DNA from: a cyanobacterium endosymbiont of Rhopalodia gibba | GTDB lineage: Bacteria > Cyanobacteriota > Cyanobacteriia > Cyanobacteriales > Microcystaceae | Assembly (NCBI GenBank): GCA_045159875.1 | Contig: CP067995.1 | Span: 2,560,001-2,624,000 of the forward strand | Length of the DNA stretch: 64,000 nt | Direction: 5' to 3' | In this document: positions 1 through 64,000 of the stretch, in pieces | Position numbering within the stretch: the first letter of the stretch is position 1 | Layout of the letters: every line of letters begins with the position of its first letter | Translations under genes and position numbers: made by a program | Notes under the pieces: generated by a model | Database searches by the model: none | Told to the model about the DNA's origin: nothing | Seen by the model: only the letters and a program-made list of their open reading frames with translations

Positions 1-596
1 CGTTCAGCCACAGCTCCTGAAACAATAATAGCGGTAGTTGTGGCAAATGCTGCTTGGAACAAAAAGGCAACTGAAATAGGCAGTCCAGTCGGAAACGGAT
101 CAAGTCCATAAGTTGCAGGATTATCACTACTTAAAAACCAACCGCCACCTCCGATAATGGGGTTGTCAGGACTACCAAACATCAGAGAAAATCCGATTGC
201 CCAATAAGCGAGGATTGCTAAGACTAAGACAATCAAATTTTTTGAGAGGATGTTGACGGCATTTTTCTGACGACAGAAACCTGTTTCGAGCATCCCGAAA
301 CCTGTATTCATGCAAATAACCAAAATAGCGGCAATTAACACCCAAATAGCATTGAGAGTTCCCTGAAGGGTTGCTATATTAGCATTGATGTTTTCAATAG
401 CAATTTCGGTAATTTCTGCATCTTGTGCGGCTGTTGCTCCATGCCAAACAATGACAATAATGGCAGTTAAGGGGATACAAGCCAACCAGTAGAGGGAAAA
501 AAGATGGGCAGTAAATTTAAATGATTTCCAATCGGACACATCCCATAAACAAGAAGAAGTCTTAGAAACGGCTTTAATCATTCTTATTGATCGCAT
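1..596 (-). CDS. amt1: Ammonium transporter (Amt family), 5' part; runs off the window start
   Basis: Manual translation of the minus strand from ATG at 596 is open to position 1: ...[15 protein letters not shown]...[43 protein letters not shown]...[22 protein letters not shown]. Not in the supplied ORF track. Confidence 0.92.
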
Positions 597-833
597 TTTT
601 AATATTCGATGAGACGTCTCATTGAGACAAGTTGACTCTATCTATGTCGGATATGATAGCGAGATTATTTAATAAAATCCGTAAATGTTTGTGTGTTATT
701 ACTGCCCGCCCTGTTTTTGTCCTCATTATTGACTGTTAATGTAGTAATTCATAAAAAGGGATTACCACATTAAAAACCACATTTATACTTGGTAAATCTC
801 AAAGTTTTTATAATTTTTTACCCTAACGAAATC

Positions 834-1928
834 ATGAATCAGTTAGATTTTGACCAAAAAATAATGCAGCGATGTTTGCAATTAGCCCAGCAAGGATCAG
901 GAAAAACTTCTCCTAATCCTTTAGTAGGAGCAGTGATTGTCCAAAATTGGGAAATAGTCGGGGAAGGTTTTCATCCCAAAGCTGGAGCTTCTCATGCCGA
1001 GATTTTTGCCCTACGAAATGCCCAGGAAAAAGCAAAAGAAGCGACAGTTTATGTTAACCTCGAACCCTGCAATCATTATGGTCGGACTCCTCCATGTACA
1101 GAGGCTTTGATTAAAGCAGGGGTTAAAAAAGTAGTTATCGGTATGGTTGACCCTAATCCCTTAGTTTCAGGAAAAGGGGTAGAACAACTCAAACAAAGTG
1201 GAATTGAGGTGGTGATTGGAGTAGAAGAAGCCGCATGTCGTCAGTTAAATGAAGCCTTTATTCATCGTGTTTTACACCAAAAACCCTTAGGAATTTTAAA
1301 GTATGCTATGACCCTTGATGGTAAAATCGCTGCGACTACAGGTGATAGTACTTGGGTAACAGGAAAATCATCACGTCGGTTAGTCCATCAAGTTAGAGCA
1401 GCTTGTGATGCAGTAGTAGTTGGTGGCAACACAGTTCGACAAGATAACCCTCATTTAACTACCCATCAGGTGGTAGGCTCTAATCCTTTACGGGTGGTAA
1501 TGAGTCGTAGTCTTGATTTACCCCTTCAAGCAAATCTTTGGCAAACAGATATTGCCCCTACATTAGTTTTTACAGAAACAAATAGTAATCCCACGTTTCA
1601 GGAAAAATTAGGTCATCAAGGGGTCGAAGTAATAGAATTGACTTCCTTGACTCCATTGGAGGTGATGAAAGTTCTTTATCAAAAAGAATTATCCAGTGTT
1701 TTATGGGAATGTGGAGGGACATTAGCAGCACAAGCGATCGCTGATGGGGTGATTCGAAAAATTATGGCTTTTATTGCTCCTAAAATTATTGGCGGTTTAA
1801 CAGCCCCTTCACCTATAGGAGAGTTAGGATTGAAACAGATGACTGAAGCGTTAGAAATACAAAGAATTACTTTAAGTCAAATTGATCAAGATATTTTAGT
1901 TGAAGGATATTTATCAATTGTGAATTAA
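834..1928 (+). CDS. ribD: Bifunctional diaminohydroxyphosphoribosylaminopyrimidine deaminase/reductase (riboflavin biosynthesis)
   Basis: Motifs PNPLVGAVIV, HAE, LEPCNHYGRTPPC, KYAMTLDGKIA; ATG at 834 preferred over TTG at 789. Confidence 0.96.
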   Translation: MNQLDFDQKIMQRCLQLAQQGSGKTSPNPLVGAVIVQNWEIVGEGFHPKAGASHAEIFALRNAQEKAKEATVYVNLEPCNHYGRTPPCTEALIKAGVKKVVIGMVDPNPLVSGKGVEQLKQSGIEVVIGVEEAACRQLNEAFIHRVLHQKPLGILKYAMTLDGKIAATTGDSTWVTGKSSRRLVHQVRAACDAVVVGGNTVRQDNPHLTTHQVVGSNPLRVVMSRSLDLPLQANLWQTDIAPTLVFTETNSNPTFQEKLGHQGVEVIELTSLTPLEVMKVLYQKELSSVLWECGGTLAAQAIADGVIRKIMAFIAPKIIGGLTAPSPIGELGLKQMTEALEIQRITLSQIDQDILVEGYLSIVN

Positions 1929-2184
1929 TAATTTAGCATTACAGCTCTTTTAAACTGAGTATGGTCAGTTGGTAACTGATAACTTTCAAAACTTTTATTC
2001 CAGCTATATTCTATAATGTTGTAATAGACAGTACGAAAAGAATATAATGATTTGATTGGGTTTAAATTTTTTGAGTCTGTGTTCGTCAATTTTCTACACA
2101 GTCTAAGATATTAATAATATGCCTGATGAGGACTCTTAAAAAAGTTAATTATTGATAAATATTTGTAAGTTATACTCCTCATTT

Positions 2185-2229
2185 TATTGACCGTTTATTC
2201 ACTATTTTATAGTGAATAAACGGTCAATA
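2185..2229. repeat. Perfect inverted repeat, 21-bp arms, 3-nt loop
   Basis: tattgaccgtttattcactat-ttt-atagtgaataaacggtcaata. Confidence 0.95.
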
Positions 2230-2288
2230 GGCTTTAAAAAATAGTCATAAAACCTAGAATATGTCATTATTTTATCCTTACTCATGTG

Positions 2289-2336
2289 GTTATTTTTAAG
2301 GCATTTTTAACTAGTTAAAAATGCCTTAAAAATAAC
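2289..2336. repeat. Perfect 48-bp palindrome, no loop
   Basis: gttatttttaaggcatttttaact|agttaaaaatgccttaaaaataac. Confidence 0.95.
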
Positions 2337-2406
2337 ATTGACAATGTGAGTTCAACAACTATACCTAAATTAATTATTGAGATTATCTCTCTTGATTGAC
2401 TTAATT

Positions 2407-2448
2407 AGGAGAAAAATAGAGCTTCAATTCAAGCTCTATTTTTCTCCT
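2407..2448. repeat. Perfect inverted repeat, 18-bp arms, 6-nt loop
   Basis: aggagaaaaatagagctt-caattc-aagctctatttttctcct. Confidence 0.95.
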
Positions 2449-2779
2449 GGTATTCAGGCTCAATGTTTTTTATCTACTATAGATAATAGTTTATGAGTTT
2501 CAAAAAATGAGCAGTTCTCAAAAGCTAAAATAGATTCTTCAAACTAATTTAATTGATGGGACTGCATATGATAGTTAGGATTTTCATGAAGTCACAAGAC
2601 TTTATAAAACGACACCACTGTTTAGCCTAGAATGCTAGAATATTCTTTTCCGCGGCTAAATTATCTCTTTTAAAGAGATATCGTTTACTATTGTTTTTTC
2701 TGAAAAAAATTTAACTTAATTAAAGAAAAGAATACTAAAGATAGCAACTAAAAGTCATTCTAGATAAAGGGATGCCTGG

Positions 2780-3237
2780 CCTGGTTAAGTTCAACAGGTT
2801 AACGATTGAGATTATAGTTGCTTTCCATAAATTTCTCTTGTCGTTGAGCAAACCGTATAGCAGAGATACCGCCAATGAAGAAGACTGTAGAAACATCTAA
2901 CAGGTGAACGGACAACCATCTCACGGTAAAAGGGTGTTTTTCTGAATTTAGCTATCAACAGCCTCACAAAGCTTAGATGTTCTCGTTTATTGAACTTGTT
3001 CTAGAATTAACTCCCCCAATAGAGCAGTCAAAAGTACTTCTTTGTCCACAAAAGAATTGTATAGGATTTGTTCGGAAACACGAGCTACCTTGGCTCTTCT
3101 CTCCACACTTGTGCCGGTATACCCATTTTCGGAAAATTATGGAAAAGCTCTCTGTAAAATTTATTGCGCTTTAACTGGATAACGGAAGGATGGAAGTGGG
3201 GAGAAACATAACTAAAATACGGACTGGACCGTACCAT
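2780..3237 (-). pseudogene. TetR/AcrR-family regulator relic
   Basis: Minus strand reads *FSENGYTGTSVERRAKVARVSEQILYNSFVDKEVLLTALLGELILEQVQ*, a degenerate TetR HTH (GYxxTSMDxVAxxAGVSKQTLYxxFxDKE) flanked by stops and frameshifts. Confidence 0.7.
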
Positions 3238-3375
3238 ATTTGTTACCCTACGAGTAGGTTGTTAAAAATACTTAATTAAAAATTTCCTCTCTATCCTTAG
3301 CAAATTAAAAATTAATATGAGACAATGTGCATTTGTGTGTTAGATTAAATAACCACCTATTTGCTAAGATAGACT

Positions 3376-3570
3376 ATGGCTGCTAAAAAAGGAGTACGCA
3401 TTGTCATTACCTTGGAGTGTACTGAGTGTCGGACAAACACAGACAAACGCTCACCAGGGGTTTCTCGCTATACCACCAGCAAGAATCGCCGTAACACCAC
3501 AGCGAGAATGGAAATTAAGAAGTTCTGTCCCCACTGTAATGCTCACACTATACATAAGGAAATTAAATAG
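3376..3570 (+). CDS. rpmG: 50S ribosomal protein L33
   Basis: [14 protein letters not shown]...[11 protein letters not shown]...[17 protein letters not shown]. Confidence 0.98.
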
Positions 3571-3613
3571 TCATCGGTCGCCGTAAAGTTTGTAAACAGT
3601 TAAACCAACAAAT

Positions 3614-3829
3614 ATGAGTTACTATCGTAAGCGTCTTTCTCCCGTCCCTCCGAGTCAACCCATTGACTATAAAGACACAGAACTCCTAAGAAAGTTCATC
3701 ACAGAACGGGGAAAAATTTTACCTCGACGGATTACAGGGTTGACGGCTAAACAACAACGGGACTTAACGACTGCTGTCAAAAGAGCTAGACTTATCGCTT
3801 TGTTACCTTTCGTAAACAAAGAAGCATAA
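3614..3829 (+). CDS. rpsR: 30S ribosomal protein S18
   Basis: [26 protein letters not shown]; follows rpmG. Confidence 0.98.
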
Positions 3830-4128
3830 GGTTGAAGCCATCACTCAAAACCTTATTACTTAAGCAAGAGATGGAGTGAGGCTTGGTCTTCGTTCTACCG
3901 AATACCGAATGAAGTCAGTAAACTTGAGGAAGTAAACTTGAGTACAATTAAGCGTAACAAAAAAGTTCAAGAGATTCTCCCACAGATAGTAACTATCAGT
4001 AATTCCGTTAATGTTAACTTTGAGATTAAAAGTCATACATAATCTAAAACCGTAGAGCTAGACTGAATAGTAAAAGCACGGGACTCCTAAATCAAGGAGT
4101 GATGTTAATAATCAAGGCAGCAAAGCGG

Positions 4129-6144
4129 GTGGAAAAAGGAAAGCTTATTGAATTTAAGGTACAGGGGGAACGTCGTATTGCCGTCGTTGACCGCCCAGAA
4201 GGAAAAAAAGATTGGATGGTCATTGATGTTGAAGGTCAATCCCACAAAATTCGACCTCAACGGGTAGAATACGAAGTAAATGGAGGATCCTACACAATCG
4301 AAGATATTTCCCAGTTTTTACAAAAAGCTGAACCCTACCTTGACTCCTCTAGTTTAGAAGTGGCTTGGGAGTTGTTAGTGGAAAATGGACAGAGTGTGAC
4401 TCCTTCTGAAATGGCGCAATTGCTGTTTTCTGCAGCTTCTCCAGTTCACTGTTATGCAGCTCACAGTTTGTTATGTGACGATAAAATTTACTTTAAGAAA
4501 AAAGGGGATAGTTACGAGCCGAGAAGCAGTGGTCAAGTTGAAGAAATAAAACATCAACTAGAGGTTAAACAACAACGTCAGCAAGAAAAAGAAGTATTCT
4601 TTACTAACATAAAAAAAGCTCTGGCAGGGCGGAAAGTTGATTGGACAGAAAGTGATCGTAATCGGTTGGAAATGTTAGAACGCTTAGTTTTGCAGCCGGA
4701 ACAAACCAATCGTAATTCTCAAGAAATATTGGATGAAATTGGACGATCTCCTACTCCTGAAGCGGCCTTTGAATTGTTAGTAGAATTAGGATGCTGGAGT
4801 CGCAACGAAAACCTATTTCTACGGCGTAGTTCTTATCCGATTCAATTTTCTAAAAAGGTACTTGACGTGGTGCAATTCTATTTAGAAAACCCTCCTCCTG
4901 ATCGAGACAATGATCGCCTTGATTTAACTCATCTCAAAGTGTATACCATCGATGATGAAAGTACTGAAGAAATTGATGACGGGTTAAGTGTAGAATTCTT
5001 AGAGGATGATCAAATCAAACTCTGGATTCATATCGCTGATCCAACTCGTCTAGTGACCCCAGGAGACGAATTGGATTTGGAAGCGCGGAGACGAAGTACC
5101 ACCCTCTATTTACCTACGGGCATGATTTCTATGTTTCCGATAGAATTGGCAACTGGACCAATGAGTTTACGCCAGGGTAAAATCTGTCCTGCCTTGAGTT
5201 TTGGCGTGATTTTAGATGATAAAGGGGCGGTTCTTGATTATTCGATCCACACCAGTTTAATTAAACCAACCTATCGCCTCACGTATCATGATGTAGATGA
5301 GATGTTCCACTTAGCCATCAAAGCTGAACCAGAGATCCCTATCCTAGCTGACGCTTCCAAGCAGCGACACCGATGGCGGAAGTCTCAAGGATCGATTACT
5401 ATCAAGATGCCAGAGGCAGTCATTAAAGTTAAATCCGAAGATGATATTGTAATCGAACTGATTGATAGTTCAAGAGCAAGACAATTAGTGGCGGAAATGA
5501 TGATTTTGGCCGGGGAAGTAGCTGGGCGTTATTGTAAAGAACACAGTTTACCAGTTCCGTTTAGGGGACAGCCTCAACCAGAATTACCCTCAGAAGAAGA
5601 ATTACTCTTATTACCTCCAGGACCTGTGAGGGCTTGTGCTTTGCGCCGTTGTATGCCTCGTAGTGAGATAGGAACTTTACCTAATAGACATGCAAGTCTA
5701 GGTTTAGATACTTATACTCAAGTGACCTCACCCATTCGCCGTTATACGGATTTGTTAACTCATTTTCAACTTAAGGCACATTTACGGGGCGAACCTTTTC
5801 CATTCCCCCTTGATGTTATGCAACAGATTATTTATAGCGTGACTTTATCAGCTCAAGAGGCGACGTTGGTAGAACGACAAACTAATCGTTATTGGGGATT
5901 AGAGTTTTTGCGGCGTAATGCCGATCAAATTTGGCAAGGAGTAGTTTTGCGTTGGTTGCGAGAAGATGAAAATTTAGGAATCTTGCTACTCGAAGAATTA
6001 GGATTGGAATTGCCTCACCGCTTTGAAAAGGCTGTGTCTTTGGGTGATCGTTTGTTGGTTCAGGTTAGTCGTTCTGATCCTCATCGTGATGAGATTCGCT
6101 TTCGAGAGATGCCTAAACATGAAGTCCAATCAAGTATGATTTAA
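4129..6144 (+). CDS. rnb: Ribonuclease II/RNase R family exoribonuclease (RNB domain)
   Basis: TIDDESTEEIDDGLS, HIADPT, VAEMMILA, YTQVTSPIRRYTDL; start probably GTG at 4129 (ORF track gives 4099). Confidence 0.92.
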   Translation: MEKGKLIEFKVQGERRIAVVDRPEGKKDWMVIDVEGQSHKIRPQRVEYEVNGGSYTIEDISQFLQKAEPYLDSSSLEVAWELLVENGQSVTPSEMAQLLFSAASPVHCYAAHSLLCDDKIYFKKKGDSYEPRSSGQVEEIKHQLEVKQQRQQEKEVFFTNIKKALAGRKVDWTESDRNRLEMLERLVLQPEQTNRNSQEILDEIGRSPTPEAAFELLVELGCWSRNENLFLRRSSYPIQFSKKVLDVVQFYLENPPPDRDNDRLDLTHLKVYTIDDESTEEIDDGLSVEFLEDDQIKLWIHIADPTRLVTPGDELDLEARRRSTTLYLPTGMISMFPIELATGPMSLRQGKICPALSFGVILDDKGAVLDYSIHTSLIKPTYRLTYHDVDEMFHLAIKAEPEIPILADASKQRHRWRKSQGSITIKMPEAVIKVKSEDDIVIELIDSSRARQLVAEMMILAGEVAGRYCKEHSLPVPFRGQPQPELPSEEELLLLPPGPVRACALRRCMPRSEIGTLPNRHASLGLDTYTQVTSPIRRYTDLLTHFQLKAHLRGEPFPFPLDVMQQIIYSVTLSAQEATLVERQTNRYWGLEFLRRNADQIWQGVVLRWLREDENLGILLLEELGLELPHRFEKAVSLGDRLLVQVSRSDPHRDEIRFREMPKHEVQSSMI

Positions 6145-6509
6145 AATAGCTGCAACAATTCAACTTCATCTGAGTAAAATTGTTAGTTTAGATAGAAATT
6201 ATTTTGGTTTTTATAGAAGACTGATTCAAGTGCTAGAAGTATATGATTTTCTTTTGTTTTATTTTATGTTATTAGACATTTTTAGATAAAAAATCGTTAT
6301 AAATTAGTTATTTAATTACTCTTGATATTCTTGTTTATTTTCGTCTGATTCGTTTTTTTAAAACTAAAATGTTTAAACTCTCTTTAGATACAGAAGTTAT
6401 TTCATAATTAGATTAGTTATGATATCAAGATTGATATACAGAAATAATTAAGAAAATGTAATAATAGTTACATCTATTATGTAATAATTGACAAGTTTAT
6501 AAAGCTAAA

Positions 6510-6724
6510 AAACTAAAATAAAGGTGCAAACTAAGGCTAACTATAACCCTAAACAATAAAAGACAAAAAATATGTTGTCTTTACTAAAATCCTCGCCAAT
6601 TGATGGTAAAATAAATCAAGAATTGATTGAGCTGTTAGCGAACAAGTTTAAAGTTGCTAGATTCAGAAATAATCGTTAAATAGAGAATATCCTCTCGGAA
6701 GAAATTAATTGATATAAAATAATA
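6510..6724 (+). pseudogene. YggU/DUF167 family relic
   Basis: Reads LKSSPIDGKINQELIELLANKFKVA, then a frameshift to EIIVK*RISSRKKLIDI; matches the PPVDGKAN...SRxKxxxI pattern. Confidence 0.75.
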
Positions 6725-6799
6725 ATCAAAAAATATTGTCTGTTCCTGAGCTTTAGGATAGAAAGACAAAATTTGATAGTGAGAAATTAAATTCTAGTA

Positions 6800-7499
6800 A
6801 TAAGTCAGATATTTTAAATGGGTTTAGGAATCAGTATTTATCTCAGTTTAATAAGAACGAATCCAGTGATCACTCAAGGAACTATAGTTAAAACCTTAAC
6901 CGTTAACCGTTGTCAGATAGGGAATAGAAAGAATTTTTAACGCTTTGACTTACATTCGACTAAAGATAGAAATTTAAGGAAGTTAAAGAAAAAGTGGCTA
7001 AGTGAACTCAACGGGTAGTGGACTTGCTGAAATTGCGCAACGTACAACGACTCCAAACTATCGGACCACAATTACAACCTAACTATAAAATATTAGGATA
7101 ATCAGTAAATATAGTTTTTTTTCGAATAAATAATGTAATTGTTTCTGATCACAGAACAAGTGAGAACATAATTTAGAGAAAACGGTGAAATTAGGAGTAA
7201 CTCGTAATTGATGGAGTCAGTTTTACAGCCACCCAATCAGCGATCGCGGTGGCTCCAAAAGAAGCTTTCTCTCAAGCTACAGAAAACTCACAGCAACAAG
7301 TACAAGCAGTTTTACAAGTCCTGAACTAGACTACGAGGGAATCGTTAGGATTAGAATTGATGGAACTAATGTTCCCTGTTCTAGATTATTGCAAACTGAA
7401 TGGCGTTCAGCAAGAGCCTCTGATGCTAGTATGCCAATGATTGGGGCAAAACAGACCGTAAGGGGTAAGGGCTTCTGTTACTCTACAAATAGCCACTAA
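6800..7499 (+). pseudogene. SIMPL (DUF541) domain protein relic
   Basis: Fragments KTLTV, EKVAK*TQRVVDLLKLRNVQRLQTIGPQLQPNY, IDGVSFTATQSAIAVAPKEAFSQATENSQQQVQAVLQVLN*, MIGAKQTVR..ASVTLQIA, with stops and frameshifts. Confidence 0.75.
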
Positions 7500-7533
7500 C
7501 CATTTAACCAACTAACTGTTTAGGAAACATCAA

Positions 7534-8190
7534 ATGACAAATTACACAATAACGATTACCGAAGCCAGAGAATTATTTCGTGCTGCTTATAACAATCGCT
7601 ACACTTGGGATAGAAATTTTCCAGGGTATACAGCAGATGTGATTTATCAACGAAAAGATAAGATTTTTACTGGTAAAGTTCGAGTTAATCAGAATCTCAG
7701 TGCTGAGGTTTTAAATGTTGATGAGCTTGAAATCAAAAAAGAACTTCATCATCAACTGTGGGAAATTGCCATTCATCGTATTCGTCGAGCCTTTGAAGAC
7801 ACTCACGGACAGAATACCTTTACGTATGGGGGAATAGATGATACTGGTGCAGTAGAACTCCTTGTCGGTGGTAAGTCCGAAGGAAATAGTTACAAAGTTC
7901 GTAATAATGAAGTATGTTATGTTCGTCGCCATATTCATAGCGTAGTCGTCACTATCAATACCTTTAGTAGCCATAACACAGGAGAGGGCTATTTGTCTCA
8001 CCGTTATGATTCTGTTTACCACAATTCTAAAACTGGAGAACTTAAAGGTGAGACAAATAGTTTCGAGGATAATTATGAAAAAGTAGGGAAATATTATATT
8101 CTTGCCAGTCGTATTATCCAAACTAAAGAACAAAAACAGATAACAACCGAAGTATTTAACTTTTCTAATATTCAGTTATTATCAGTCTAA
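7534..8190 (+). CDS. DUF3386 family protein
   Basis: ARELFRAAYNNRYTWDRNFPGY...IHRIRRAFEDTHG; conserved cyanobacterial family. Confidence 0.85.
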   Translation: MTNYTITITEARELFRAAYNNRYTWDRNFPGYTADVIYQRKDKIFTGKVRVNQNLSAEVLNVDELEIKKELHHQLWEIAIHRIRRAFEDTHGQNTFTYGGIDDTGAVELLVGGKSEGNSYKVRNNEVCYVRRHIHSVVVTINTFSSHNTGEGYLSHRYDSVYHNSKTGELKGETNSFEDNYEKVGKYYILASRIIQTKEQKQITTEVFNFSNIQLLSV

Positions 8191-8246
8191 TAATTAGATT
8201 TGTATCCTTAACTTTAATATCGCGATAGACATATATTATAAAACCC

Positions 8247-8271
8247 AACCTTAGCCATTGGTGCTAAGGTT
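8247..8271 (+). terminator. Possible terminator hairpin downstream of the DUF3386 gene
   Basis: aaccttagc-cattggt-gctaaggtt, 56 nt after the stop. Confidence 0.4.
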
Positions 8272-9389
8272 AGGAGTTTATGAGAAATCCTCAAAATTTT
8301 AAGTGCTAATCTAAATGCAATATAACACTAGACTAATACATAAGTACTTTAGTTTTTATAAAGAATATATAGGTAAATTTAAATAAATCTGAATATAAAA
8401 ACACAGTTAAAAAAGAATGATTTTTATTTCCTGTTTATCTTAACTATTTTTAGCTAGAAATATAAAGTATAGTGACTAGTTTTTAAAAAATTTAATACCC
8501 TAATTGTTTGATGTTTTTATTATATTTTTTAAATCTCTTTTTATCGTTAATTTCTTCTATAAAGTACCTGCAAAATTGACAAAAATAACTCGACTATTTG
8601 ATTGTTTTTTTAAATTAGAAAACTCTACTAAAAATTTTACATTGTTCTATATCTATTTTTTCGATAAAACTACATAAGTAGATTTAATAGAAGAGAGTTA
8701 CATTCAATAAAAGTTCATGAAATTACTAAAAAATATTTAAAAATTAATATAATTTAGCCAATAAAGTTAAATGAAGAATTTTCAAAAAACAATATTAACT
8801 TAACCCTAGTTATTTAACTATAAAGATACAATTTTTTTTGACATTCAAACTATAACTAATTAATATTTAGTTTGTTCCCAGTAATATTTAGTATATAAAT
8901 AACATTAAAAGCAATTATTGTCATAGGTTTTTGTTTTTTTATAAAAAAATCTTAATCAAGATTGTCTAACTCAAGTTTTCAATTTTGGGTTAACAGGGAC
9001 TTTATTTTATTTTAACTTAGCGATAAGCAACAGTTTAAATACTGCTATAGCCTAGCATAGCTGTTTCCCTTTGAATAGAATAAGTAGCCAGAAACATTTA
9101 ATTAACCCGTTTTTGAGCTTCAACAACAAAAGATAGTTTTGATATTCTTAGTTCAAGGATTTTTAAAAAATTCTTTAGCTTATCCAATGAAATAACCTAG
9201 TATTTTTTGTTAATCCATAATAGTTTCTTTGTTAATACATAATCAAACTGCTCATAGTTAATGCATGTAAGTAACCAATGAATTAAGCCTATAATCCCAA
9301 TATTCCCACATTCCTAAAAATTTGCTATAGACTATCTGGGACTCTCTGTTCGCTTGTAGTTCCAAACGGTGATTTAGGTTTAACCAAAT

Positions 9390-9425
9390 AACATGAGGGG
9401 CGAATGGCTATTCACCCCTCATGTT
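9390..9425. repeat. GC-rich cyanobacterial REP-like palindromic element
   Basis: aacatgaggggcgaat-ggct-attcacccctcatgtt (1 mismatch); resembles the GGGGCGAA..TTCGCCCC short dispersed repeats of cyanobacteria. Confidence 0.6.
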
Positions 9426-9640
9426 CTTATCAATCAGCAGTAATGGCTAAAACTGGACAGGAAATATTAAAAGTTTAAATGATTTCCTTTCAATTTATGT
9501 TATCACACTACCTATTTAAAATCAGGAAATAGAGAAAAACAAACATGTCCTCTTGAGAAACTATCACCTGTTTTCTGTTGACTAATTACCTAGTCGATAA
9601 TGCCATAACTCAAAAAGGTTGCTTACTTTTGCAATTTAGC

Positions 9641-9898
9641 TTATGAGAAGAACCCTGGAACCCTTCCAGCCGATGCAGCGCCATCCTTCTGAGAAAGGAT
9701 CACGGCACTGATTTGATCGCTCATCACAGCGACTTTCTTCTCCGTTTGTTTTTCGCAAGTTAATTCAATTAACTCAGAAGTTTCGGAGCGCATAGCAGAA
9801 ATAATTTTCTCATATAGAGAGTCAGCATCTTCTGTCTCTTTGCGCTGGACGGAAATAAGGATAGACGTATATTTTAGGGTCAGGTCAATGCTAATCAT
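9641..9898 (-). CDS. Small conserved cyanobacterial hypothetical protein
   Basis: 85 aa, coding-like GC; SVQRK..EDA..LY..I..AM...LIELTCEKQ..KKVAV...GRVPGF pattern. Confidence 0.75.
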   Translation of the reverse strand: MISIDLTLKYTSILISVQRKETEDADSLYEKIISAMRSETSELIELTCEKQTEKKVAVMSDQISAVILSQKDGAASAGRVPGFFS

Positions 9899-10980
9899 GA
9901 ATGATCTTAACTACAGAGGTGTCCTTTTGATTATCTGACAGAATTTATCTTTCTCTTCAGAACCAACAGCTAAGGAAAAATCTTAATCTTTTATTAAAAC
10001 TCTAGATGGAAAGCTATGATGCTTTATTCCAGAGGGGTATAACTCAAGAAAAGTCAAAATAGAAAAGTAAAAATTTCTCACAATTCTCTGAGTATTATGA
10101 ACTTAGGAGTCTTCAAAGCAGAAGTTGAGATAACTCTTTAATAAGGATTTGGAGATTTATACAATAATCATTGTAGTCAGACGCGTCTCTCTGTGAGAAT
10201 AGTTTAAAACTTTCCGTTTAGTCAGTATTCATCTTTACAATCCCATTGCTTTCTCTGCTCCTGTTACAGTATTCGTCAGTGTATTCTTTGGAACTGTAGG
10301 ATTCTTCGCTTTATTCTCTTCCTTCAAAGGTTCCACATTCCACAACTGGATTCTCAAGCCCCTTCCACATGATAGGAGTCGTTGAGTTATCAGTGGTGTC
10401 TTATCATGTGCCATCTACGGTGTCACCCTCGAAAACATCCTGTTTGAAATTTAAAAATGGAAAACAAGCAAATTCTTCACTGTGTATTTGAATAGACCAA
10501 ATCTTAATTGCTTTATCCAGATTATACTTCTTCATGCTATCTATTTCTGTAAATGAACTCTGGATGAGTTTTTTGGACATTGTTGCTCTAGCTTTAAACC
10601 TACGACTTATGATTTTGTTTCTCAAGAATTTGCTCCATTGTAATTTTAATGTTTTTAACTTCACCTCTTCCCAAACAAAAATAATATCTTTTTTCTCAAA
10701 ATGAATACCGTCAATTGATAGGTAGAATGAAAATATAGAAATGATATAAATCACCAAATAATAAATACTTCGATAAGATTGGGACTATATTTTATGTCAG
10801 AAGTGTCACATATGAGTAAATACCACTTACAGCATAGAGATCCTACTTCCTTTTCCTTTCCTGACTTTCCGTCACTTAAGTACTTCTGTCTCGGTTAATA
10901 TCTTGTGTATAATTAATTACCTGGGTACAGCAGATTAGGACAAACAACCGCTCTACACCTCATCTAAATTCACAAAATCT

Positions 10981-11943
10981 ATGGCTGTTTTTATTCCAAA
11001 TCGCCCCATCCGTATCGGTTCGCGTACAAGTCCGTTAGCTTTAGTGCAAACTTATTGGGTACAAAAAGAACTACAAAGTTACTACCCTGAACGCCAATTC
11101 GACGTAGAAACCATGAATACTCAAGGCGATAAAATTCTCAATGTTTCCCTGGCTAAAATCGGTGATAAAGGGCTATTTACCAAGGAATTAGAAGTAGCTA
11201 TGGGAAAAAATCAGGTTGATTTTGCCGTGCATTCTCTCAAAGACCTCCCTACTAATCTGCCAGATGGCTTAGTGTTAGGGTGTGTGACTGAAAGAATTGA
11301 TCCGGCTGATGCGGTTGTTTTTAATAAAAAGCATCAGGACAAACAATTAGAGACTTTACCCGAAGGGGCAGTCATTGGGACTTCTTCCTTACGTCGTTTA
11401 GCCCAACTGCGCTATCATTTTCCTAATTTAACCTTTAAAGACGTGCGAGGTAATGTTAATACTCGCCTTAGAAAACTTGATGAGGGAGAATACGATGCGA
11501 TCGTTTTAGCTGTAGCAGGTTTACAGCGTTTAAATATGGGTGATCGGGTTCATCAAATCATTAAGAAAGAGATTTGCCTTCATGCTGTAGGACAGGGCGC
11601 TTTAGGGCTCGAATGTCGTGAAAGAGATGAAGAGATCCTAGAAATACTCAAAGTATTAGAACACGAACCCACCCGTGATCGCTGTTATGCCGAACGAGCA
11701 TTTTTACGAGAACTCGAAGGCGGTTGTCAAGTTCCGATTGGTGTGAACACAACTATAGAAGGAGATACTCTAACTTTAACGGGAATGGTGGCTAGTCTTG
11801 ACGGTCAAACCGTGATTAAAGACACTATCAGTGGACAACGAGAGTTTGCAGAGCACATAGGACTAGATTTAGCTAAATGTTTACGAGATACCGGTGCAGG
11901 TCAAGTCTTGGCAGGAATTTTCGCTCAAATTGAACGACGATAA
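10981..11943 (+). CDS. hemC: Hydroxymethylbilane synthase (porphobilinogen deaminase)
   Basis: [50 protein letters not shown]. Confidence 0.98.
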
Positions 11944-12033
11944 GGATTAACAAGGATAAAAGGCTTGCTCAAAGTGTAAGTGATAAGTTAATAACCTTGA
12001 CTATTTCTGTTCAACCTACTTTTGTGCTGGCTT

Positions 12034-13068
12034 TTAACATTGATGCCAATTCGCCCAATCTTGAGGTTTTAAGAAAGTGTCATATAACTTAAATTCAGGA
12101 GTATTTGGTTCAGGAGAATAACAATATTCCCAACGTACTAACGGCGGCAAAGACATGAGAATTGATTCAGTGCGTCCGTTGGTTTGTAACCCAAAAATAG
12201 TCCCGCGATCATAGACTAAATTAAACTCTACATATCGTCCCCGTCGATATAATTGGAATTGCCTTTCCCTGTCTCCATATTTTATATGGCGTCGCTTTTC
12301 CACGATAGGAACATAGGCTGGAAAAAAAGCTTGTCCACAGCTATTAACAAAAGCAAAAAGGTCTTCCCAAGTGCGGGGTTCTAAAGAAAGTAGTTGGTTA
12401 CTGTGAAGGGACGCTGCTTTGTCAGCATAAGGACCGTGGTATAAAGAAGTTAAGCCATCTTGATAATCGAAGAAAATACCACCGACTCCGCGCATTTCTT
12501 GCCTATGCTTAAGATAAAAATATTCATCACACCAAGGTTTAAAGACAGCGTAATATTCTGGATGATGTTTATCACAAGCTTCTTTAAGGGTACGGTGAAA
12601 ATGGGCAACATCTTCAGCAAAAGGATAATAAGGGGTTAAATCAATCCCCCCCCCAAACCACCACACAGGACCAGCTTCAAAATAACGACAATTGAGGTGA
12701 ACCGTCGGAATATAGGGATTACAGGGATGGAGAACCATAGAGGTACCCGTAGCATAAAAACCATGTCCTTCGGCCTCTGGTCGTTGTATCAAAATAGACG
12801 AAGGTAACTGTTGCCCCCAGACTTCTGAGAAGTTTACCCCACCCTGTTCCAACACACCACCATCACGAAGAACACGAGAACGCCCTCCTCCTCCTTCTTC
12901 TCGTTGCCAACTATATTCACAGAATTTACTTTGACCATCAACTTCTTCGAGTTTGGCACAGATTTTATCTTGAAGATTTTTCATAAACTGACTAACCTTT
13001 TTTTGTGCATCTTCAGGGGGAAGGGAAGCTCTTTTTAAAGTGGTTGAGTTTGTTTTCAAGGGGGTCAT
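12034..13068 (-). CDS. hemF: Oxygen-dependent coproporphyrinogen III oxidase
   Basis: [47 protein letters not shown]. Confidence 0.98.
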
Positions 13069-13921
13069 AGTATTTATCGTTTAGTCTCTTACACTTTAAC
13101 TTTAATTGAGAAACGTCCTAACGTAAAATTGGGAAAATACAGCATTAATTTAGCCATTAGGTATCATTTTTAACTTTTCTGTTACAGCTTTAGCCCCTTA
13201 ATAGAGACGAGTAGAGTTACTATTAATTAATTTACGACTTGTTAGGAGCATTAAGCTAGTCATTGACAATGTATCTTAATAGTTGATAATGACTAGTTTC
13301 TATTAAATGTAACACTGATGGACAGTGGCTATAATAGACTCATTTTCCAGAAGATATTTGAATTATTTTGACTTTAGAGAACTTTTTAGACTTTTTTAAA
13401 GTTTTAGAAAACGATATACAATTAATTGATTTTATTTATCTGGTATTTAGTATCTTGTTCAAGAATAAGAAAATGAGGATTTTATTTTTTTAAAAAAAAT
13501 ACGAAATTTATTTGTATATAATATTTTTATTGGCTCTACAAAATCAGTGGTTAATTATCGCAAACGTAAACATTTTAATGTTTTTATATAAGGGTATTTA
13601 AATATTTAATATATCTTGTAATATACATCTAAGTTAATTGTTAAAATTATATATTACCAGAAGAATAGAGAGTAAAATAATTCACCAGATTAAATCTTCA
13701 GTAAATGTTTTTAATATACTTAATTTTTAAGAAAATACTTAAATTTTAAAATATATAAAAAACTTATTAGACTCAATACTCACATAAAAAATATTTATCA
13801 ATCTTGAGCATGTTATCTCTTTCCTCGAAAAAACTTATGTTAAGAACACGTTCAAAGTAAAAAATGCGACTATAGAATATATTTTTATTTAAAAATGGCA
13901 ATCTACTACCATAAAAGGAGA

Positions 13922-13946
13922 TATCTATGATAAATTATCATAGATA
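13922..13946. repeat. Perfect inverted repeat, 12-bp arms, 1-nt loop
   Basis: tatctatgataa-a-ttatcatagata. Confidence 0.85.
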
Positions 13947-14260
13947 AAAGCCGGTTACGATGAAACGATTATATAATAATATTGAAGATTTTAAAAAAAA
14001 ATTAGAGATTATTTGAGTTTCTAATAGTTTGCTTGTTATCAACAATATTGCTAAATGAGTCCATATTAGAATTTAGCAAATATCTACTATTATAGAATAA
14101 TATAGTGTATTTATATACATTTTTGTGTAGGTTGTAAATTACCGTTTATAGTATTAACAAAATTTTAAAACCGATAGTTAAATAAACATTTTGGAGAATT
14201 GATTTAGCTAAATTGAACCTAGGAGATATAAAAAAAGAGTGGGACTGGTAAAAATATACG

Positions 14261-14306
14261 TACAGATTGTAATAGATGAGCTACAGCTCATCTATTACAA
14301 TCTGTA
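14261..14306. repeat. Perfect inverted repeat, 22-bp arms, 2-nt loop, ending 32 nt upstream of crtQ
   Basis: tacagattgtaatagatgagct-ac-agctcatctattacaatctgta. Confidence 0.95.
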
Positions 14307-14338
14307 AAGGATAAATAAAATAAATTAAGGAAGATAGA

Positions 14339-15811
14339 ATGCGGGTTGTAATCGTTGGTGCAGGGTTAGCCGGACTAACCACCGCTATTGATTTGGTTGA
14401 TGCCGGTTACGAGGTTGAAATTTTCGAATCTCGTCCTTTTATCGGGGGAAAAGCAGGTAGTTGGACGGATAATGAAGGAAATCACATTGAAATGGGGTTA
14501 CATGTCTTTTTTGGCTGCTATTACAATCTATTTACCCTAATGAAAAAAGTGGGGGCAAGCCAAAATTTACGCCTAAAACAACACATCCATACCTTTATTA
14601 ATGAAGGTGGACGGGTTGGAGAATTAGATTTTCGTTTCCTTGCTGGCGCTCCGTTCAATGGGTTAAAAGCTTTTTTTACTACTTCCCAACTCTCTACGTT
14701 TGATAAAGTTTCTAACTCTTTAGCTTTAGGAATTAGCCCTATTGTATGGGGATTAATAGATTTCAATGGGGCAATAAAAACTATCAGGGAATTAGATGCT
14801 ATTAGTTTTGCGGACTGGTTTCGTCAACATGGGGGAAATAATGGCAGTCTCAAGCGAATGTGGAACCCCATCGCCTACGCTTTAGGATTTATCGATACAG
14901 AAAATATTTCAGCCCGTTGTATGTTGACAATTTTCTTATTTTTTGCCACAAAAACTGAAGCATCTGTGTTACGAATGTTAGAAGGTTCTCCTTATGAATA
15001 TCTTCATAAACCAATTATTAGTTACCTTGAAACAAGAAAAGCAAAAATTTATACACGACGACGTGTTAGAAACATTTTATTTCAAGAAAATGATAATAAA
15101 ACTCAGGTAACCGGACTAATTGTTGCCAATGGACAAACCGAAGAAAGCATTACAGCAGATACTTATGTCTGTGCCTGTGATATTCCTGGAATTAAACGAT
15201 TAATTCCTCAAAAATGGCGTAAATGGTCACTATTTGACAATATTTATAAGTTGGAAACAGTTCCTGTTGTGACGGTACAATTACGCTTTGATGGTTGGGT
15301 AACCGAATTAAACGATTCCAAAAAACGCAAACAACTACAAATAGCAATTGGACTCGATAACTTATTGTATACACCTGATGCAGATTTCTCCTGTTTTGCC
15401 GATCTGGCTTTAACAAGTCCTGGAGATTATTATAAAGAGGGACAAGGATCTTTATTGCAATTAGTGTTAACTCCTGGTAATTTATTTATTAAAGAGGAGA
15501 ATGAAACTATTGCTTATCATATTTTAAATCAAGTCTATAATCTGTTTCCCTCCTCAAAAAACCTAAAAATGATTTGGTATAGTGTTGTTAAACTAGCACA
15601 ATCTTTGTATCGGGAAGCACCCGGAATAGATCCTTATCGTCCTACGCAAAATACTCCTGTTTCTAACTTTGTCCTAGCAGGGAGTTATACTCAACAGGAT
15701 TACATTGATAGCATGGAAGGGGCAACAATTTCAGGAAAACAAGCGGCGAAAGTTATTTTAGAAAAAGTAGAAAACGTTAAAAACTATCACCAACCTGTCA
15801 CAATTCGTTAG
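14339..15811 (+). CDS. crtQ: 9,9'-di-cis-zeta-carotene desaturase
   Basis: GAGLAGL FAD motif, [32 protein letters not shown]. Confidence 0.95.
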
Positions 15812-15875
15812 TATATTGAGCACAGTGAGCATTGCCAACCTTCTTTATTAATCAGTCGTTAATCTTAACTAAATA

Positions 15876-16325
15876 ATGTCTAATTGGTTAGAACATAGCG
15901 TACAAGTCGAAGTGGATGCTCCGATCGACTTAGTTTGGAGTCTTTGGTCGGATCTTGAACAAATGCCTCGTTGGATGAAGTGGATAGACTCAGTTCAAAT
16001 ATTAGAAAATGATCCTGAATTGTCTCGATGGAAATTAGCGAGTAGTGGCTTTGAATTTACTTGGTTATCTCGGATTCTGAAATTGGTTTCTCAGCAAATT
16101 ATACAATGGGAATCTATCGAGGGATTACCTAATCGTGGGGCAGTTAGATTTTATAATCGTCATGGAAAAAGTATTGTCCGTTTAACAATAGCTTATAACA
16201 TTCCTAGTTTGTTAGGACAACTGATGGACAGTCTATTTTTAGGGAGAATTGTTGAATCAACTGTTCGAGCTGATTTAGAAAGATTCAAAGAATACACGAT
16301 AAAACTTCAGAAAAGTTTAGGATAA
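15876..16325 (+). CDS. SRPBCC/polyketide cyclase family protein
   Basis: WLEHSVQVEV..P...VW.LW.DLEQMPRWM, GLPNRGAVRF; typical crtQ neighbour. Confidence 0.9.
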   Translation: MSNWLEHSVQVEVDAPIDLVWSLWSDLEQMPRWMKWIDSVQILENDPELSRWKLASSGFEFTWLSRILKLVSQQIIQWESIEGLPNRGAVRFYNRHGKSIVRLTIAYNIPSLLGQLMDSLFLGRIVESTVRADLERFKEYTIKLQKSLG

Positions 16326-16385
16326 CTACACTCTAACTTATGTTAGAAGTTTAGTAAGTATAAGTTTTTTAATTATGGAGATTTA

Positions 16386-17417
16386 ATGAATAAAGATTTT
16401 AGTAAAAGTTGGTCTATTCCTCGTATTTTAGATGCTAACCTTGATCGCGCTAGAGAAGGATTAAGAATTATTGAGGAATGGTGTCGCTTTGGACTAGAAA
16501 ATAATCAGTTAGCCGAAGAATGTAAGCAAATGCGCCAAGAAGTTGCCCGTTGGCATTCTCATGAAATACGTCTTGCAAGGGATACTCTGAATGATACTGG
16601 GACAATCTTATCTCATCCTCAAGAAGAAACCCGTAGAAGTATTGAGCATCTTCTACAATCTAATTTATGCCGTGTTCAAGAAGCATTAAGAGTCCTAGAA
16701 GAATATGGTAAGCTCTATCAAGTTGAGATGGGAATTGCTTTTAAAAATATCCGTTATCAAGTTTATATTTTAGAAAGCAATTTATTAACCCATAATCGTT
16801 ATCAAAAACTTAAGAAATCTCTACTTTATCTAGTTACTTCTGGCTCAGAAAATCTTTTTTCAGTTGTTGAATCGGCTTTGAAAGAGGGGGTGACTTTAGT
16901 TCAATATAGAGATAAAAATACCGACGATATTTTTAGACTAAAAACTGCTAGAGATATTTGTCAGTTATGCCATGATTATAATGGCTTGTTTATTATGAAT
17001 GATAGGGTTGATTTAGCATTAGCCGTTAATGCAGATGGAGTACATTTAGGACAAGAAGATATCCCTATATCCTTAGCAAGACAGATTTTAGGACCAAACA
17101 GTATTGTCGGGCGTTCGACCACTAATCCTCAAGAAATGGCTCAAGCGATCACTCAAGGAGCAGATTATATTGGGGTGGGTCCAGTCTATGCAACTCCTAC
17201 CAAACCAGGAAAAATTCCGGCAGGTTTAAACTATGTTAATTATGCTCGAAAACATTCCCCCATTCCTTGGTTTGCTATTGGAGGAATTGATCAAGAAAAC
17301 ATTAATGAAGTAATTACAGCAGGAGCTAAACAAGTAGCCATTGTTCGTGCTATTATGAATGCAAGTGACCCAGCCACTATTACTCAAGAGTTACTTAGAA
17401 AACTAACCATCGGCTGA
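16386..17417 (+). CDS. thiE: Thiamine-phosphate synthase (cyanobacterial type with N-terminal extension)
   Basis: RILDANLDRAREGLR, VQYRDK, NDRVDLA, GVHLGQED, FAIGGI. Confidence 0.96.
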   Translation: MNKDFSKSWSIPRILDANLDRAREGLRIIEEWCRFGLENNQLAEECKQMRQEVARWHSHEIRLARDTLNDTGTILSHPQEETRRSIEHLLQSNLCRVQEALRVLEEYGKLYQVEMGIAFKNIRYQVYILESNLLTHNRYQKLKKSLLYLVTSGSENLFSVVESALKEGVTLVQYRDKNTDDIFRLKTARDICQLCHDYNGLFIMNDRVDLALAVNADGVHLGQEDIPISLARQILGPNSIVGRSTTNPQEMAQAITQGADYIGVGPVYATPTKPGKIPAGLNYVNYARKHSPIPWFAIGGIDQENINEVITAGAKQVAIVRAIMNASDPATITQELLRKLTIG

Positions 17418-17499
17418 TTGGAAATGTTCAAACGATTTTATAATAAACTTTATTTTGAACTAAGTTTAAGTTATTTACAACAGTAACTAGGACTATTGT

Positions 17500-17727
17500 A
17501 TGAGCGCTTTATCCCAAGTCACCCTACAAGTTAACGGAACATCAACAACTTGTCCTTCTAATATGACTTTACCAAAACTTTTAGAAAGAATGAAATTAAA
17601 TCCACGTTTAGTAGCAGTAGAGTATAACGGAGAAATTCTTCATCGACAATATTGGGATAACACCCAGTTAAAAACAGATGATCGCTTAGAAATTGTTACC
17701 ATTGTGGGAGGAGGAAGTGACAGTTAA
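17500..17727 (+). CDS. thiS: Sulfur carrier protein ThiS
   Basis: VAVEYNGEIL...DRLEIVTIVGGG followed by the extension SDS. Confidence 0.93.
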   Translation: MSALSQVTLQVNGTSTTCPSNMTLPKLLERMKLNPRLVAVEYNGEILHRQYWDNTQLKTDDRLEIVTIVGGGSDS

Positions 17728-17735
17728 TCAATATT

Positions 17736-18398
17736 ATGGCTAATAGAACTCTGGGAATTGAACCAAAATTGTATGAGTATTTAAAATTGGTTTCTGTCAG
17801 AGAACCCAGCATTCTAAAAGAGCTGCGTCAAGAAACTGCTAGCTGTCCTATGGCTAGGATGCAAATTGCTCCTGAACAAGGTCAACTTATGGCGTTGCTG
17901 GTTCAGTTAATGGGAGCAAAAAAAACCCTGGAGTTGGGAGTATTTAGGGGATATAGTTCATTAGCGGTTGCTTTAGCTCTTCCTGATGAAGGTACAGTAA
18001 TAGGATGTGATATAAGTGAAGAATATACAACTATCGCACGCCATTATTGGGACAAAGCTGGAGTTTCTCACAAGATAGATTTACGGATAGCTCCAGCTCT
18101 AGAAACCTTAGATAAACTGATAGCTGAAAGACAAAGTAATACTTTTGACTTTGCTTTTATTGATGCTGACAAGAGTAATTATGATAATTATTATGAACAG
18201 GTTTTAAAGCTAGTACGACCTGGAGGGTTAATTGCTATTGATAATGTTTTATGGGGAGGAAAAATTGCCGATGAAAATATTCAAGATAGCCGTACAAAAA
18301 AAATGCGAGCTTTAAATGAAAAAATTTATAACGATTCAAGAGTTAATATGAGTTTAATTCCCATTGCTGATGGATTAACCTTATTGTTAAAACTATAA
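17736..18398 (+). CDS. Class I SAM-dependent O-methyltransferase (CCoAOMT-like)
   Basis: MQIAPEQGQL, LELGVFRGYS, FDFAFIDADK, IAIDNVLWGG. Confidence 0.93.
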   Translation: MANRTLGIEPKLYEYLKLVSVREPSILKELRQETASCPMARMQIAPEQGQLMALLVQLMGAKKTLELGVFRGYSSLAVALALPDEGTVIGCDISEEYTTIARHYWDKAGVSHKIDLRIAPALETLDKLIAERQSNTFDFAFIDADKSNYDNYYEQVLKLVRPGGLIAIDNVLWGGKIADENIQDSRTKKMRALNEKIYNDSRVNMSLIPIADGLTLLLKL

Positions 18399-18859
18399 TG
18401 TTAAACGAACGATAATCTCCGATGACAAGAACGCAATAATTGCGAGCGTTTAAGAGGATTAGTTTCTATATAAGGGGCGGATAGATTCAGAAACGAACGG
18501 TTGAGATTTACGAGCAGTATAGCGTGCAGGTTTTGAGGTAGGTGGGGGCAGGTAAACATAAATCTCAGTTATACCCAGCAACCTTTATGATGACTCAGAT
18601 TGCTAATGTAACAAAAAATTATAGAATAGTGTTTATTGATTGTCAGAAAGCCCTAAAATAACTCACCTTAACCATTAGTTAAGAATTTAATGAGTCATTG
18701 TTTGGGAAAATATGGGTGGTCTCTGAGAGTCCAAGGATTTTTCCACCGATGGCTTAGTTCAACTTTTCTAAGCTATTCAGTTGATATATCTTGATGTTGC
18801 ATTCAAAACAAGATAACTAAAATAGAAATTATAGACATAAGTTTAAGACGGTATACCCT

Positions 18860-20734
18860 GTGGTTTCTTCAATTGAAAAAATAACTTCTGAGAAAATAAC
18901 TTCAACTTTACCTGGGACTCCTCAACGACGAACAGGAGCTTTTGTCTTGATAGATAGCTTAGTTCGTCAAGGTGTTAAACATATTTTTGGTTATCCGGGG
19001 GGAGCTATCCTGCCCATTTATGATGAACTGTATAGGGCTGAAACCAGAGGAGATTTACAACATTTCCTGGTGAGACACGAACAAGGAGCCGCTCATGCAG
19101 CCGATGGTTATGCTCGTGCAACTGGTAAAGTGGGGGTTTGTTTCGGAACGTCAGGTCCAGGAGCGACAAACCTAGTGACGGGTATTGCCACGGCACACAT
19201 GGATTCAATCCCCATGATTATTGTCACTGGGCAAGTAGGACGGGCAGCTATTGGCCGCGATGCCTTCCAAGAAATCGATATTTTTGGCATTACTCTACCT
19301 CTGGTGAAACATTCTTATGTGGTTCGTCATGCTCAAGATATGGCTAGGATAGTTGCCGAAGCGTTCTACATTGCCAGTACAGGACGGCCAGGACCTGTAC
19401 TAATCGATATTCCTAAGGACGTAGGTCTTGAAGAATGTGATTATATTCCTGTTGACCTCGGACAGGTTAAGCTCCCAGGGTATCGCCCTACAGTCAAGGG
19501 AAATCCTCGTCAGATTAACGCAGCTTTACGCCTAATTGAAGGAGCTCAACGACCCTTACTTTACGTAGGTGGAGGAGCAATCTCTGCCAATGCTCATGCC
19601 CAAGTTAAAGAACTAGCCGAGCGGTTCCAAATTCCCGTTACCACTACCTTAATGGGAATCGGAGCATTTGATGAACATCACCCTCTCTCCGTTGCCATGT
19701 TGGGAATGCATGGAACTGCCTATGCTAACTTTGCCGTGAGTGAATGTGATCTTTTAGTTGCGGTGGGAGCGAGATTTGATGATAGGGTAACGGGAAAACT
19801 CGACGAATTTGCCTCCCATGCTAAGGTTGTCCACATCGACATCGACCCAGCAGAGGTCGGTAAAAATCGTGCCCCGACCGTTCCCATTGTGGGGGATGTA
19901 TGCTGTGTTCTAGAACAATTACTAAAAAGGGCTAAGGAATTGGGACTACCCGCTAATGTAGGAAAAACTCAGTTCTGGTTAGCTAGAATTGACCGTTGGC
20001 GAGTAGAATATCCCTTGGTTGTCCCTCACTATGATCATAGTATTTCACCCCAAGAAGTCATCGCCGAGGTAGCTCATCTGGCTCCCAATGCCTATTATAC
20101 CACCGATGTGGGGCAACACCAGATGTGGGCAGCTCAGTTCTTGAAAAATGGTCCTCGTCGCTGGATTTCTAGTGGAGGATTAGGAACCATGGGCTATGGA
20201 ATGCCCGCCGCTATGGGGGCGAAAGTAGCAGTTCCTCATGAAGAAGTAATTTGTATTACTGGGGATGCCAGTTTTCAAATGAATCTTCAAGAATTAGCTT
20301 CTCTGTCACAATACAGAATTAATGTTAAGACAATTATTATTAATAATGGTTGGCAGGGCATGGTGCGTCAATGGCAAGAAACCTTCTTTGGAGAGCGGTA
20401 TTCCTCCTCGAATATGCAAGTTGGAATGCCTAATTTTGAACTCTTAGCCCAAGCATTTGGAGTTAAAGGGATGACTGTGCGAGAACATTCTCAACTATCG
20501 GAGGCGATCATCCAAATGTTAGCCTATGACGGGCCAGTGTTGATAGATGTTCATGTGACTAAGAATGAGAACTGTTACCCTATGGTAGTTCCAGGAAAGA
20601 GTAACGCCCAAATGCTTGGATTACCAGAGCGCAAAGCTGTTGTACAGTCAATCACACCGATATACTGTACCAATTGTGGCGCGAAAAACCTGACGACCAA
20701 TCATTTTTGTCCTGAGTGTGGAACAAAATTGTAA
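18860..20734 (+). CDS. ilvB: Acetolactate synthase large subunit with C-terminal zinc ribbon
   Basis: [48 protein letters not shown]; ends CTNC..CPEC. Confidence 0.97.
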
Positions 20735-20774
20735 ACTCGGTGAGGATTTAAATTTTCTCTTGAACTTTTAGTTG

Positions 20775-20803
20775 CCCTTTCCTCTTTCTTGGAAAGGGTT
20801 TTT
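20775..20803 (+). terminator. Rho-independent terminator after ilvB
   Basis: ccctttcc-tctttctt-ggaaaggg followed by ttttt. Confidence 0.65.
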
Positions 20804-20932
20804 GATTAATTGCTGACAAAAAATTTATCAATCTTCATAAGAACAAGGCTATTTTTCTGTAAAATTTTCCCCTTCTCTTAAAAAAGATGTGAGTTGATTC
20901 AATGAGCTTAACTGACTTTGATTGTTTCAACT

Positions 20933-21961
20933 TTAAGCTTCCCGTCGAAAAACCTTCCCCTTACCAGTAGGATTATCGACATAGTGCCATTTTTGCTCAT
21001 CTAACTCAATCACAGGGGGATCGGAATTTTGCTTGGCTTGGAAAATCCTTTTATAGAGAGTAGAATCACTAATGCCTAGCTTCTCAGCCATTTGAGCTCT
21101 AGTGAGTACCCTAGACTTAGATGACTCTTGATTAGTTGTTATCATCGAAGGGGTAGTTTGTATTTCTGATTTGGTGGCTACCTTCTCGAGCATTAGACTA
21201 GGTTTATCAAGTTTTTGGGGTTTAACAAAAAATTTTTTGTTTTCTTGAATAGGGGGCTGTTCTACTAATGGTTTAATGGGCTTGCGGTAACGAGGAATCC
21301 TCTCGGTTGGCAGTTCAAGATCTTCAACCCATCCCCAACAATTACGGGAAGGGATGAACTTAAAAATAGCTTGAATAAACCAGCGTTTGGGTAATTGTTC
21401 CTTGGGAATTTTAGGATTAAATTTGAAGGGACGCGGATCGTCATTACGGCGCATCAATACGGGAAGATGAGAAGCTTTAAATTTCCCTTGAGGGTCCGTG
21501 GCATTAGAATTTCTATAGATCGAGATCACTGGTGTTCTTAATTGAGGAACAAATTGCCAAATCCCTCGAAACTTAAAAATTCCTGGGGCTTCCTCCCATT
21601 GATTTTCTTCTCCCCAGGCAGCAACTTGAAAGCGAATAATGGGGTCCTTTCTGGGAATGAGCAGACACTTAGGATAAACCCGTAAATAGATAGGGTTTTC
21701 GGGAGAATTGCTATGTTGTTTCAGCCAAGCTTTGTAGCGATAGCCAGGAAAGAATAAACTGTAATTTTTCCCTGCGATGGTGAGGGCAAATTTTCCTTCT
21801 TCCTCTTGATGAGGAGTCCCATAAAGAGTGCCAATTGCCTGAAAAAGGAGAGGTTGATCCTCAGTGTCAGGAACAGATTGAGAGTCAGAATCAAGGATTA
21901 AAGGGGGTAGCTGCTCGACTTTTTGGTGAGTTTGATGAGAGAGTTCGTTGGCGGCAGGCAT
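20933..21961 (-). CDS. Hypothetical protein with C-terminal helix-turn-helix
   Basis: Intact 342-aa ORF with coding-like GC; C-terminal LTRAQMAEKLGISDSTLYKRI is HTH-like. Confidence 0.8.
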   Translation of the reverse strand: MPAANELSHQTHQKVEQLPPLILDSDSQSVPDTEDQPLLFQAIGTLYGTPHQEEEGKFALTIAGKNYSLFFPGYRYKAWLKQHSNSPENPIYLRVYPKCLLIPRKDPIIRFQVAAWGEENQWEEAPGIFKFRGIWQFVPQLRTPVISIYRNSNATDPQGKFKASHLPVLMRRNDDPRPFKFNPKIPKEQLPKRWFIQAIFKFIPSRNCWGWVEDLELPTERIPRYRKPIKPLVEQPPIQENKKFFVKPQKLDKPSLMLEKVATKSEIQTTPSMITTNQESSKSRVLTRAQMAEKLGISDSTLYKRIFQAKQNSDPPVIELDEQKWHYVDNPTGKGKVFRREA

Positions 21962-23592
21962 AAATAATAAATTTCATAATCGGCTGAATTTGTCCCATTA
22001 TTATAGACCCGATAAACAAAGGATTCTAAGTATCGTTAAGGATGGGTCACATACTTTGGAGATCGGGATCAGATTGAAATTGACACTCCTATAGCTTTAG
22101 TTTTGTTGAAGCCGTAGGATTCTCCTAATATAGCGGATCCTTATGATATAGCCCAGTCGAACAAGGATAGCTAAACGTATGTATTCTTGTTTGACTAGAT
22201 TCACCGAATCAAGAGCTGTGTAAAACAGTTCATCAATTACACTGTTCAATCAAATATACATAACTATATTTTTTGAGGTCTAGGCAATGTTTGAAGCAAA
22301 ATTTCAAAAACAAAGCTCGAAAAATACTTATTCAGCACTATTTTTGATGACTATTATCGATGGATCATCATCTGGTAGTTTTCTCAACTATTATACTTGT
22401 GACTATACTATATTTGATTCATCTATTGTAGATAGGGCAACATTATGCTGATTGACCTTAAGTCCTTGTTTAGTAAATTTAACCGATTACTTAGTCTAGT
22501 GCTTTTTAAGCATTATTATTTTAATTTTATCTTTTTTTATTCAAATAAGTGTCAAAAAATGAATAATTTTATATATTTACAGTTAATTAATTAGAGTCTA
22601 TTTAGGAACAATTTCCTTGTTTTTTGATAAATATTTAAATTAATTAACTTAGCTTAATACTATTTGCATTTAAGCGGTTTTATGGATTTTTTATAAGTCC
22701 TGTTTTAACCTATTTTCTCTATAATCAGATTTACTACTAGGGTGTAAATTTTTTGAATATATATAAAAATCTTCCGTTTTTATTGTGACAATTTGACTTT
22801 AACTTAAGCATCTATATACACGGATTTATTATCAATAATAGCTTATTTGTCTTTACAGTATTTTTATTTACTAGTTTTTGTTTTATTCACCACCAGCTTT
22901 TTTTAGAATCTTATATATTTTTACGGAGATCAATTTTCCTCTTTTCTCTTTTTTGTAATTTTTAATTGTTATTAAGTGTCATAAGTTTTTTATTTATAGG
23001 AGCTATATAAAAAATATTAATTTTTTTTATATTTTGGTAATTTTTACAGCCTTTCTGTTCCTTGCATAACTTATCTAAAAATTATTTTTTTTTGTATTTT
23101 CTGGAAATTTTATTCAATCTGCAATTTCTTTAGTGTTCTATATTCTTAAATATAAACATAGTATTTTCAGTTTTATTCTCCTTCTAAAGAAAGTTTTTGG
23201 GGTGCAAGTAAATTTTTATGATATTGACTCTTATCATTCTATTAGCTGAATTTTTATAAACGTTAACATATGGCAATCACTCTTTCTTAACTATATTTCT
23301 ATTTGACACATATTTAAGGCAATTGACCTGGCTAGATAGAAGAGTAAAGTTTTTAACAGTGAAAGGTTAACAATAATTAAAAAATCGCCTAGAAAAGTAA
23401 TTTTTAAGTGCTATAATTTAACCTAGTGATGATAATATTTACGTTTTAATCAAGTATCCTCCAAAACTTACTATATCGTCGATAGTTGACATTGAAAAGG
23501 TACTTCTATTTTTCAATAAAAACTGTCGTATTACGGCGTAGTTTTAGATCTAAAGTTTCGGAGCCATAACAATTCTAAATACAATTTTATAT

Positions 23593-24315
23593 ATGATAAC
23601 TAATCCTCCCTCATTTCCTATTCTCAATGTTTTCGTACATCTTCTTGATGATTATTCTTATTGGCTACTTCAATGCCTCAATCATCATAAAGGAGTTCAT
23701 GTTGTAACTCTGAACGCAGAGATGGCTATGTTAGCCGAAAAAGATTCCTCGGTGACAGAAGTCATTCGTGAAGCTGATTTAGTGATTCCTGATGGAGCTG
23801 GTATCGTCCTGTATCTGCGGCTGCGCCAACAAAAACAGCAACGATGTCCAGGGATTGAACTGGCACAATCGTTGATTCAAGAATTGGGGTCCCAAGAAAA
23901 TTCCCCTTTAATTGTTTTTTATGGGGGAAAACCTGGAGTTAGCCATGTAGCGGCAGACCAATGGCGTAAGAAATTTCCAGGCATTTCTATTCTTTCATCC
24001 CATGGCTATTTATCCTCAGAAGAAGAAGAGCTATGGCGACAAACTCTATTAGACAAACAACCACAATTAATTCTTGTAGGGTTGGGGGTTCCTCGTCAGG
24101 AATTTTGGATTAGGCAACACCGTTATTTATGTCCCCAAGGGATTTGGATTGGAGTTGGCGGAAGCTTTGATATTTGGTCTGGGACTAAAGAGAGGGCTCC
24201 TCGGTGGTTACGAGACAACAATTTAGAGTGGCTCTATCGTTTATGTCAAGAACCCTGGCGTTGGCAGCGAATGTTAGCTCTACCTAGGTTTTTTTTACGA
24301 TCACTTATCCATTAA
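23593..24315 (+). CDS. WecB/TagA/CpsF family glycosyltransferase
   Basis: VVTLNAE, DLVIPDGAG, LVGLGVPRQE, GVGGSFD, RAP..LEWLYRL..EP.RW.R. Confidence 0.95.
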   Translation: MITNPPSFPILNVFVHLLDDYSYWLLQCLNHHKGVHVVTLNAEMAMLAEKDSSVTEVIREADLVIPDGAGIVLYLRLRQQKQQRCPGIELAQSLIQELGSQENSPLIVFYGGKPGVSHVAADQWRKKFPGISILSSHGYLSSEEEELWRQTLLDKQPQLILVGLGVPRQEFWIRQHRYLCPQGIWIGVGGSFDIWSGTKERAPRWLRDNNLEWLYRLCQEPWRWQRMLALPRFFLRSLIH

Positions 24316-24559
24316 GTCAAGATTGCCGAGCGATTACTTGACAGCACTTTAATCCCGAGATAATAGCGAGGAGTATAGTTGGATTGATCGTCTATACAAT
24401 TATTTCTTCAGGTCGAGACTTTAATTTGTCTGCTGTTGCTGAAAAAATTAAGACGGAAACTCAACTTAAAATATTGAACTATTTCAATAAAAATATTCGA
24501 TAATAGTTATTACATAATGATTTTCAAGTAAATATAGACTTTCGATAAACTGGTTCTTG

Positions 24560-25123
24560 AGAGAAGTTATAGTATCTTTGTCCCAAACTCCAAAAGTGGA
24601 GAATGGATAGTTAAGCGATTTCTCGTGCTCACTAAAACAACTTTACAGGGAAAGTTTTGACAACTTTTGAGTTAACTTCATTAACGGAAGCTAAAGAACT
24701 TACTATCTAGAATAGGCTCACAGCGATCTCCGATTAAAGCCGTTACCCTCAATTGAACTTAGAAGTAATCTTTGTAAAATTGCTGTAGAACTGGTGGCCA
24801 ATAATCGCCGCAAACTGAGTAAAATATCGTAACACATAATTCATGCAAGTTGTTTTCCACCCTCTAAATCTCCAATTTTCTGGATTACAGTTGTCTATTT
24901 TTGATATATGCTTTTAGCCTTTGGGAGGATTTTGTCCCCGGCAACAGTCAGTTTGACTCTCGTACTGCTATAAAAAAAGCACAAATTCGGTCCATAAAAG
25001 CCGTTTTATGGACCGAATTTGCCGACTAATAGTAAGCTGTGTCAACCAACATCGTCGTGCTGCTTACCCAAAATTTCTTATTTTAGCGATCATTAAAAAT
25101 ATTTACAATTATTCAATTCGCAT
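24560..25123 (-). pseudogene. ntcB: LysR-type regulator NtcB relic with a large internal deletion
   Basis: From ATG 25123: MRIE*L*IFLMIAKIRNFG*AARRCWLTQLTISRQIRSI, then RVKLTVAGDKILPKAK, IGDLEGGKQ, PVLQQFYKDY..VQLRVTAL, and C-terminal KVVLVSTRNRLTI..HFWSL; these match NtcB motifs. Confidence 0.82.
24982..25021. repeat. Perfect inverted repeat, 18-bp arms, 4-nt loop, inside the ntcB pseudogene
   Basis: caaattcggtccataaaa-gccg-ttttatggaccgaatttg. Confidence 0.95.
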
Positions 25124-25702
25124 GGGGAAAATTTAGATTATGGATTATGCGTCTTAGGATATATTGAGCAATAAGAGACTCACTTTCTAAGTTTATTAGA
25201 GATTGATACTTTATCATAGTTGATTTCTTTAAAAAAGATAAAAATTCCTAGTTAACTTGATATTTTAAATTTTTTATCCGAAAAACACTTTTCAATTTTC
25301 TCATTTTTTTATCTTTTAATCACTGGTACTGAGCAATGAAAATAGTGAACTACATAATTACTAAAACTTCCTACAAATATTTTACTAATACCTTTAATTC
25401 CTAGTTTTTTAATTAGAATCGAATCTACATCTCCACTATTGGCTAACACTCTAACCCAACAGCCATATTTTCCGATTCTCTAGTACCGTTTGCTAGAGTA
25501 GAAAACTCAGCTAATTCTTGATTAGAAAGACTGACGTAGAGACTTAAGGTTTAACTTGTCAGCAGTAAGCGATAAAACAACATTAATACGGACACATCTT
25601 AGCAATATATAAAGGTTTTTTAAAAACTAGTCTCCCTAAAATATCTTTATCCATTGCAACTAATTTTTTTTTATAGGACATAACAATTCTCCTTTTGATA
25701 AC

Positions 25703-26869
25703 TTAAAGACTGCTGACAAATTGAGATAATCTGTCGATCCCTTTTTCGATAGAAGTTAAATCGGTAGCATATGATAAACGAATACAATTATCTGCTCCGA
25801 ATACTGTCCCTGGAACAGCTGTGACCTTTTGAGAGTCTAAGAGTGCGTCACAAAAATCGAGAGAACTAATTTTGGTTTGACTAATATCTGCAAAAACATA
25901 AAAAGCACCCATGGGGGTCGGACAACTTAGGTGAGGAATTGTCATAATTCCGTCCAAAATAACTTGACGGCGTTTAGTAAAGGCTTGTAGCATTTGATAG
26001 ACGGAGTCTTGAGATTCTTCTAAAGCGGCAATTGCTCCATATTGGGCAAAAGTACACACGTTAGAGGTACTATGACTTTGAATGATATTAGTAGCTTCAA
26101 TTAATTCTATAGGCGCAGCCAAATATCCTACACGCCACCCTGTCATTGAGTAGCTTTTAGCAAAGCCATTACTAATAATTGTACGATTAAAAATCTCAGA
26201 ACTCACTGCTCCAATGCTGAGATGTTCTGCCCCGTCATAGAGAATCTTTTCATAAATTTCGTCGGCAACAACCCACAAATTGTTCTCCACAATGACCTCA
26301 GCTAACGCTTTAATTTCTGTGGCAGAATAAACAGTTCCAGTTGGATTCGAGGGAGAATTTAGAACAAATAATTTTGTTTTAGGGGTAATCGCTTGACGCA
26401 GTTGATCTGAAGTGATTTTATAGCTTGTTTCTGTCGTTGTTTGCACAATCACCGGTGTTCCTGTTGCTAATTTAACCATTTCTGGATAACTTAACCAATA
26501 TGGAGCCGGGATAATTACTTCATCCCCAGGATCAATCAACGCTAACATCAAGTTAAATAAAGACTGTTTACCCCCATTGGTCACAATTATATTGTCTGGG
26601 GTATAGTTTAAATTGTTATCGATGCGTAACTTTTTAGCGATCGCCGCTCTTAGCGTAGGTTCCCCTGCCACCGGGCCATACTTAGTTTTTCCTTGATTTA
26701 TAGCGAGTTTGGCCGCTTCTTTGATATGTTGTGGGGTATCAAAGTCAGGTTCCCCAGTACTAAAGCTACAGACATCAATACCTTGTGCTTTCATTGCCTT
26801 AGCTTTGGCGGCAATTGCAAGGGTAATTGATTGAGAAACCTTCCCCACTCGTGTTGCCAGTTTAATCAT
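25703..26869 (-). CDS. aspC: PLP-dependent aminotransferase class I (aspartate aminotransferase)
   Basis: [37 protein letters not shown]; start probably ATG at 26869. Confidence 0.92.
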
Positions 26870-27009
26870 TCGATTCGATATTCCCAGGCCAAACAAACAA
26901 TAATTCTATCCATGATATCGTCTCACTGGTGGTGTATCTCAGGTTTTAACGAATACTTTCTTAAGTCCATAGAAAAATGGCACAATGAACTCATCAGAAT
27001 TTATCTTAA

Positions 27010-27762
27010 ATGTCTATGACTATGCATCCTCAATTACAGACAGCCTTAGCTCAACATAAAGCCCTCAAAGTGATTAGTGGATTAACCAATTTCGATACAG
27101 CGAACGTTACGGCTATTGTTAAAGCTGCCCAAGCTGGGGGCGCAACTTTTGTTGATATTGCCGCAGATGGGGCGTTGGTGCGCCATGTACGTCAATTAAT
27201 TGATTTACCTATTTGTGTCTCAGCAATTAAACCGACGTTGTTTATCGAAGCGGTTAAGGCCGGAGCAGATTTAATTGAAATCGGCAACTTTGATGCTTTT
27301 TATGCCCAAGGACGGCGATTTGAAGCAGAGGAAGTTTTAGCCTTAACCAAAGAAACCCGCTCTCTTCTCCCCGAAATTACCCTTTCGGTGACGGTTCCCC
27401 ATATTCTTCCCCTTGATGAACAAGCCCAATTAGCTGAGCGCTTAGTAGAACTTGGAGCTGATATTATCCAAACCGAAGGGGGATTCAGCAGCCAACCTAC
27501 TCATGCAGGAACTTTGGGGTTAATTGAAAAGGCTGCCCCCACTCTAGCTGCTGCTTACAGCATTTCTGATGCGGTATCTGTTCCGGTGTTGTGTGCGTCA
27601 GGGTTATCTTCTGTGACTGTTCCTATGGCGATTGCAGCTGGCGCATCCGGTGTGGGGGTAGGAGCAGCCATCAATCAACTTAATGACGAAGTAGCGATGG
27701 TCGCTGCCATTCGTTCTTTGGTAGAGGCATTAACCACAAGTCCAGCTATAATTCTCCGTTAA
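27010..27762 (+). CDS. ycf23: DUF561/Ycf23 family protein
   Basis: ALKVISGLTNFD, GGATFVDIAAD, ADLIEIGNFDAFY, ADIIQTEGG. Confidence 0.9.
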   Translation: MSMTMHPQLQTALAQHKALKVISGLTNFDTANVTAIVKAAQAGGATFVDIAADGALVRHVRQLIDLPICVSAIKPTLFIEAVKAGADLIEIGNFDAFYAQGRRFEAEEVLALTKETRSLLPEITLSVTVPHILPLDEQAQLAERLVELGADIIQTEGGFSSQPTHAGTLGLIEKAAPTLAAAYSISDAVSVPVLCASGLSSVTVPMAIAAGASGVGVGAAINQLNDEVAMVAAIRSLVEALTTSPAIILR

Positions 27763-27782
27763 ATATTTCCTGGAATCGATCT

Positions 27783-27815
27783 ATAGAGACGTTTATTTAA
27801 CTCAAGCGTCTCTAT
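27783..27815 (+). terminator. Possible terminator hairpin after ycf23
   Basis: atagagacg...cgtctctat followed by ttt. Confidence 0.45.
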
Positions 27816-28283
27816 TTTGATTAACTCGTTAAGCTGCCTAAACATAAAAATGAATATAAATAATTCCGAAGTAAAAAAATGGTAATTATTCAGAAATAGC
27901 TCTAATTTTAAACTAAAAAGGATAGAAAAATGTCATTACCTCAAAAAGGACTATCTGCTGATTATCATAAACTTGACAAATATTGTATCTATCAAAATTA
28001 ATGGTTGAGAATCAAAATTAATAAAATCATTCTAAAAAATTTCGACTAAGCTCAATAGAGACACAAGAATATTAAAATTTTTGTAAATATTTATCCTGTT
28101 AATTTTTTTGATTATATCTTAAGGGTTAGTATTCTACTGATTCAGATTAGTTAGATAAGATTTAGTCAATAATTAAAGTCTCAAGTTTATTTATAGTCAA
28201 CTTTATGAGCGCGAATGATAAGAAACTTATCATTATTTTAATTTTTTTATCTAGAGAACTAAAAATTAAAATAAATTGACTAG

Positions 28284-28324
28284 GATAACAGTCAGCAATT
28301 TCACCAAAATTGCTGACTGTTATC
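28284..28324. repeat. Perfect inverted repeat, 18-bp arms, 5-nt loop
   Basis: gataacagtcagcaattt-cacca-aaattgctgactgttatc. Confidence 0.95.
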
Positions 28325-28379
28325 ATTTTATGCTTATCCTTAATAATTGGAACTTAGATAGATTTGAGAGTAATTTGTA

Positions 28380-28607
28380 ATGAATACTTCAATAATTCGA
28401 CAACTTTGGTCTATAGTAGAAGAGAGCTCTGCCAGAACCTTAGTAAATTTAGATGACTCGGATTTAGTGAGTCAATTACTGAAGAAACTCGATGCACAAT
28501 ACTCCTTGTCCTCGGAAGAATTACAGGTCATGAAAGTTTATTTTCGTTCGAAAACTATTTTAATTCGAGATATTGCCCGTTCTCGTCTGGAAGACTTTTT
28601 TGATTAA
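28380..28607 (+). CDS. Small conserved cyanobacterial hypothetical protein
   Basis: 75 aa; IRQLWSIVE...L..LDD..LV..LL...LS..E......Y..SK..LIRDIA pattern. Confidence 0.75.
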   Translation: MNTSIIRQLWSIVEESSARTLVNLDDSDLVSQLLKKLDAQYSLSSEELQVMKVYFRSKTILIRDIARSRLEDFFD

Positions 28608-28750
28608 CTTGTAGTCTGATACACACTTTTCTGACACAATCACCATAACTGATAACTTCTACTATTCCCTATCCCCACATTGTGTTGAAATCATGAAAGT
28701 ATCAGAATGGAATGTTTTAGTCCATCCCATTTGAGGAATCATAACTTATA

Positions 28751-30502
28751 GTGACAGTGATGAGGAAATCGTTAAAGAATTGTTCTTCGGTCGTACAAGT
28801 CTTGCTATCTGTGGGAGTCACATTTGTTTTATTGGCCTGTAATCGTCAACAAAACAACCTAAGTTCTCAGATAACACCCCAAAAACCAAGTGAAACCTTA
28901 AATTTATTGTACTGGCAGGCTCCCACTATTTTAAATCCTCATCTTTCTACAGGATTTAAAGATTCTGAAGCTAGTCGTATTACATTAGAACCTTTAGCCA
29001 GTTATGATAATCAAGGTAACCTAATACCTTTTTTAGCCGCTGAAATTCCCTCTATAGAAAATGGGGGTATTTCGCCTGATGGCAAATCGGTAACATGGAA
29101 ATTGAAAGAAGGAATCAAATGGTCAGATGGAGCCCCATTTGTGGCTGATGATGTAGTATTTACCTATCGATTTATTACTAATCCTAAAGTAGGTTCAACT
29201 AGTGCAAATAATTATGCCTCTGTTGAAACAGTCGAAGCCATAAACGAAAATACAGTAAAAGTAGTTTTCAAGCAACCTAATCCAGCTTGGAATCTTCCTT
29301 TTATTGGTGGAGGAGGAATGATTTTACCTCGCCATCTTTATGAAGGATATAACGGTGAAAATGCACGGCAAGCCCCTGAGAATCTAATTCCTATTGGGAC
29401 AGGTCCTTATAAGGTTGTAGAATTTAAACCTGGGGATGTAGTGGTTTATCAAGTGAATTCCCATTTCCGGGAAGTTGATAAACTAGAGTTTAAAAGAATT
29501 AAATTGAAAGGAGGTGGAGATGCCGCTTCTGCCGCACGAGCGGTGTTACAAACAGGCGATGTAGACTATGCTTATAATCTACAAGTGGAAGTTAACATTT
29601 TAAACCAATTGGAAGCAGGTGGAACTGGAAAAATAAAATCTATTTTTGGAGGGACTAGTGAAAGAATTTTAATTAATTTAACTGATCCAAATAAACCAAC
29701 AGCAGAGGGAGAAAAATCTAGTTTAAAGTTTCCCCATCCTTTTTTTCAAAATAAGCAAGTAAGAGAAGCTTTTAGTTTAGCAATAGATCGGGATACGATT
29801 GCTAAACAATTGTATGGAATAACCGGAAAAGCCACCTCAAACTTTTTAATTGCTCCTTCACAATACAATTCTCCTAATACAAGTTACGAGTTTAACTTAG
29901 AGAAAGCATCAAAGTTATTAGACAAGACAGGGTGGAAAGACTCTAATAATAATGGAATTCGAGATAAAAATGGAACAGAAATGAAAGTAGTCTTTCAAAC
30001 CTCAGTAAACCCACTACGCCAAAAAACGCAAGAAATTGTTAAGCAAGGACTACGAAAAATTGGGGTAGATGTTGAACTTAAAAATGTTGATGCAAGTATT
30101 TTCTTTTCCAGTGACCCGGCAAATAATGATACAGTAGAACATTTTTATGCTGATTTAGAAATGTTCACGACAGGAAATGGGAATCCTGATCCTAGTACTT
30201 ATATGAAGACCTATATGTGTGATACCATTCCTCAAAAATCAAATAACTGGTCTGGAGATAATTATTCTCGATATTGTAACCCAGAATATGATAGACTATG
30301 GCAACAAGCAACCCAAGAATTAGATACTAAAAAACGACAAGAAATTTTTATTAAAATGAACGATATTCTGGTTAATGATTTTGTAGTAATTCCCTTAATT
30401 CATCGAGCTGATGTTGTTGGAATTAGTGATAACATTCAGGGATTTAAATCAACTCCTTGGGACTTTAATACCTGGAATATTAAAGATTGGAAAATAAACT
30501 AA
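28751..30502 (+). CDS. Peptide ABC transporter substrate-binding lipoprotein (OppA/DppA family)
   Basis: Lipobox LLAC, WQAPTILNPHL, LKEGIKWSDGAPF.ADDV.FT, GTGPY, VREAFSLAIDR. Confidence 0.93.
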   Translation: MTVMRKSLKNCSSVVQVLLSVGVTFVLLACNRQQNNLSSQITPQKPSETLNLLYWQAPTILNPHLSTGFKDSEASRITLEPLASYDNQGNLIPFLAAEIPSIENGGISPDGKSVTWKLKEGIKWSDGAPFVADDVVFTYRFITNPKVGSTSANNYASVETVEAINENTVKVVFKQPNPAWNLPFIGGGGMILPRHLYEGYNGENARQAPENLIPIGTGPYKVVEFKPGDVVVYQVNSHFREVDKLEFKRIKLKGGGDAASAARAVLQTGDVDYAYNLQVEVNILNQLEAGGTGKIKSIFGGTSERILINLTDPNKPTAEGEKSSLKFPHPFFQNKQVREAFSLAIDRDTIAKQLYGITGKATSNFLIAPSQYNSPNTSYEFNLEKASKLLDKTGWKDSNNNGIRDKNGTEMKVVFQTSVNPLRQKTQEIVKQGLRKIGVDVELKNVDASIFFSSDPANNDTVEHFYADLEMFTTGNGNPDPSTYMKTYMCDTIPQKSNNWSGDNYSRYCNPEYDRLWQQATQELDTKKRQEIFIKMNDILVNDFVVIPLIHRADVVGISDNIQGFKSTPWDFNTWNIKDWKIN

Positions 30503-30599
30503 AGTCAACTTTTAAGTTTAGTATAAATAATACAAAGTCTAGTTGTGAAACCTTACTTCTAACAAAGGAAAGACAATATAGATAAGAATAAGGTCTAGA

Positions 30600-31490
30600 T
30601 ATCCTCTTTTTTAAAACCTAAAAAAAGAAGTGCCAGAAAAATCTAAATTCTGTAGATTTAAAAGTGTTCTTATGGAGAAATTCTCAACAATAGTGTGCTA
30701 GCTGTAGCAATAAATTATGCTCATAATAAAGAAGTTATCAAAAAATATAGTAAATTTGGAGAAGAAAAGATTTAAAAAATTAAGAATAAAAAATTAAAGC
30801 AAAAAGAAGAAAATAAACCTTAACTAATAAACTACTTAAAAAAGTAGACTAGTAATTAAAATTGAGATCAATAGATAGACGAATATAAACACAATTAAAA
30901 GTACTCGTAGAGAGATACAATTGTGGCAATAAAGTTTTGGACTAAAGAGAATAAATTTGTTTAAAAAAGTGCAGATATTCTGGTCAGAATTTTAAACACA
31001 AATTATAGGAAAAGAGAGTTTATTAGACAAAAAAAATATTTAAATTTGACCTTCAAAAGTTTAAAAAATAGAAAGAAGAGATCTAGCAACCTAAGTAGAT
31101 ATATGTTTTTTTGATAGACCTAGAATAGAATTGAGGACAATCAAAAGAAAAGTTGGAAGTTCCATGTGAAAAAAACCAACTATTGTGGTAGACTGAAGCT
31201 GTGAACGGTCATAATGTCTGTGGATTAATTAAACTACTTACGGGAAAAGCCTTATGGAATTTAATTCCAAGAATAAATACAAAATGGCTGAATTTAGTTA
31301 GTGAACATCTGGCTAAAACGGCAGACAGTTTCATAGCGTAAAGAGACAAATTACTTTAAAAATTACTGGATATATTTGCCAGCTTACTCTCCAGAGTTAG
31401 AGCTAGTAAAGTGATTGTAGATACTATGTAGATAACTGTTTATTTTATGAGTATTTTCAAAAAACTCTAAGTACAGAAGAAGTCTTACTA
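30600..31490 (+). mobile_element. Highly decayed IS630-family transposase relic
   Basis: Fragments NNSVLAVAINYAHNKEVIKKYSKFGEE, RIELRTIKRKV, LTGKALWNLIPRINTKWLNLVSEHLAK and PAYSPELE, with many stops. Confidence 0.78.
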
Positions 31491-31515
31491 AATAGTTGTT
31501 ATATTCGCGGTTAAA

Positions 31516-31569
31516 TAAAACAATCAAAGATTTAACCAATGATAATGAGTTAAATCTTTGATTGTTTTA
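31516..31569. repeat. Perfect inverted repeat, 21-bp arms, 12-nt loop
   Basis: taaaacaatcaaagatttaac-caatgataatga-gttaaatctttgattgtttta. Confidence 0.95.
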
Positions 31570-31640
31570 GGCTGGTATAGCCATCGAATTTAATATAATA
31601 GTTGCATTGCACAAAACTCAATATATTGGATCATTATCAA

Positions 31641-32609
31641 ATGACATCTTACTTAATTAAGCGTTTATCAACCGCCATTCCCACTCTACTTGTCATTAGT
31701 ATTGTTATTTTTACTATTTTAGCTTTAGCTCCAGGTAATCCTTTGGGAGAATTTGCTTCCAACCCGGCCATTACACCAGAGATAAGAGAAAATATTCGTA
31801 AAAATCTAGGGTTAGATCAACCAATTTATATTCGTTATATAAAATGGATTTTAGCTTTTATTAGAGGAGATTTAGGCTATTCTTTTACTAGTAAAAGCCC
31901 AGTTATTTATCTGATTTTACAACGAATCCCTACTACATTATGGGTGGCTGGAACTGCTTATCTCCTAAGTTTTTTGATTGCTTTTCCTTTAGGAATAGTT
32001 TCTGCATTAAAACGATATTCATTGCTAGATCAAATTGCAACGACCTTTGCTTTTTTAGGATTTTCTTTGCCAACTTTTCTTACAGGATTATTATTTATCA
32101 TTATATTTAGTGTTCAATTAAAATGGTTTCCTTTTATTTATAACAGCACATTACAAATAACCAATTGGTCAAGTTTTGTTGAACAAATAAAGCAATCTAT
32201 TATGCCAGTTTGTGTATTAGCTTTATATCAGTCAGCGATTTTAATGCGGTTTTTTCGTTCAGCAATCTTAGATGAACTCCCCCAAGAATATGTCCGCACC
32301 GCCTATGCTAAAGGATTAGGAAGTTTTGCTATTTTGAAAAATCATATTCTTCGGAATGCCATGATTCCCGTTATAACCTTGATAGCTTTAGATATTCCTA
32401 CAATTTTTACTGGGGCATTAGTTACGGAACAGGTATTTCGTATTCCTGGAATTGGAGCTTTATTAATTGAATCGATTTATCGTAATGATACCCCAGTAGT
32501 TATGGCTATTACCTTTATTTATGCAATTTTAATTTTTATTGGTAACTTTGTCGCCGATTTTACTTATAGTTTTTTGGATCCACGAGTCAAGCTAAATGTA
32601 AAAAAATAA
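31641..32609 (+). CDS. Peptide ABC transporter permease (OppB/DppB family)
   Basis: LGLDQPIYIRY..W..GDLG.S, EYVRTAYAKGL, HILRNAMIP, TEQVFRIPGIG; ATG at 31641 preferred. Confidence 0.93.
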   Translation: MTSYLIKRLSTAIPTLLVISIVIFTILALAPGNPLGEFASNPAITPEIRENIRKNLGLDQPIYIRYIKWILAFIRGDLGYSFTSKSPVIYLILQRIPTTLWVAGTAYLLSFLIAFPLGIVSALKRYSLLDQIATTFAFLGFSLPTFLTGLLFIIIFSVQLKWFPFIYNSTLQITNWSSFVEQIKQSIMPVCVLALYQSAILMRFFRSAILDELPQEYVRTAYAKGLGSFAILKNHILRNAMIPVITLIALDIPTIFTGALVTEQVFRIPGIGALLIESIYRNDTPVVMAITFIYAILIFIGNFVADFTYSFLDPRVKLNVKK

Positions 32610-33702
32610 TTATATTAGCTATTTATTTTTTTCTTCATTATTGATGTTCTTTATATAAAGATCTTTATTATGTCTCAGGAATGTATCGTTGTTTCCAAGC
32701 ATTATTAGACGCAGGCTATATAAGCCTAGTACAAAAAGATTTTTATTTAAAAAATACGGTTTCTGAGGACAGTGGAAAGTTCTTAAATTAGATTACAATT
32801 GTTATGTTGGCTTTAGATTTTTAGTTAAGTCTTAGCTTGGTCCTAGATGTTGTTATGATTTCTAGTTTTTCCTTATTAGAAATTAGGTCTTAGGGGAGGT
32901 TTGCTAGTCTTGGATATTTTATTTTTGTTTCTGTTAATCTCATTGAATTAATTGATTCAGCAATTATTTAAACGGGATTTTTAGTATTCCGTCACTATTA
33001 TGCCTTCATAAAAGAGTCAGCAATATTGGTTAGTTTTCTTGTCTAGTGTAGTGTCTCACCGATTGTTGCCTTAATTTATACCTATGTTATATTCATCGGA
33101 ATGAGCCTTCTATATTTTTAGTTAAACTTCGTTAAAGTAGCTAAAACTTTGCCACATGAGATGATCTCTTTATACCGAGGCGAGGTTGTTGTATGCTAAA
33201 AGGCATCAAGTTTATGGTTGATATTACTTTGCTACGTTAGTTTGAGCGCAGATCAACTAGCTTAAGTCTTTAAAATCTTTCTAGGACAGTTGTTGCTTGA
33301 TTGTATAAGTAAGCTAAGAAAAACTCTTTTGGTAGCTTGAATTGTTGACTAATGGAAGACCCTTCTGATGAAAAAACTACTCTATTGCCAGAGGGATTGT
33401 CTCAATCAGTTTGCCGTTAGTATAAGTTCTATTGGTTTTTAACTTGATTACTTCCCAGTCTAAACCATCACGGCAGATTTTTATTTTAGATGATGACGAA
33501 ACACCACAATACCATAGAGGACAATCTCATCGTCGATATAGCGTGATATAGCGTCTCATATGAATTGTTAATTCGATATCAAATGCCCAATAGCACACGG
33601 GTATGTTGTTGTCTCGATAAAGTAAGGTCAGATTAATAACCAAATTTTAAGCTAACAATCAGAATAAGATTTTAAGTATAGTCAGGAACTATATACTCTT
33701 AT

Positions 33703-33989
33703 CTATGGAATACCGGCGTTAGAACAAAACCAGAATAATACAAGCCCCTCAAATTTAACTAAAGCTAGTGATTACCAACATTTAAGAAATACTCCATTTT
33801 TTCTGAGATAATAGAATAGTTGAGGAAAAAGTCAATTTAGCTCAGCCCCGTATTTGGGGTAGCAAAATATTCCACAGCGATAGTCAAAAGATTAGCAACA
33901 ATCTTAATAACCTCTATTGACCAATTCTCAACGATGGTATCTGGGGCAATTGTCTGAGTAAATAAGAGTAAGTATGATAGCATAGACAT
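33703..33989 (-). pseudogene. psaK: Photosystem I subunit PsaK relic
   Basis: MSMLSYLLLFTQTIAPDT...IVANLLTIAVEYFATPNTG, then MLVITSFS*I*GACIILVL..NAGIP*; corresponds to the PsaK LATxSFGHILGAGxxLGLxNAGxL terminus; divergent from trpF. Confidence 0.75.
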
Positions 33990-34089
33990 TGTATAATTCC
34001 TAGGTTGATAAACTTTAATTAATAGTAGGGCTCATAGAAATCCCTTTGACAAAAAGTTTACTTCAGTTTGAATATTTAATAGTGGCAAA

Positions 34090-34731
34090 ATGAGAATCAA
34101 GATATGCGGCATCACCCAACTATCCCAGGGAAAAGCGATTGCTCAATTGGGGGCTACTATGTTGGGCTTTATCTGTGTTCACCGATCTCCTCGTTATATT
34201 AGTCCGTTTCAAATTCAAGCTATAGTTAAGGAACTGCCAATAACAGTTGGCTGTATTGGGGTTTTTGCTAATGCTAGTCTATTAGAAATAGAACAAGTTC
34301 TCAACCAAACAAAGTTAACTGGGATACAACTGCATGGGGATGAGTCGCCCCGGTTTTGTCGTCAGATTAAACAACGGTTTTCCCATCTTGAACTAATTAA
34401 AGCGTTTAGAATCAAAATTTCTCAGTCGTTACGAGCCATACCCGCTTATTTTGATGAAGTAGATACATTATTGTTAGATGCTTACCATCCTAATTTGTTA
34501 GGAGGAACTGGTCACACTTTGAATTGGGAAATTTTAGAACAATTTAACCCACCGCTTCCTTGGTTATTGGCAGGGGGATTAACCCCTGATAATATAGAGC
34601 AATCTCTAACACGGTTACATCCAACGGGAATTGATCTTTCTAGTGGTGTTGAGCAATCACCTGGTGATAAAAATTTAACAAAAGTGGCTGAGTTATTTGC
34701 GCTACTTCAAGATATTAATCTTTTAAAATAA
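34090..34731 (+). CDS. trpF: Phosphoribosylanthranilate isomerase
   Basis: MRIKICGIT, IQLHGDE, LLLDA, GGTG, LAGGLTPDN, IDLSSGVE. Confidence 0.97.
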   Translation: MRIKICGITQLSQGKAIAQLGATMLGFICVHRSPRYISPFQIQAIVKELPITVGCIGVFANASLLEIEQVLNQTKLTGIQLHGDESPRFCRQIKQRFSHLELIKAFRIKISQSLRAIPAYFDEVDTLLLDAYHPNLLGGTGHTLNWEILEQFNPPLPWLLAGGLTPDNIEQSLTRLHPTGIDLSSGVEQSPGDKNLTKVAELFALLQDINLLK

Positions 34732-35649
34732 AGTTTTATTAAACTTGTTATGTGAAAATAAAAGAATCAAGAAAATACTTCCATTGTTAATAATGGACTC
34801 ATTACAAGCCACTATTGCTATGCAGTATAGCCGGTATTATGCTATATTTTTTTTTAGTATAAAATCGTGCTACACTCAACTTAAGATTAGCTAATTTATC
34901 TCAAAATACTTATTAATTGTACCCGAAAAAAAAATTAAAATAATTAGACGTTGTAATTGATAATAAGTTAAAGTTAATTAAAATGAAAGTTTATGGAATC
35001 AGAAATTTTATTTATTTTAAATTTTTAAGTTTTTTAACTTGTCATTTTTCTACTTAGTTCTATATAGTTGATTCAGTATAATCGGTATCTGGGATAATAA
35101 CAGTATTTTTAAATATTATCAAATTTACGTTTATAAAAAAACCTAATAAATTACTACACAGATAATAATTTATTAGTTTTCTCTCAAAATTAACCCCATG
35201 TCTAATGGACTATGCAAAATATAATATTTTTTTTTATACATTTGGGAGTATTTTTATCAAAAGAGTAATTAAACTATTTAGAAACTTTAAGAAAAATGTT
35301 GCTATTAGTATGTATCTCAAATTTTATTCCTAATATTTCAATTTATACTATTTTTTATTGAGTTTTTTTACTAGTTATACTCAATTTTACTATTGTCTTT
35401 TTCAATTACTAATTTAAGAAATTTCAATACAATTTTTTTTTTAAATTACTTTTTTACTGTTAAAAATTAACTTTTTTACTAAAATTTCTGAATTTTTTTT
35501 ATGCTAGTAAGCAATTTTACTATAAGATTATTTTGCCTATTTTAGAAGTCTTAAAGAAAATAATTAATTTCTATTTTTAAAGATTTTTAAAAACCTGTAA
35601 TAATAATAAACATAAGTAACAAACTTAGATAGAGTATTTTCCAAAACTT

Positions 35650-36600
35650 TTCTTTATAAACTAATTATTTTTATGAAATGAATAGCAAATATTAGGGTAA
35701 AAAAAGTTGACTGAAGATGAGCATCAAAAAAACGAGAATATCATTCAAGTAATAGCAGTTTAGATTTAGATATTTTAAACCTAAAAAATTAATAAAAATA
35801 TTAGTCGTACTTAAAAATTAAGCTGTGCTCTATAGGTATTCTCACTAAAATTATAGAAACTAACAATAAGATCTAGTAAATTATTTCAACAACTAACGGA
35901 GCGTTTTTAAGTTAATTGTAGTTTTGTTAATTGTCTCCTTGGACTTCATGAAAGAATAAAAAGCATCAAACTATTCTATACTTAAATAACTCAAATTTTT
36001 ATATTTAGTTTTAATTGAAAAAATTGGAGTTGAGCCCACCATAACTCGTAACTTTCTCAGGGTAACTCAAGGAAACAGAGCTTATGGAAAATGTTCCAAT
36101 AATCAAAAAAAAATATTAGATTAATTTGAACTGTCGTTAAATCTATCATTTAAAAAGCTATTATAGCCAATAATTCAGTCTTTTAAGAAAAAAAAATGAA
36201 GTTAACTTCAGAAAAAATTTGTAAAAAAAATAGTATAAATGGAAAGTTAAAAGAGTAAATACAAGAACTATTGGCTATATAAAGAAGAAAAATAAACGAA
36301 AAATATACTTATCTTTTACTAATTTAGAGTACAAAATTAAATTTAATATGAGGAGAACAGTATTAAATAAAATTTAATTAAATTTCTGAATATTTATTTG
36401 AATATAAATATGATTTAGATAAGGTAGTTGAACGAAGTCCTTATCTAAGTAGTGAATCTAATTTAATATTAATTAAAGCAATTTTTAAAAAACTCTAATT
36501 GCCTAAATATAGAGATACAAAGTAATTGGCTTTTTAAAGCTTTATTCAGAACTACCTACTTACCAACTTAAAATAATTAGAACTAAAAGAATATCCAGTT
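35650..36600 (+). mobile_element. Highly decayed IS630-family relic (ISY100/Tc1-like)
   Basis: Fragment ..IGVEPTITRNFLRVTQGNRAYGKC at about 36020-36097 resembles the DExGxxxxxTRxxARxxxGxRA motif; YLP fragment near 36556. Confidence 0.5.
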
Positions 36601-36635
36601 TGGTCACTAGTCTATAAATCGTCAAAATTTCTAAT

Positions 36636-36670
36636 AATATCTTTTATAGATCTAATCTATAAGAGATATT
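36636..36670. repeat. Inverted repeat, 16-bp arms with 1 mismatch, 3-nt loop
   Basis: aatatcttttatagat-cta-atctataagagatatt. Confidence 0.85.
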
Positions 36671-36944
36671 ATTGAATTTTCATCAAGTAAATCCTCTACA
36701 TACATGAATTTTCCGGTTTTATAGCTATTCTCTTTATCTATAGTCTTCTTGAGTAGGAGTTTCTTCAGTTGGCTTTGTGATAAAATTTTGCTGAAAGACA
36801 ATCACTAGTAGGGTTGGCTCTAAAATAGTGGGATTACGTCAAGTTTTAGCAACAAACTTTTCGTTAAATCGGAGGAGTCTTCCTCTTCTCATTTTAGGGA
36901 TACTATTGATTGTTTAATTTAATTTAAGAACATAAGATTAGCTC

Positions 36945-38543
36945 TTACTTGCCACTACTACCTAATAAAAACAAATTCAACAACGTTCCGCTATTCCAAA
37001 GACTATGAACTAATATAGAAGACAGAAGATTGCGCGATCTCGCATAAACTACTCCCAAGACCATACCTAAAATCGTTAAAGGAAGTACTTCTGATAAATT
37101 TAAGTGAGCAAGAGCAAAAATAAAACTACTTATAGTAATAGCTGCCCAAACCGGAATATAACGGGTCAAAGACGATAACAAAAATCCTCGAAAAATAATC
37201 TCTTCATAAAAAGGAGCTACGAGAGAAGCAGTGAAGTAGAAAATAGCTAAAACTACTGTATCTTGGGCTTCCAATGCTAGAAATAATAAGGGATTACTCC
37301 CCCCTTGACCATTCCATATCTGTTGATTAATTAAAGAAATAATAATCACCAAAGGTAAAGCAACCAAGTATCCCCCAACTCCCCACACGAACCAATTACT
37401 TTTTATATCGAATCGAAACCAATCTTTTGGTAGGGGAAAATAGGATTTAATTGACCAGTAGAGTACAAAAATACCTGCTAAGGTCAGAGATAAGTAACTA
37501 GCTAATATGTAAAAAGCTTTTTGCCGTAAACTGAAGTCGGTAGGATTGAAGGGAAGAAAGTTAAATACAATAGGAAATATAATTTGTCCGAAAAAGAAAA
37601 ATCCCACAATTAAGACCTGCCAAATGGTTTCAGCATCCCAAGGAGTTTTCCAAGATAGTTTTTCACTAATATCTAAAATAGACCCATGTTTTTTAAGTAA
37701 CAACTGAGCCAATAAAAAGATAAGTAAACTAAATCCAATAATTCCTAATAATACTGGAATAATGCTGATCCAAGTTAATTTAATAATAGCTAGATTGGCT
37801 TTTTCTCTTTGCTGATTTTCTAATGAAATTAAGTCAGCTTGTCTATCTTGAAGTGTGTAAAGCCTTGTTAAGGCTTGATAACTGAACCACCCGTGTAGAT
37901 TATCCTGTATTTGCAATTCTGCATTAGATAATATTTTAGGATTCTCATTCCATAAGTTTATTAGAATATTAGCAACTGTTCCTGTTTTAGGATCTAAATC
38001 ATTTTTATTGCTAGTAATTAACATTGGTTTCCAACTTTCAATTGCTTTTGATATTTCTCCTTGTTTAATTTTTAAGATTCCCAATTCTAATTTTAGCTTG
38101 TTAATTATTTGTTTTTGACTATTGATATCAATTTTTAATTGCTCTTGATTGGCAGAATATCCTGAATTACTACTTAAAGTAATGGGAGTGTCTTTAACAT
38201 CTACAGAAACTGAACTACCAGTAGTGATTTTAAACTGATTTTCCAATCTATCCAAATTCTTTTGAGAAGTTTCAAGAGCAGTTTTATATTTGTTGGAAAT
38301 AATTTTGTAGGGGTTTTTCCCAATCAATAACTTTTCGACTTCAGCAAAATTAAAATTCGCTTTAGCCTGATCAATATTTGAATATTTCGACAAAAATTCT
38401 GAAGATTGCAAAATTAAATTGGTTTGATATAGCTCAAGATTAACTTGTACCTGGGGTTGGTTAATACTATTGATCAATGAAAATAATACAGGAATCAAAG
38501 AAATAATTGTTAAAACAGATAAGGTTAATCGCTTTACTAACAT
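36945..38543 (-). CDS. CPBP/Abi family intramembrane glutamic endopeptidase
   Basis: APFYEEIIFRG, FALAHL, HSLWN; GQGGSNPL cyanobacterial motif. Confidence 0.93.
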   Translation of the reverse strand: MLVKRLTLSVLTIISLIPVLFSLINSINQPQVQVNLELYQTNLILQSSEFLSKYSNIDQAKANFNFAEVEKLLIGKNPYKIISNKYKTALETSQKNLDRLENQFKITTGSSVSVDVKDTPITLSSNSGYSANQEQLKIDINSQKQIINKLKLELGILKIKQGEISKAIESWKPMLITSNKNDLDPKTGTVANILINLWNENPKILSNAELQIQDNLHGWFSYQALTRLYTLQDRQADLISLENQQREKANLAIIKLTWISIIPVLLGIIGFSLLIFLLAQLLLKKHGSILDISEKLSWKTPWDAETIWQVLIVGFFFFGQIIFPIVFNFLPFNPTDFSLRQKAFYILASYLSLTLAGIFVLYWSIKSYFPLPKDWFRFDIKSNWFVWGVGGYLVALPLVIIISLINQQIWNGQGGSNPLLFLALEAQDTVVLAIFYFTASLVAPFYEEIIFRGFLLSSLTRYIPVWAAITISSFIFALAHLNLSEVLPLTILGMVLGVVYARSRNLLSSILVHSLWNSGTLLNLFLLGSSGK

Positions 38544-38592
38544 AACTTTTACTTATTCTTATAACTAGTACTTTAATAAAAATCTTTTCTTA

Positions 38593-40164
38593 TTATCTAG
38601 ACTTTTTAATTAATATGAAGTCTTGAGCATTTCCTAAGATTTTATACTTATTTAAGTTTAATTTTTCTAAAGTTAACGGATCTAAAAGAAAATAGAACGA
38701 GATAGCTGCTGATTTTTTTAACTCTTCTAGATTTTGAGCAATCACTTGACGATCACTATAAAAATCTAAACTAGTACGACTATAAGCATAAGAGGTATAA
38801 ACTACTGTATTAGGAGGAGTATTTTTCTGAATTAGAGCAGCTACAGGTTTAACAGGAAATGATTCATTCAGTTCCCAAATCCATAAATCAGATATTACAA
38901 ACATGCCCAAACTCAAATATAATCCAACAAAAAGAGTGAAGATAAAGTTACAATTATTTTGTATAAAATTAACATAAGATAAAGCGAATGTAATTCCTAT
39001 TAAAATTGATAATGTGAGAAGTTGAAAATTATTAGTTTTTATACTGAAATAAACTCCCCCTAGTGAAGCTAAACTACCAACAAGTAGTAAAATCCCTAGA
39101 ATCTTGGGATAAAACTGATCATTATTTTGTACAATTTCAGCCAAATATGCCCCCACAGCTAAAGAAAAGAAAGGATATACAGGCAGAATATACCATGGTA
39201 ACTTAGTCCTCATCAAGGAGATAATTCCTATAAACAGGATAAACCCAATTAAAACTAATTTAGCCCAACTTTGCTGATATTTTTTAATCGCTAAAATTAA
39301 TCCTCCAGGCAAAAATGAAAACCAAGGAAAACTATATTTTACTAATTCAATTATATAATACCATACTGAGCCTTTATTTCCTTCAACTGCGGTAGATAAT
39401 CGATCAAAGTTTTGTTGTAAAAAGTGAACTTCAATGAAATTTTCTCCATACTCGATAATTTGAAGTGGGTACCACAAAATTACTGGAAAAAATCCTAAGA
39501 TAAATCCACCCCAAAATACAGGATTTTTAAAAAATTTTGAAAATTTATTGAAAATACAAAATATTCCCAAAATTCCACCCAAAGCAATAACTAAAGTTCC
39601 TTTAGTAAAAGCGATTAATCCCAGTCCAATTCCTACTCCGATTATCCAGAAATGCTGATAAAAAGACTGAAATAAACAGAAAATAGAGAAAAGAAAAAAA
39701 GTATTAATTGGTCCATCTAACATTGCTAGTCGTCCATGACGTACCATAGGTAATAATGTTAAATATACCAGTGTGCTGAAAATAGCTGGAAGACGACTAG
39801 GAAAAATATTTCTTCCTATTAAATATAATAAAGGAACACCACAAGCTGTCAAAAAAGCACAGGGAAAACGGGTTGTAAATTCACTGACCCCTCCAATTAA
39901 ATAGCTCATATTTATTAACCAAATAATCAGAGGAGGTTTAAGTAAAAAAGGTTCATTGTGATAGGTCATATATAACCAGTTACCACTTTTGTAAATATCC
40001 TTAGCAACGGTTCCATAATATCCTTCATCCCAATCTCGTAATGGTAAATTACCCAGTCCGATTAAATATAAAATAAGAGCCGATAATAACAAAAATATAA
40101 ACCAGGATATATCCTGGTTTATATTTTGAAAAAATTGCTTAAAATTAGGTATTTTAGAGATCAT
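38593..40164 (-). CDS. ArnT/PMT-like glycosyltransferase (GT-C fold)
   Basis: LRDWDEGYY, KPPL, TRFP.A, RLAMLDG, TKLPWYILP; multiple TM helices. Confidence 0.9.
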   Translation of the reverse strand: MISKIPNFKQFFQNINQDISWFIFLLLSALILYLIGLGNLPLRDWDEGYYGTVAKDIYKSGNWLYMTYHNEPFLLKPPLIIWLINMSYLIGGVSEFTTRFPCAFLTACGVPLLYLIGRNIFPSRLPAIFSTLVYLTLLPMVRHGRLAMLDGPINTFFLFSIFCLFQSFYQHFWIIGVGIGLGLIAFTKGTLVIALGGILGIFCIFNKFSKFFKNPVFWGGFILGFFPVILWYPLQIIEYGENFIEVHFLQQNFDRLSTAVEGNKGSVWYYIIELVKYSFPWFSFLPGGLILAIKKYQQSWAKLVLIGFILFIGIISLMRTKLPWYILPVYPFFSLAVGAYLAEIVQNNDQFYPKILGILLLVGSLASLGGVYFSIKTNNFQLLTLSILIGITFALSYVNFIQNNCNFIFTLFVGLYLSLGMFVISDLWIWELNESFPVKPVAALIQKNTPPNTVVYTSYAYSRTSLDFYSDRQVIAQNLEELKKSAAISFYFLLDPLTLEKLNLNKYKILGNAQDFILIKKSR

Positions 40165-40190
40165 TAGGTCTATCTTGTTTGTCTATTAGA

Positions 40191-41774
40191 TTAGATTTTT
40201 TGTTTAATCGAATAAAGATAATATTTTTCATTATAAATGAAAGCCTTTTTGAATTGAGCTAGGGAGATAATTTCAAGATCGCTTCTTATTGTTTTTAATT
40301 GTCGATTTAAAATTAAAATTATATTTTTTTTATTTTCACTGTTATTAATCAACTGATTGATTGTTGTTAATATTTCTTCATCATTGATTATTTTTCTCTG
40401 TTCATTAAATAAAACATAACTCCCTAATTTTTTGCTTTCTGGATAGTAAATTTTTTTATTTAAATAACCACTAATAGGAGCAATAGTAAAGTCTTCACTA
40501 CCGACGATTATCATTGATTCTAGATTATTTTTTTGTATAAAGTTAGCTGTAGCACGACTAGCGGAATAAGGAGTTAGTGAATCTCGACTAAACGCAACAA
40601 TGCCAGCAATCAACTGAAGATATAGAATAATCATCAAAAAATTGCCTTTATGATAGATTACAAATTTAAGCCAACTTGACGATAGTTTATAGAGTTTTTG
40701 AGGGAGGCAACGAAATAAATTAACCAGTGATTCAGAATTAAAACAATAATGTTCTATCCATAGGGAAGTAATTAGAATGATATATAAGTGTCCATAGTGT
40801 CTTTGAGAACCTAAAAATTTTAGATATGTAAAAGTTAAAAATTCTAGACTACTAACTAAATAAAAAAATAATGCGGTTGTTTTTTGGGCTAAAATCATCG
40901 ATACGAACCCTAACAAACCTAAAGATAAAACTGCAAAAATAGCCAAATCTAGAGGGTTACTATCGCTAGGGATTAAAACTAAAATATAGCTTCTCCATAT
41001 TCTTGTTAGTGACTGATTAAATCTAATCCAATCAAACTCAAAAAACCATTGACTTGCTCCTCCTTGTAGGGTACTGTCTGACGGAGGAAGTAGCATGATG
41101 ACAGCCAACACTATTCCTAAACTAAAAATTACAAAAGCAATAACAACATTTTGGATTCCTGGTTGAACTTTATGTTGGGAATAATTATGTGTCAAATGGT
41201 CAAAAACTAATGTCAAAGCTAAAGACACAGAAATCATCAAGCAATAAGCATTTGTATTAGCCATAAAAGCTAAAATCAAAGCTAGGGGAATATAATTTTT
41301 ACGGCGAGTCTCGAAATAAGTGCAGAAGCAAAAAATAGCTAGAATTCCTAAAGAATAATTCCGGCTAATCAGAGTATATTCATAAAAAGGTAAATATCCT
41401 AATGAAAATAACAACTTTTGCTGTTTGCTAAAAGGAGAATAGAAAACAAATAAAGTCAGACATCCGACAGCAATAAGCCAATGAAAAATCTGCATTGCTA
41501 GAGGATTAGGAGTTAATTGATTAAGTCCCCATAAACAGATATACCAAAGAATTGGATGTCCTTCATATTTGATATTAGAAAAAAAAATTTTCCAAGAAAC
41601 ACTATCCCTAGCAATTAACCATCCATTGATTTCATCACGCCACATAGCATGATTAAGAATACCAATTAAAGTAATGACAGCAAAGCTAATGACTAATAAT
41701 AGATTGAAGTAATTTTCTTTAATTAAATTTAAGTTAAGCCGAGAAAAGCATTCTTTTACAAGAGTCATACTCAA
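40191..41774 (-). CDS. Polytopic membrane protein, probable GT-C fold glycosyltransferase
   Basis: HAMWRDE, YEGHPILWY, YEY..ISRNY; many TM segments; adjacent to the ArnT-like gene. Confidence 0.75.
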   Translation of the reverse strand: MSMTLVKECFSRLNLNLIKENYFNLLLVISFAVITLIGILNHAMWRDEINGWLIARDSVSWKIFFSNIKYEGHPILWYICLWGLNQLTPNPLAMQIFHWLIAVGCLTLFVFYSPFSKQQKLLFSLGYLPFYEYTLISRNYSLGILAIFCFCTYFETRRKNYIPLALILAFMANTNAYCLMISVSLALTLVFDHLTHNYSQHKVQPGIQNVVIAFVIFSLGIVLAVIMLLPPSDSTLQGGASQWFFEFDWIRFNQSLTRIWRSYILVLIPSDSNPLDLAIFAVLSLGLLGFVSMILAQKTTALFFYLVSSLEFLTFTYLKFLGSQRHYGHLYIILITSLWIEHYCFNSESLVNLFRCLPQKLYKLSSSWLKFVIYHKGNFLMIILYLQLIAGIVAFSRDSLTPYSASRATANFIQKNNLESMIIVGSEDFTIAPISGYLNKKIYYPESKKLGSYVLFNEQRKIINDEEILTTINQLINNSENKKNIILILNRQLKTIRSDLEIISLAQFKKAFIYNEKYYLYSIKQKI

Positions 41775-41850
41775 ATCATAAAATTTAATTTAATCAGTCC
41801 CAGGAACCTGTAATCTAGAAACTGGTAATCCATAGAGAGGATAGAAGATA

Positions 41851-43197
41851 GTGGCTACTCGCGTTATTATAGTGCGTCATGGGCAAAGCAACTATAATGC
41901 TAAAAAGCTTATACAGGGTTGCAATAACGAATCAATTTTAACCGAAAAAGGTTGTCAAGATGCTCAAAAAGTCGGGAATAGCCTTAGTTTACTCCCCATT
42001 GATGCAATTTATTGCAGTCCCTTGCAACGGGCAAAAGCCACAGCTGAGATTATTCATAGTCGTTTGCCTTCTCGACCGAGTTTGTCTACTATCAATCAAT
42101 TGATGGACATAGACCTTCCTCTCTGGGAAAAGCAAAATAAACTTGAAGTAGCTAAAACGTTCAAGACTGAATATCAGTTTTGGAAAGAACGTCCCCACGA
42201 ATTTAAAATGGTTCTTTCTACATCTGAGGGAAAAAAAGAGCATTTTCCAGTTCTTGCTTTATATCAACAGGCTAAGAAATTTTGGCAAGAAATGATCCCT
42301 CAGCATCAGGGTAAAACTTTATTGATTGTTGCTCATAATGGTATCAATCGCTGTTTAATTATGAGTGCTATTGGAATGTCTCCAGAGCGTTATCACTCAA
42401 TTCAACAGTCTAATTGTTGCATCAATATCTTGAATTTTAGTGGTAATTGGGGGGAATCAGTGCAACTCGAATCCCTGAATCAAACTTCCCATTTAGGAAT
42501 TCCCATTCCTTCTACTCGTTCTGACAAGAATCATTTACGCTTTTTATTGGTTCGTCATGGAGAAACCGAATGGAATCGAGAATCGAGATTTCAAGGAGTT
42601 AAAGATATTTCACTCAACGAAAATGGTAAAAAACAAGCACAAAAAACTGCATATTTTCTCAAGGAAGTCTCCTTGAACTTTGCAGTTAGTAGTCCTATGT
42701 TACGTCCGAAAGAAACTGCTAAAATAATTCTTCAATACCATAAAGATGTTGAGTTAGAATTTAAACCCCAACTTCAAGAAATCTGTCATGGACTATGGGA
42801 AGGAAAATTAGAATCGGAAATTGAAGTAGATTTTCCAGGGTTATTAACTCAATGGAAAGACTCTCCAGAAACGGTACAAATGCCAGAGGGAGAAAATCTA
42901 CAACAAGTATGGGATCGAGCAATTATCTGTTGGAATCAAATGGTAGAGAATTACAGCAAATCTCCTGAATCTAAAACTGGTATTGTGGTTGCTCATGATG
43001 CTATTAATAAAGTAATTTTATGTTATTTGTTAGGGCTAAAAATCAGAGATTTCTGGAACATTAAACAAGGAAATGGTGGCGTTAGTGTGATTGACTATCC
43101 TCAAGGAATCAAGGGATTTCCTGTTTTACAAGCGATTAATTTAACCAGCCATTTAGGATCTGGAATTTTAGATCAAACAGTGGCTGGAGCATTGTAA
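41851..43197 (+). CDS. Tandem histidine phosphatase (PGAM-family) protein, probable phosphoserine phosphatase
   Basis: Two RHG motifs (VRHGQS, VRHGETEWN), SPL.RA..TA, VAHN/VAHD. Confidence 0.9.
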   Translation: MATRVIIVRHGQSNYNAKKLIQGCNNESILTEKGCQDAQKVGNSLSLLPIDAIYCSPLQRAKATAEIIHSRLPSRPSLSTINQLMDIDLPLWEKQNKLEVAKTFKTEYQFWKERPHEFKMVLSTSEGKKEHFPVLALYQQAKKFWQEMIPQHQGKTLLIVAHNGINRCLIMSAIGMSPERYHSIQQSNCCINILNFSGNWGESVQLESLNQTSHLGIPIPSTRSDKNHLRFLLVRHGETEWNRESRFQGVKDISLNENGKKQAQKTAYFLKEVSLNFAVSSPMLRPKETAKIILQYHKDVELEFKPQLQEICHGLWEGKLESEIEVDFPGLLTQWKDSPETVQMPEGENLQQVWDRAIICWNQMVENYSKSPESKTGIVVAHDAINKVILCYLLGLKIRDFWNIKQGNGGVSVIDYPQGIKGFPVLQAINLTSHLGSGILDQTVAGAL

Positions 43198-43865
43198 CTG
43201 ACGATTTTTATTCACGGCCTCATTTTTTTAAGGAGTGGGGCTTCGACTGTTGGTTAGCCCAAGAGTGAGAGAGCAATTTATGAAACTAGAAAACTGCCAA
43301 TTTTTAGAAAGAAGTCCACGAGCACTAACAAAAATTACGATCATTGGAAGATAAGCTAAAAATACTACCATTTAAGTGACCTAAAAAACTTAGAGAATAT
43401 AGGTAAAAATATAGAAATATTTTTCTATAGAAAATACTGAAATTAGTAGAGAATAATAAAGTGGTAAAACTTTCTAAGCTAATATTTATTATTTATTATT
43501 TTTATTAGATAATTTTGATTCAAATCGAATATTCATCAACACTTCTTTAATTTTCTAGTATCTCTAACACGTTAGATAATAGTTTTCTGGGAAAGAAGAG
43601 TAACTCATTTCTATTTCTTGATTTTTTAGACAAAAAATATACCCTGATAATCATGAGTATTTTTGATAAAAAATATTAAAAATAAACTCTAACTTAGAAT
43701 AAACAATTAGGAACATATGAAAAACTCTGATATTGACTCAGGATAAGCTAAATTTAAGGAGGTTATAATTACAGTGAAACAATTGCAAACTTAATAATAT
43801 TCAGGTATAAGTGAAACAATGGTTACAAGAAAACAGAATGTGGATTAGTACCATCAAGAGTCAAT

Positions 43866-44462
43866 ATGATAAGTCAAGTACAAACTATTTCAGGATCAGG
43901 GGTTCCCGTTGTGGGGGATGATATCGATACTGATCGTATTATTCCAGCACGATTTTTGCGTTGTGTCACTTTCGAAGGTTTAGGGGAGCAAATTTTTGCC
44001 GATGATCGTGCTCAACTTAGAGGAGAACATTTCTTTGATTTGCCCCAATATCAAGACGCTAAAATTCTTGTTGTAAACGCTAACTTTGGCTGTGGCTCAT
44101 CAAGAGAACATGCCCCGCAAGCAATCATTCGATGGGGAATTAAAGCCATTATTGGAGAAAGTTTCGCTGAGATCTTTTATGGCAATTGTATCGCCAATGG
44201 AATTCCTTGTGTGACAGCTAAACCAGAAGATATTAAGCAGTTACAAACCTTGATTCAAACCCATCCGCAACAAGAAATTACCCTTGATTTAACTAAAATG
44301 AAACTCAGCGCAGGAACGTGGATAACTCTAATCGAAATGGAAGAGGGTTCTCGGCAAATGCTTTTAGAAGGAACTTGGGACAGTTGTGGACAACTCGTCC
44401 AAAATATCGATAAGGTTCATAAAATCGCTAGCCAATTGCCTTATTTGTCCTGGAATTCTTAA
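43866..44462 (+). CDS. leuD: 3-isopropylmalate dehydratase small subunit
   Basis: DIDTDRIIPARFL, NFGCGSSREHAPQA, ESFAEIF. Confidence 0.97.
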   Translation: MISQVQTISGSGVPVVGDDIDTDRIIPARFLRCVTFEGLGEQIFADDRAQLRGEHFFDLPQYQDAKILVVNANFGCGSSREHAPQAIIRWGIKAIIGESFAEIFYGNCIANGIPCVTAKPEDIKQLQTLIQTHPQQEITLDLTKMKLSAGTWITLIEMEEGSRQMLLEGTWDSCGQLVQNIDKVHKIASQLPYLSWNS

Positions 44463-44559
44463 GTTGTTCCTAGTGAATAAATATCAATAAATCCTCTAAA
44501 TTTTTCTAGCTTACTTGATTAAATGAACACTCAGGAGTTTATCTGGTGGTAATAATTAG

Positions 44560-45000
44560 GACAGACAAAATTTTGATCGGTAAAATATGCACCGGGCAGA
44601 TGTTATTTATTTTTCTCTGAATAGAAGTTAATTTAGACTCTACTGTCTTAGATTACTTGGATGGGTTTAATCCATACACAGCTGAGTGGTGCCATATTGA
44701 TAGCAGCCAACTGAACTAAGATAGATCTCAGCTATGCTGAGTCTAGGTTGCTTCAATTTCGCAAATAAAATCATTGTCAATGCAAGTTTAATCCATGCCA
44801 ACTTCAAGTAAACTAACTTTAGGAATGATGATTGAAGAATTGCTAAGCTTAGTTAGGCAAAGTTGAAAGAGGTAGAACTCAGTCGTACCGATCTCGTAGA
44901 AGTAAATTTTAGCTGATGCTAACATAATTGATACTTCACCGAGAGAGGGGGGTTGGCACGGCACAAACAAACCTTCGTGATTAGAATCTTAACCACATTA
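44560..45000 (-). pseudogene. Possible pentapeptide-repeat protein relic
   Basis: Fragments LITKVCLCRAN, FAKLKQPRLSIAE and SNLRQ resemble degenerate A(N/D)Lxx repeats; broken frame. Confidence 0.35.
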
Positions 45001-45063
45001 GTTTTTCTGAAGCAATCATCCTTAACGGTAGTACTTGTCTAGACAAAAAAACAAAAATCAGTC

Positions 45064-45999
45064 ATGAATACCGAAAAGTGGACTGAGACCATTAAACAAA
45101 AAATTCTAGAGCTAGGTTTCCATAAAGTCGGAATTGCTAATGTCGATAGCCAATTTAATGATACTGCAACCACTCACCTAAAACGTTGGTTAGCATTGGG
45201 GTATCATGCCGATATGGCTTGGATGTTCAACCCGAAACGGCTCAACATTCGGGACTATATGCCTCAGGTAAAATCAGTTATCTGTGTCGCCCTTAATTAT
45301 TACACGCCTCATCAACGTCCCGAAGGGAAAGAATACGGCAAAATCTCCCGTTATGGGTGGGGGCGAGATTATCATAATATTATGAACAAAAAGCTAAAAG
45401 CCTTCAGTCAGTACCTAGAAGCGCAAGAGAGTTCAATTAAAACTCGCTATTATGCTGACACAGGGGCAATACAAGATAAAGTTTGGGCGCAACGGGCTGG
45501 AATTGGCTGGATTTCTAAAAATAGCAATCTAATCACCCGCGAGTATGGAAGTTGGGTGTTTTTAGGGGAAGTGTTAACTAATTTAACCTTAATTCCTGAT
45601 ACTCCTCACACTCAACACTGCGGGACATGCACTCGCTGTCTAAAAGCCTGTCCGACAGGGGCCATTGTTCAACCTTTTGTAGTAGATGCCAATCGCTGTA
45701 TCGCCTATCATACCATTGAAAACAGTCAAGCAACCTTACCAGAAGCGATCACCTATAACCTGAAGGGATGGGTCGCGGGATGTGATATCTGTCAAGATGT
45801 TTGTCCTTGGAATCAACGCTTTGCGCAAGAAACGAATATTATTGATTTTGAACCATATCCTCAAAATATTGCTCCAAAACTAACAGAACTAGCCAACATT
45901 TCCCTCAAAGCTTGGGATAATCATTTTAGAGCTTCAGCATTACGAAGGCTCAAATGGGAGAGATTGCGACGTAATGCTCGTGCTAGTCTAGGTAAATGA
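45064..45999 (+). CDS. queG: tRNA epoxyqueuosine(34) reductase
   Basis: ISRYGWGRDYH, GSWVFLGE, CGTCTRCLKACPTGA, CIAYHTIE, GCDICQDVCPWN. Confidence 0.96.
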   Translation: MNTEKWTETIKQKILELGFHKVGIANVDSQFNDTATTHLKRWLALGYHADMAWMFNPKRLNIRDYMPQVKSVICVALNYYTPHQRPEGKEYGKISRYGWGRDYHNIMNKKLKAFSQYLEAQESSIKTRYYADTGAIQDKVWAQRAGIGWISKNSNLITREYGSWVFLGEVLTNLTLIPDTPHTQHCGTCTRCLKACPTGAIVQPFVVDANRCIAYHTIENSQATLPEAITYNLKGWVAGCDICQDVCPWNQRFAQETNIIDFEPYPQNIAPKLTELANISLKAWDNHFRASALRRLKWERLRRNARASLGK

Positions 46000-46049
46000 G
46001 AAATCAAACATGCTCCTACTCCAGACGCTACCATCCATAATACTCAAAA

Positions 46050-46520
46050 TCAATAAGAACGATTTTATGCGGGACCTAGCGGATAATTATCACATTTTTG
46101 TTTAGATTTCCAAAAGTTTACCGGGAGAATTTAGCTACAAATCAGTTAACCGTCAAAAACGAGAACAACTCAAAAATTTAAGGACTAAAGATTCTATTAA
46201 AAGGTCAGAGATTCTTTTATTTTTCTATAAAAACATAGAACACAATCAAGCAGTTAATACTAATTAATAACATTATTCATGGTTTTTTAAAAAAAAAAGG
46301 CTATTTTACCGTAATTGTCACGTTCAAATATTTAGATTATATAAGGTTGAGTCAAACTTATTCCCATACATTTGAGATTTAATTATTTAAAAATTTCAGA
46401 TATGTATCAACTCAGTTACATCAATTAACCAATCTCATGAATTAATTGATGTAGTTGAACAATGTATTCGGAATTAACAGTAAGTGTTTGAGTTATGTTA
46501 GGGCTACCTACTTAGGTTGT
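46050..46520 (+). pseudogene. HAD-family hydrolase relic
   Basis: Degenerate DxDGTLAD (..FYAGPSG/GTxAD), then LPGEFSYKSVNRQKREQLKNLRTKDSIKRSEI, directly after queG. Confidence 0.55.
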
Positions 46521-46989
46521 TCTAGGTAAACGTTGTTATATCGAACTTATGATTTAAAATTAATTAGCAAAATGCCAGATTCAGAAACTTCGGAGTTAAA
46601 AATTGACTAGATTCCTAAATCTATAAGCTTTCCTTTTAATTAACTACAATTTCTTGTGAGAATCTTCTATTATTCCTTGAGTTAATTGTTTGTAAAAATA
46701 GGCAGTAATTTCTTTATCTTAAAGCATAATTATCCACATTTTTTACCAGAATGAATACAACAATGATACTAAATTAAGCAGCTAGTTTTAATAGTCCTGA
46801 TACCAAGTACTATTTCTCTATAATAACTATTTTGTATTTCTCTTTTGATTAAGATTTTCTTAGAGATCGGTGAAGTTTTATACATCTAAATATAATTTAT
46901 GCATATAGATTATATATAAAATATTCTTATTTAATTAATTTTGACAAAAACTAGTTTCACCACTTATAGAAGTTTTTTATTGTCTTTTT

Positions 46990-47390
46990 AAATTATGATA
47001 TATAAATAATAGCTAACCAGAGATTTGTGTCGTTTATCTAGATAAACGACACAAATCTCTTCTACAGCGTCGCGGAGTATTCTATATACTTATCAATCTA
47101 AGTGTGTTCTATCGAGAATTATTATGTGGACCGTAAGGAAACCTATTGTAATAAATTACAATTTCTTCTGCCCTACACCTGATTACTGACAATCTAATAG
47201 CACCAGCTCTACTTTTTAATATTTGAAAAACTTTTTAAGCTTTACTTAACTTAAATAAAGTCTTTTCATGCTTTAACTTAAAAAATATCCTTAAACGAGG
47301 AGATGATATTAGTTAATCAGAGTTCTTACAGCTGGCTATGCCAACATACTTTGGGATATGTTTGTGGAAATAACTTTTAAACGGAAAACA
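46990..47390 (-). repeat. Decayed dispersed repeat copy A (inverted paralog of about 60080-60470; probably an IS relic)
   Basis: Reverse complement aligns by eye with 60080-60470, e.g. attaaaaagtagagctggtgctattagattgtcag vs attaaaaaatagagctagtaccactatattgtcag, and gaatactccgcgacgctgtagaaga vs gaatgctccgcgaagctgtagaaga. Confidence 0.8.
47019..47060. repeat. Perfect 42-bp palindrome, no loop
   Basis: agagatttgtgtcgtttatct|agataaacgacacaaatctct. Confidence 0.95.
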
Positions 47391-47802
47391 TGTACTAACA
47401 TAGCATTGCTTAATTTATACCAAAATTATTACGAAGTTTATCAAAACTATTAAAGTTTAAATAATAGGACTCTTTTAAGAAAATAACAATAGTAAAAAAT
47501 AAGTTTAATCAGAGATATAAAAAGGGTGAGCATCAAGCATAATTCTGTTTATCATAGTTGAAGTTGTTAAGGTAAGAAATATCTACCAATAATTTTAACA
47601 AAGTTAAGTTTAATTTAAATTAAATAGCTTAAAAGTTATTAAAATTCTCTTTTTTTAGTCAAAATAAAGTATATGATCTTATTTACTGGATATAATTTTA
47701 TTTAAGCAACTACTTCCTAAAGACAATAACTTTAAGACAATCAAAAAAAAGCTTGAAGCAATACTATAATCAAGTCTTATTCAATAAATACTGGAGAACT
47801 TT

Positions 47803-49342
47803 ATGAAACTCGCTTACTGGATGTATGCTGTCCCTGCACACATTAGAACTCTAAGAATTGCTAGTTTCTTCAAAAACGTCAATGCAATCATGCACGCCCC
47901 CTAGGCGATGATTACTTTAAGGTAATGCGTTATATGTTGGAAAGCAAGAGGGACTTGACCCCTGTTACCGCTAGCATTGTAGCTCGTAATGTCTTGGCAC
48001 AAGGTTCCCAAGAAAAGGTAATTGATAATATCCTTCGGAAAGATCAGGAAGAAAACCCAGATTTGATTATGCTAACGCCGACTTGTACCTCTAATATCTT
48101 ACAAGAAGATTTAGCGAATTTTGTAGAGCGTGCCCAAATAGATACGAAAGGAGATGTGAGGTCAGCTGATGTTAATCATTATCCTTATAATGAACGGCAA
48201 GCAGTAGACAGAACCTTGCTTGCATTAAGTCATTAAATTTTATCTAGAAAAAGTTTCAAAAAAAGGTGAATTACCTTAGAAAAAACCTGAGAAGCCTTCT
48301 GTTAATATTATGGGAATATCTCCACTAGGTTTCCATAACAAACATGACTGTACTGAGCTAAAACGATTAATGAAAGATTTAGGAATTGAAATTAATGGAG
48401 TAATTCCCGAAGATGTATCAGTTCACGACCTAAAAAACCTACCAAAAGCGTGGTTTAATTTAGTTCCTTATCCAGAATTCGAATTGATAGCAGCTCAATA
48501 TTTACAAGAAAAATTTGGAACTTACTATGTAGATATTCCCCCAACGGGAATGGTATAAACAGCACGGTGTATCCGGACAATTCAATAGGTAATTAATCAA
48601 CAAGGTGCTAATGTTGATTATAAAGACAATATCAGAGAACAAACTCTTCATATTTCCCAGTCCGCTTGGTTTTCTCGTTCTATTGATTGTCAGGATTTAA
48701 CGGGGAAAAAAGCAGTAGTATTTAGGGACAATACTCATGCAGCAGCAATAACTAAAATCCTCACATGGGAGATGGGAATTAATATGATTTCAGCAGGGAC
48801 CTATTGTAAATAGGACGGAAAATGGTTCACAGAACAAGTGAGTGAATATTGCGAGCAGGTTTTAATTAGTGATGATAATGCAGAAGTTAGTGATGCAACC
48901 GCTCGTCTGAAACCTTCTGCTATTTTTGGAACACAAATGGAACGTCATATTAGGAAGCGCTTAGATATTCCTTATGGAGTAATTGCCTCGCCTATTCATA
49001 TTCAGAATTGATTTTACCATTGGTTACAAACTTTTCTGCGGTTATGAAGGGACAAATAAAATCATAGATCTAATTTATAATTCTTTTACTTCGGGAATGA
49101 AAGCGCATCTCTTAGAGATCTTTAGGGGACATGATACTAAAGAAGTTATTACGAAAGGAATTTCTACTAATTCCGATTTGAATTGGAATCAAGCAGCACA
49201 AGCAAAATTAAATCAAATTCCTAGTTTTGTACGAGATAAAGTAAAATGTAATACTGAACAGTTTGCTAGGGAACATAAATTTTCTACAATTACTCTTGAG
49301 CTTGAGGTGATGTACTCTTCTAAAGAGTCGGTAGAAGTTTGA
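47803..49342 (+). pseudogene. chlB: Light-independent protochlorophyllide reductase subunit B pseudogene
   Basis: [19 protein letters not shown], then a -1 frameshift in a C-run (about 47900); [51 protein letters not shown]; several in-frame stops (e.g. 48556, 48811) and frameshifts; full length retained. Confidence 0.97.
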
Positions 49343-49379
49343 TTAATATAAGGTTTGCATTATACATCTCATCTCTACA

Positions 49380-49600
49380 TATAAAGTTAGATTAAGGTGT
49401 TATTTTTAACCAAAATACTTTTTTATATAAATAGTTGAGAATTTAAGCCAATTATCAGCAGGTATCATAATTTTATGTGAAAGACTGGGTTAATGCCACT
49501 CTTCTTATCCTACTTCATCCTAATTTAGGTCTACCTAAAAGATCTTTGAAAAGCATCCTGAAAGATGCTCAACTAACTGAAGAAGATTTGGGTTAGTCAC
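49380..49600 (+). pseudogene. Possible HicA-family toxin relic
   Basis: Ends ..HPNLGLPKRSLKSILKDAQLTEEDL, like the HicA C-terminus (DLPxGTLxSILxxAxL); upstream part broken. Confidence 0.5.
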
Positions 49601-49913
49601 AATACACTGTTAACAGTCTAATTATTAGACAATACATCTGTGTACTATGTTTAAAATCAACATTATTTCCTCATTAGTACTTTTTTAAAAAAACATTAAT
49701 TTTTAAATTATCAAAAAGTATTTTTAATACTTAAGAGAAAAATTAAAGTAAACATAATTGTAGTATTCATTACCTTTTTTAAGGTAAATTAATAGTGAGT
49801 TGCCGGTCTTATTCCTAAAGTATCTTCATGATTTGCCACTTAACTTAAGTTATCAAACAAACTAAGCTAGTTGTTTCATAACCCATTAATTAAATTTTTC
49901 TTCTTCTAAGACT

Positions 49914-49952
49914 TCATTGTCTAATTAGAAATATTTTCTAATTAGACAATGA
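49914..49952. repeat. Perfect inverted repeat, 18-bp arms, 3-nt loop; each arm contains its own palindrome tctaattaga
   Basis: tcattgtctaattagaaa-tat-tttctaattagacaatga. Confidence 0.95.
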
Positions 49953-50287
49953 TTATTAAAGCTTCATTTATTTGATAGCAAAACTATTAAACATAAATTA
50001 TGTTTTTTATATTTAATATCCCAAATTTTTTTAAGGTAAATAATTACGGACACTTTCGTAAGTTTTTACTTTAAAAGCAGTCTCCAGTACCCTAAGTAAA
50101 AATAACTGTTAATTACTTTAATATCTGATTTATACTGCCTATATATTATAGCAATTATTTTTTTTAAAAAATGAAATCTTGAGATTTCTATTATGATGTT
50201 CTTGTTTATATAAACAGTTAGCATGGCAGTGTCTTGACGAGGACAGGACTTTTTCAGTCGATTCACTCTACGGTAAATTTGTTACCC

Positions 50288-50331
50288 ACTTTCAACCTTT
50301 TATTAAAAAATCTTAATAAAAGGTTGAAAGT
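50288..50331. repeat. Perfect inverted repeat, 19-bp arms, 6-nt loop
   Basis: actttcaaccttttattaa-aaaatc-ttaataaaaggttgaaagt. Confidence 0.95.
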
Positions 50332-50618
50332 TTCGTAAATTGAATGCTATCCATCAAACTCTGAGTTACGTACAAATAAACTTTTATCCTTAGGAAGATC
50401 TGGTTTTTTTTAAAAAAAAATAATTAAGTTTTGATTGGCTAATATCTTAATTATTTTTATATATTTTTTTCGTTATCATGCTATAGCAAAGCTAATTCTG
50501 ATTTAGTTCTATCTAAAAATAAATTTAAAAATTTTTAATTCTCAATCTTGTTACTACTGTCGTTTACTAGAGTCACTATACATCAATCAATGGCTTAAAA
50601 TGATTATTATTTTCTAGA

Positions 50619-52094
50619 TTATCCATCTAAATTACCTTCCATGACCGCAACAACAGCAGAATTTGTATCGTCTTTAAATTCTTTCATGCTAATATGTTTT
50701 AACAAAAAAATTACCCAAACTATCCCTATTCCTTGCGCAACAAACACTAATCCGTAAGCCAAAAAAGAATTAGAATAAAATACCTTTCCTAAGTTTAAAA
50801 CTGCTCCTCCTAAAATGGTGGCAAAACCCCTCGCCATTGACTGGGCTAACCCCCAAGCTCCCATAAATGTTCCGGCAGTTTCTGCTGTGGTTAGCTCTAA
50901 CATTCAACCTGTTGCTCCTGCAATTAAAACTCCTGATGCTAGTCCAAAAAAGAGTACCCCAGACTTCAATAAACTTTGACTTTCTATCCCACCAGCTAAA
51001 ATAATTAACCCAAAACAAAATATTGATAAAAAACAGCTTAATTTTGTGGTTTGTTGCTTTCCTAAACGAGGAACGACTAAAAAACCGATTGAACTGATAC
51101 CCAATAGGGTTCCTATGCCATAAAATGCATTTAATTGGGTAGTTTCAGAAATACACATTCCGAATACCTCACCCCCATAAGGTTCAAGTACCGTATCCTG
51201 CATAAATAAACTGAGGGTAAACGTCAATAAAAAACTAAAAAACAACCAAGTTTGACGATTAATAGTCAAAATTCTCATTGCTCTTCCTAAGGTAATTTGA
51301 CCTTCCCGTTCAACTGTCATTGCTCGCAAACTAAACCGAGAATATCGTTTTTCTATTCCCCAAGTCGCTACAAAGCACAACCCTAATACCGCTGCAGGCA
51401 TAATAATAAATACGGGGGTAACAGTTGCTTGTAGGGCGGAAATATCAACTATTTGAGCGGTTGCCGTTGAATTGTGAGATAGAATGGCGTTTCCACAAAT
51501 ATTGGGGCTATTAAGCAATTTTGAGCTAATAATTGCTCCAACGATAATACCCACTATCAACATTGACCAAACAATACTGATTAGTTGGGAACGGTTATCC
51601 TCATCAGAAATATCCACCAACATTGCTGCAAAGGGAGTACTACTAAAACTTAAAGCTAAGCCATAGAGAGCAAAAATAACTCCCAACAGGACGGACCAAG
51701 TACAAGTCGTTACACTCCATTCCGTCTCTTTCAAGCTAAATCCTAACTGCCAAACTCCTTGTAAAGCAATAAAGGCTAAGGAAGTAAATAAAATTGCGCC
51801 GATCTAGACATAACTGGTGCGATTATAGCCCCAGATTTTTTTTGTATCGGACATTTGTCCAAACCCAACTTTAGCCGGACTAACAAACTGATACATGGCG
51901 ATTGCCGTCCCTGCTATCCACGGCAATACAGTCAATTCATCCATTATGATTCGGTTAAGAATTCCTAAAGTTAACAAAGACATAATACCTAACCCCATCT
52001 GGAATAATCCTAGACGAAACATGGTAAAGAGGTTCAGTCTAGGGAAGGATTTGTGGGGTATTGGTTGAGGAATTGTAAGACGGTTGCTAGCCAT
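50619..52094 (-). pseudogene. pucC: BCD-family (PucC-like) MFS transporter, two in-frame stops
   Basis: ORFs 51804-52094, 50904-51734 and 50619-50903 share one frame, broken only by TAG (51804-51806, W codon) and TGA (50904-50906); motifs MFRLGLFQMGLGIMSLLTLGILNR, LEPYGGEVFGM, AGTFMGAWGLAQ. Confidence 0.9.
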
Positions 52095-52484
52095 GTTAGT
52101 TATTTTTGACAGATGTAAAATATGTCTATGACTGGATAAACCCTTTTGATTCTATCAAAAACTTTTGTAAAAACGAAGTTAAGTTATAAGAAAATTGAAG
52201 GAAAGAAAAAAAAGCAGTATTAAAGCAGTATTTAGTAAAACTTGGTATTGTAAATATACAATTTAATTCCGATTTTACTGGGGTATTTCGTACTCTAAAT
52301 CTCTCTTAGCAGAAGATTAGAATAGCCTTATTATTCTGTTTGCTAATTGACAGTATTTATTAAAGATAAAAGATGCTGTTTCTTTTCGAAAAAGGTAAAT
52401 TTTTAACAATTGCAATTGCTTTTTATGTTTTAACTTTTTGAGAGATGAGAAAAGTTTATTCATCATTAGGGTTTTACCCATTAC

Positions 52485-52532
52485 TAAAAAGTATTTTTTA
52501 GTCTAGTTAACTAGATTAAAAAATACTTTTTA
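52485..52532. repeat. 48-bp palindrome with 1 mismatch, no loop
   Basis: taaaaagtattttttagtctagtt|aactagattaaaaaatacttttta. Confidence 0.92.
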
Positions 52533-52907
52533 TAGAGTTTATGTCTCTGAACAAGATGTTAGTCTAATAGATTAAATTACGATAAAAATTTTACACTAGT
52601 CTCATAGTAAAGCATTATAGAGTTTTTAAAAGCTTAGTTAAATGTGTATAAAATTTGGTAAGATAGCATTACAAATTTAAGCTGTATTTAAGTATGAAAA
52701 TTGTGGTAAGTTATTAGCTTCTAGGTTAACTCCAGACGATACATACAGATAATCATATATTTATGAGTGGACATAATATTTAATTAACAAATAATTTATA
52801 CCTTAAGGATATATTTTTCAAATTTTTTTAAAAAAAAAATTGAATCAGTAAAAACTTAAATTAGCTATTTTCACCAACAGAATATGAGACAAGAATCAAT
52901 CAACCTG

Positions 52908-52958
52908 ATTATTTATTTAATAATTATTTTTCTGAAAAATAATTATTAAATAAATAAT
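52908..52958. repeat. Perfect inverted repeat, 25-bp arms, 1-nt loop
   Basis: attatttatttaataattatttttc-t-gaaaaataattattaaataaataat. Confidence 0.93.
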
Positions 52959-53229
52959 ATTTCTATATATAAACTTTCATTCAATAATATTTTTTTATGC
53001 ATAAATTAACTTCTAGACTAGAAATTAATAAGAAGGATAAATATTATATTTTTTCTTTATATAGTTTTATTTTTGCTTTAGCTAAATCATTTACATACAA
53101 AAAAATATCATCGATAATAATGACTGCATCTATTTTTTTAGAAGAAATTACCTTTTTTTCTCTTTTAAACTACCTATAAATATATTATAGTCGTATTTAA
53201 TTTATATTTTTTATATATATTTAGTCCCT

Positions 53230-54320
53230 ATCTTTTTAATATAGATTACATCAAACTAATGATGTAAAATTAATTAGTGAAATGCCAAGTCAAGAGATTT
53301 TGGAGATAGAGATTGATAATTTCTCTGAGTTTGTAACTTTTTAAAATTTTAATTAATAATTAATGATTAATAATTACTATTATTTTTCAAGCATAAAGTT
53401 TTTTTATAAAAAAAATTGTGGTTAAAATAAATCAACTTTTTTACACTAATTAGGCAACTATAATAGTTCTAGTCCCCATTCTAAATCGTTGCAAAAAATA
53501 GTTTTAAATTACTCTTGTATTTAATAAGTAAATTCTTTTGATGACTAGTGACGTTTTATCTACCTACTTTAATTTAGCTTTTCATTTTCTGCTTAAATCT
53601 TATTTTTTAATTTAAAAAATATTTATTGTTATTTAATAACAATAGTTAAAACAAATTAATATTTTAAATTTTTGGGGCTTGCTATTTAAGTTTTTTTAGT
53701 AATTCAATTAATAATCAACTTGTTTTATTACATAAAATATCTCTGCTACTACTTTAGTCTATGGCACTAATTTATTTAAAACATTCTGATATGGTTGTTC
53801 AAGATCTATACTGATCTCTTCAATCTTGATCGAAATCTTTTTTTTCTAAGCTTCTAGCTCTTTTACAAGCTCTTCATATATTTCGATTTCTATAATTCCT
53901 GCGCTCATTTCTTTATTTAAATTCTTAATCTAACTATTATGGGATCTCTTCAATAATTTTTTTATTTGTAAAATAGACTGACTTTTCTATGTTTTTTATA
54001 TGAATTACATTTTATTTAATGAAGATTAATCTTGAGATAGATAGCCTTTTCAAAAAAAATAAATTTTTAATAGTTAAAATTATTAAAACAAATCTTTGAT
54101 AAAGTTTTTTTATAGTTAAACAACTGTAAATATAAATCACTATTAAATCTATTGTTCCGAAAACCTAAACTAAGTTCAGTGTTTGATACTACAATAGGTA
54201 TAAATAAAGTAAAGGCATTGAGTTTAACACAATTTAATTCAAAGATGAAACCTGCAAAAGTATCAGCTATGTAATAATTACAGCTTTTAATAAAAACTAT
54301 GATTAACAATTCAACTTAGT
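53230..54320 (-). mobile_element. Decayed ISL3-family transposase relic
   Basis: Minus strand at about 53730-53827 reads KIEEISIDLEQPYQNVLNKLVP*TKVVAERYF, matching ISL3 IEEVSIDLxxPYxxxxxxxxPxAxVVADRFH; outer limits uncertain. Confidence 0.72.
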
Positions 54321-54984
54321 TTTGATATTTTAATCTTTATCTAGTAAGTCGAGTAAAATCGTTTCTATTTAGCTTTTTTTAATGTAAAATAGCTGCAAAT
54401 GTAGGCTAAGAGTTCGGGACAGCTGTAATATTTAGTTAAATAACTTACTACACTTATATCAAAAGTCTTTAGTAGATTTTGATATTCCTGATTAAGGGTT
54501 AAAAATAACTATGATTTTAGTACATTGACTCTCATCTATAAGAATTTTACATAGACGGCTCTTTTTTGCTCAGAGAATTACACAATCTTTAGCAACTTAT
54601 TTAGAAAGTACATATTGATTTTGTCGTATAGTGTCATGTTTAACGTCTTAGGAATTGAGATTAATCATCGTTATTTTTAACTTTCTATTTGAGTAATAAT
54701 CCGACGTATATCTTAACTTCTAAAAGCTCGAGATAAGCTTACCTAAATAGTAACATTCTTGCGACATTATTCTATAAATTGCTCAGTTTCCATGTTTTTA
54801 CTATGTTAAGAGTTTGATGATGGCAAGAAAGCCTGCACAGATGCGACAGTCTAAGGAGGAGACAAAAATACTATATCTATACCCCTGGTTTTAAGGAGCA
54901 GGGAGAATTAGTTCGGAGATTTTAGATAGACTCGATTTATTTTGTCTATTGTACCTATTGAATAAATATATTTTGAGGAAATGT

Positions 54985-55584
54985 TCATGGCTGAGTTGAT
55001 GGATAAATAGGATGTTTATTCAATATGCCCAGTCGGTTAAACGGCCAAAAACGCACAAAGGCTTTACCAATAATTTTCTCTTTCGGCACATGTCCCCAGT
55101 AATGAGAATCGTAACTGTTATTACGATTATCTCCTAAAACTAGATATTGCCTTTCAGGAACTGTAACCGGACCGTAATCATAGTTAGGATCTTCGGAAAT
55201 GTATTTTTCTTTGATAGCTTGACCATCAACATAGACCTTTCCTGTTTTCACCTCAATGGTTTCTCCAGGTAACCCTATTACTCGTTTAATAAACGCATCG
55301 CGAAAATCTTTCTCCTGAAGAGCTTTTGTTGGGTTGAATACTACCACATCCCCCCGCTTGGGTTCTTGGAAATGATAGCTAACTTTTTCGATAATAAGGC
55401 GATCATTGACCTGTAGAGTCGGTTCCATAGAGGATGAAGGAATATAACGAGCTTCTGCCACAAATGCGCGAATGCCAAAGGCCAAAATAGCTGCTGTGGC
55501 TATAGTTTTAATGCCTTCAATCCAAGGGTTTTCTTGGGAAGACTGATTTGGATTGTTAGTCTCTTGTTTCAAGCTTCGAGCCAT
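54985..55584 (-). CDS. lepB: Signal peptidase I
   Basis: IPSSSMEPTL..DR, FIKRVIGLPG, LGDNRNNSYDSH. Confidence 0.97.
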   Translation of the reverse strand: MARSLKQETNNPNQSSQENPWIEGIKTIATAAILAFGIRAFVAEARYIPSSSMEPTLQVNDRLIIEKVSYHFQEPKRGDVVVFNPTKALQEKDFRDAFIKRVIGLPGETIEVKTGKVYVDGQAIKEKYISEDPNYDYGPVTVPERQYLVLGDNRNNSYDSHYWGHVPKEKIIGKAFVRFWPFNRLGILNKHPIYPSTQP

Positions 55585-55737
55585 AGGAGTTATTAATATA
55601 AAAACAAGGAATTACAAGACATAGGGATAAGAAACTTTTAAAGTAAAGGTTATTCGCTTTTTAGTTTGGCGATATTCAAAACAGTGGCAAGATTGAATTA
55701 TTCTCAGAATTTATTTAGGTCTACCAATACTCATACT

Positions 55738-57048
55738 ATGATACAACTCCTTATTCGTCACGCTCGGATTCTCTTGCCTGATGGTCAGTTTCTTTTCGGG
55801 GATGTTTTACTCCGAGACGGAAAGATTTTCAAAGTAGCTTCAGAAATTATTACACCGGAACCCAGCATTTTCATAGACGCAACGGGGCTAACTTTGTTGC
55901 CTGGGGTGATTGATCCTCAAGTCCATTTCCGTGAACCTGGATTAGAACACAAAGAAGACTTTTTTACCGCTACTTGTGCGTGTGCTAAGGGGGGAGTCAC
56001 TTCTTTTCTAGAAATGCCTAACACTTATCCATTAACCATTACTCAAGAAGCTTTAGATGATAAACTACACAGAGCTGCCCAGAAATGTCTGGTCAATTAT
56101 GGTTTTTTTATCGGTGCTACCATCGACAATTTACCTGATTTATTAATAGCTAATCCTACCTGTGGCATTAAAATCTTCATGGGGTCAGCACATGGGAGCT
56201 TATTAGTAAGTCGAGAAGCTGAATTAGAACCAATTTTTGCAAAAGGAACCCGATTGATTGCAGTTCATGCCGAAGATCAAGCTAGAATCATTCAACGTCG
56301 TCAAGAATTTTCTAATATTATTCATCCAGCCATACACTCTCAAATTCAAGATGAAAAAACTGCCTTTAACGCGACAAAATTAGCCCTAAAATTGTCAAAT
56401 AAATATCAACGACGATTGCATATTCTCCATCTTTCTACAGGAATTGAAGCAGAATTATTACGAAATAATAAACCTCATTGGGTAACAGCAGAAGTAACCC
56501 CCCAACATTTATTACTTAATACGGAAGCCTATGACAAAATAGGAACATTAGCTCAAATGAACCCACCCTTGCGGTCACCTGAAAACAATGCTATTCTTTG
56601 GCGGGCTTTGTTAGATGGGATAATTGACTTTATCGCTACCGATCATGCTCCTCATACTCTAGAGGAAAAAGCTAAAGGTTATCCCAATTCTCCTTCAGGT
56701 ATGCCGGGGGTAGAAACATCTTTACCCTTAATGTTAACTCAAACTAAATTAGGACACTGTAGTATTTCTCAAGTGGCTAATTGGATGTCTACTGCCGTTG
56801 CCAAGTCCTATAAAATTCCCAATAAAGGGTTAATTAAACCAGGGTACGATGCTGATTTAGTGCTAGTTGATTTAGAAAATTATGTCCCTGTTAAACGAGA
56901 AAATTTACAAACTAAATGTGGTTGGAGTCCTTTTGAAGGATGGGAGTTAACCGGATGGCCAATAGTAACAATTGTTGGGGGACAAGTAGTTTATGAAAGG
57001 GGAAAACTAAACACTAACGTTCGAGGAAACTCCTTAAAATTTGAATAA
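55738..57048 (+). CDS. pyrC: Dihydroorotase
   Basis: PGVIDPQVHFREPG, EMPNT, HAED, EVTPQHL, MNPPLR, ATDHAPH; ATG at 55738 preferred. Confidence 0.93.
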   Translation: MIQLLIRHARILLPDGQFLFGDVLLRDGKIFKVASEIITPEPSIFIDATGLTLLPGVIDPQVHFREPGLEHKEDFFTATCACAKGGVTSFLEMPNTYPLTITQEALDDKLHRAAQKCLVNYGFFIGATIDNLPDLLIANPTCGIKIFMGSAHGSLLVSREAELEPIFAKGTRLIAVHAEDQARIIQRRQEFSNIIHPAIHSQIQDEKTAFNATKLALKLSNKYQRRLHILHLSTGIEAELLRNNKPHWVTAEVTPQHLLLNTEAYDKIGTLAQMNPPLRSPENNAILWRALLDGIIDFIATDHAPHTLEEKAKGYPNSPSGMPGVETSLPLMLTQTKLGHCSISQVANWMSTAVAKSYKIPNKGLIKPGYDADLVLVDLENYVPVKRENLQTKCGWSPFEGWELTGWPIVTIVGGQVVYERGKLNTNVRGNSLKFE

Positions 57049-57138
57049 TTGATAATTAACTAGTTTTTCTCTTCATAGTAAGAACAATTAAAAATTATTA
57101 GCTTTTATTTTTTTTAGCTCAGTTATTTTTCCTACTCT

Positions 57139-58455
57139 TCAATTAGGAGAATTTTTCTTATACCTTGCGATCGCTGCTTTTTTGAAGAATTCAATATACT
57201 GTTTGTATCCCTCAGGAAATACAATATTTAAGGTCAGTGGATCATCTTTGTCTCGGTGATCTCCCGGTCCTCTAATAACGCGTAATTCTTCTAGCAAATC
57301 TTTATTTTTAGGGTCGACAAACTTTTCTAGTTTTAGAGGGTTACGATTTTTAACTTCCCCACTACTACTATCAATATAAACGGTAATATTTCCTGACTTA
57401 AATTCTTTGCCAATCTCTTGAATAAGCTGTAAAAATCCGCGGTCACTCCCCCCCCGTTGAAAGCTCAATTGACCATTTATTTCTTTAGCTTTGCTAGTAA
57501 CGGTATCCCCTACTCCTATGATAGTTGGCATTTGTATTGGATCAAAATTATCTTTAATTAATTTCAGTATTTTTTGATGATCTTCAGGAGATTGTCTCAC
57601 GTTAAAACTTTCTCCTAATGGATACTTTCCCGTTTTATTGTAAAAGTAACGATTGAGGATAACCAGGACCCCAACTTCTTTAATTGCCCCCCGCAACATA
57701 AATTGAAAGTCTGTTGTTCCGGAGTCTTTCCCCTCAGCTATTTGCATGATTTCTCGTCCTTGAACATCTTTCCCTAAGTTGGGGGCATAATGAATAAAAA
57801 AGGAATTATTCAATCCTTGATTTTTAGCTTGTTCTTCCAAATTATCCATTAAAATTTTCATTGCCTGCTGTAATTGACAATAGCTATCTTCTTGATGCTG
57901 TAAGTATTCATGAAATATGTTTAAATTTACGGTTGGGGATACTTTATTGTCTAGGACAGTTAATTGAATTCCTTGTTTTATTTGACTTTCTTCCAATCCA
58001 TAATTATTTTGCTTAAAAAATTCGATTAACGCTTTTTCAATCTTCTGAGGAACTTGTTGTAAAAAGGTTAATTCTTCTTCACTAACTCCAGGATGAGAAA
58101 CATTCCCATGACAATCTTGCCATTGGACTCCACCACCCGCTAAACCTGGTAGATAAAAACCTCTATTTTGGACTAAATTGATATTCTTTAAGGTACGTTC
58201 AATAATTGCATTAACCCCTCGTTTGCCAATATGTTCCCCATTAGTTAGGACAAAAAAATGTCCTTTAAATAATTTAGTAGCTTCCAAATAACTTTTATCA
58301 ATTATCCTTGTTAAAGGATCTTTGACTAACTTCATACAAACACCATCAAGATCTTGAATAATTAAAATATTTTGCTGGTTAGAGATTAAATTGATAAGGT
58401 CCTGATGATCAAGAGATAAAGAACGTTGATGTAAGGGAGTATGGGTAGCAGACAT
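57139..58455 (-). CDS. stpA: Glucosylglycerol-3-phosphate phosphatase (StpA/GgpP)
   Basis: IIQDLDGVCM.LV.DP, LTNGEH.G.RGVN, YLPGLAGGGVQWQD, GVGDTVTS, RGGSDRGFL. Confidence 0.93.
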   Translation of the reverse strand: MSATHTPLHQRSLSLDHQDLINLISNQQNILIIQDLDGVCMKLVKDPLTRIIDKSYLEATKLFKGHFFVLTNGEHIGKRGVNAIIERTLKNINLVQNRGFYLPGLAGGGVQWQDCHGNVSHPGVSEEELTFLQQVPQKIEKALIEFFKQNNYGLEESQIKQGIQLTVLDNKVSPTVNLNIFHEYLQHQEDSYCQLQQAMKILMDNLEEQAKNQGLNNSFFIHYAPNLGKDVQGREIMQIAEGKDSGTTDFQFMLRGAIKEVGVLVILNRYFYNKTGKYPLGESFNVRQSPEDHQKILKLIKDNFDPIQMPTIIGVGDTVTSKAKEINGQLSFQRGGSDRGFLQLIQEIGKEFKSGNITVYIDSSSGEVKNRNPLKLEKFVDPKNKDLLEELRVIRGPGDHRDKDDPLTLNIVFPEGYKQYIEFFKKAAIARYKKNSPN

Positions 58456-59049
58456 TGTAATTAATAATTAAAAATACTAAAACCAAAAGTTGGGGCAAAA
58501 CCCTAATTGGCAATTTAATAATACATAGTTTGAATTTAACATAGTCATTCTCACTATGCAATTTTTATTAACTTCAGCTACTTTGAAAAAACAACACTAA
58601 TTTTTAACTTTAAACTTCATCAGAGATTAATTACCTTGATTTTTAAGATTTTTGTCATAGGTTAAAGGAAAGATATGCTATATTCCTCATTACTTATAAT
58701 AAAAGGTGATTTTTTTTGATTAACGAATATTTATTTTAATTTTTATTTAAAAATATGTTTATTTCTAATACGAACAACATAAAAAAATATAGTATTTGTG
58801 ACTCCACTCTGTTAATTTTTGGCTTCTAATGCCACTTTTTGCAAAAAACTAATTTAACAGAGTGCTATCCAAATCAATTCTTTGAGAGATCGCTATATTA
58901 ACTACATCAGTCTTGGTATCATAAGTTAGTAATTTTACTAAAAAAATAAAACATAAATATGTAGAGAAATATTTGAGTTTCATTTTTTTTATTTATTATA
59001 TTACAAGCCCTTTGTAAAAATTTGAAAAAACTATTTTTCTGATTAGAAA

Positions 59050-59960
59050 TAGATTTTGTAAACTAACACTAAAAATAGTCAATAAATCTCGTAGAAACTA
59101 ATCTCGCTGCAACCGTTGAATAAAAATGTAATTTTAAGCTACCGATTACAGTAGTTTTCTCAGAAAATACCACTCTATTTTTAGATCAACTATCTTAGCA
59201 AGAAGAAAACAATTGCCAGCCTTTCTAAAATTGAGGTTAAGACGATGCTAAAGAGTATAGTATCTAGGGTGTAAAAAATATTTTCTAAAATTAATAAAAT
59301 TTAGTTTATTGAAAGTAAAAAATATATCCAGGAAGAATTGTTTCATACTTTGAATACTTTACATGAAGGAGAAAAACGTCTGGTCTTAACTCCGGAGCGG
59401 CTCCTAAACGCATTCATCTTCTACCAAATAATATATCATTTTCCTATAAAATTAATTACAGATATTCAAATTACAGATATTCAAATTCCTAATCTGGAAA
59501 CTCACATAGCTATTCTACAAAAAAGCTCAATATGACAATGTATGTCTTCCTAGAAATGTAATTAGATATATTTCCATCAACTACATGTCTAAATTTTCGA
59601 GGGTACTTTAATTTAGGCGATCACCTATGTCTCTATTTCTGGACTATCGATAACAGTAGAAAATATTGCCCCTTGTTAAATCCTCCCATAGAAAAGGCTC
59701 TTGCTTTTCCAGAAATTATTCTGCGTACAGTAGCCGATAAACAGTATCAGTGGAAGTTTTAAAAGAAAGTTCTAGACTATGAAAAATAAGTCCAGCTCGA
59801 TAGCTAGAGATGTATTTAGTGCGTCAGTCAGCACATAGAGTTAAGTTTGCTCCAAATTGACAAAGAGATTATACAACGGTGTTATGTGATTGTGACATAA
59901 TTTCTAAATTATAGCCAAAAGACTGGGAACTTAGTCAAATCCTATCGGAGTTAAGTAATC
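59050..59960 (+). pseudogene. dnaA: Chromosomal replication initiator DnaA pseudogene (may begin near 58750)
   Basis: Fragments [32 protein letters not shown] (Walker B region), DIQIPNLETHIAILQK, YDNVCLPRNVIRYIS, EGTLI*AITYVSISGLSITVENIAP.LNPPIEK, AR*LEMYLVRQ..HIELSL and DYTTVLCDCDIISKL (domain IV, DHTTV). Confidence 0.92.
59454..59487 (+). repeat. 15-bp tandem duplication inside the dnaA relic
   Basis: aattacagatattca repeated twice plus aatt (ITDIQ ITDIQ). Confidence 0.9.
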
Positions 59961-60079
59961 GCATTAATATGGTTAGTTAGGTTCAATTCTGATTGTTTCT
60001 TTTTTAAATTCAATTTAGAGCCTGAGTGGTTGGACATAAGTAAACGGCACTATATTAATCTGTATTGTAGCTCTAAAAA

Positions 60080-60470
60080 TAATTGCGATAAACAAAGGCT
60101 AAAGTATGTCAACACAGTTAGCTATAAAAACTATAATTGACTAATGTCGTTTTTACGTTTGAAGTCTTTTTAAAGTTGGAGGAAGAGAAAAGTTTATTTA
60201 GTTTAAGCGAAGTCTAAAAAACGTTTTTAATAAAAATTAAAAAATAGAGCTAGTACCACTATATTGTCAGCAATAAAATAGAGAGCAGAAAAGATAATTT
60301 ATTGTTAAAAATATAATTATTTGATAGTTTACATAACAATTTACGGATGAAATAAACTTGAATTAATAGGATTATGGAATGCTCCGCGAAGCTGTAGAAG
60401 AAGCTTGTTTACAATATCTAGATAAATCAAACTTTAATCTTTAGTCAGCCATTACTTATATTTGACTTAT
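60080..60470 (+). repeat. Decayed dispersed repeat copy B (paralog of 46990-47390)
   Basis: Aligns with copy A; carries only the 10-bp core tatctagata where copy A has a 42-bp perfect palindrome. Confidence 0.8.
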
Positions 60471-60499
60471 TTCTCAAAATTAAGAATGAATTACAAAGA

Positions 60500-60960
60500 A
60501 AAAAAGAAGATGAATTGGACAGTAAAATATTGGAATATTAATGAGATAGCAATTTCGATTTAGATAGATTAAGGAAAAAGTAACTAAAAAATATTAGTTA
60601 CGCAAAAAAATAAAGCTACACTCAATAGATATTTTTACAAGAAGTATAGAACTACTTTTTCATGAGATAAGATAGCTTACTTGCATAAAAAATAGATATC
60701 ATAGTCAGTATTTCTGGTATGTGTTGTTTAGTTTTAAAAATTAAGTTAACCTAAAAAAAATATTTTATGCCTTTGTACCCTATACAGATCAAGTTCAAAC
60801 TTAAAAAAAGAAATATTCGATAATATTTGAATGAATCAAACTTTCAGCCCTAGTTTTTATTGACAGAACTGGAGTTTATCTAGCCATGACTCGTCACTTT
60901 GCCAGAGCAACTAATGAAGGATGGACAAATCAAGAAGCTTTTCTCATTAATAAAACAAAA
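60500..60960 (+). mobile_element. Decayed IS630-family transposase relic
   Basis: IIVSISGMCCLVLKIKLT*KK and LVFID.TGVYLAMTRHFARA fragments. Confidence 0.75.
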
Positions 60961-61616
60961 GTAATGATATTATAATTGTGCCTAAGAGCTTGTGTGGTCA
61001 TAGATTTTACTGGCTCATAAAGCCACAAAAGTTAAATAAGTAATGGAATCCATAAAAAAAGTTAGTTAAAAATAAAAAAATATTTGTGAATTTAAGAATA
61101 TATAAATTTTATAAATTTCAATAAAGCTATTAATAAAGTAATTAATTTAGTAACACGATAAAGACATAATTGCTTGGTTTTCCCACTTATATTAGAGTAA
61201 ACTACTCAATTGAAACTCACTATAGATGAGCTTGCAGTGATAGAAGCTATTGAAATTATGCTCAGTACATAATAATTTAGAGGTAGATATATTTTCTATC
61301 AAGAATTGTAAGCTAGAGGAATTTGATTGACTTAAAAACATTAAAAAGTCTAAATATCATTAAAATAAGTTAATATTCAGTGTGTAACTTACGTTAACTA
61401 GTATCTATATTAATTTCAATTTTCATTTAAACTTCTTAGATGAAGAAGATCTCTTATTTTTTCCGTATAAATTTATAGTTGATCTATTTTTTAAACAGTT
61501 CTTTATAGAGTATTATTCATTTATTTTTTTTTTAAAAGTAAGTACTGGTAGGATTAAAATTTTAAAATAAAAAAAATAGATAATTTTTTATTTTAAAAAA
61601 ATGAAAAAGTTCAAGT

Positions 61617-61648
61617 ATTGAATATTTTTTAATAAAAAAATATTCAAT
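61617..61648. repeat. Inverted repeat, 14-bp arms, 4-nt loop (AT-rich)
   Basis: attgaatatttttt-aata-aaaaaatattcaat. Confidence 0.7.
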
Positions 61649-62909
61649 TTTATATCGTATATAACCAAAATAATTAAGACTAATTAGAAAAATTATATTT
61701 CTTAAATTTAAAACAACTTATTTGGGTATTGAATAATACTATTGCTTTAAGAAGCAATTATGTAGAATAAGTAAATTTCTACTCAAAAGAGCTAAGAAAA
61801 TTTTAACTCACTTGTTTAGTGCTTTAGGAGTTTTCATAAAGTTATAGTTTATACTGTTTAGATAGTTAATCATAATTTGATTTTAGAATATTTAAACTAA
61901 AATTCAGTTCTCTTGTTTTTTAAAAAATTTAGTCATTATTAAACAATTTTTAGTTAGTCTGATATACCATAATCGTTTTATATATTGTAGGCACGCTATA
62001 TTTTATATAATTTGTCAATGCATAAGTTCTAACTAATATCATCTTCAAACGGGAAAATACCTGTTTACAAAAATTTTTTTTTAACTAAGTTAACTAATTT
62101 AATTTGTTTAAAGTTATTGAGATCTTAAAACTGCCTGTACTTTTTTAAAAATTGGTAGAAAGTACATTTACTATTCCTAAAAGTATCAGTTAATTTAATA
62201 AATTAACAATTAAAAGATACTATATTTACTTTAAACGTTAACTAGATTTTAGATAAAACTTAACTTAATTTCCACTGCTTAGTATTAGAAGTTAATGAGA
62301 AAATAATTTCATATAATGTAGATCAAAATTATCAAATATTATATCAATTCAAACAACTTAGGTTTTATTTATCTTGGGATAATGTGACACATAATAATAC
62401 TCAATTACGATAAAAGACTTAAGATATTAAAAATATTTCAGAAGTTCTTAAGTTTAGTTGTAATGTTGATGTTCAAATGATAGCAGGGAGAGTAGTAACT
62501 CCAGAATAGACTAAATTTTTATAAAAAAATATGATTTAAATTGATGAGCGTAAATAAATAAAAAATCAAGAAGTAGTTAAAAATGAATAATTACTAGGGG
62601 CTAATCTGCTTAAAAATTAAGCTTCTAGAATTAGAAAAGTAAGTAGTATTAAAGTTAACTAGTGAGATGTTCTCTCCAAAACTAAGACAAAAAAATGAAA
62701 ACTAAATAAATGGTAAATTAGGTGAATTTATCAAACAATAAATAAAGAAAATTATGTAGATCTATTCATTCGACCTCTTACGCAACATAAAATAATAAAT
62801 TTATTCTCAAAGAATAAGGCTGGAAAAACAAATATATTTTTCTTAAAACAAGAAATATTAGCACATATCTTTTCCTCAAAAAATATCACTTATCTCTAGA
62901 AAGATAAAA

Positions 62910-64000
62910 TTAGTTTAACTTGAATAGAAATAAAAGTGTTTGTAAAATTCCTACCATAAATCCCAAGATTCCTCCCAGAGTTACAATAGCTTGTAATTCT
63001 TTTTTAACTATTCCTTTAACTGCTATTTCGAGATTTTCAGGAGTTGTAGCATTAACTCTATCAATAATTACTTGATCAATAGATAAAATTGGAATTGTAT
63101 GAGCAACAATTTTTTCTAAATCTTCTTCAAAATATCCTTCTAAAAGGAAGGCTAATTCTTCACTAATTTTTGTTAAAAAACTAGTTAATGTAGTCGAATT
63201 TTGTAATCTATTAATAATCAACATTGCTAATTGATCCCAGTCAATTGTATTGCCAAAACCCTTAATAAATTGTGTGCCCCTGTTTTGAATATAATCCTGT
63301 ACAGTTTCTCTAGTCGTTTTACGTAATTGTCTTACAGTAGAAACTGGTAAATTTTCTAAACAAAGACTTTGTAACCATTGCCGTAGGCGACTACGAAGTT
63401 CTAAAGATAGCATTAATTCCTTAAAACGGGTATTAGCCATTTCTTGTTCTTCTAAACAAAAATTTCGCAACCGTGTTAGGGTATTTTTGAGTCCAAATAA
63501 ATTAGCGACTATCCAATAAGTGCCACTGGTTTTTTCCCGAAATCCTTCATCAATGACTTGAATATTGCGATCACTCAAAAAATCAATTAGAGTTTGCCTT
63601 AAAACATCGGGAGGGAGAAGTGTTTCCAATAACCAGTCAGCAAACTGTCGCGCTTGGGTATCTGTCAAACAAAACTCAAGTAAAACCTGGTCAAAAATTT
63701 GATTAATTTGACATTCTAAGAAATCTTGACGACGAGCAAATGCCTTGAGAAGTCGAGGCAAAGACTCACTAAATAAGTCCCGTAAAATATCGGACAAAAT
63801 TCTAGCCGTTTTTTGTTCTTTATCGTTTTTAATCTGTTTAATAGCTAAGGTTAATAACCAGAAAATAGCAGACTGCACCCGTTCAGTTTTGAGCAAACGT
63901 CGTGCTAACTTTTGCAACTCTTCTGGGGTCAAAAGCGATCCCATAATTGTATCTGAGACCTTTTTAGCGAGACGTTCCTGGTTACGGGGAATCAATCCTG
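62910..64000 (-). CDS. DUF445 family protein, 3' part; start lies beyond the window end
   Basis: [23 protein letters not shown] and C-terminal [17 protein letters not shown]. Confidence 0.9.

Follow-up and report, generated by a model that had tools for sequence, protein, structure and literature searches.

Why does the chromosome of a cyanobacterial endosymbiont of Rhopalodia gibba carry so many long, perfect palindromes that do not resemble one another? The window analysed here, a stretch of 64,000 nt of that chromosome, was the subject of an earlier reading (hereafter the original prediction), which listed 14 inverted repeats. All 14 were found again with small corrections (Table 1); for example, 36633-36673 gives better bounds for the repeat first placed at 36636-36670. 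Two further palindromes, 40092-40127 and 61560-61598, were absent from that list. Searches of the window gave no Rfam match at the gathering score and no tRNA. We consider it very probable, from sequence comparison, that the palindromes are scars of short-range template switching in DNA synthesis, also called quasi-palindrome correction, which explains them best.

Table 1. Inverted repeats of the window, with their surroundings and simple comparisons with sister endosymbiont genomes (G001, G006, G003)
Position	Form	Surroundings or remark	Sister genomes
2185-2229	perfect, 21-nt arms, 3-nt loop	256 nt downstream of ribD, within a 2.2-kb gene-free stretch	lineage-specific; aligned sites of G001, G006 and G003 lack a palindrome
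2289-2336	perfect, 24-nt arms, no loop		
2407-2448	6-nt loop between 18 perfect pairs, or loopless with 21 pairs and 1 mismatch		quasi-palindrome in G001, G006 and G003
13922-13946	short, 12-nt arms, 1-nt loop	length not safely beyond chance	
14261-14306	perfect, 22-nt arms, 2-nt loop	ends 32 nt before the zeta-carotene desaturase start codon	
24982-25021	perfect, 18-nt arms, 4-nt loop	nearest ORFs ~670 nt away	quasi-palindrome in G006
28284-28324	perfect, 18-nt arms, 5-nt loop		
31516-31569	perfect, 21-nt arms, 12-nt loop	ends 32 nt before an oligopeptide/nickel ABC permease gene	
36633-36673	near-perfect, 19-nt arms with 1 mismatch, 3-nt loop		quasi-palindrome in G001, G006 and G003
40092-40127	perfect, 18-nt arms, no loop	63 nt past the stop of ORF 40191-41774(-)	
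47019-47060	perfect, 21-nt arms, no loop	864 nt upstream of broken chlB	
49914-49952	perfect, 18-nt arms, 3-nt loop		
50288-50331	perfect, 19-nt arms, 6-nt loop		weak or absent in G001 and G006
52485-52532	near-perfect, 24-nt arms with 1 mismatch, no loop		lineage-specific
52908-52958	perfect, 25-nt arms, 1-nt loop	most AT-rich stretch	sisters not alignable
61560-61598	perfect, 15-nt arms, 9-nt loop	A/T almost throughout; ~1.6 kb past the dnaA relic	
61617-61648	14-nt arms, 4-nt loop	A/T-rich; length borderline against chance	

Inverted repeats along the chromosome

Counted over the whole chromosome as perfect arms of at least 15 nt with a loop of at most 12 nt, 350 inverted repeats were found. 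Ten dinucleotide-preserving shuffles, in blocks of 200 bp or 1000 bp, gave 0 or 1 such repeat each and 3 in all, which rules out chance for repeats with arms of this length. The distribution of arm lengths is flat from 15 to ~26 nt and then drops, with a maximum of 38 nt, unlike the geometric decay predicted by chance. Repeats with 12-nt arms number 87 in the real genome versus 6-16 per shuffled genome; at the level of the single site, 13922-13946 and 61617-61648, with arms of 12 and 14 nt, are too short for chance to be excluded.

Each palindrome is a unique sequence of 30-80 nt. The arms are poor in GC (0.228 overall, and at least 0.5 in just 2.6% of arms), and 76 of the 350 palindromes (22%) have no loop. 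About half of the genome is non-coding, with ~1 palindrome per 4 kb of non-coding DNA. The claim that none lies inside an intact coding sequence is nearly correct, in that 330 of the 350 lie outside ORFs of at least 100 aa; however, 11 overlap such ORFs partly and nine are inside them. Mismatches are absent from 216 of the repeats with at least 18 matched pairs; 40 contain one, 17 two and six between three and five. Such an excess of perfect over near-perfect repeats is the mark of preferential correction towards perfection.

Rewritten arms, inverted loops and turnover

Orthologous sites in four sister endosymbionts (G001, G006, G003 and G004) were aligned with MAFFT. At segment 54969 of G003, for example, the left arm is unchanged and six changes within ~12 nt have turned the right arm into its exact complement, between flanks that are ~95% identical. 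The same one-arm rewriting was seen at 366832 in G003 and 306159 in G006, and at three sites in the window, 14261, 47019 and 49914. Clustered multi-base change confined to one arm, with the other arm unchanged relative to the outgroups, is a mark of template switching.

At 14261-14306, conservation of the right arm extends to all four sisters and, in part, to the free-living relative G007, where the site has the HIP1 motif GCGATCGC at its centre. Against G006, G003 and G004, the left arm shows several substitutions and a 2-nt indel; only the window and G001 have it in perfect form. The right arm is old leader sequence and the left arm its rewritten mirror copy. At 47019-47060, where the orthologues in G001 and G006 are quasi-palindromes whose left arm has additional bases, the left arm of the window is the reverse complement of the conserved right arm, the left having been rewritten to match the right. 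The right arm of 49914-49952 was completed through a templated 8-nt insertion absent from G001. At 2289-2336, the sisters have only a weak quasi-palindrome; in the alignment, G003 has the same right arm, TAAAAATGaCTTgtAAATAAC, and a different left arm.

Of the 139 perfect palindromes with at least two aligned sisters, 106 contain positions, 472 in total, that are unpaired in the same way in the sisters, a count that would be inflated wherever MAFFT placed bases of fast-changing AT-rich DNA arbitrarily. Pairing at these 472 positions was perfected in one lineage only, with a bias to one arm. The changed arm was concordant within the palindrome in 321 of 418 cases, against 282.9 ± 6.2 at random, and none of 5000 simulations reached 321. 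The pattern of polarised changes was seen with each of four genomes as the focal one. One arm alone had changed in 31 of the 88 palindromes with two or more polarised positions, so that the directional bias is partial and many palindromes require several events or changes in both arms.

Loops were also affected. Among 128 loops examined, 59 were ambiguous, and the 69 decidable cases comprised 22 inverted and 47 direct loops relative to the sisters. One of the inverted loops is that of 31516-31569, whose reverse complement matches G003 at 100%, G006 at 92% and G001 at 75%. Inversion of the spacer between arms is likewise a mark of template switching. The palindromes proved to be mostly lineage-specific: in 399 orthologous comparisons, the second genome had a perfect palindrome in eight, a near-perfect one in 38, at least 60% of positions paired in 127 and fewer in 226. 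Arm identity is 0.682, compared to 0.754 in equally shaped flanking controls, and the arms are therefore less conserved than their surroundings. Turnover of palindromes is fast. The original prediction that they are either young or continually re-homogenised is borne out by the one-arm rewrites, the 216:40:17 series and the single-lineage positions, and its appeal to quasi-palindrome-templated strand switching gains support from the rewrites, the inverted loops and the excess of perfect repeats. Its proposal that palindromes are tolerated only in non-coding DNA does not hold strictly, because template-switch rewrites were also found within open reading frames, and sister genomes have them in genes that have barely decayed.

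A plausible course of events would begin with a nascent strand that pairs, within itself or across on the opposite template, with a short inverted repeat close by, copies a few to a few dozen bases there and then returns. Through a single switch and return, one arm would become an exact reverse complement of its partner, and some events would extend the arms or invert the loop. Recurring switches could re-homogenise arms faster than point mutation degrades them. In an AT-rich genome of which about half is non-coding, these events would be nearly neutral; they would pile up and turn over quickly. A minority may have started from functional hairpins, such as the likely terminator at 40092 and the leaders or operator-like sites at 14261 and 31516. 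The switch presumably takes place at the replication fork, and intact SbcCD or slippage deletion may set the upper arm length of ~26-38 nt.

Possible alternatives: selected structures, recombination and repeat families

The palindromes could instead be, for the most part, selected structures (terminators, plastid-like mRNA-stabilising 3' hairpins or operators) kept perfect through compensatory substitution, which we regard as improbable. There is a modest excess of palindromes within 50 nt of an ORF 3' end, 14.3% versus 7.5% at random in the genome under study and 41% versus 23% in G021, from a second reduced genus. In the window, 40092-40127 has the position and, on the minus strand, the T-rich tail of a terminator, and is the one good candidate there. 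It also covers codons 13-24 in the longest reading of ORF 38593-40164(-), which has an alternative TTG start at codon 25. All four sisters have this palindrome; both arms have changed in G006 (CCAAGAT/ATCTTGG and CATAAA/TTTATG), and there are mismatches in G003 and G004. The hairpin at 28284-28324 is also kept in all four, each with both-arm changes or decay: GTTAGC/GCTAAC in G006, ATAATAG/CTATTAT in G003 and ATGACAG/CTGTCAT in G004, with several mismatches in G001. Selection on structure would give the same pattern of both-arm changes at these two conserved sites. Furthermore, the core of 31516-31569 is a 22-nt motif that recurs elsewhere in the genome, with two exact and two variant sites known.

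For the bulk of the palindromes, however, several results speak against selected structure. Their median distance from ORF 3' ends, 620 nt, equals that of random non-coding positions (615 nt), and T-rich tails follow 18.9% of palindromes, against 15.4% at random. In G021, 16 of the 38 palindromes lie between divergent genes. As in Rho-independent terminators and plastid 3' inverted repeats, the hairpins are intergenic, but a GC-rich stem, T-tract and gene-end position are missing from most of them, and many lie between divergent genes or far from genes. Intrinsic terminators were accordingly rejected for most of them on arm GC, near-background T-tails and the small fraction near 3' ends, in agreement with the view first taken of the window. 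Loopless stems, the rarity with which a second genome has a perfect palindrome at the orthologous site and arms that evolve faster than their flanks also speak against selection. RNA function does not need strict perfection, and point substitution under selection cannot give single-step, multi-base rewrites of one arm.

Inter-arm recombination, cruciform processing or fold-back priming at double-strand breaks might also homogenise arms and flip loops. Loop inversions are expected from inter-arm exchange as well, sbcCD, recJ and recQ are intact, and the loss of dnaA could mean that replication starts are recombination-dependent. Nevertheless, we judge this route quite improbable. The usual minimum length for RecA-dependent exchange is at or above the 15-26 nt of the arms. 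Length-preserving rewrites of one arm by substitution only fit a switch and return; a fold-back duplication would lose or duplicate flanks. In addition, new arms have arisen where the sisters are only weakly complementary, and exchange between existing arms cannot create those.

As a source, a mobile-element family (REP or MITE-like), whether through copies or footprints, is scarcely credible, and so are artefacts of assembly or amplification. Free-living G007 does have a small family of GC-rich repeated hairpins (GTAGGG...CCCTAC), but in an all-against-all comparison of the 350 palindromes, only 29 of 61,075 possible pairs were similar at E<1e-3, nearly all through A/T low complexity. REP/MITE-type elements were rejected since no sequence is common to the 350, and no target-site or terminal features of mobile elements were seen. 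The statement that no two share sequence thus holds with one real exception, a 26-nt core common to 31516-31569 and C1:631471. The suspicion of an artefact is answered by four independently assembled sister genomes that have palindromes or quasi-palindromes at the orthologous positions, and by a contig from another study's DNA run (X5) that bridges 50288-50331 with zero differences inside. At 52908-52958, run X5 has a difference at two neighbouring bases of the centre, 52932-52933. Palindromes do interrupt De Bruijn contigs; this happens in DNA and RNA runs alike, which is the expected behaviour of a k-mer graph.

Density, repair genes and known systems

Palindromes per non-coding kb number 0.224 in the genome under study, 0.292 in G001, 0.228 in G006, 0.264 in G003 and 0.470 in G004, and 0.437 in G021, compared to 0.013 and 0.025 in the free-living relatives G007 and G002. 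Per non-coding kb, the endosymbiont is ~14 times denser than these two relatives (229 in 882 kb versus 3 in 157 kb), although this contrast could stem entirely from stronger selection on the much shorter non-coding DNA of the free-living genomes. The high density probably reflects weak selection and AT-rich DNA, and possibly also a raised switching rate.

In E. coli, high rates of quasi-palindrome mutation are tied to the loss of single-strand DNA exonucleases. No such loss separates endosymbionts from free-living relatives here. Open, full-length sbcC, sbcD, mutS, mutL and two recJ genes are present in eight of eight genomes of the genus, giving no support to the loss of nuclease or repair functions first suspected as the cause; polA, recQ and RNase H are also intact. 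The xseA gene is missing in seven of the eight, but its absence fails to separate endosymbionts from free-living strains because it is also missing from G007 and G005. Otherwise, the only loss in the inventory is dnaA, a relic of which lies in the window. The earlier interpretation as a whole keeps templated switching, youth, unrelatedness and density, and gives up repair-gene loss and strict restriction to non-coding DNA.

It is conceivable, though we are doubtful, that two independent endosymbiont lineages lacking dnaA (this genus, ~2.5-3.1 Mb, and the second, compact one, ~1.5 Mb) each gained a truly raised rate of template switching through an altered mode of replication and not nuclease loss. 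DnaA-free initiation, with more restarts or more single-stranded DNA in AT-rich sequence, would be such a mode. If so, template switching would be an active force in the evolution of organelle-like genomes, rewriting leaders and promoters, hitting dying genes and supplying hairpins.

Template-switch mutation with arm homogenisation and spacer inversion is described in PMC5941160, PMC8604942, PMC8794818 and PMC7202029; the mutation type is known, and its density here is unusual. Our literature search found no paper on template-switch palindromes in these endosymbiont genomes. In bacterial quasi-palindrome template switching (the Ripley model, E. coli reporter hot spots and the Proteobacteria of PMC5941160), imperfect repeats likewise become perfect, multi-base changes are templated by the other arm and perfect repeats are in excess, mainly in intergenic DNA. 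The endosymbiont density is, however, far above that of the sampled free-living relatives, and PMC5941160 reports high conservation of the same repeat, whereas most repeats here are perfect in one lineage. Short template switches in eukaryotes, according to PMC5453318, PMC8794818 and PMC8604942, similarly create new stems in one step, produce double changes that look compensatory, homogenise arms and invert spacers. Those studies deal with nuclear genomes, in RNA genes or coding sequence, and not with the non-coding DNA of a bacterial endosymbiont chromosome. HIP1 and REP-like palindromes (PMC4390886) are also over-represented palindromic DNA in cyanobacterial genomes, but HIP1 is one fixed 8-mer and every palindrome here is unique. 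HIP1 itself is ~15-fold depleted, at 42 per Mb here versus 631 per Mb in G007.

In their nearly neutral DNA, these genomes record template-switch events by the hundred, dated and polarised, and so form a natural data set on the speed at which hairpins are created, extended, flipped and re-perfected compared with point mutation. Whether endosymbiosis or DnaA-independent replication alters the mutation spectrum or only the efficacy of selection is a testable question, raised by the difference from free-living relatives and by the reappearance of the pattern in a second reduced lineage. The palindromes also warn that perfect hairpins with seemingly compensatory changes in endosymbiont or organelle DNA are not necessarily functional. 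On the practical side, palindromes of this kind break k-mer assemblies at their centres.

Number, placement and relatives

Every inverted repeat in the original prediction was found at its place in the window, with minor corrections to the coordinates, and the observation is both real and striking in scale. The endosymbiont genome (G000; chromosome C1 and small contig C2) carries 350 perfect inverted repeats with arms of at least 15 nt and loops of at most 12 nt, termed perfect palindromes here, while ten dinucleotide-preserving shuffles, made in blocks of 200 bp or 1000 bp, gave 0 or 1 each. Arm lengths of 15-26 nt are roughly equally frequent, and longer ones become rarer up to a maximum of 38 nt; in the shuffles, by contrast, repeats became about threefold fewer with each added base of arm. 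No loop is present in 76 of the 350, which are palindromic through the centre, and the palindromes are evenly spread over the chromosome, with 10-43 per 250 kb. The expectation that none would lie in intact coding sequences held for the 330 palindromes outside ORFs of at least 100 aa but not for 11 that overlap an ORF end and 9 that lie inside one. As predicted, they do not form a repeat family, with 29 of the 61,075 possible pairs similar at E<1e-3, nearly all through A/T runs.

The 3.06-Mb genome (a 3,058,178-bp chromosome and a 6,464-bp contig) has a GC content of 0.339, and ORFs of at least 100 aa make up only 52% of the chromosome. Passages of 10.64898/2026.03.19.712447 place degraded gene fragments behind low coding density. 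For comparison within the genus, we used this genome, four reduced single-contig sister genomes (G001, G003, G006 and G004) and three of free-living size (G002, G005 and G007), and counted perfect palindromes per kb outside ORFs over ~480 kb syntenic to the region of the window. The density was 0.224 in G000, 0.292 in G001, 0.228 in G006, 0.264 in G003 and 0.470 in G004 (from 80 kb only), versus 0.013 in G007 (1 in 75.1 kb) and 0.025 in G002 (2 in 81.6 kb). The free-living genomes have only these few palindromes, which are GC-rich and in part recurrent, so the contrast is not merely one of extra non-coding DNA. G021, a reduced genome of another genus in the family, is similar to the reduced genomes of this genus: ORFs occupy 75% of its 1.49 Mb, and 43 perfect palindromes were found in 400 kb, a density of 0.437 per non-coding kb, the longest arms being 46 nt. 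Sixteen of the 38 with assignable context sit between divergent genes. So high a density in a compact genome speaks against junk DNA as the full explanation. A sample of G025, from a third genus, had no palindromes in 76 kb with just 6.6 kb of non-coding DNA, which is too small for power.

Changes at orthologous sites

The four closest genomes are about equidistant, with 87-88.6% identity in long HSPs. We aligned 221 of their perfect palindromes to the other genomes, and one or more anchored orthologs were found for 177, for a total of 399 comparisons. The other genome was also perfect in 8 (1 identical, 7 with changes in both arms), short of perfect by at most two pairs in 38, paired at 60% or more of positions in 127, and paired at fewer in 226. 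Identity was 0.682 in the arms versus 0.754 in equally shaped control segments of the flanks, and this lower conservation is the opposite of sequence constraint.

Two or more sisters could be aligned for 139 palindromes, and 106 of these have positions that are paired in the focal genome and at which the sisters share a single unpaired state. There are 472 such positions, up to 12 per palindrome, and only 58 where one pair was changed into another pair in the focal genome specifically. Tree shape does not account for the pattern, since it is present with any of the four genomes as focal. The changes within a palindrome tended to fall in the same arm: 321 of 418 positions were concordant, where 282.9 +/- 6.2 would be so at random, and the observed number was attained in none of 5000 simulations. 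Even so, the change was limited to one arm in only 31 of 88 palindromes.

Individual cases of rewriting are unambiguous. For example, in G003 at segment 54969, the left arm and the flanks are ~95% identical to the sisters, and the right arm has six differences in ~12 nt, all of which create complementarity to the left arm. A similar rewrite at G003 366832 falls within a frame open in all four genomes, and another, at G006 306159, in a gene open in the three sisters, of which the G006 copy has a single frame change, near residue 290, as its only interruption. Several palindromes of the window have changes of this kind, as listed in the table. The loop was inverted in 22 of the 69 decidable comparisons (128 examined, 59 ambiguous).

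Features of the window and related sites (window positions unless marked C1)
Feature	Position	Strand	Observation
Palindrome	14261-14306		Right arm is the conserved desaturase leader, still recognisable in free-living G007; left arm is a mirror-image replacement found only in the window and G001; stops 32 nt short of a start codon
Zeta-carotene desaturase gene	14339-15811	+	Open in G000 and G001
Palindrome	31516-31569		12-nt loop is the reverse complement of the sisters' loop; stops 32 nt short of a start codon
22-nt motif	31532-31553		Directly upstream of an ABC permease gene
22-nt motif	C1:631485		
22-nt motif, variant	C1:538270		
22-nt motif, variant	C1:2675454		
Palindrome	40092-40127		Stop codon 63 nt before; T-rich tail on the same strand as the gene
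Palindrome	47019-47060		Rewritten left arm now matches right arm
chlB (light-independent protochlorophyllide reductase subunit B)	47925-49342	+	Broken, three ORF pieces
Palindrome	49914-49952		8-nt insertion gained, completing right arm
Palindrome	50288-50331		
Palindrome	52908-52958		
Decayed dnaA	59293-59965	+	Matched by the DnaA profile in two fragments (profile positions 207-332 and 357-437); 11 stop codons

Simple decay would fill the mismatch classes about equally. Of the inverted repeats with 18 or more matched pairs, 216 had no mismatch, 40 had one, 17 had two and 6 had three to five. The excess of perfect repeats means either that correction is faster than point mutation or that all the palindromes are very young; repeated correction is the better reading, because the orthologous sites are so often quasi-palindromic, i.e., imperfect inverted repeats.

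Quasi-palindrome or short template-switch mutation, described in parts of PMC5941160 and in passages of PMC8604942, PMC8794818, PMC7202029 and PMC5453318, is marked by one-step, multi-base rewriting of one arm, homogenisation of the arms, inversion of the spacer and a bias toward perfection, all of which are present here. On these marks, the palindromes are probably products of this process, a mechanism that is already known. Among the papers listed by our full-text searches, none joined these endosymbionts to template switching or to palindromes, inverted repeats or hairpins. The main texts of two genome papers contain neither "inverted repeat" nor "palindrom" nor "hairpin", and in one search the only paper with both a host or endosymbiont term and "palindrom" was the HIP1 study.

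One further observation concerns a 22-nt motif, TTAAC-N12-GTTAA with a AATGATAAT-type centre, which has four sites, two of them variants. At two sites it is the core of otherwise unlike perfect palindromes. The motif may act as an operator, with flanks that template switching has lengthened.

Terminators, transcripts and assembly

The prediction that most of the palindromes are not terminators was borne out for the class by distance, T-tail and GC alike. From a palindrome to the nearest ORF 3' end pointing at it, the median distance was 620 nt; random non-coding positions gave 615 nt. Palindromes are modestly enriched in the 50 nt next to an ORF 3' end (14.3% versus 7.5% at random) and under-represented near ORF 5' ends. 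T-rich tails are near background (18.9% versus 15.4%), and the GC content of the arms, 0.228, is below the non-coding mean of 0.283, with only 2.6% of arms reaching 50% GC. Judged by its position and its tail, the palindrome at 40092-40127 looks like a terminator and is the sole one of this appearance in the window.

A scan of the window against Rfam and for tRNA gave no match. Stop-to-stop fragments of at least 40 aa within 200 nt of a window palindrome were searched against Pfam; 5 of the 34 were left out as overlapping known ORFs, and the other 29, which are short, had no matches. In three RNA-seq libraries, made from what is probably the source sample, 93-94% of sampled words from 44001-54000, a largely non-coding stretch, were present, and RNA contig depth there is about that of genes. 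This could result from either pervasive transcription or carried-over DNA.

Contigs assembled from DNA and RNA alike end at palindrome centres, which is an effect of the k-mer graph. A contig from X5, an independent DNA run of another study, spans 50288-50331 without change and thus supports the assembly; two adjacent central bases of 52908-52958 differ between X5 and the window. Elsewhere, at 46289-46291, X5 has TTT in place of AAA, moving a T6A10 boundary close to a contig end, and this difference may be an assembly error.

Possible causes and genomic setting

The density of palindromes could reflect either a raised rate of switching or ordinary switching that piles up under weak selection. 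Among the traits tested, those separating palindrome-rich from free-living genomes are loss of dnaA, depletion of HIP1 and lower GC, and their relations to palindrome density are correlations. Of the 89 genomes in the family, 76 have dnaA. The gene is lacking in the five reduced members of this genus, all three genomes of the genus of G021 (1.4-1.5 Mb), the third genus (compact genomes of 2.8-3.8 Mb) and two incomplete assemblies. A decayed dnaA remains in the window, with no trace of it in G001, G003 or G004. The origin region may once have lain in the very AT-rich stretch that follows, at 60-62 kb (GC 0.24); cumulative GC skew of C1 is weak and does not clearly mark one origin or one terminus. 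HIP1 (GCGATCGC), the fixed 8-mer palindrome of cyanobacteria, occurs 42 times per Mb on C1 against 631 per Mb in free-living G007, a ~15-fold depletion with which a passage of PMC4390886 is consistent, and no HIP1 was found in the 76 kb sampled from the third dnaA-less genus.

The suggestion of a mutator arising from lost repair genes was not upheld: the suspected genes are intact, or their absence does not separate the groups. sbcC, sbcD, mutS, mutL and two recJ genes are open and full length in all eight genomes of the genus, and xseA is absent from seven of the eight, including free-living G007 and G005. polA, recQ and RNase H are intact in all five genomes tested, and RNase_T-type exonucleases are absent from four of five, G007 among them. 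The genus of G021 retains recJ and an open, full-length sbcC-like gene that scores slightly below the curated cut-off. Passages of 10.64898/2026.03.19.712447 likewise describe replication and repair genes as mostly intact, dnaA excepted.

The window (C1:2560001-2624000) has long gene-free stretches between genes of cyanobacterial housekeeping content: ribD, hemC, hemF, zeta-carotene desaturase, thiE, ilvB and an aminotransferase, along with parts of an opp/nik-type ABC transporter, trpF, leuD, queG, pyrC and glucosylglycerol phosphatase. The broken chlB fits the loss of photosynthesis, and G000 belongs to the type of reduced, non-photosynthetic cyanobacterial endosymbiont described for rhopalodiacean diatoms. 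Orthologs of the zeta-carotene desaturase gene have one or two in-frame TAA stops in G006, G003 and G004, and independent loss of this gene is under way in the sister genomes. The small contig C2 (6,464 bp, GC 0.26) has seven perfect inverted repeats with arms of at least 13 nt, one of them with 35-nt arms at 2143-2218, a density far above that of the chromosome.

Follow-up and report, generated by a model that had tools for sequence, protein, structure and literature searches.

A perfect hairpin in a dead LysR-type regulator gene, probably left by a short-range template switch in a reduced cyanobacterial endosymbiont genome

How does a perfect hairpin come to lie inside a gene that no longer codes? 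The window (the whole 64-kb stretch of DNA analysed here, from the reduced genome G000) raises this question at the relic of a LysR-type regulator gene. The origin of a hairpin can rarely be read as directly as it can here, where the reading frame of the dead gene marks the old arm, the relic in the reduced sister genome G006 and 30 intact genes represent the pre-event state, and strain contigs bracket the age. We hold with considerable confidence that the hairpin was left behind by a short-range template switch while DNA of the gene, by then already dead, was being synthesised. The mechanism is already known, and the locus is a clean new instance of it, which would serve as a natural example of one-step hairpin creation by template switching.

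The hairpin and the relic that contains it

A repeat search of the window paired 24982-24999 with 25004-25021 as an inverted repeat: the arms are 18 nt long and complementary at 18 of 18 positions (100%), and the loop has 4 nt. Folded as single-stranded DNA the hairpin reached -20.4 kcal/mol (z = -7.9), a value equalled by none of 200 shuffles. The arm length and the two reading frames across the repeat, AARRCWLTQLTISRQIRSIKRLLWTEF in one frame of the minus-strand translation and FFYSSTRVKLTVAGDKILPKAK in another, are as the first-pass annotation had described them. The features of the locus are as follows:

24607..25123, minus strand: LysR-family relic (probable ntcB), with an ATG at 25123, a stop at codon 5 (25111-25109) and further stops and frameshifts; it can be followed from 25123 to at least ~24607
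25004..25021, minus strand: template arm, ancestral in-register codons of the LysR (ntcB-like) relic
25000..25003, minus strand: loop of 4 nt, inverted relative to orthologs
24982..24999, minus strand: copied arm, the exact reverse complement of the template arm, lying over ~11-12 ancestral bases (x-L-G-x codons)
24972..24978, minus strand: run of 7 T, three bases past the hairpin, containing part of the extra length
25309..25681, minus strand: decayed universal-stress-protein gene upstream of the relic, with ORF fragments resembling the start and end of an intact gene

At the DNA level the relic is 79.5% identical to the G006 relic, i.e. ~20% different, and G002 and G007, two free-living congeners, have intact genes of 318-324 aa to which it is ~65-67% identical. 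Relics of G000 and G006 (both TAA) and of the reduced genome G001 (TGA) have the stop at codon 5 in common; the death of the gene therefore predates both the divergence of these genomes and the hairpin. The intact counterpart of the stress-protein fragments is a 157-aa gene upstream of the G007 ortholog, and since this upstream gene has decayed as well, the whole block is junk DNA. An intact ortholog of the regulator was present in 49 of the 61 genomes of the family; the genomes without a match in this search include all five reduced ones of the genus and all three of genus g13.

Orthologs of the relic carry PF00126 and PF03466, the LysR helix-turn-helix and substrate-binding domains. NCBIfam gave no match above cut-off, just sub-threshold LysR relatives, and the names that the sources attach to the homologs or their cluster are 'LysR family' and, once, 'CmpR', with no NtcB among them. 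A glycosyl-transferase-family-3 gene lies directly downstream of the ortholog in 14 of 30 loci. By analogy this neighbour would fit the ntcB-cnaT arrangement, which Frias and co-workers reportedly described in Anabaena in 2003. The available text of PMC9430850 states that cnaT regulates the nirA operon. The name ntcB is plausible for the relic, and probably the right one.

The arm sequence is unique in the 3,064,642-base genome; a search that allowed up to 2 mismatches returned both arms, one lone site with 2 mismatches, and nothing more. The hairpin is unchanged in contig X6 from another study, which is 2.9% divergent (19 differences in 649 nt, no gaps), and is found with one loop change and one arm change in contig X7, likewise from another study and 3.7% divergent (7 differences in 189 nt, no gaps); the depth is 2-3 in each. 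Because it is present in both of these contigs, the hairpin is not an assembly artefact of this record. Contigs of X5 end at 24740 and 25075, so that the hairpin falls outside their cover. The RNA-library contig X3 spans the hairpin stretch with 0 differences, a match in which DNA carry-over is possible and from which neither transcription nor a 3' end can be read.

Ancestral state of the site and origin of the second arm

The site was aligned between the G000 relic, the G006 relic and five intact genes, and the parsimony ancestor of G000 and G006 was reconstructed. The template arm (25021-25004) reads Q I R S I K in the same register as Q I Q A/S L E in the orthologs and matches the ancestor in all but 2 of its 18 bases, in good agreement with the first-pass annotation, which had taken one arm for in-register NtcB coding sequence. 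That annotation had further proposed that the other arm overwrote its neighbour, and this also stands: the second arm sits at the x-x-L-G-x codons, where G006 and all aligned intact genes have ~11 bases encoding x-L-G-x, and the loop and the Arg-equivalent codon are 37 nt apart in G000, versus 30 nt in the intact orthologs and in G006 (+7 nt).

A short ancestral quasi-palindrome, anticipated at this position on first inspection, was indeed recovered. In the ancestor a 4-nt spacer is flanked by a perfect inverted repeat of 7 bp (the seed), and the G006 relic has the same 7-bp seed only, with the hairpin absent. The seed is built from Leu-Glu ... Leu-Gly codons, after a GAA-to-AAA change common to G000 and G006. 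The longest perfect stem at the site in intact orthologs is 3-6 bp (30/30; none exceeds 6 bp), and accordingly 0 of 30 intact genes have the 18-bp repeat, while one of its arms does align to them.

The loop gives a further indication of how the second arm arose. Compared with the G006 loop along the gene, it has 4 mismatches in 4 positions, reduced to 1 in 4 when it is reverse-complemented; the loop variant of X7 is the reverse complement of the loop of the free-living congener G005. Deriving the G000 sequence by linear descent takes 14 edits, and template switching, the explanation favoured in the first-pass annotation, lowers this number to 4 with one switch and an inverted loop, or to 6 with the loop kept. 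Return points of the switch that need 4 or 5 edits score almost equally well, and the T-run requires one extra change of 1-3 nt. Of the +7 nt, +4 to +6 would stem from the switch and the rest from a change in the T-run at a later time, with an ambiguous split between the two. The inverted loop, like the genome-wide scale described below, is new beyond the first-pass annotation.

The age of the event is bracketed by the absence of the hairpin in G006 (~20% different) and its presence already in the contigs that are 2.9-3.7% divergent. A tree of four reduced genomes, built from the 2 of 21 window ORFs that had outgroup orthologs in the compared region, gave supports of 61 and 47, and its branching order is not settled. 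Because of this, and because G006 is the only sister that keeps the site, the event is dated no more closely than to after the split from G006. The reduced genome G003 is without this part of the relic, and the G001 relic has a 367-nt deletion with a boundary within ~30 nt of the site. The upstream edge of this deletion (locus L004) lies at or near the seed, at a site orthologous to window ~24990-25033, and deletions, too, may be favoured at the seed.

We propose the following sequence of steps. The relic would have carried an inverted repeat of 5-7 bp (Leu-Glu(Lys) ... Leu-Gly codons) around a 4-nt spacer. The growing strand, having just copied the upstream repeat, would have paired with the downstream repeat of the opposite strand, and synthesis would then have reversed its course, copying the spacer and 18 nt of the upstream codons, before the strand rejoined its proper template a few bases on. 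The expected outcome is an upstream arm, an inverted loop and an exact reverse complement of the upstream arm, with 18 bases in place of ~12. To the observed identity of the template arm, ancestral seed, repeat-free orthologs, inverted loop and drop in edits, this scheme would add a replication fork as the setting, a single event and an exact return point.

The same product could have arisen away from a replication fork, if a double-strand break or gap was repaired by fold-back (snap-back) synthesis, with a resected 3' end folding on the short repeat, priming its own synthesis and being rejoined by microhomology. This route needs the same seed and produces the same arm polarity, and the sequence has no feature that separates a switch at the fork from fold-back synthesis in break repair. 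The edge of the G001 deletion within ~30 nt suggests that the site is possibly break-prone, and with dnaA decayed in this genome and not found in G006 or in the reduced genome G019 of another genus, replication may lean more on recombination. Plain self-priming, however, retains the loop, and the inverted loop fits better at this site (4 versus 6 edits; 1/4 versus 4/4 mismatches). That argument counts only if no later flip took place: the inverted loop could instead stem from a second, later flip, flips being common, and a fold-back copy followed by such a flip would yield an identical product. On balance we consider the fold-back route unlikely. An inserted mobile palindrome such as a REP, a MITE or a small dispersed repeat would be alike in size and shape, and small dispersed repeats occur in cyanobacteria. 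An insertion of this kind is nevertheless at odds with several findings: there is no second copy in the genome at up to 2 mismatches over both arms, one arm is orthologous in-register coding sequence and the loop position is orthologous too, the net gain is 7 nt and not 40, and the long palindromes listed in the genome all differ in sequence. With a unique sequence and one orthologous arm, we exclude a mobile element for practical purposes, as the first-pass annotation had done; its chance of being correct is negligible.

Template switching might also have been a mere source of variation, with the hairpin kept or fixed as a transcription terminator or RNA 3'-end stabiliser acting between the aminotransferase gene (25703-26896, minus strand) and the convergent gene at 23593-24315 (plus strand). 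The hairpin is the sole terminator-like site in 24300-25750 (19 pairs and the tail GCTTTTTTTA on the minus strand; shuffle mean 0.5), the region is covered by an RNA-library contig, and genome-wide the hairpins within 100 nt of ORF ends are tilted towards the stop side (17% vs 12%) and away from the start side (3% vs 12%). Yet either flanking ORF is ~680 nt away, G-C accounts for just 6 of the 19 pairs, and the RNA-library contig shows no 3' end and may be DNA carry-over. T-runs follow 23.5% of hairpins genome-wide versus 21% of random non-coding positions, and the T7 tail is probably a coincidence because such runs are nearly as common at random positions. Per kb, hairpins are as frequent in divergent as in convergent gaps, and their mismatches have no strand-specific wobble preference (A.C 19, G.T 17). 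Rfam returned a single chance-level match on 24300-25750 (E = 0.54). Given the distance from genes and the genome-wide statistics, a selected terminator is very improbable, still more so than fold-back synthesis, and the hairpin left by the proposed template switch is probably without function.

Palindromes across the genome and its relatives

The chromosome contains 486 perfect hairpins with arms of at least 12 nt (loop 0-10 nt), 319 with arms of at least 15 nt and 206 with arms of at least 18 nt, the longest arm being 38 nt; the corresponding numbers in six shuffled or Markov copies of the chromosome were 7-18, 0-3 and 0, respectively. Outside ORFs of at least 100 aa, which make up 53% of the chromosome, lie 306 of the 319 hairpins with arms of at least 15 nt. 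Hairpins are distributed among convergent, divergent and tandem gaps in proportion to the available space, and the median hairpin lies 655 nt from a stop-side ORF end, versus 620 nt for random non-coding positions. Hairpins with arms of at least 18 nt were counted in the window and in 100-kb samples of related genomes:

Window (this genome, reduced; 64 kb): 11
G006 (reduced, same genus; 100-kb sample): 10
G001 (reduced, same genus; 100-kb sample): 6
G003 (reduced, same genus; 100-kb sample): 7
G004 (reduced, same genus; 100-kb sample): 11
G019 (reduced, 1.5 Mb, another genus; 100-kb sample): 5
G007, G002 and G018 (free-living; 100-kb sample each): 0 in each

Besides the relic hairpin, those in the window lie at 2185, 2289, 2407, 14261, 28284, 40092, 47019, 49914, 50288 and 52908, and three of them cluster within 260 nt (2185-2448). 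Compared with G002, G005 and G007, these other hairpins find a match solely at 40092 and at the edges of 14261 and 52908.

Arms overwritten from one another were seen at several of these sites. At window 28284 the stem of G006 is extended to 29 nt, 21 flank bases having been replaced by the reverse complement of the other flank, and at 47019 the left arm of G000 has been overwritten from the conserved right arm. The hairpin at 40092-40127, common to all four reduced genomes compared, has taken the place of the 5' end, with the first codons, of a membrane-protein gene on the minus strand, a gene conserved in free-living relatives. G000, G006 and G001 no longer have its original start codon, and one arm aligns to the free-living coding sequence. 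This hairpin is perfect in both G000 and G006, with two paired differences between them.

Loops are flipped as well. A clearly inverted loop in an ortholog was found for 8 of 25 hairpins compared, the relic hairpin included. The hairpin at 14261-14306, whose right arm is conserved and which lies just upstream of a gene start, has 22-nt arms identical to those at 42976-43021 of G001 and a 2-nt loop that is reverse-complemented (AC vs GT).

Among hairpins with arms of at least 18 nt, those with 0, 1, 2 and 3 mismatches number 205, 22, 11 and 1, respectively, and 47 of 5176 pairs are mismatched. Since simple birth and decay predicts roughly equal mismatch classes, repeated re-perfecting or fast turnover is inferred. 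A process still under way at the DNA level, of which the relic hairpin would be one product, has populated the non-coding DNA of this and related reduced genomes with unique perfect palindromes, and it appears to keep them perfect and to flip their loops.

Known systems, repair genes and a possible mutational regime

The Ripley-type model describes quasi-palindrome mutation, and hairpin-loop inversions occur in chloroplast spacers. In the available portions of the sources, published models predict a perfect stem from a single event, arm homogenisation and spacer inversion (PMC8794818, PMC8604942, PMC5453318, PMC5941160), and the products seen here match these predictions. The quasi-palindrome or four-point TSM model (Loytynoja and Goldman, PMC5453318; Monttinen and Loytynoja, PMC8794818), as far as those portions set it out, is alike in that a short imperfect repeat seeds the switch, an exact reverse-complement copy gives a perfect stem, and a whole cluster of substitutions and indels goes back to one event. 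The present case differs in lying in a dated pseudogene whose reading frame reveals the template arm, and in belonging to a genome in which such products are far commoner and longer (arms to 38 nt) than in three free-living relatives (100 kb each). According to the available text of Lavi et al. 2018 (PMC5941160), perfect short inverted repeats are over-represented and kept perfect across Proteobacteria species, which those authors credit to preferential correction by template switching; here, by comparison, 206 repeats with arms of at least 18 nt occur in 3 Mb, nearly all in junk DNA, and among the genomes sampled such repeats are confined to reduced endosymbionts.

Homogenisation of inverted-repeat arms with spacer inversion in yeast, as given in the accessible part of PMC8604942, is similar in that loops flip while stems stay intact (8/25 here). 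The yeast and plastid cases concern eukaryotic nuclear or plastid DNA, whereas the genome studied here is that of a bacterial endosymbiont at an early, organelle-like stage. REP/BIME sequences, MITEs and Rickettsia palindromic elements likewise form hairpins, from sequences 30-80 nt long that lie in non-coding DNA and even inside genes; they are multi-copy and spread by transposition, whereas each palindrome here is unique and locally built. A literature search found no account of such palindromes or hairpins in spheroid-body, diazoplast or UCYN-A genomes, and the recent genome papers on these symbionts make no mention of palindromes or hairpins.

Genes for repair and replication were compared among the same genomes. 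Intact copies of sbcD, recJ, recQ and mutS are present in all eight genomes of the genus. xseA was found in G002 only, and its loss is not symbiont-specific because the free-living G007 and G005 also lack it. The three free-living members of the genus (G007, G002 and G005) each have two RecQ-like helicase paralogs, in G007 at C1:4599153-4600235 and C1:1605663-1606727, that were not found in its five reduced genomes. A decayed dnaA relic lies at window 59293-59965 (plus strand), where matches to the DnaA model contain 6 and 5 internal stop codons; the free-living G007 and G002 have an intact dnaA, and the search found no copy in G006 or G019. The loss of dnaA in these symbionts is noted in the available part of a 2026 preprint. 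Set against the palindrome excess, the losses of the RecQ-like paralogs and of dnaA are correlations only, and the repair-gene set examined leaves the palindrome activity unexplained.

It is conceivable, and we put it forward tentatively, that reduced N2-fixing cyanobacterial endosymbionts run a distinctive and very active template-switching regime that keeps creating, lengthening and re-perfecting hairpins and flipping their loops in all parts of the non-coding DNA. Such a regime would span at least two lineages, namely the five reduced genomes of this genus and the 1.5-Mb genome of another genus. If this is true, the regime would amount to a mutational signature of genome decay at an early, organelle-like stage, perhaps connected with the disappearance of DnaA-dependent replication or of the RecQ-like helicase paralogs, and it would provide a steady supply of new stem-loops from which terminators or RNA-stability elements could be drawn, as happens in plastids. 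In alignments of these genomes, clusters of apparent 'substitutions' may be single events. The palindrome excess bears on the source of new RNA stem-loops, and the genome-wide pattern, with some 200 long, perfect palindromes of unique sequence per genome in several endosymbionts and none in the free-living samples, bears on the evolution of non-coding DNA in organellogenesis, is possibly weightier than the locus itself and merits a study of its own. The small second contig of G000 (C2; 6464 bases, 26% GC), which may be a plasmid or an assembly leftover, also carries a perfect palindrome, with 35-nt arms, at 2143-2218.
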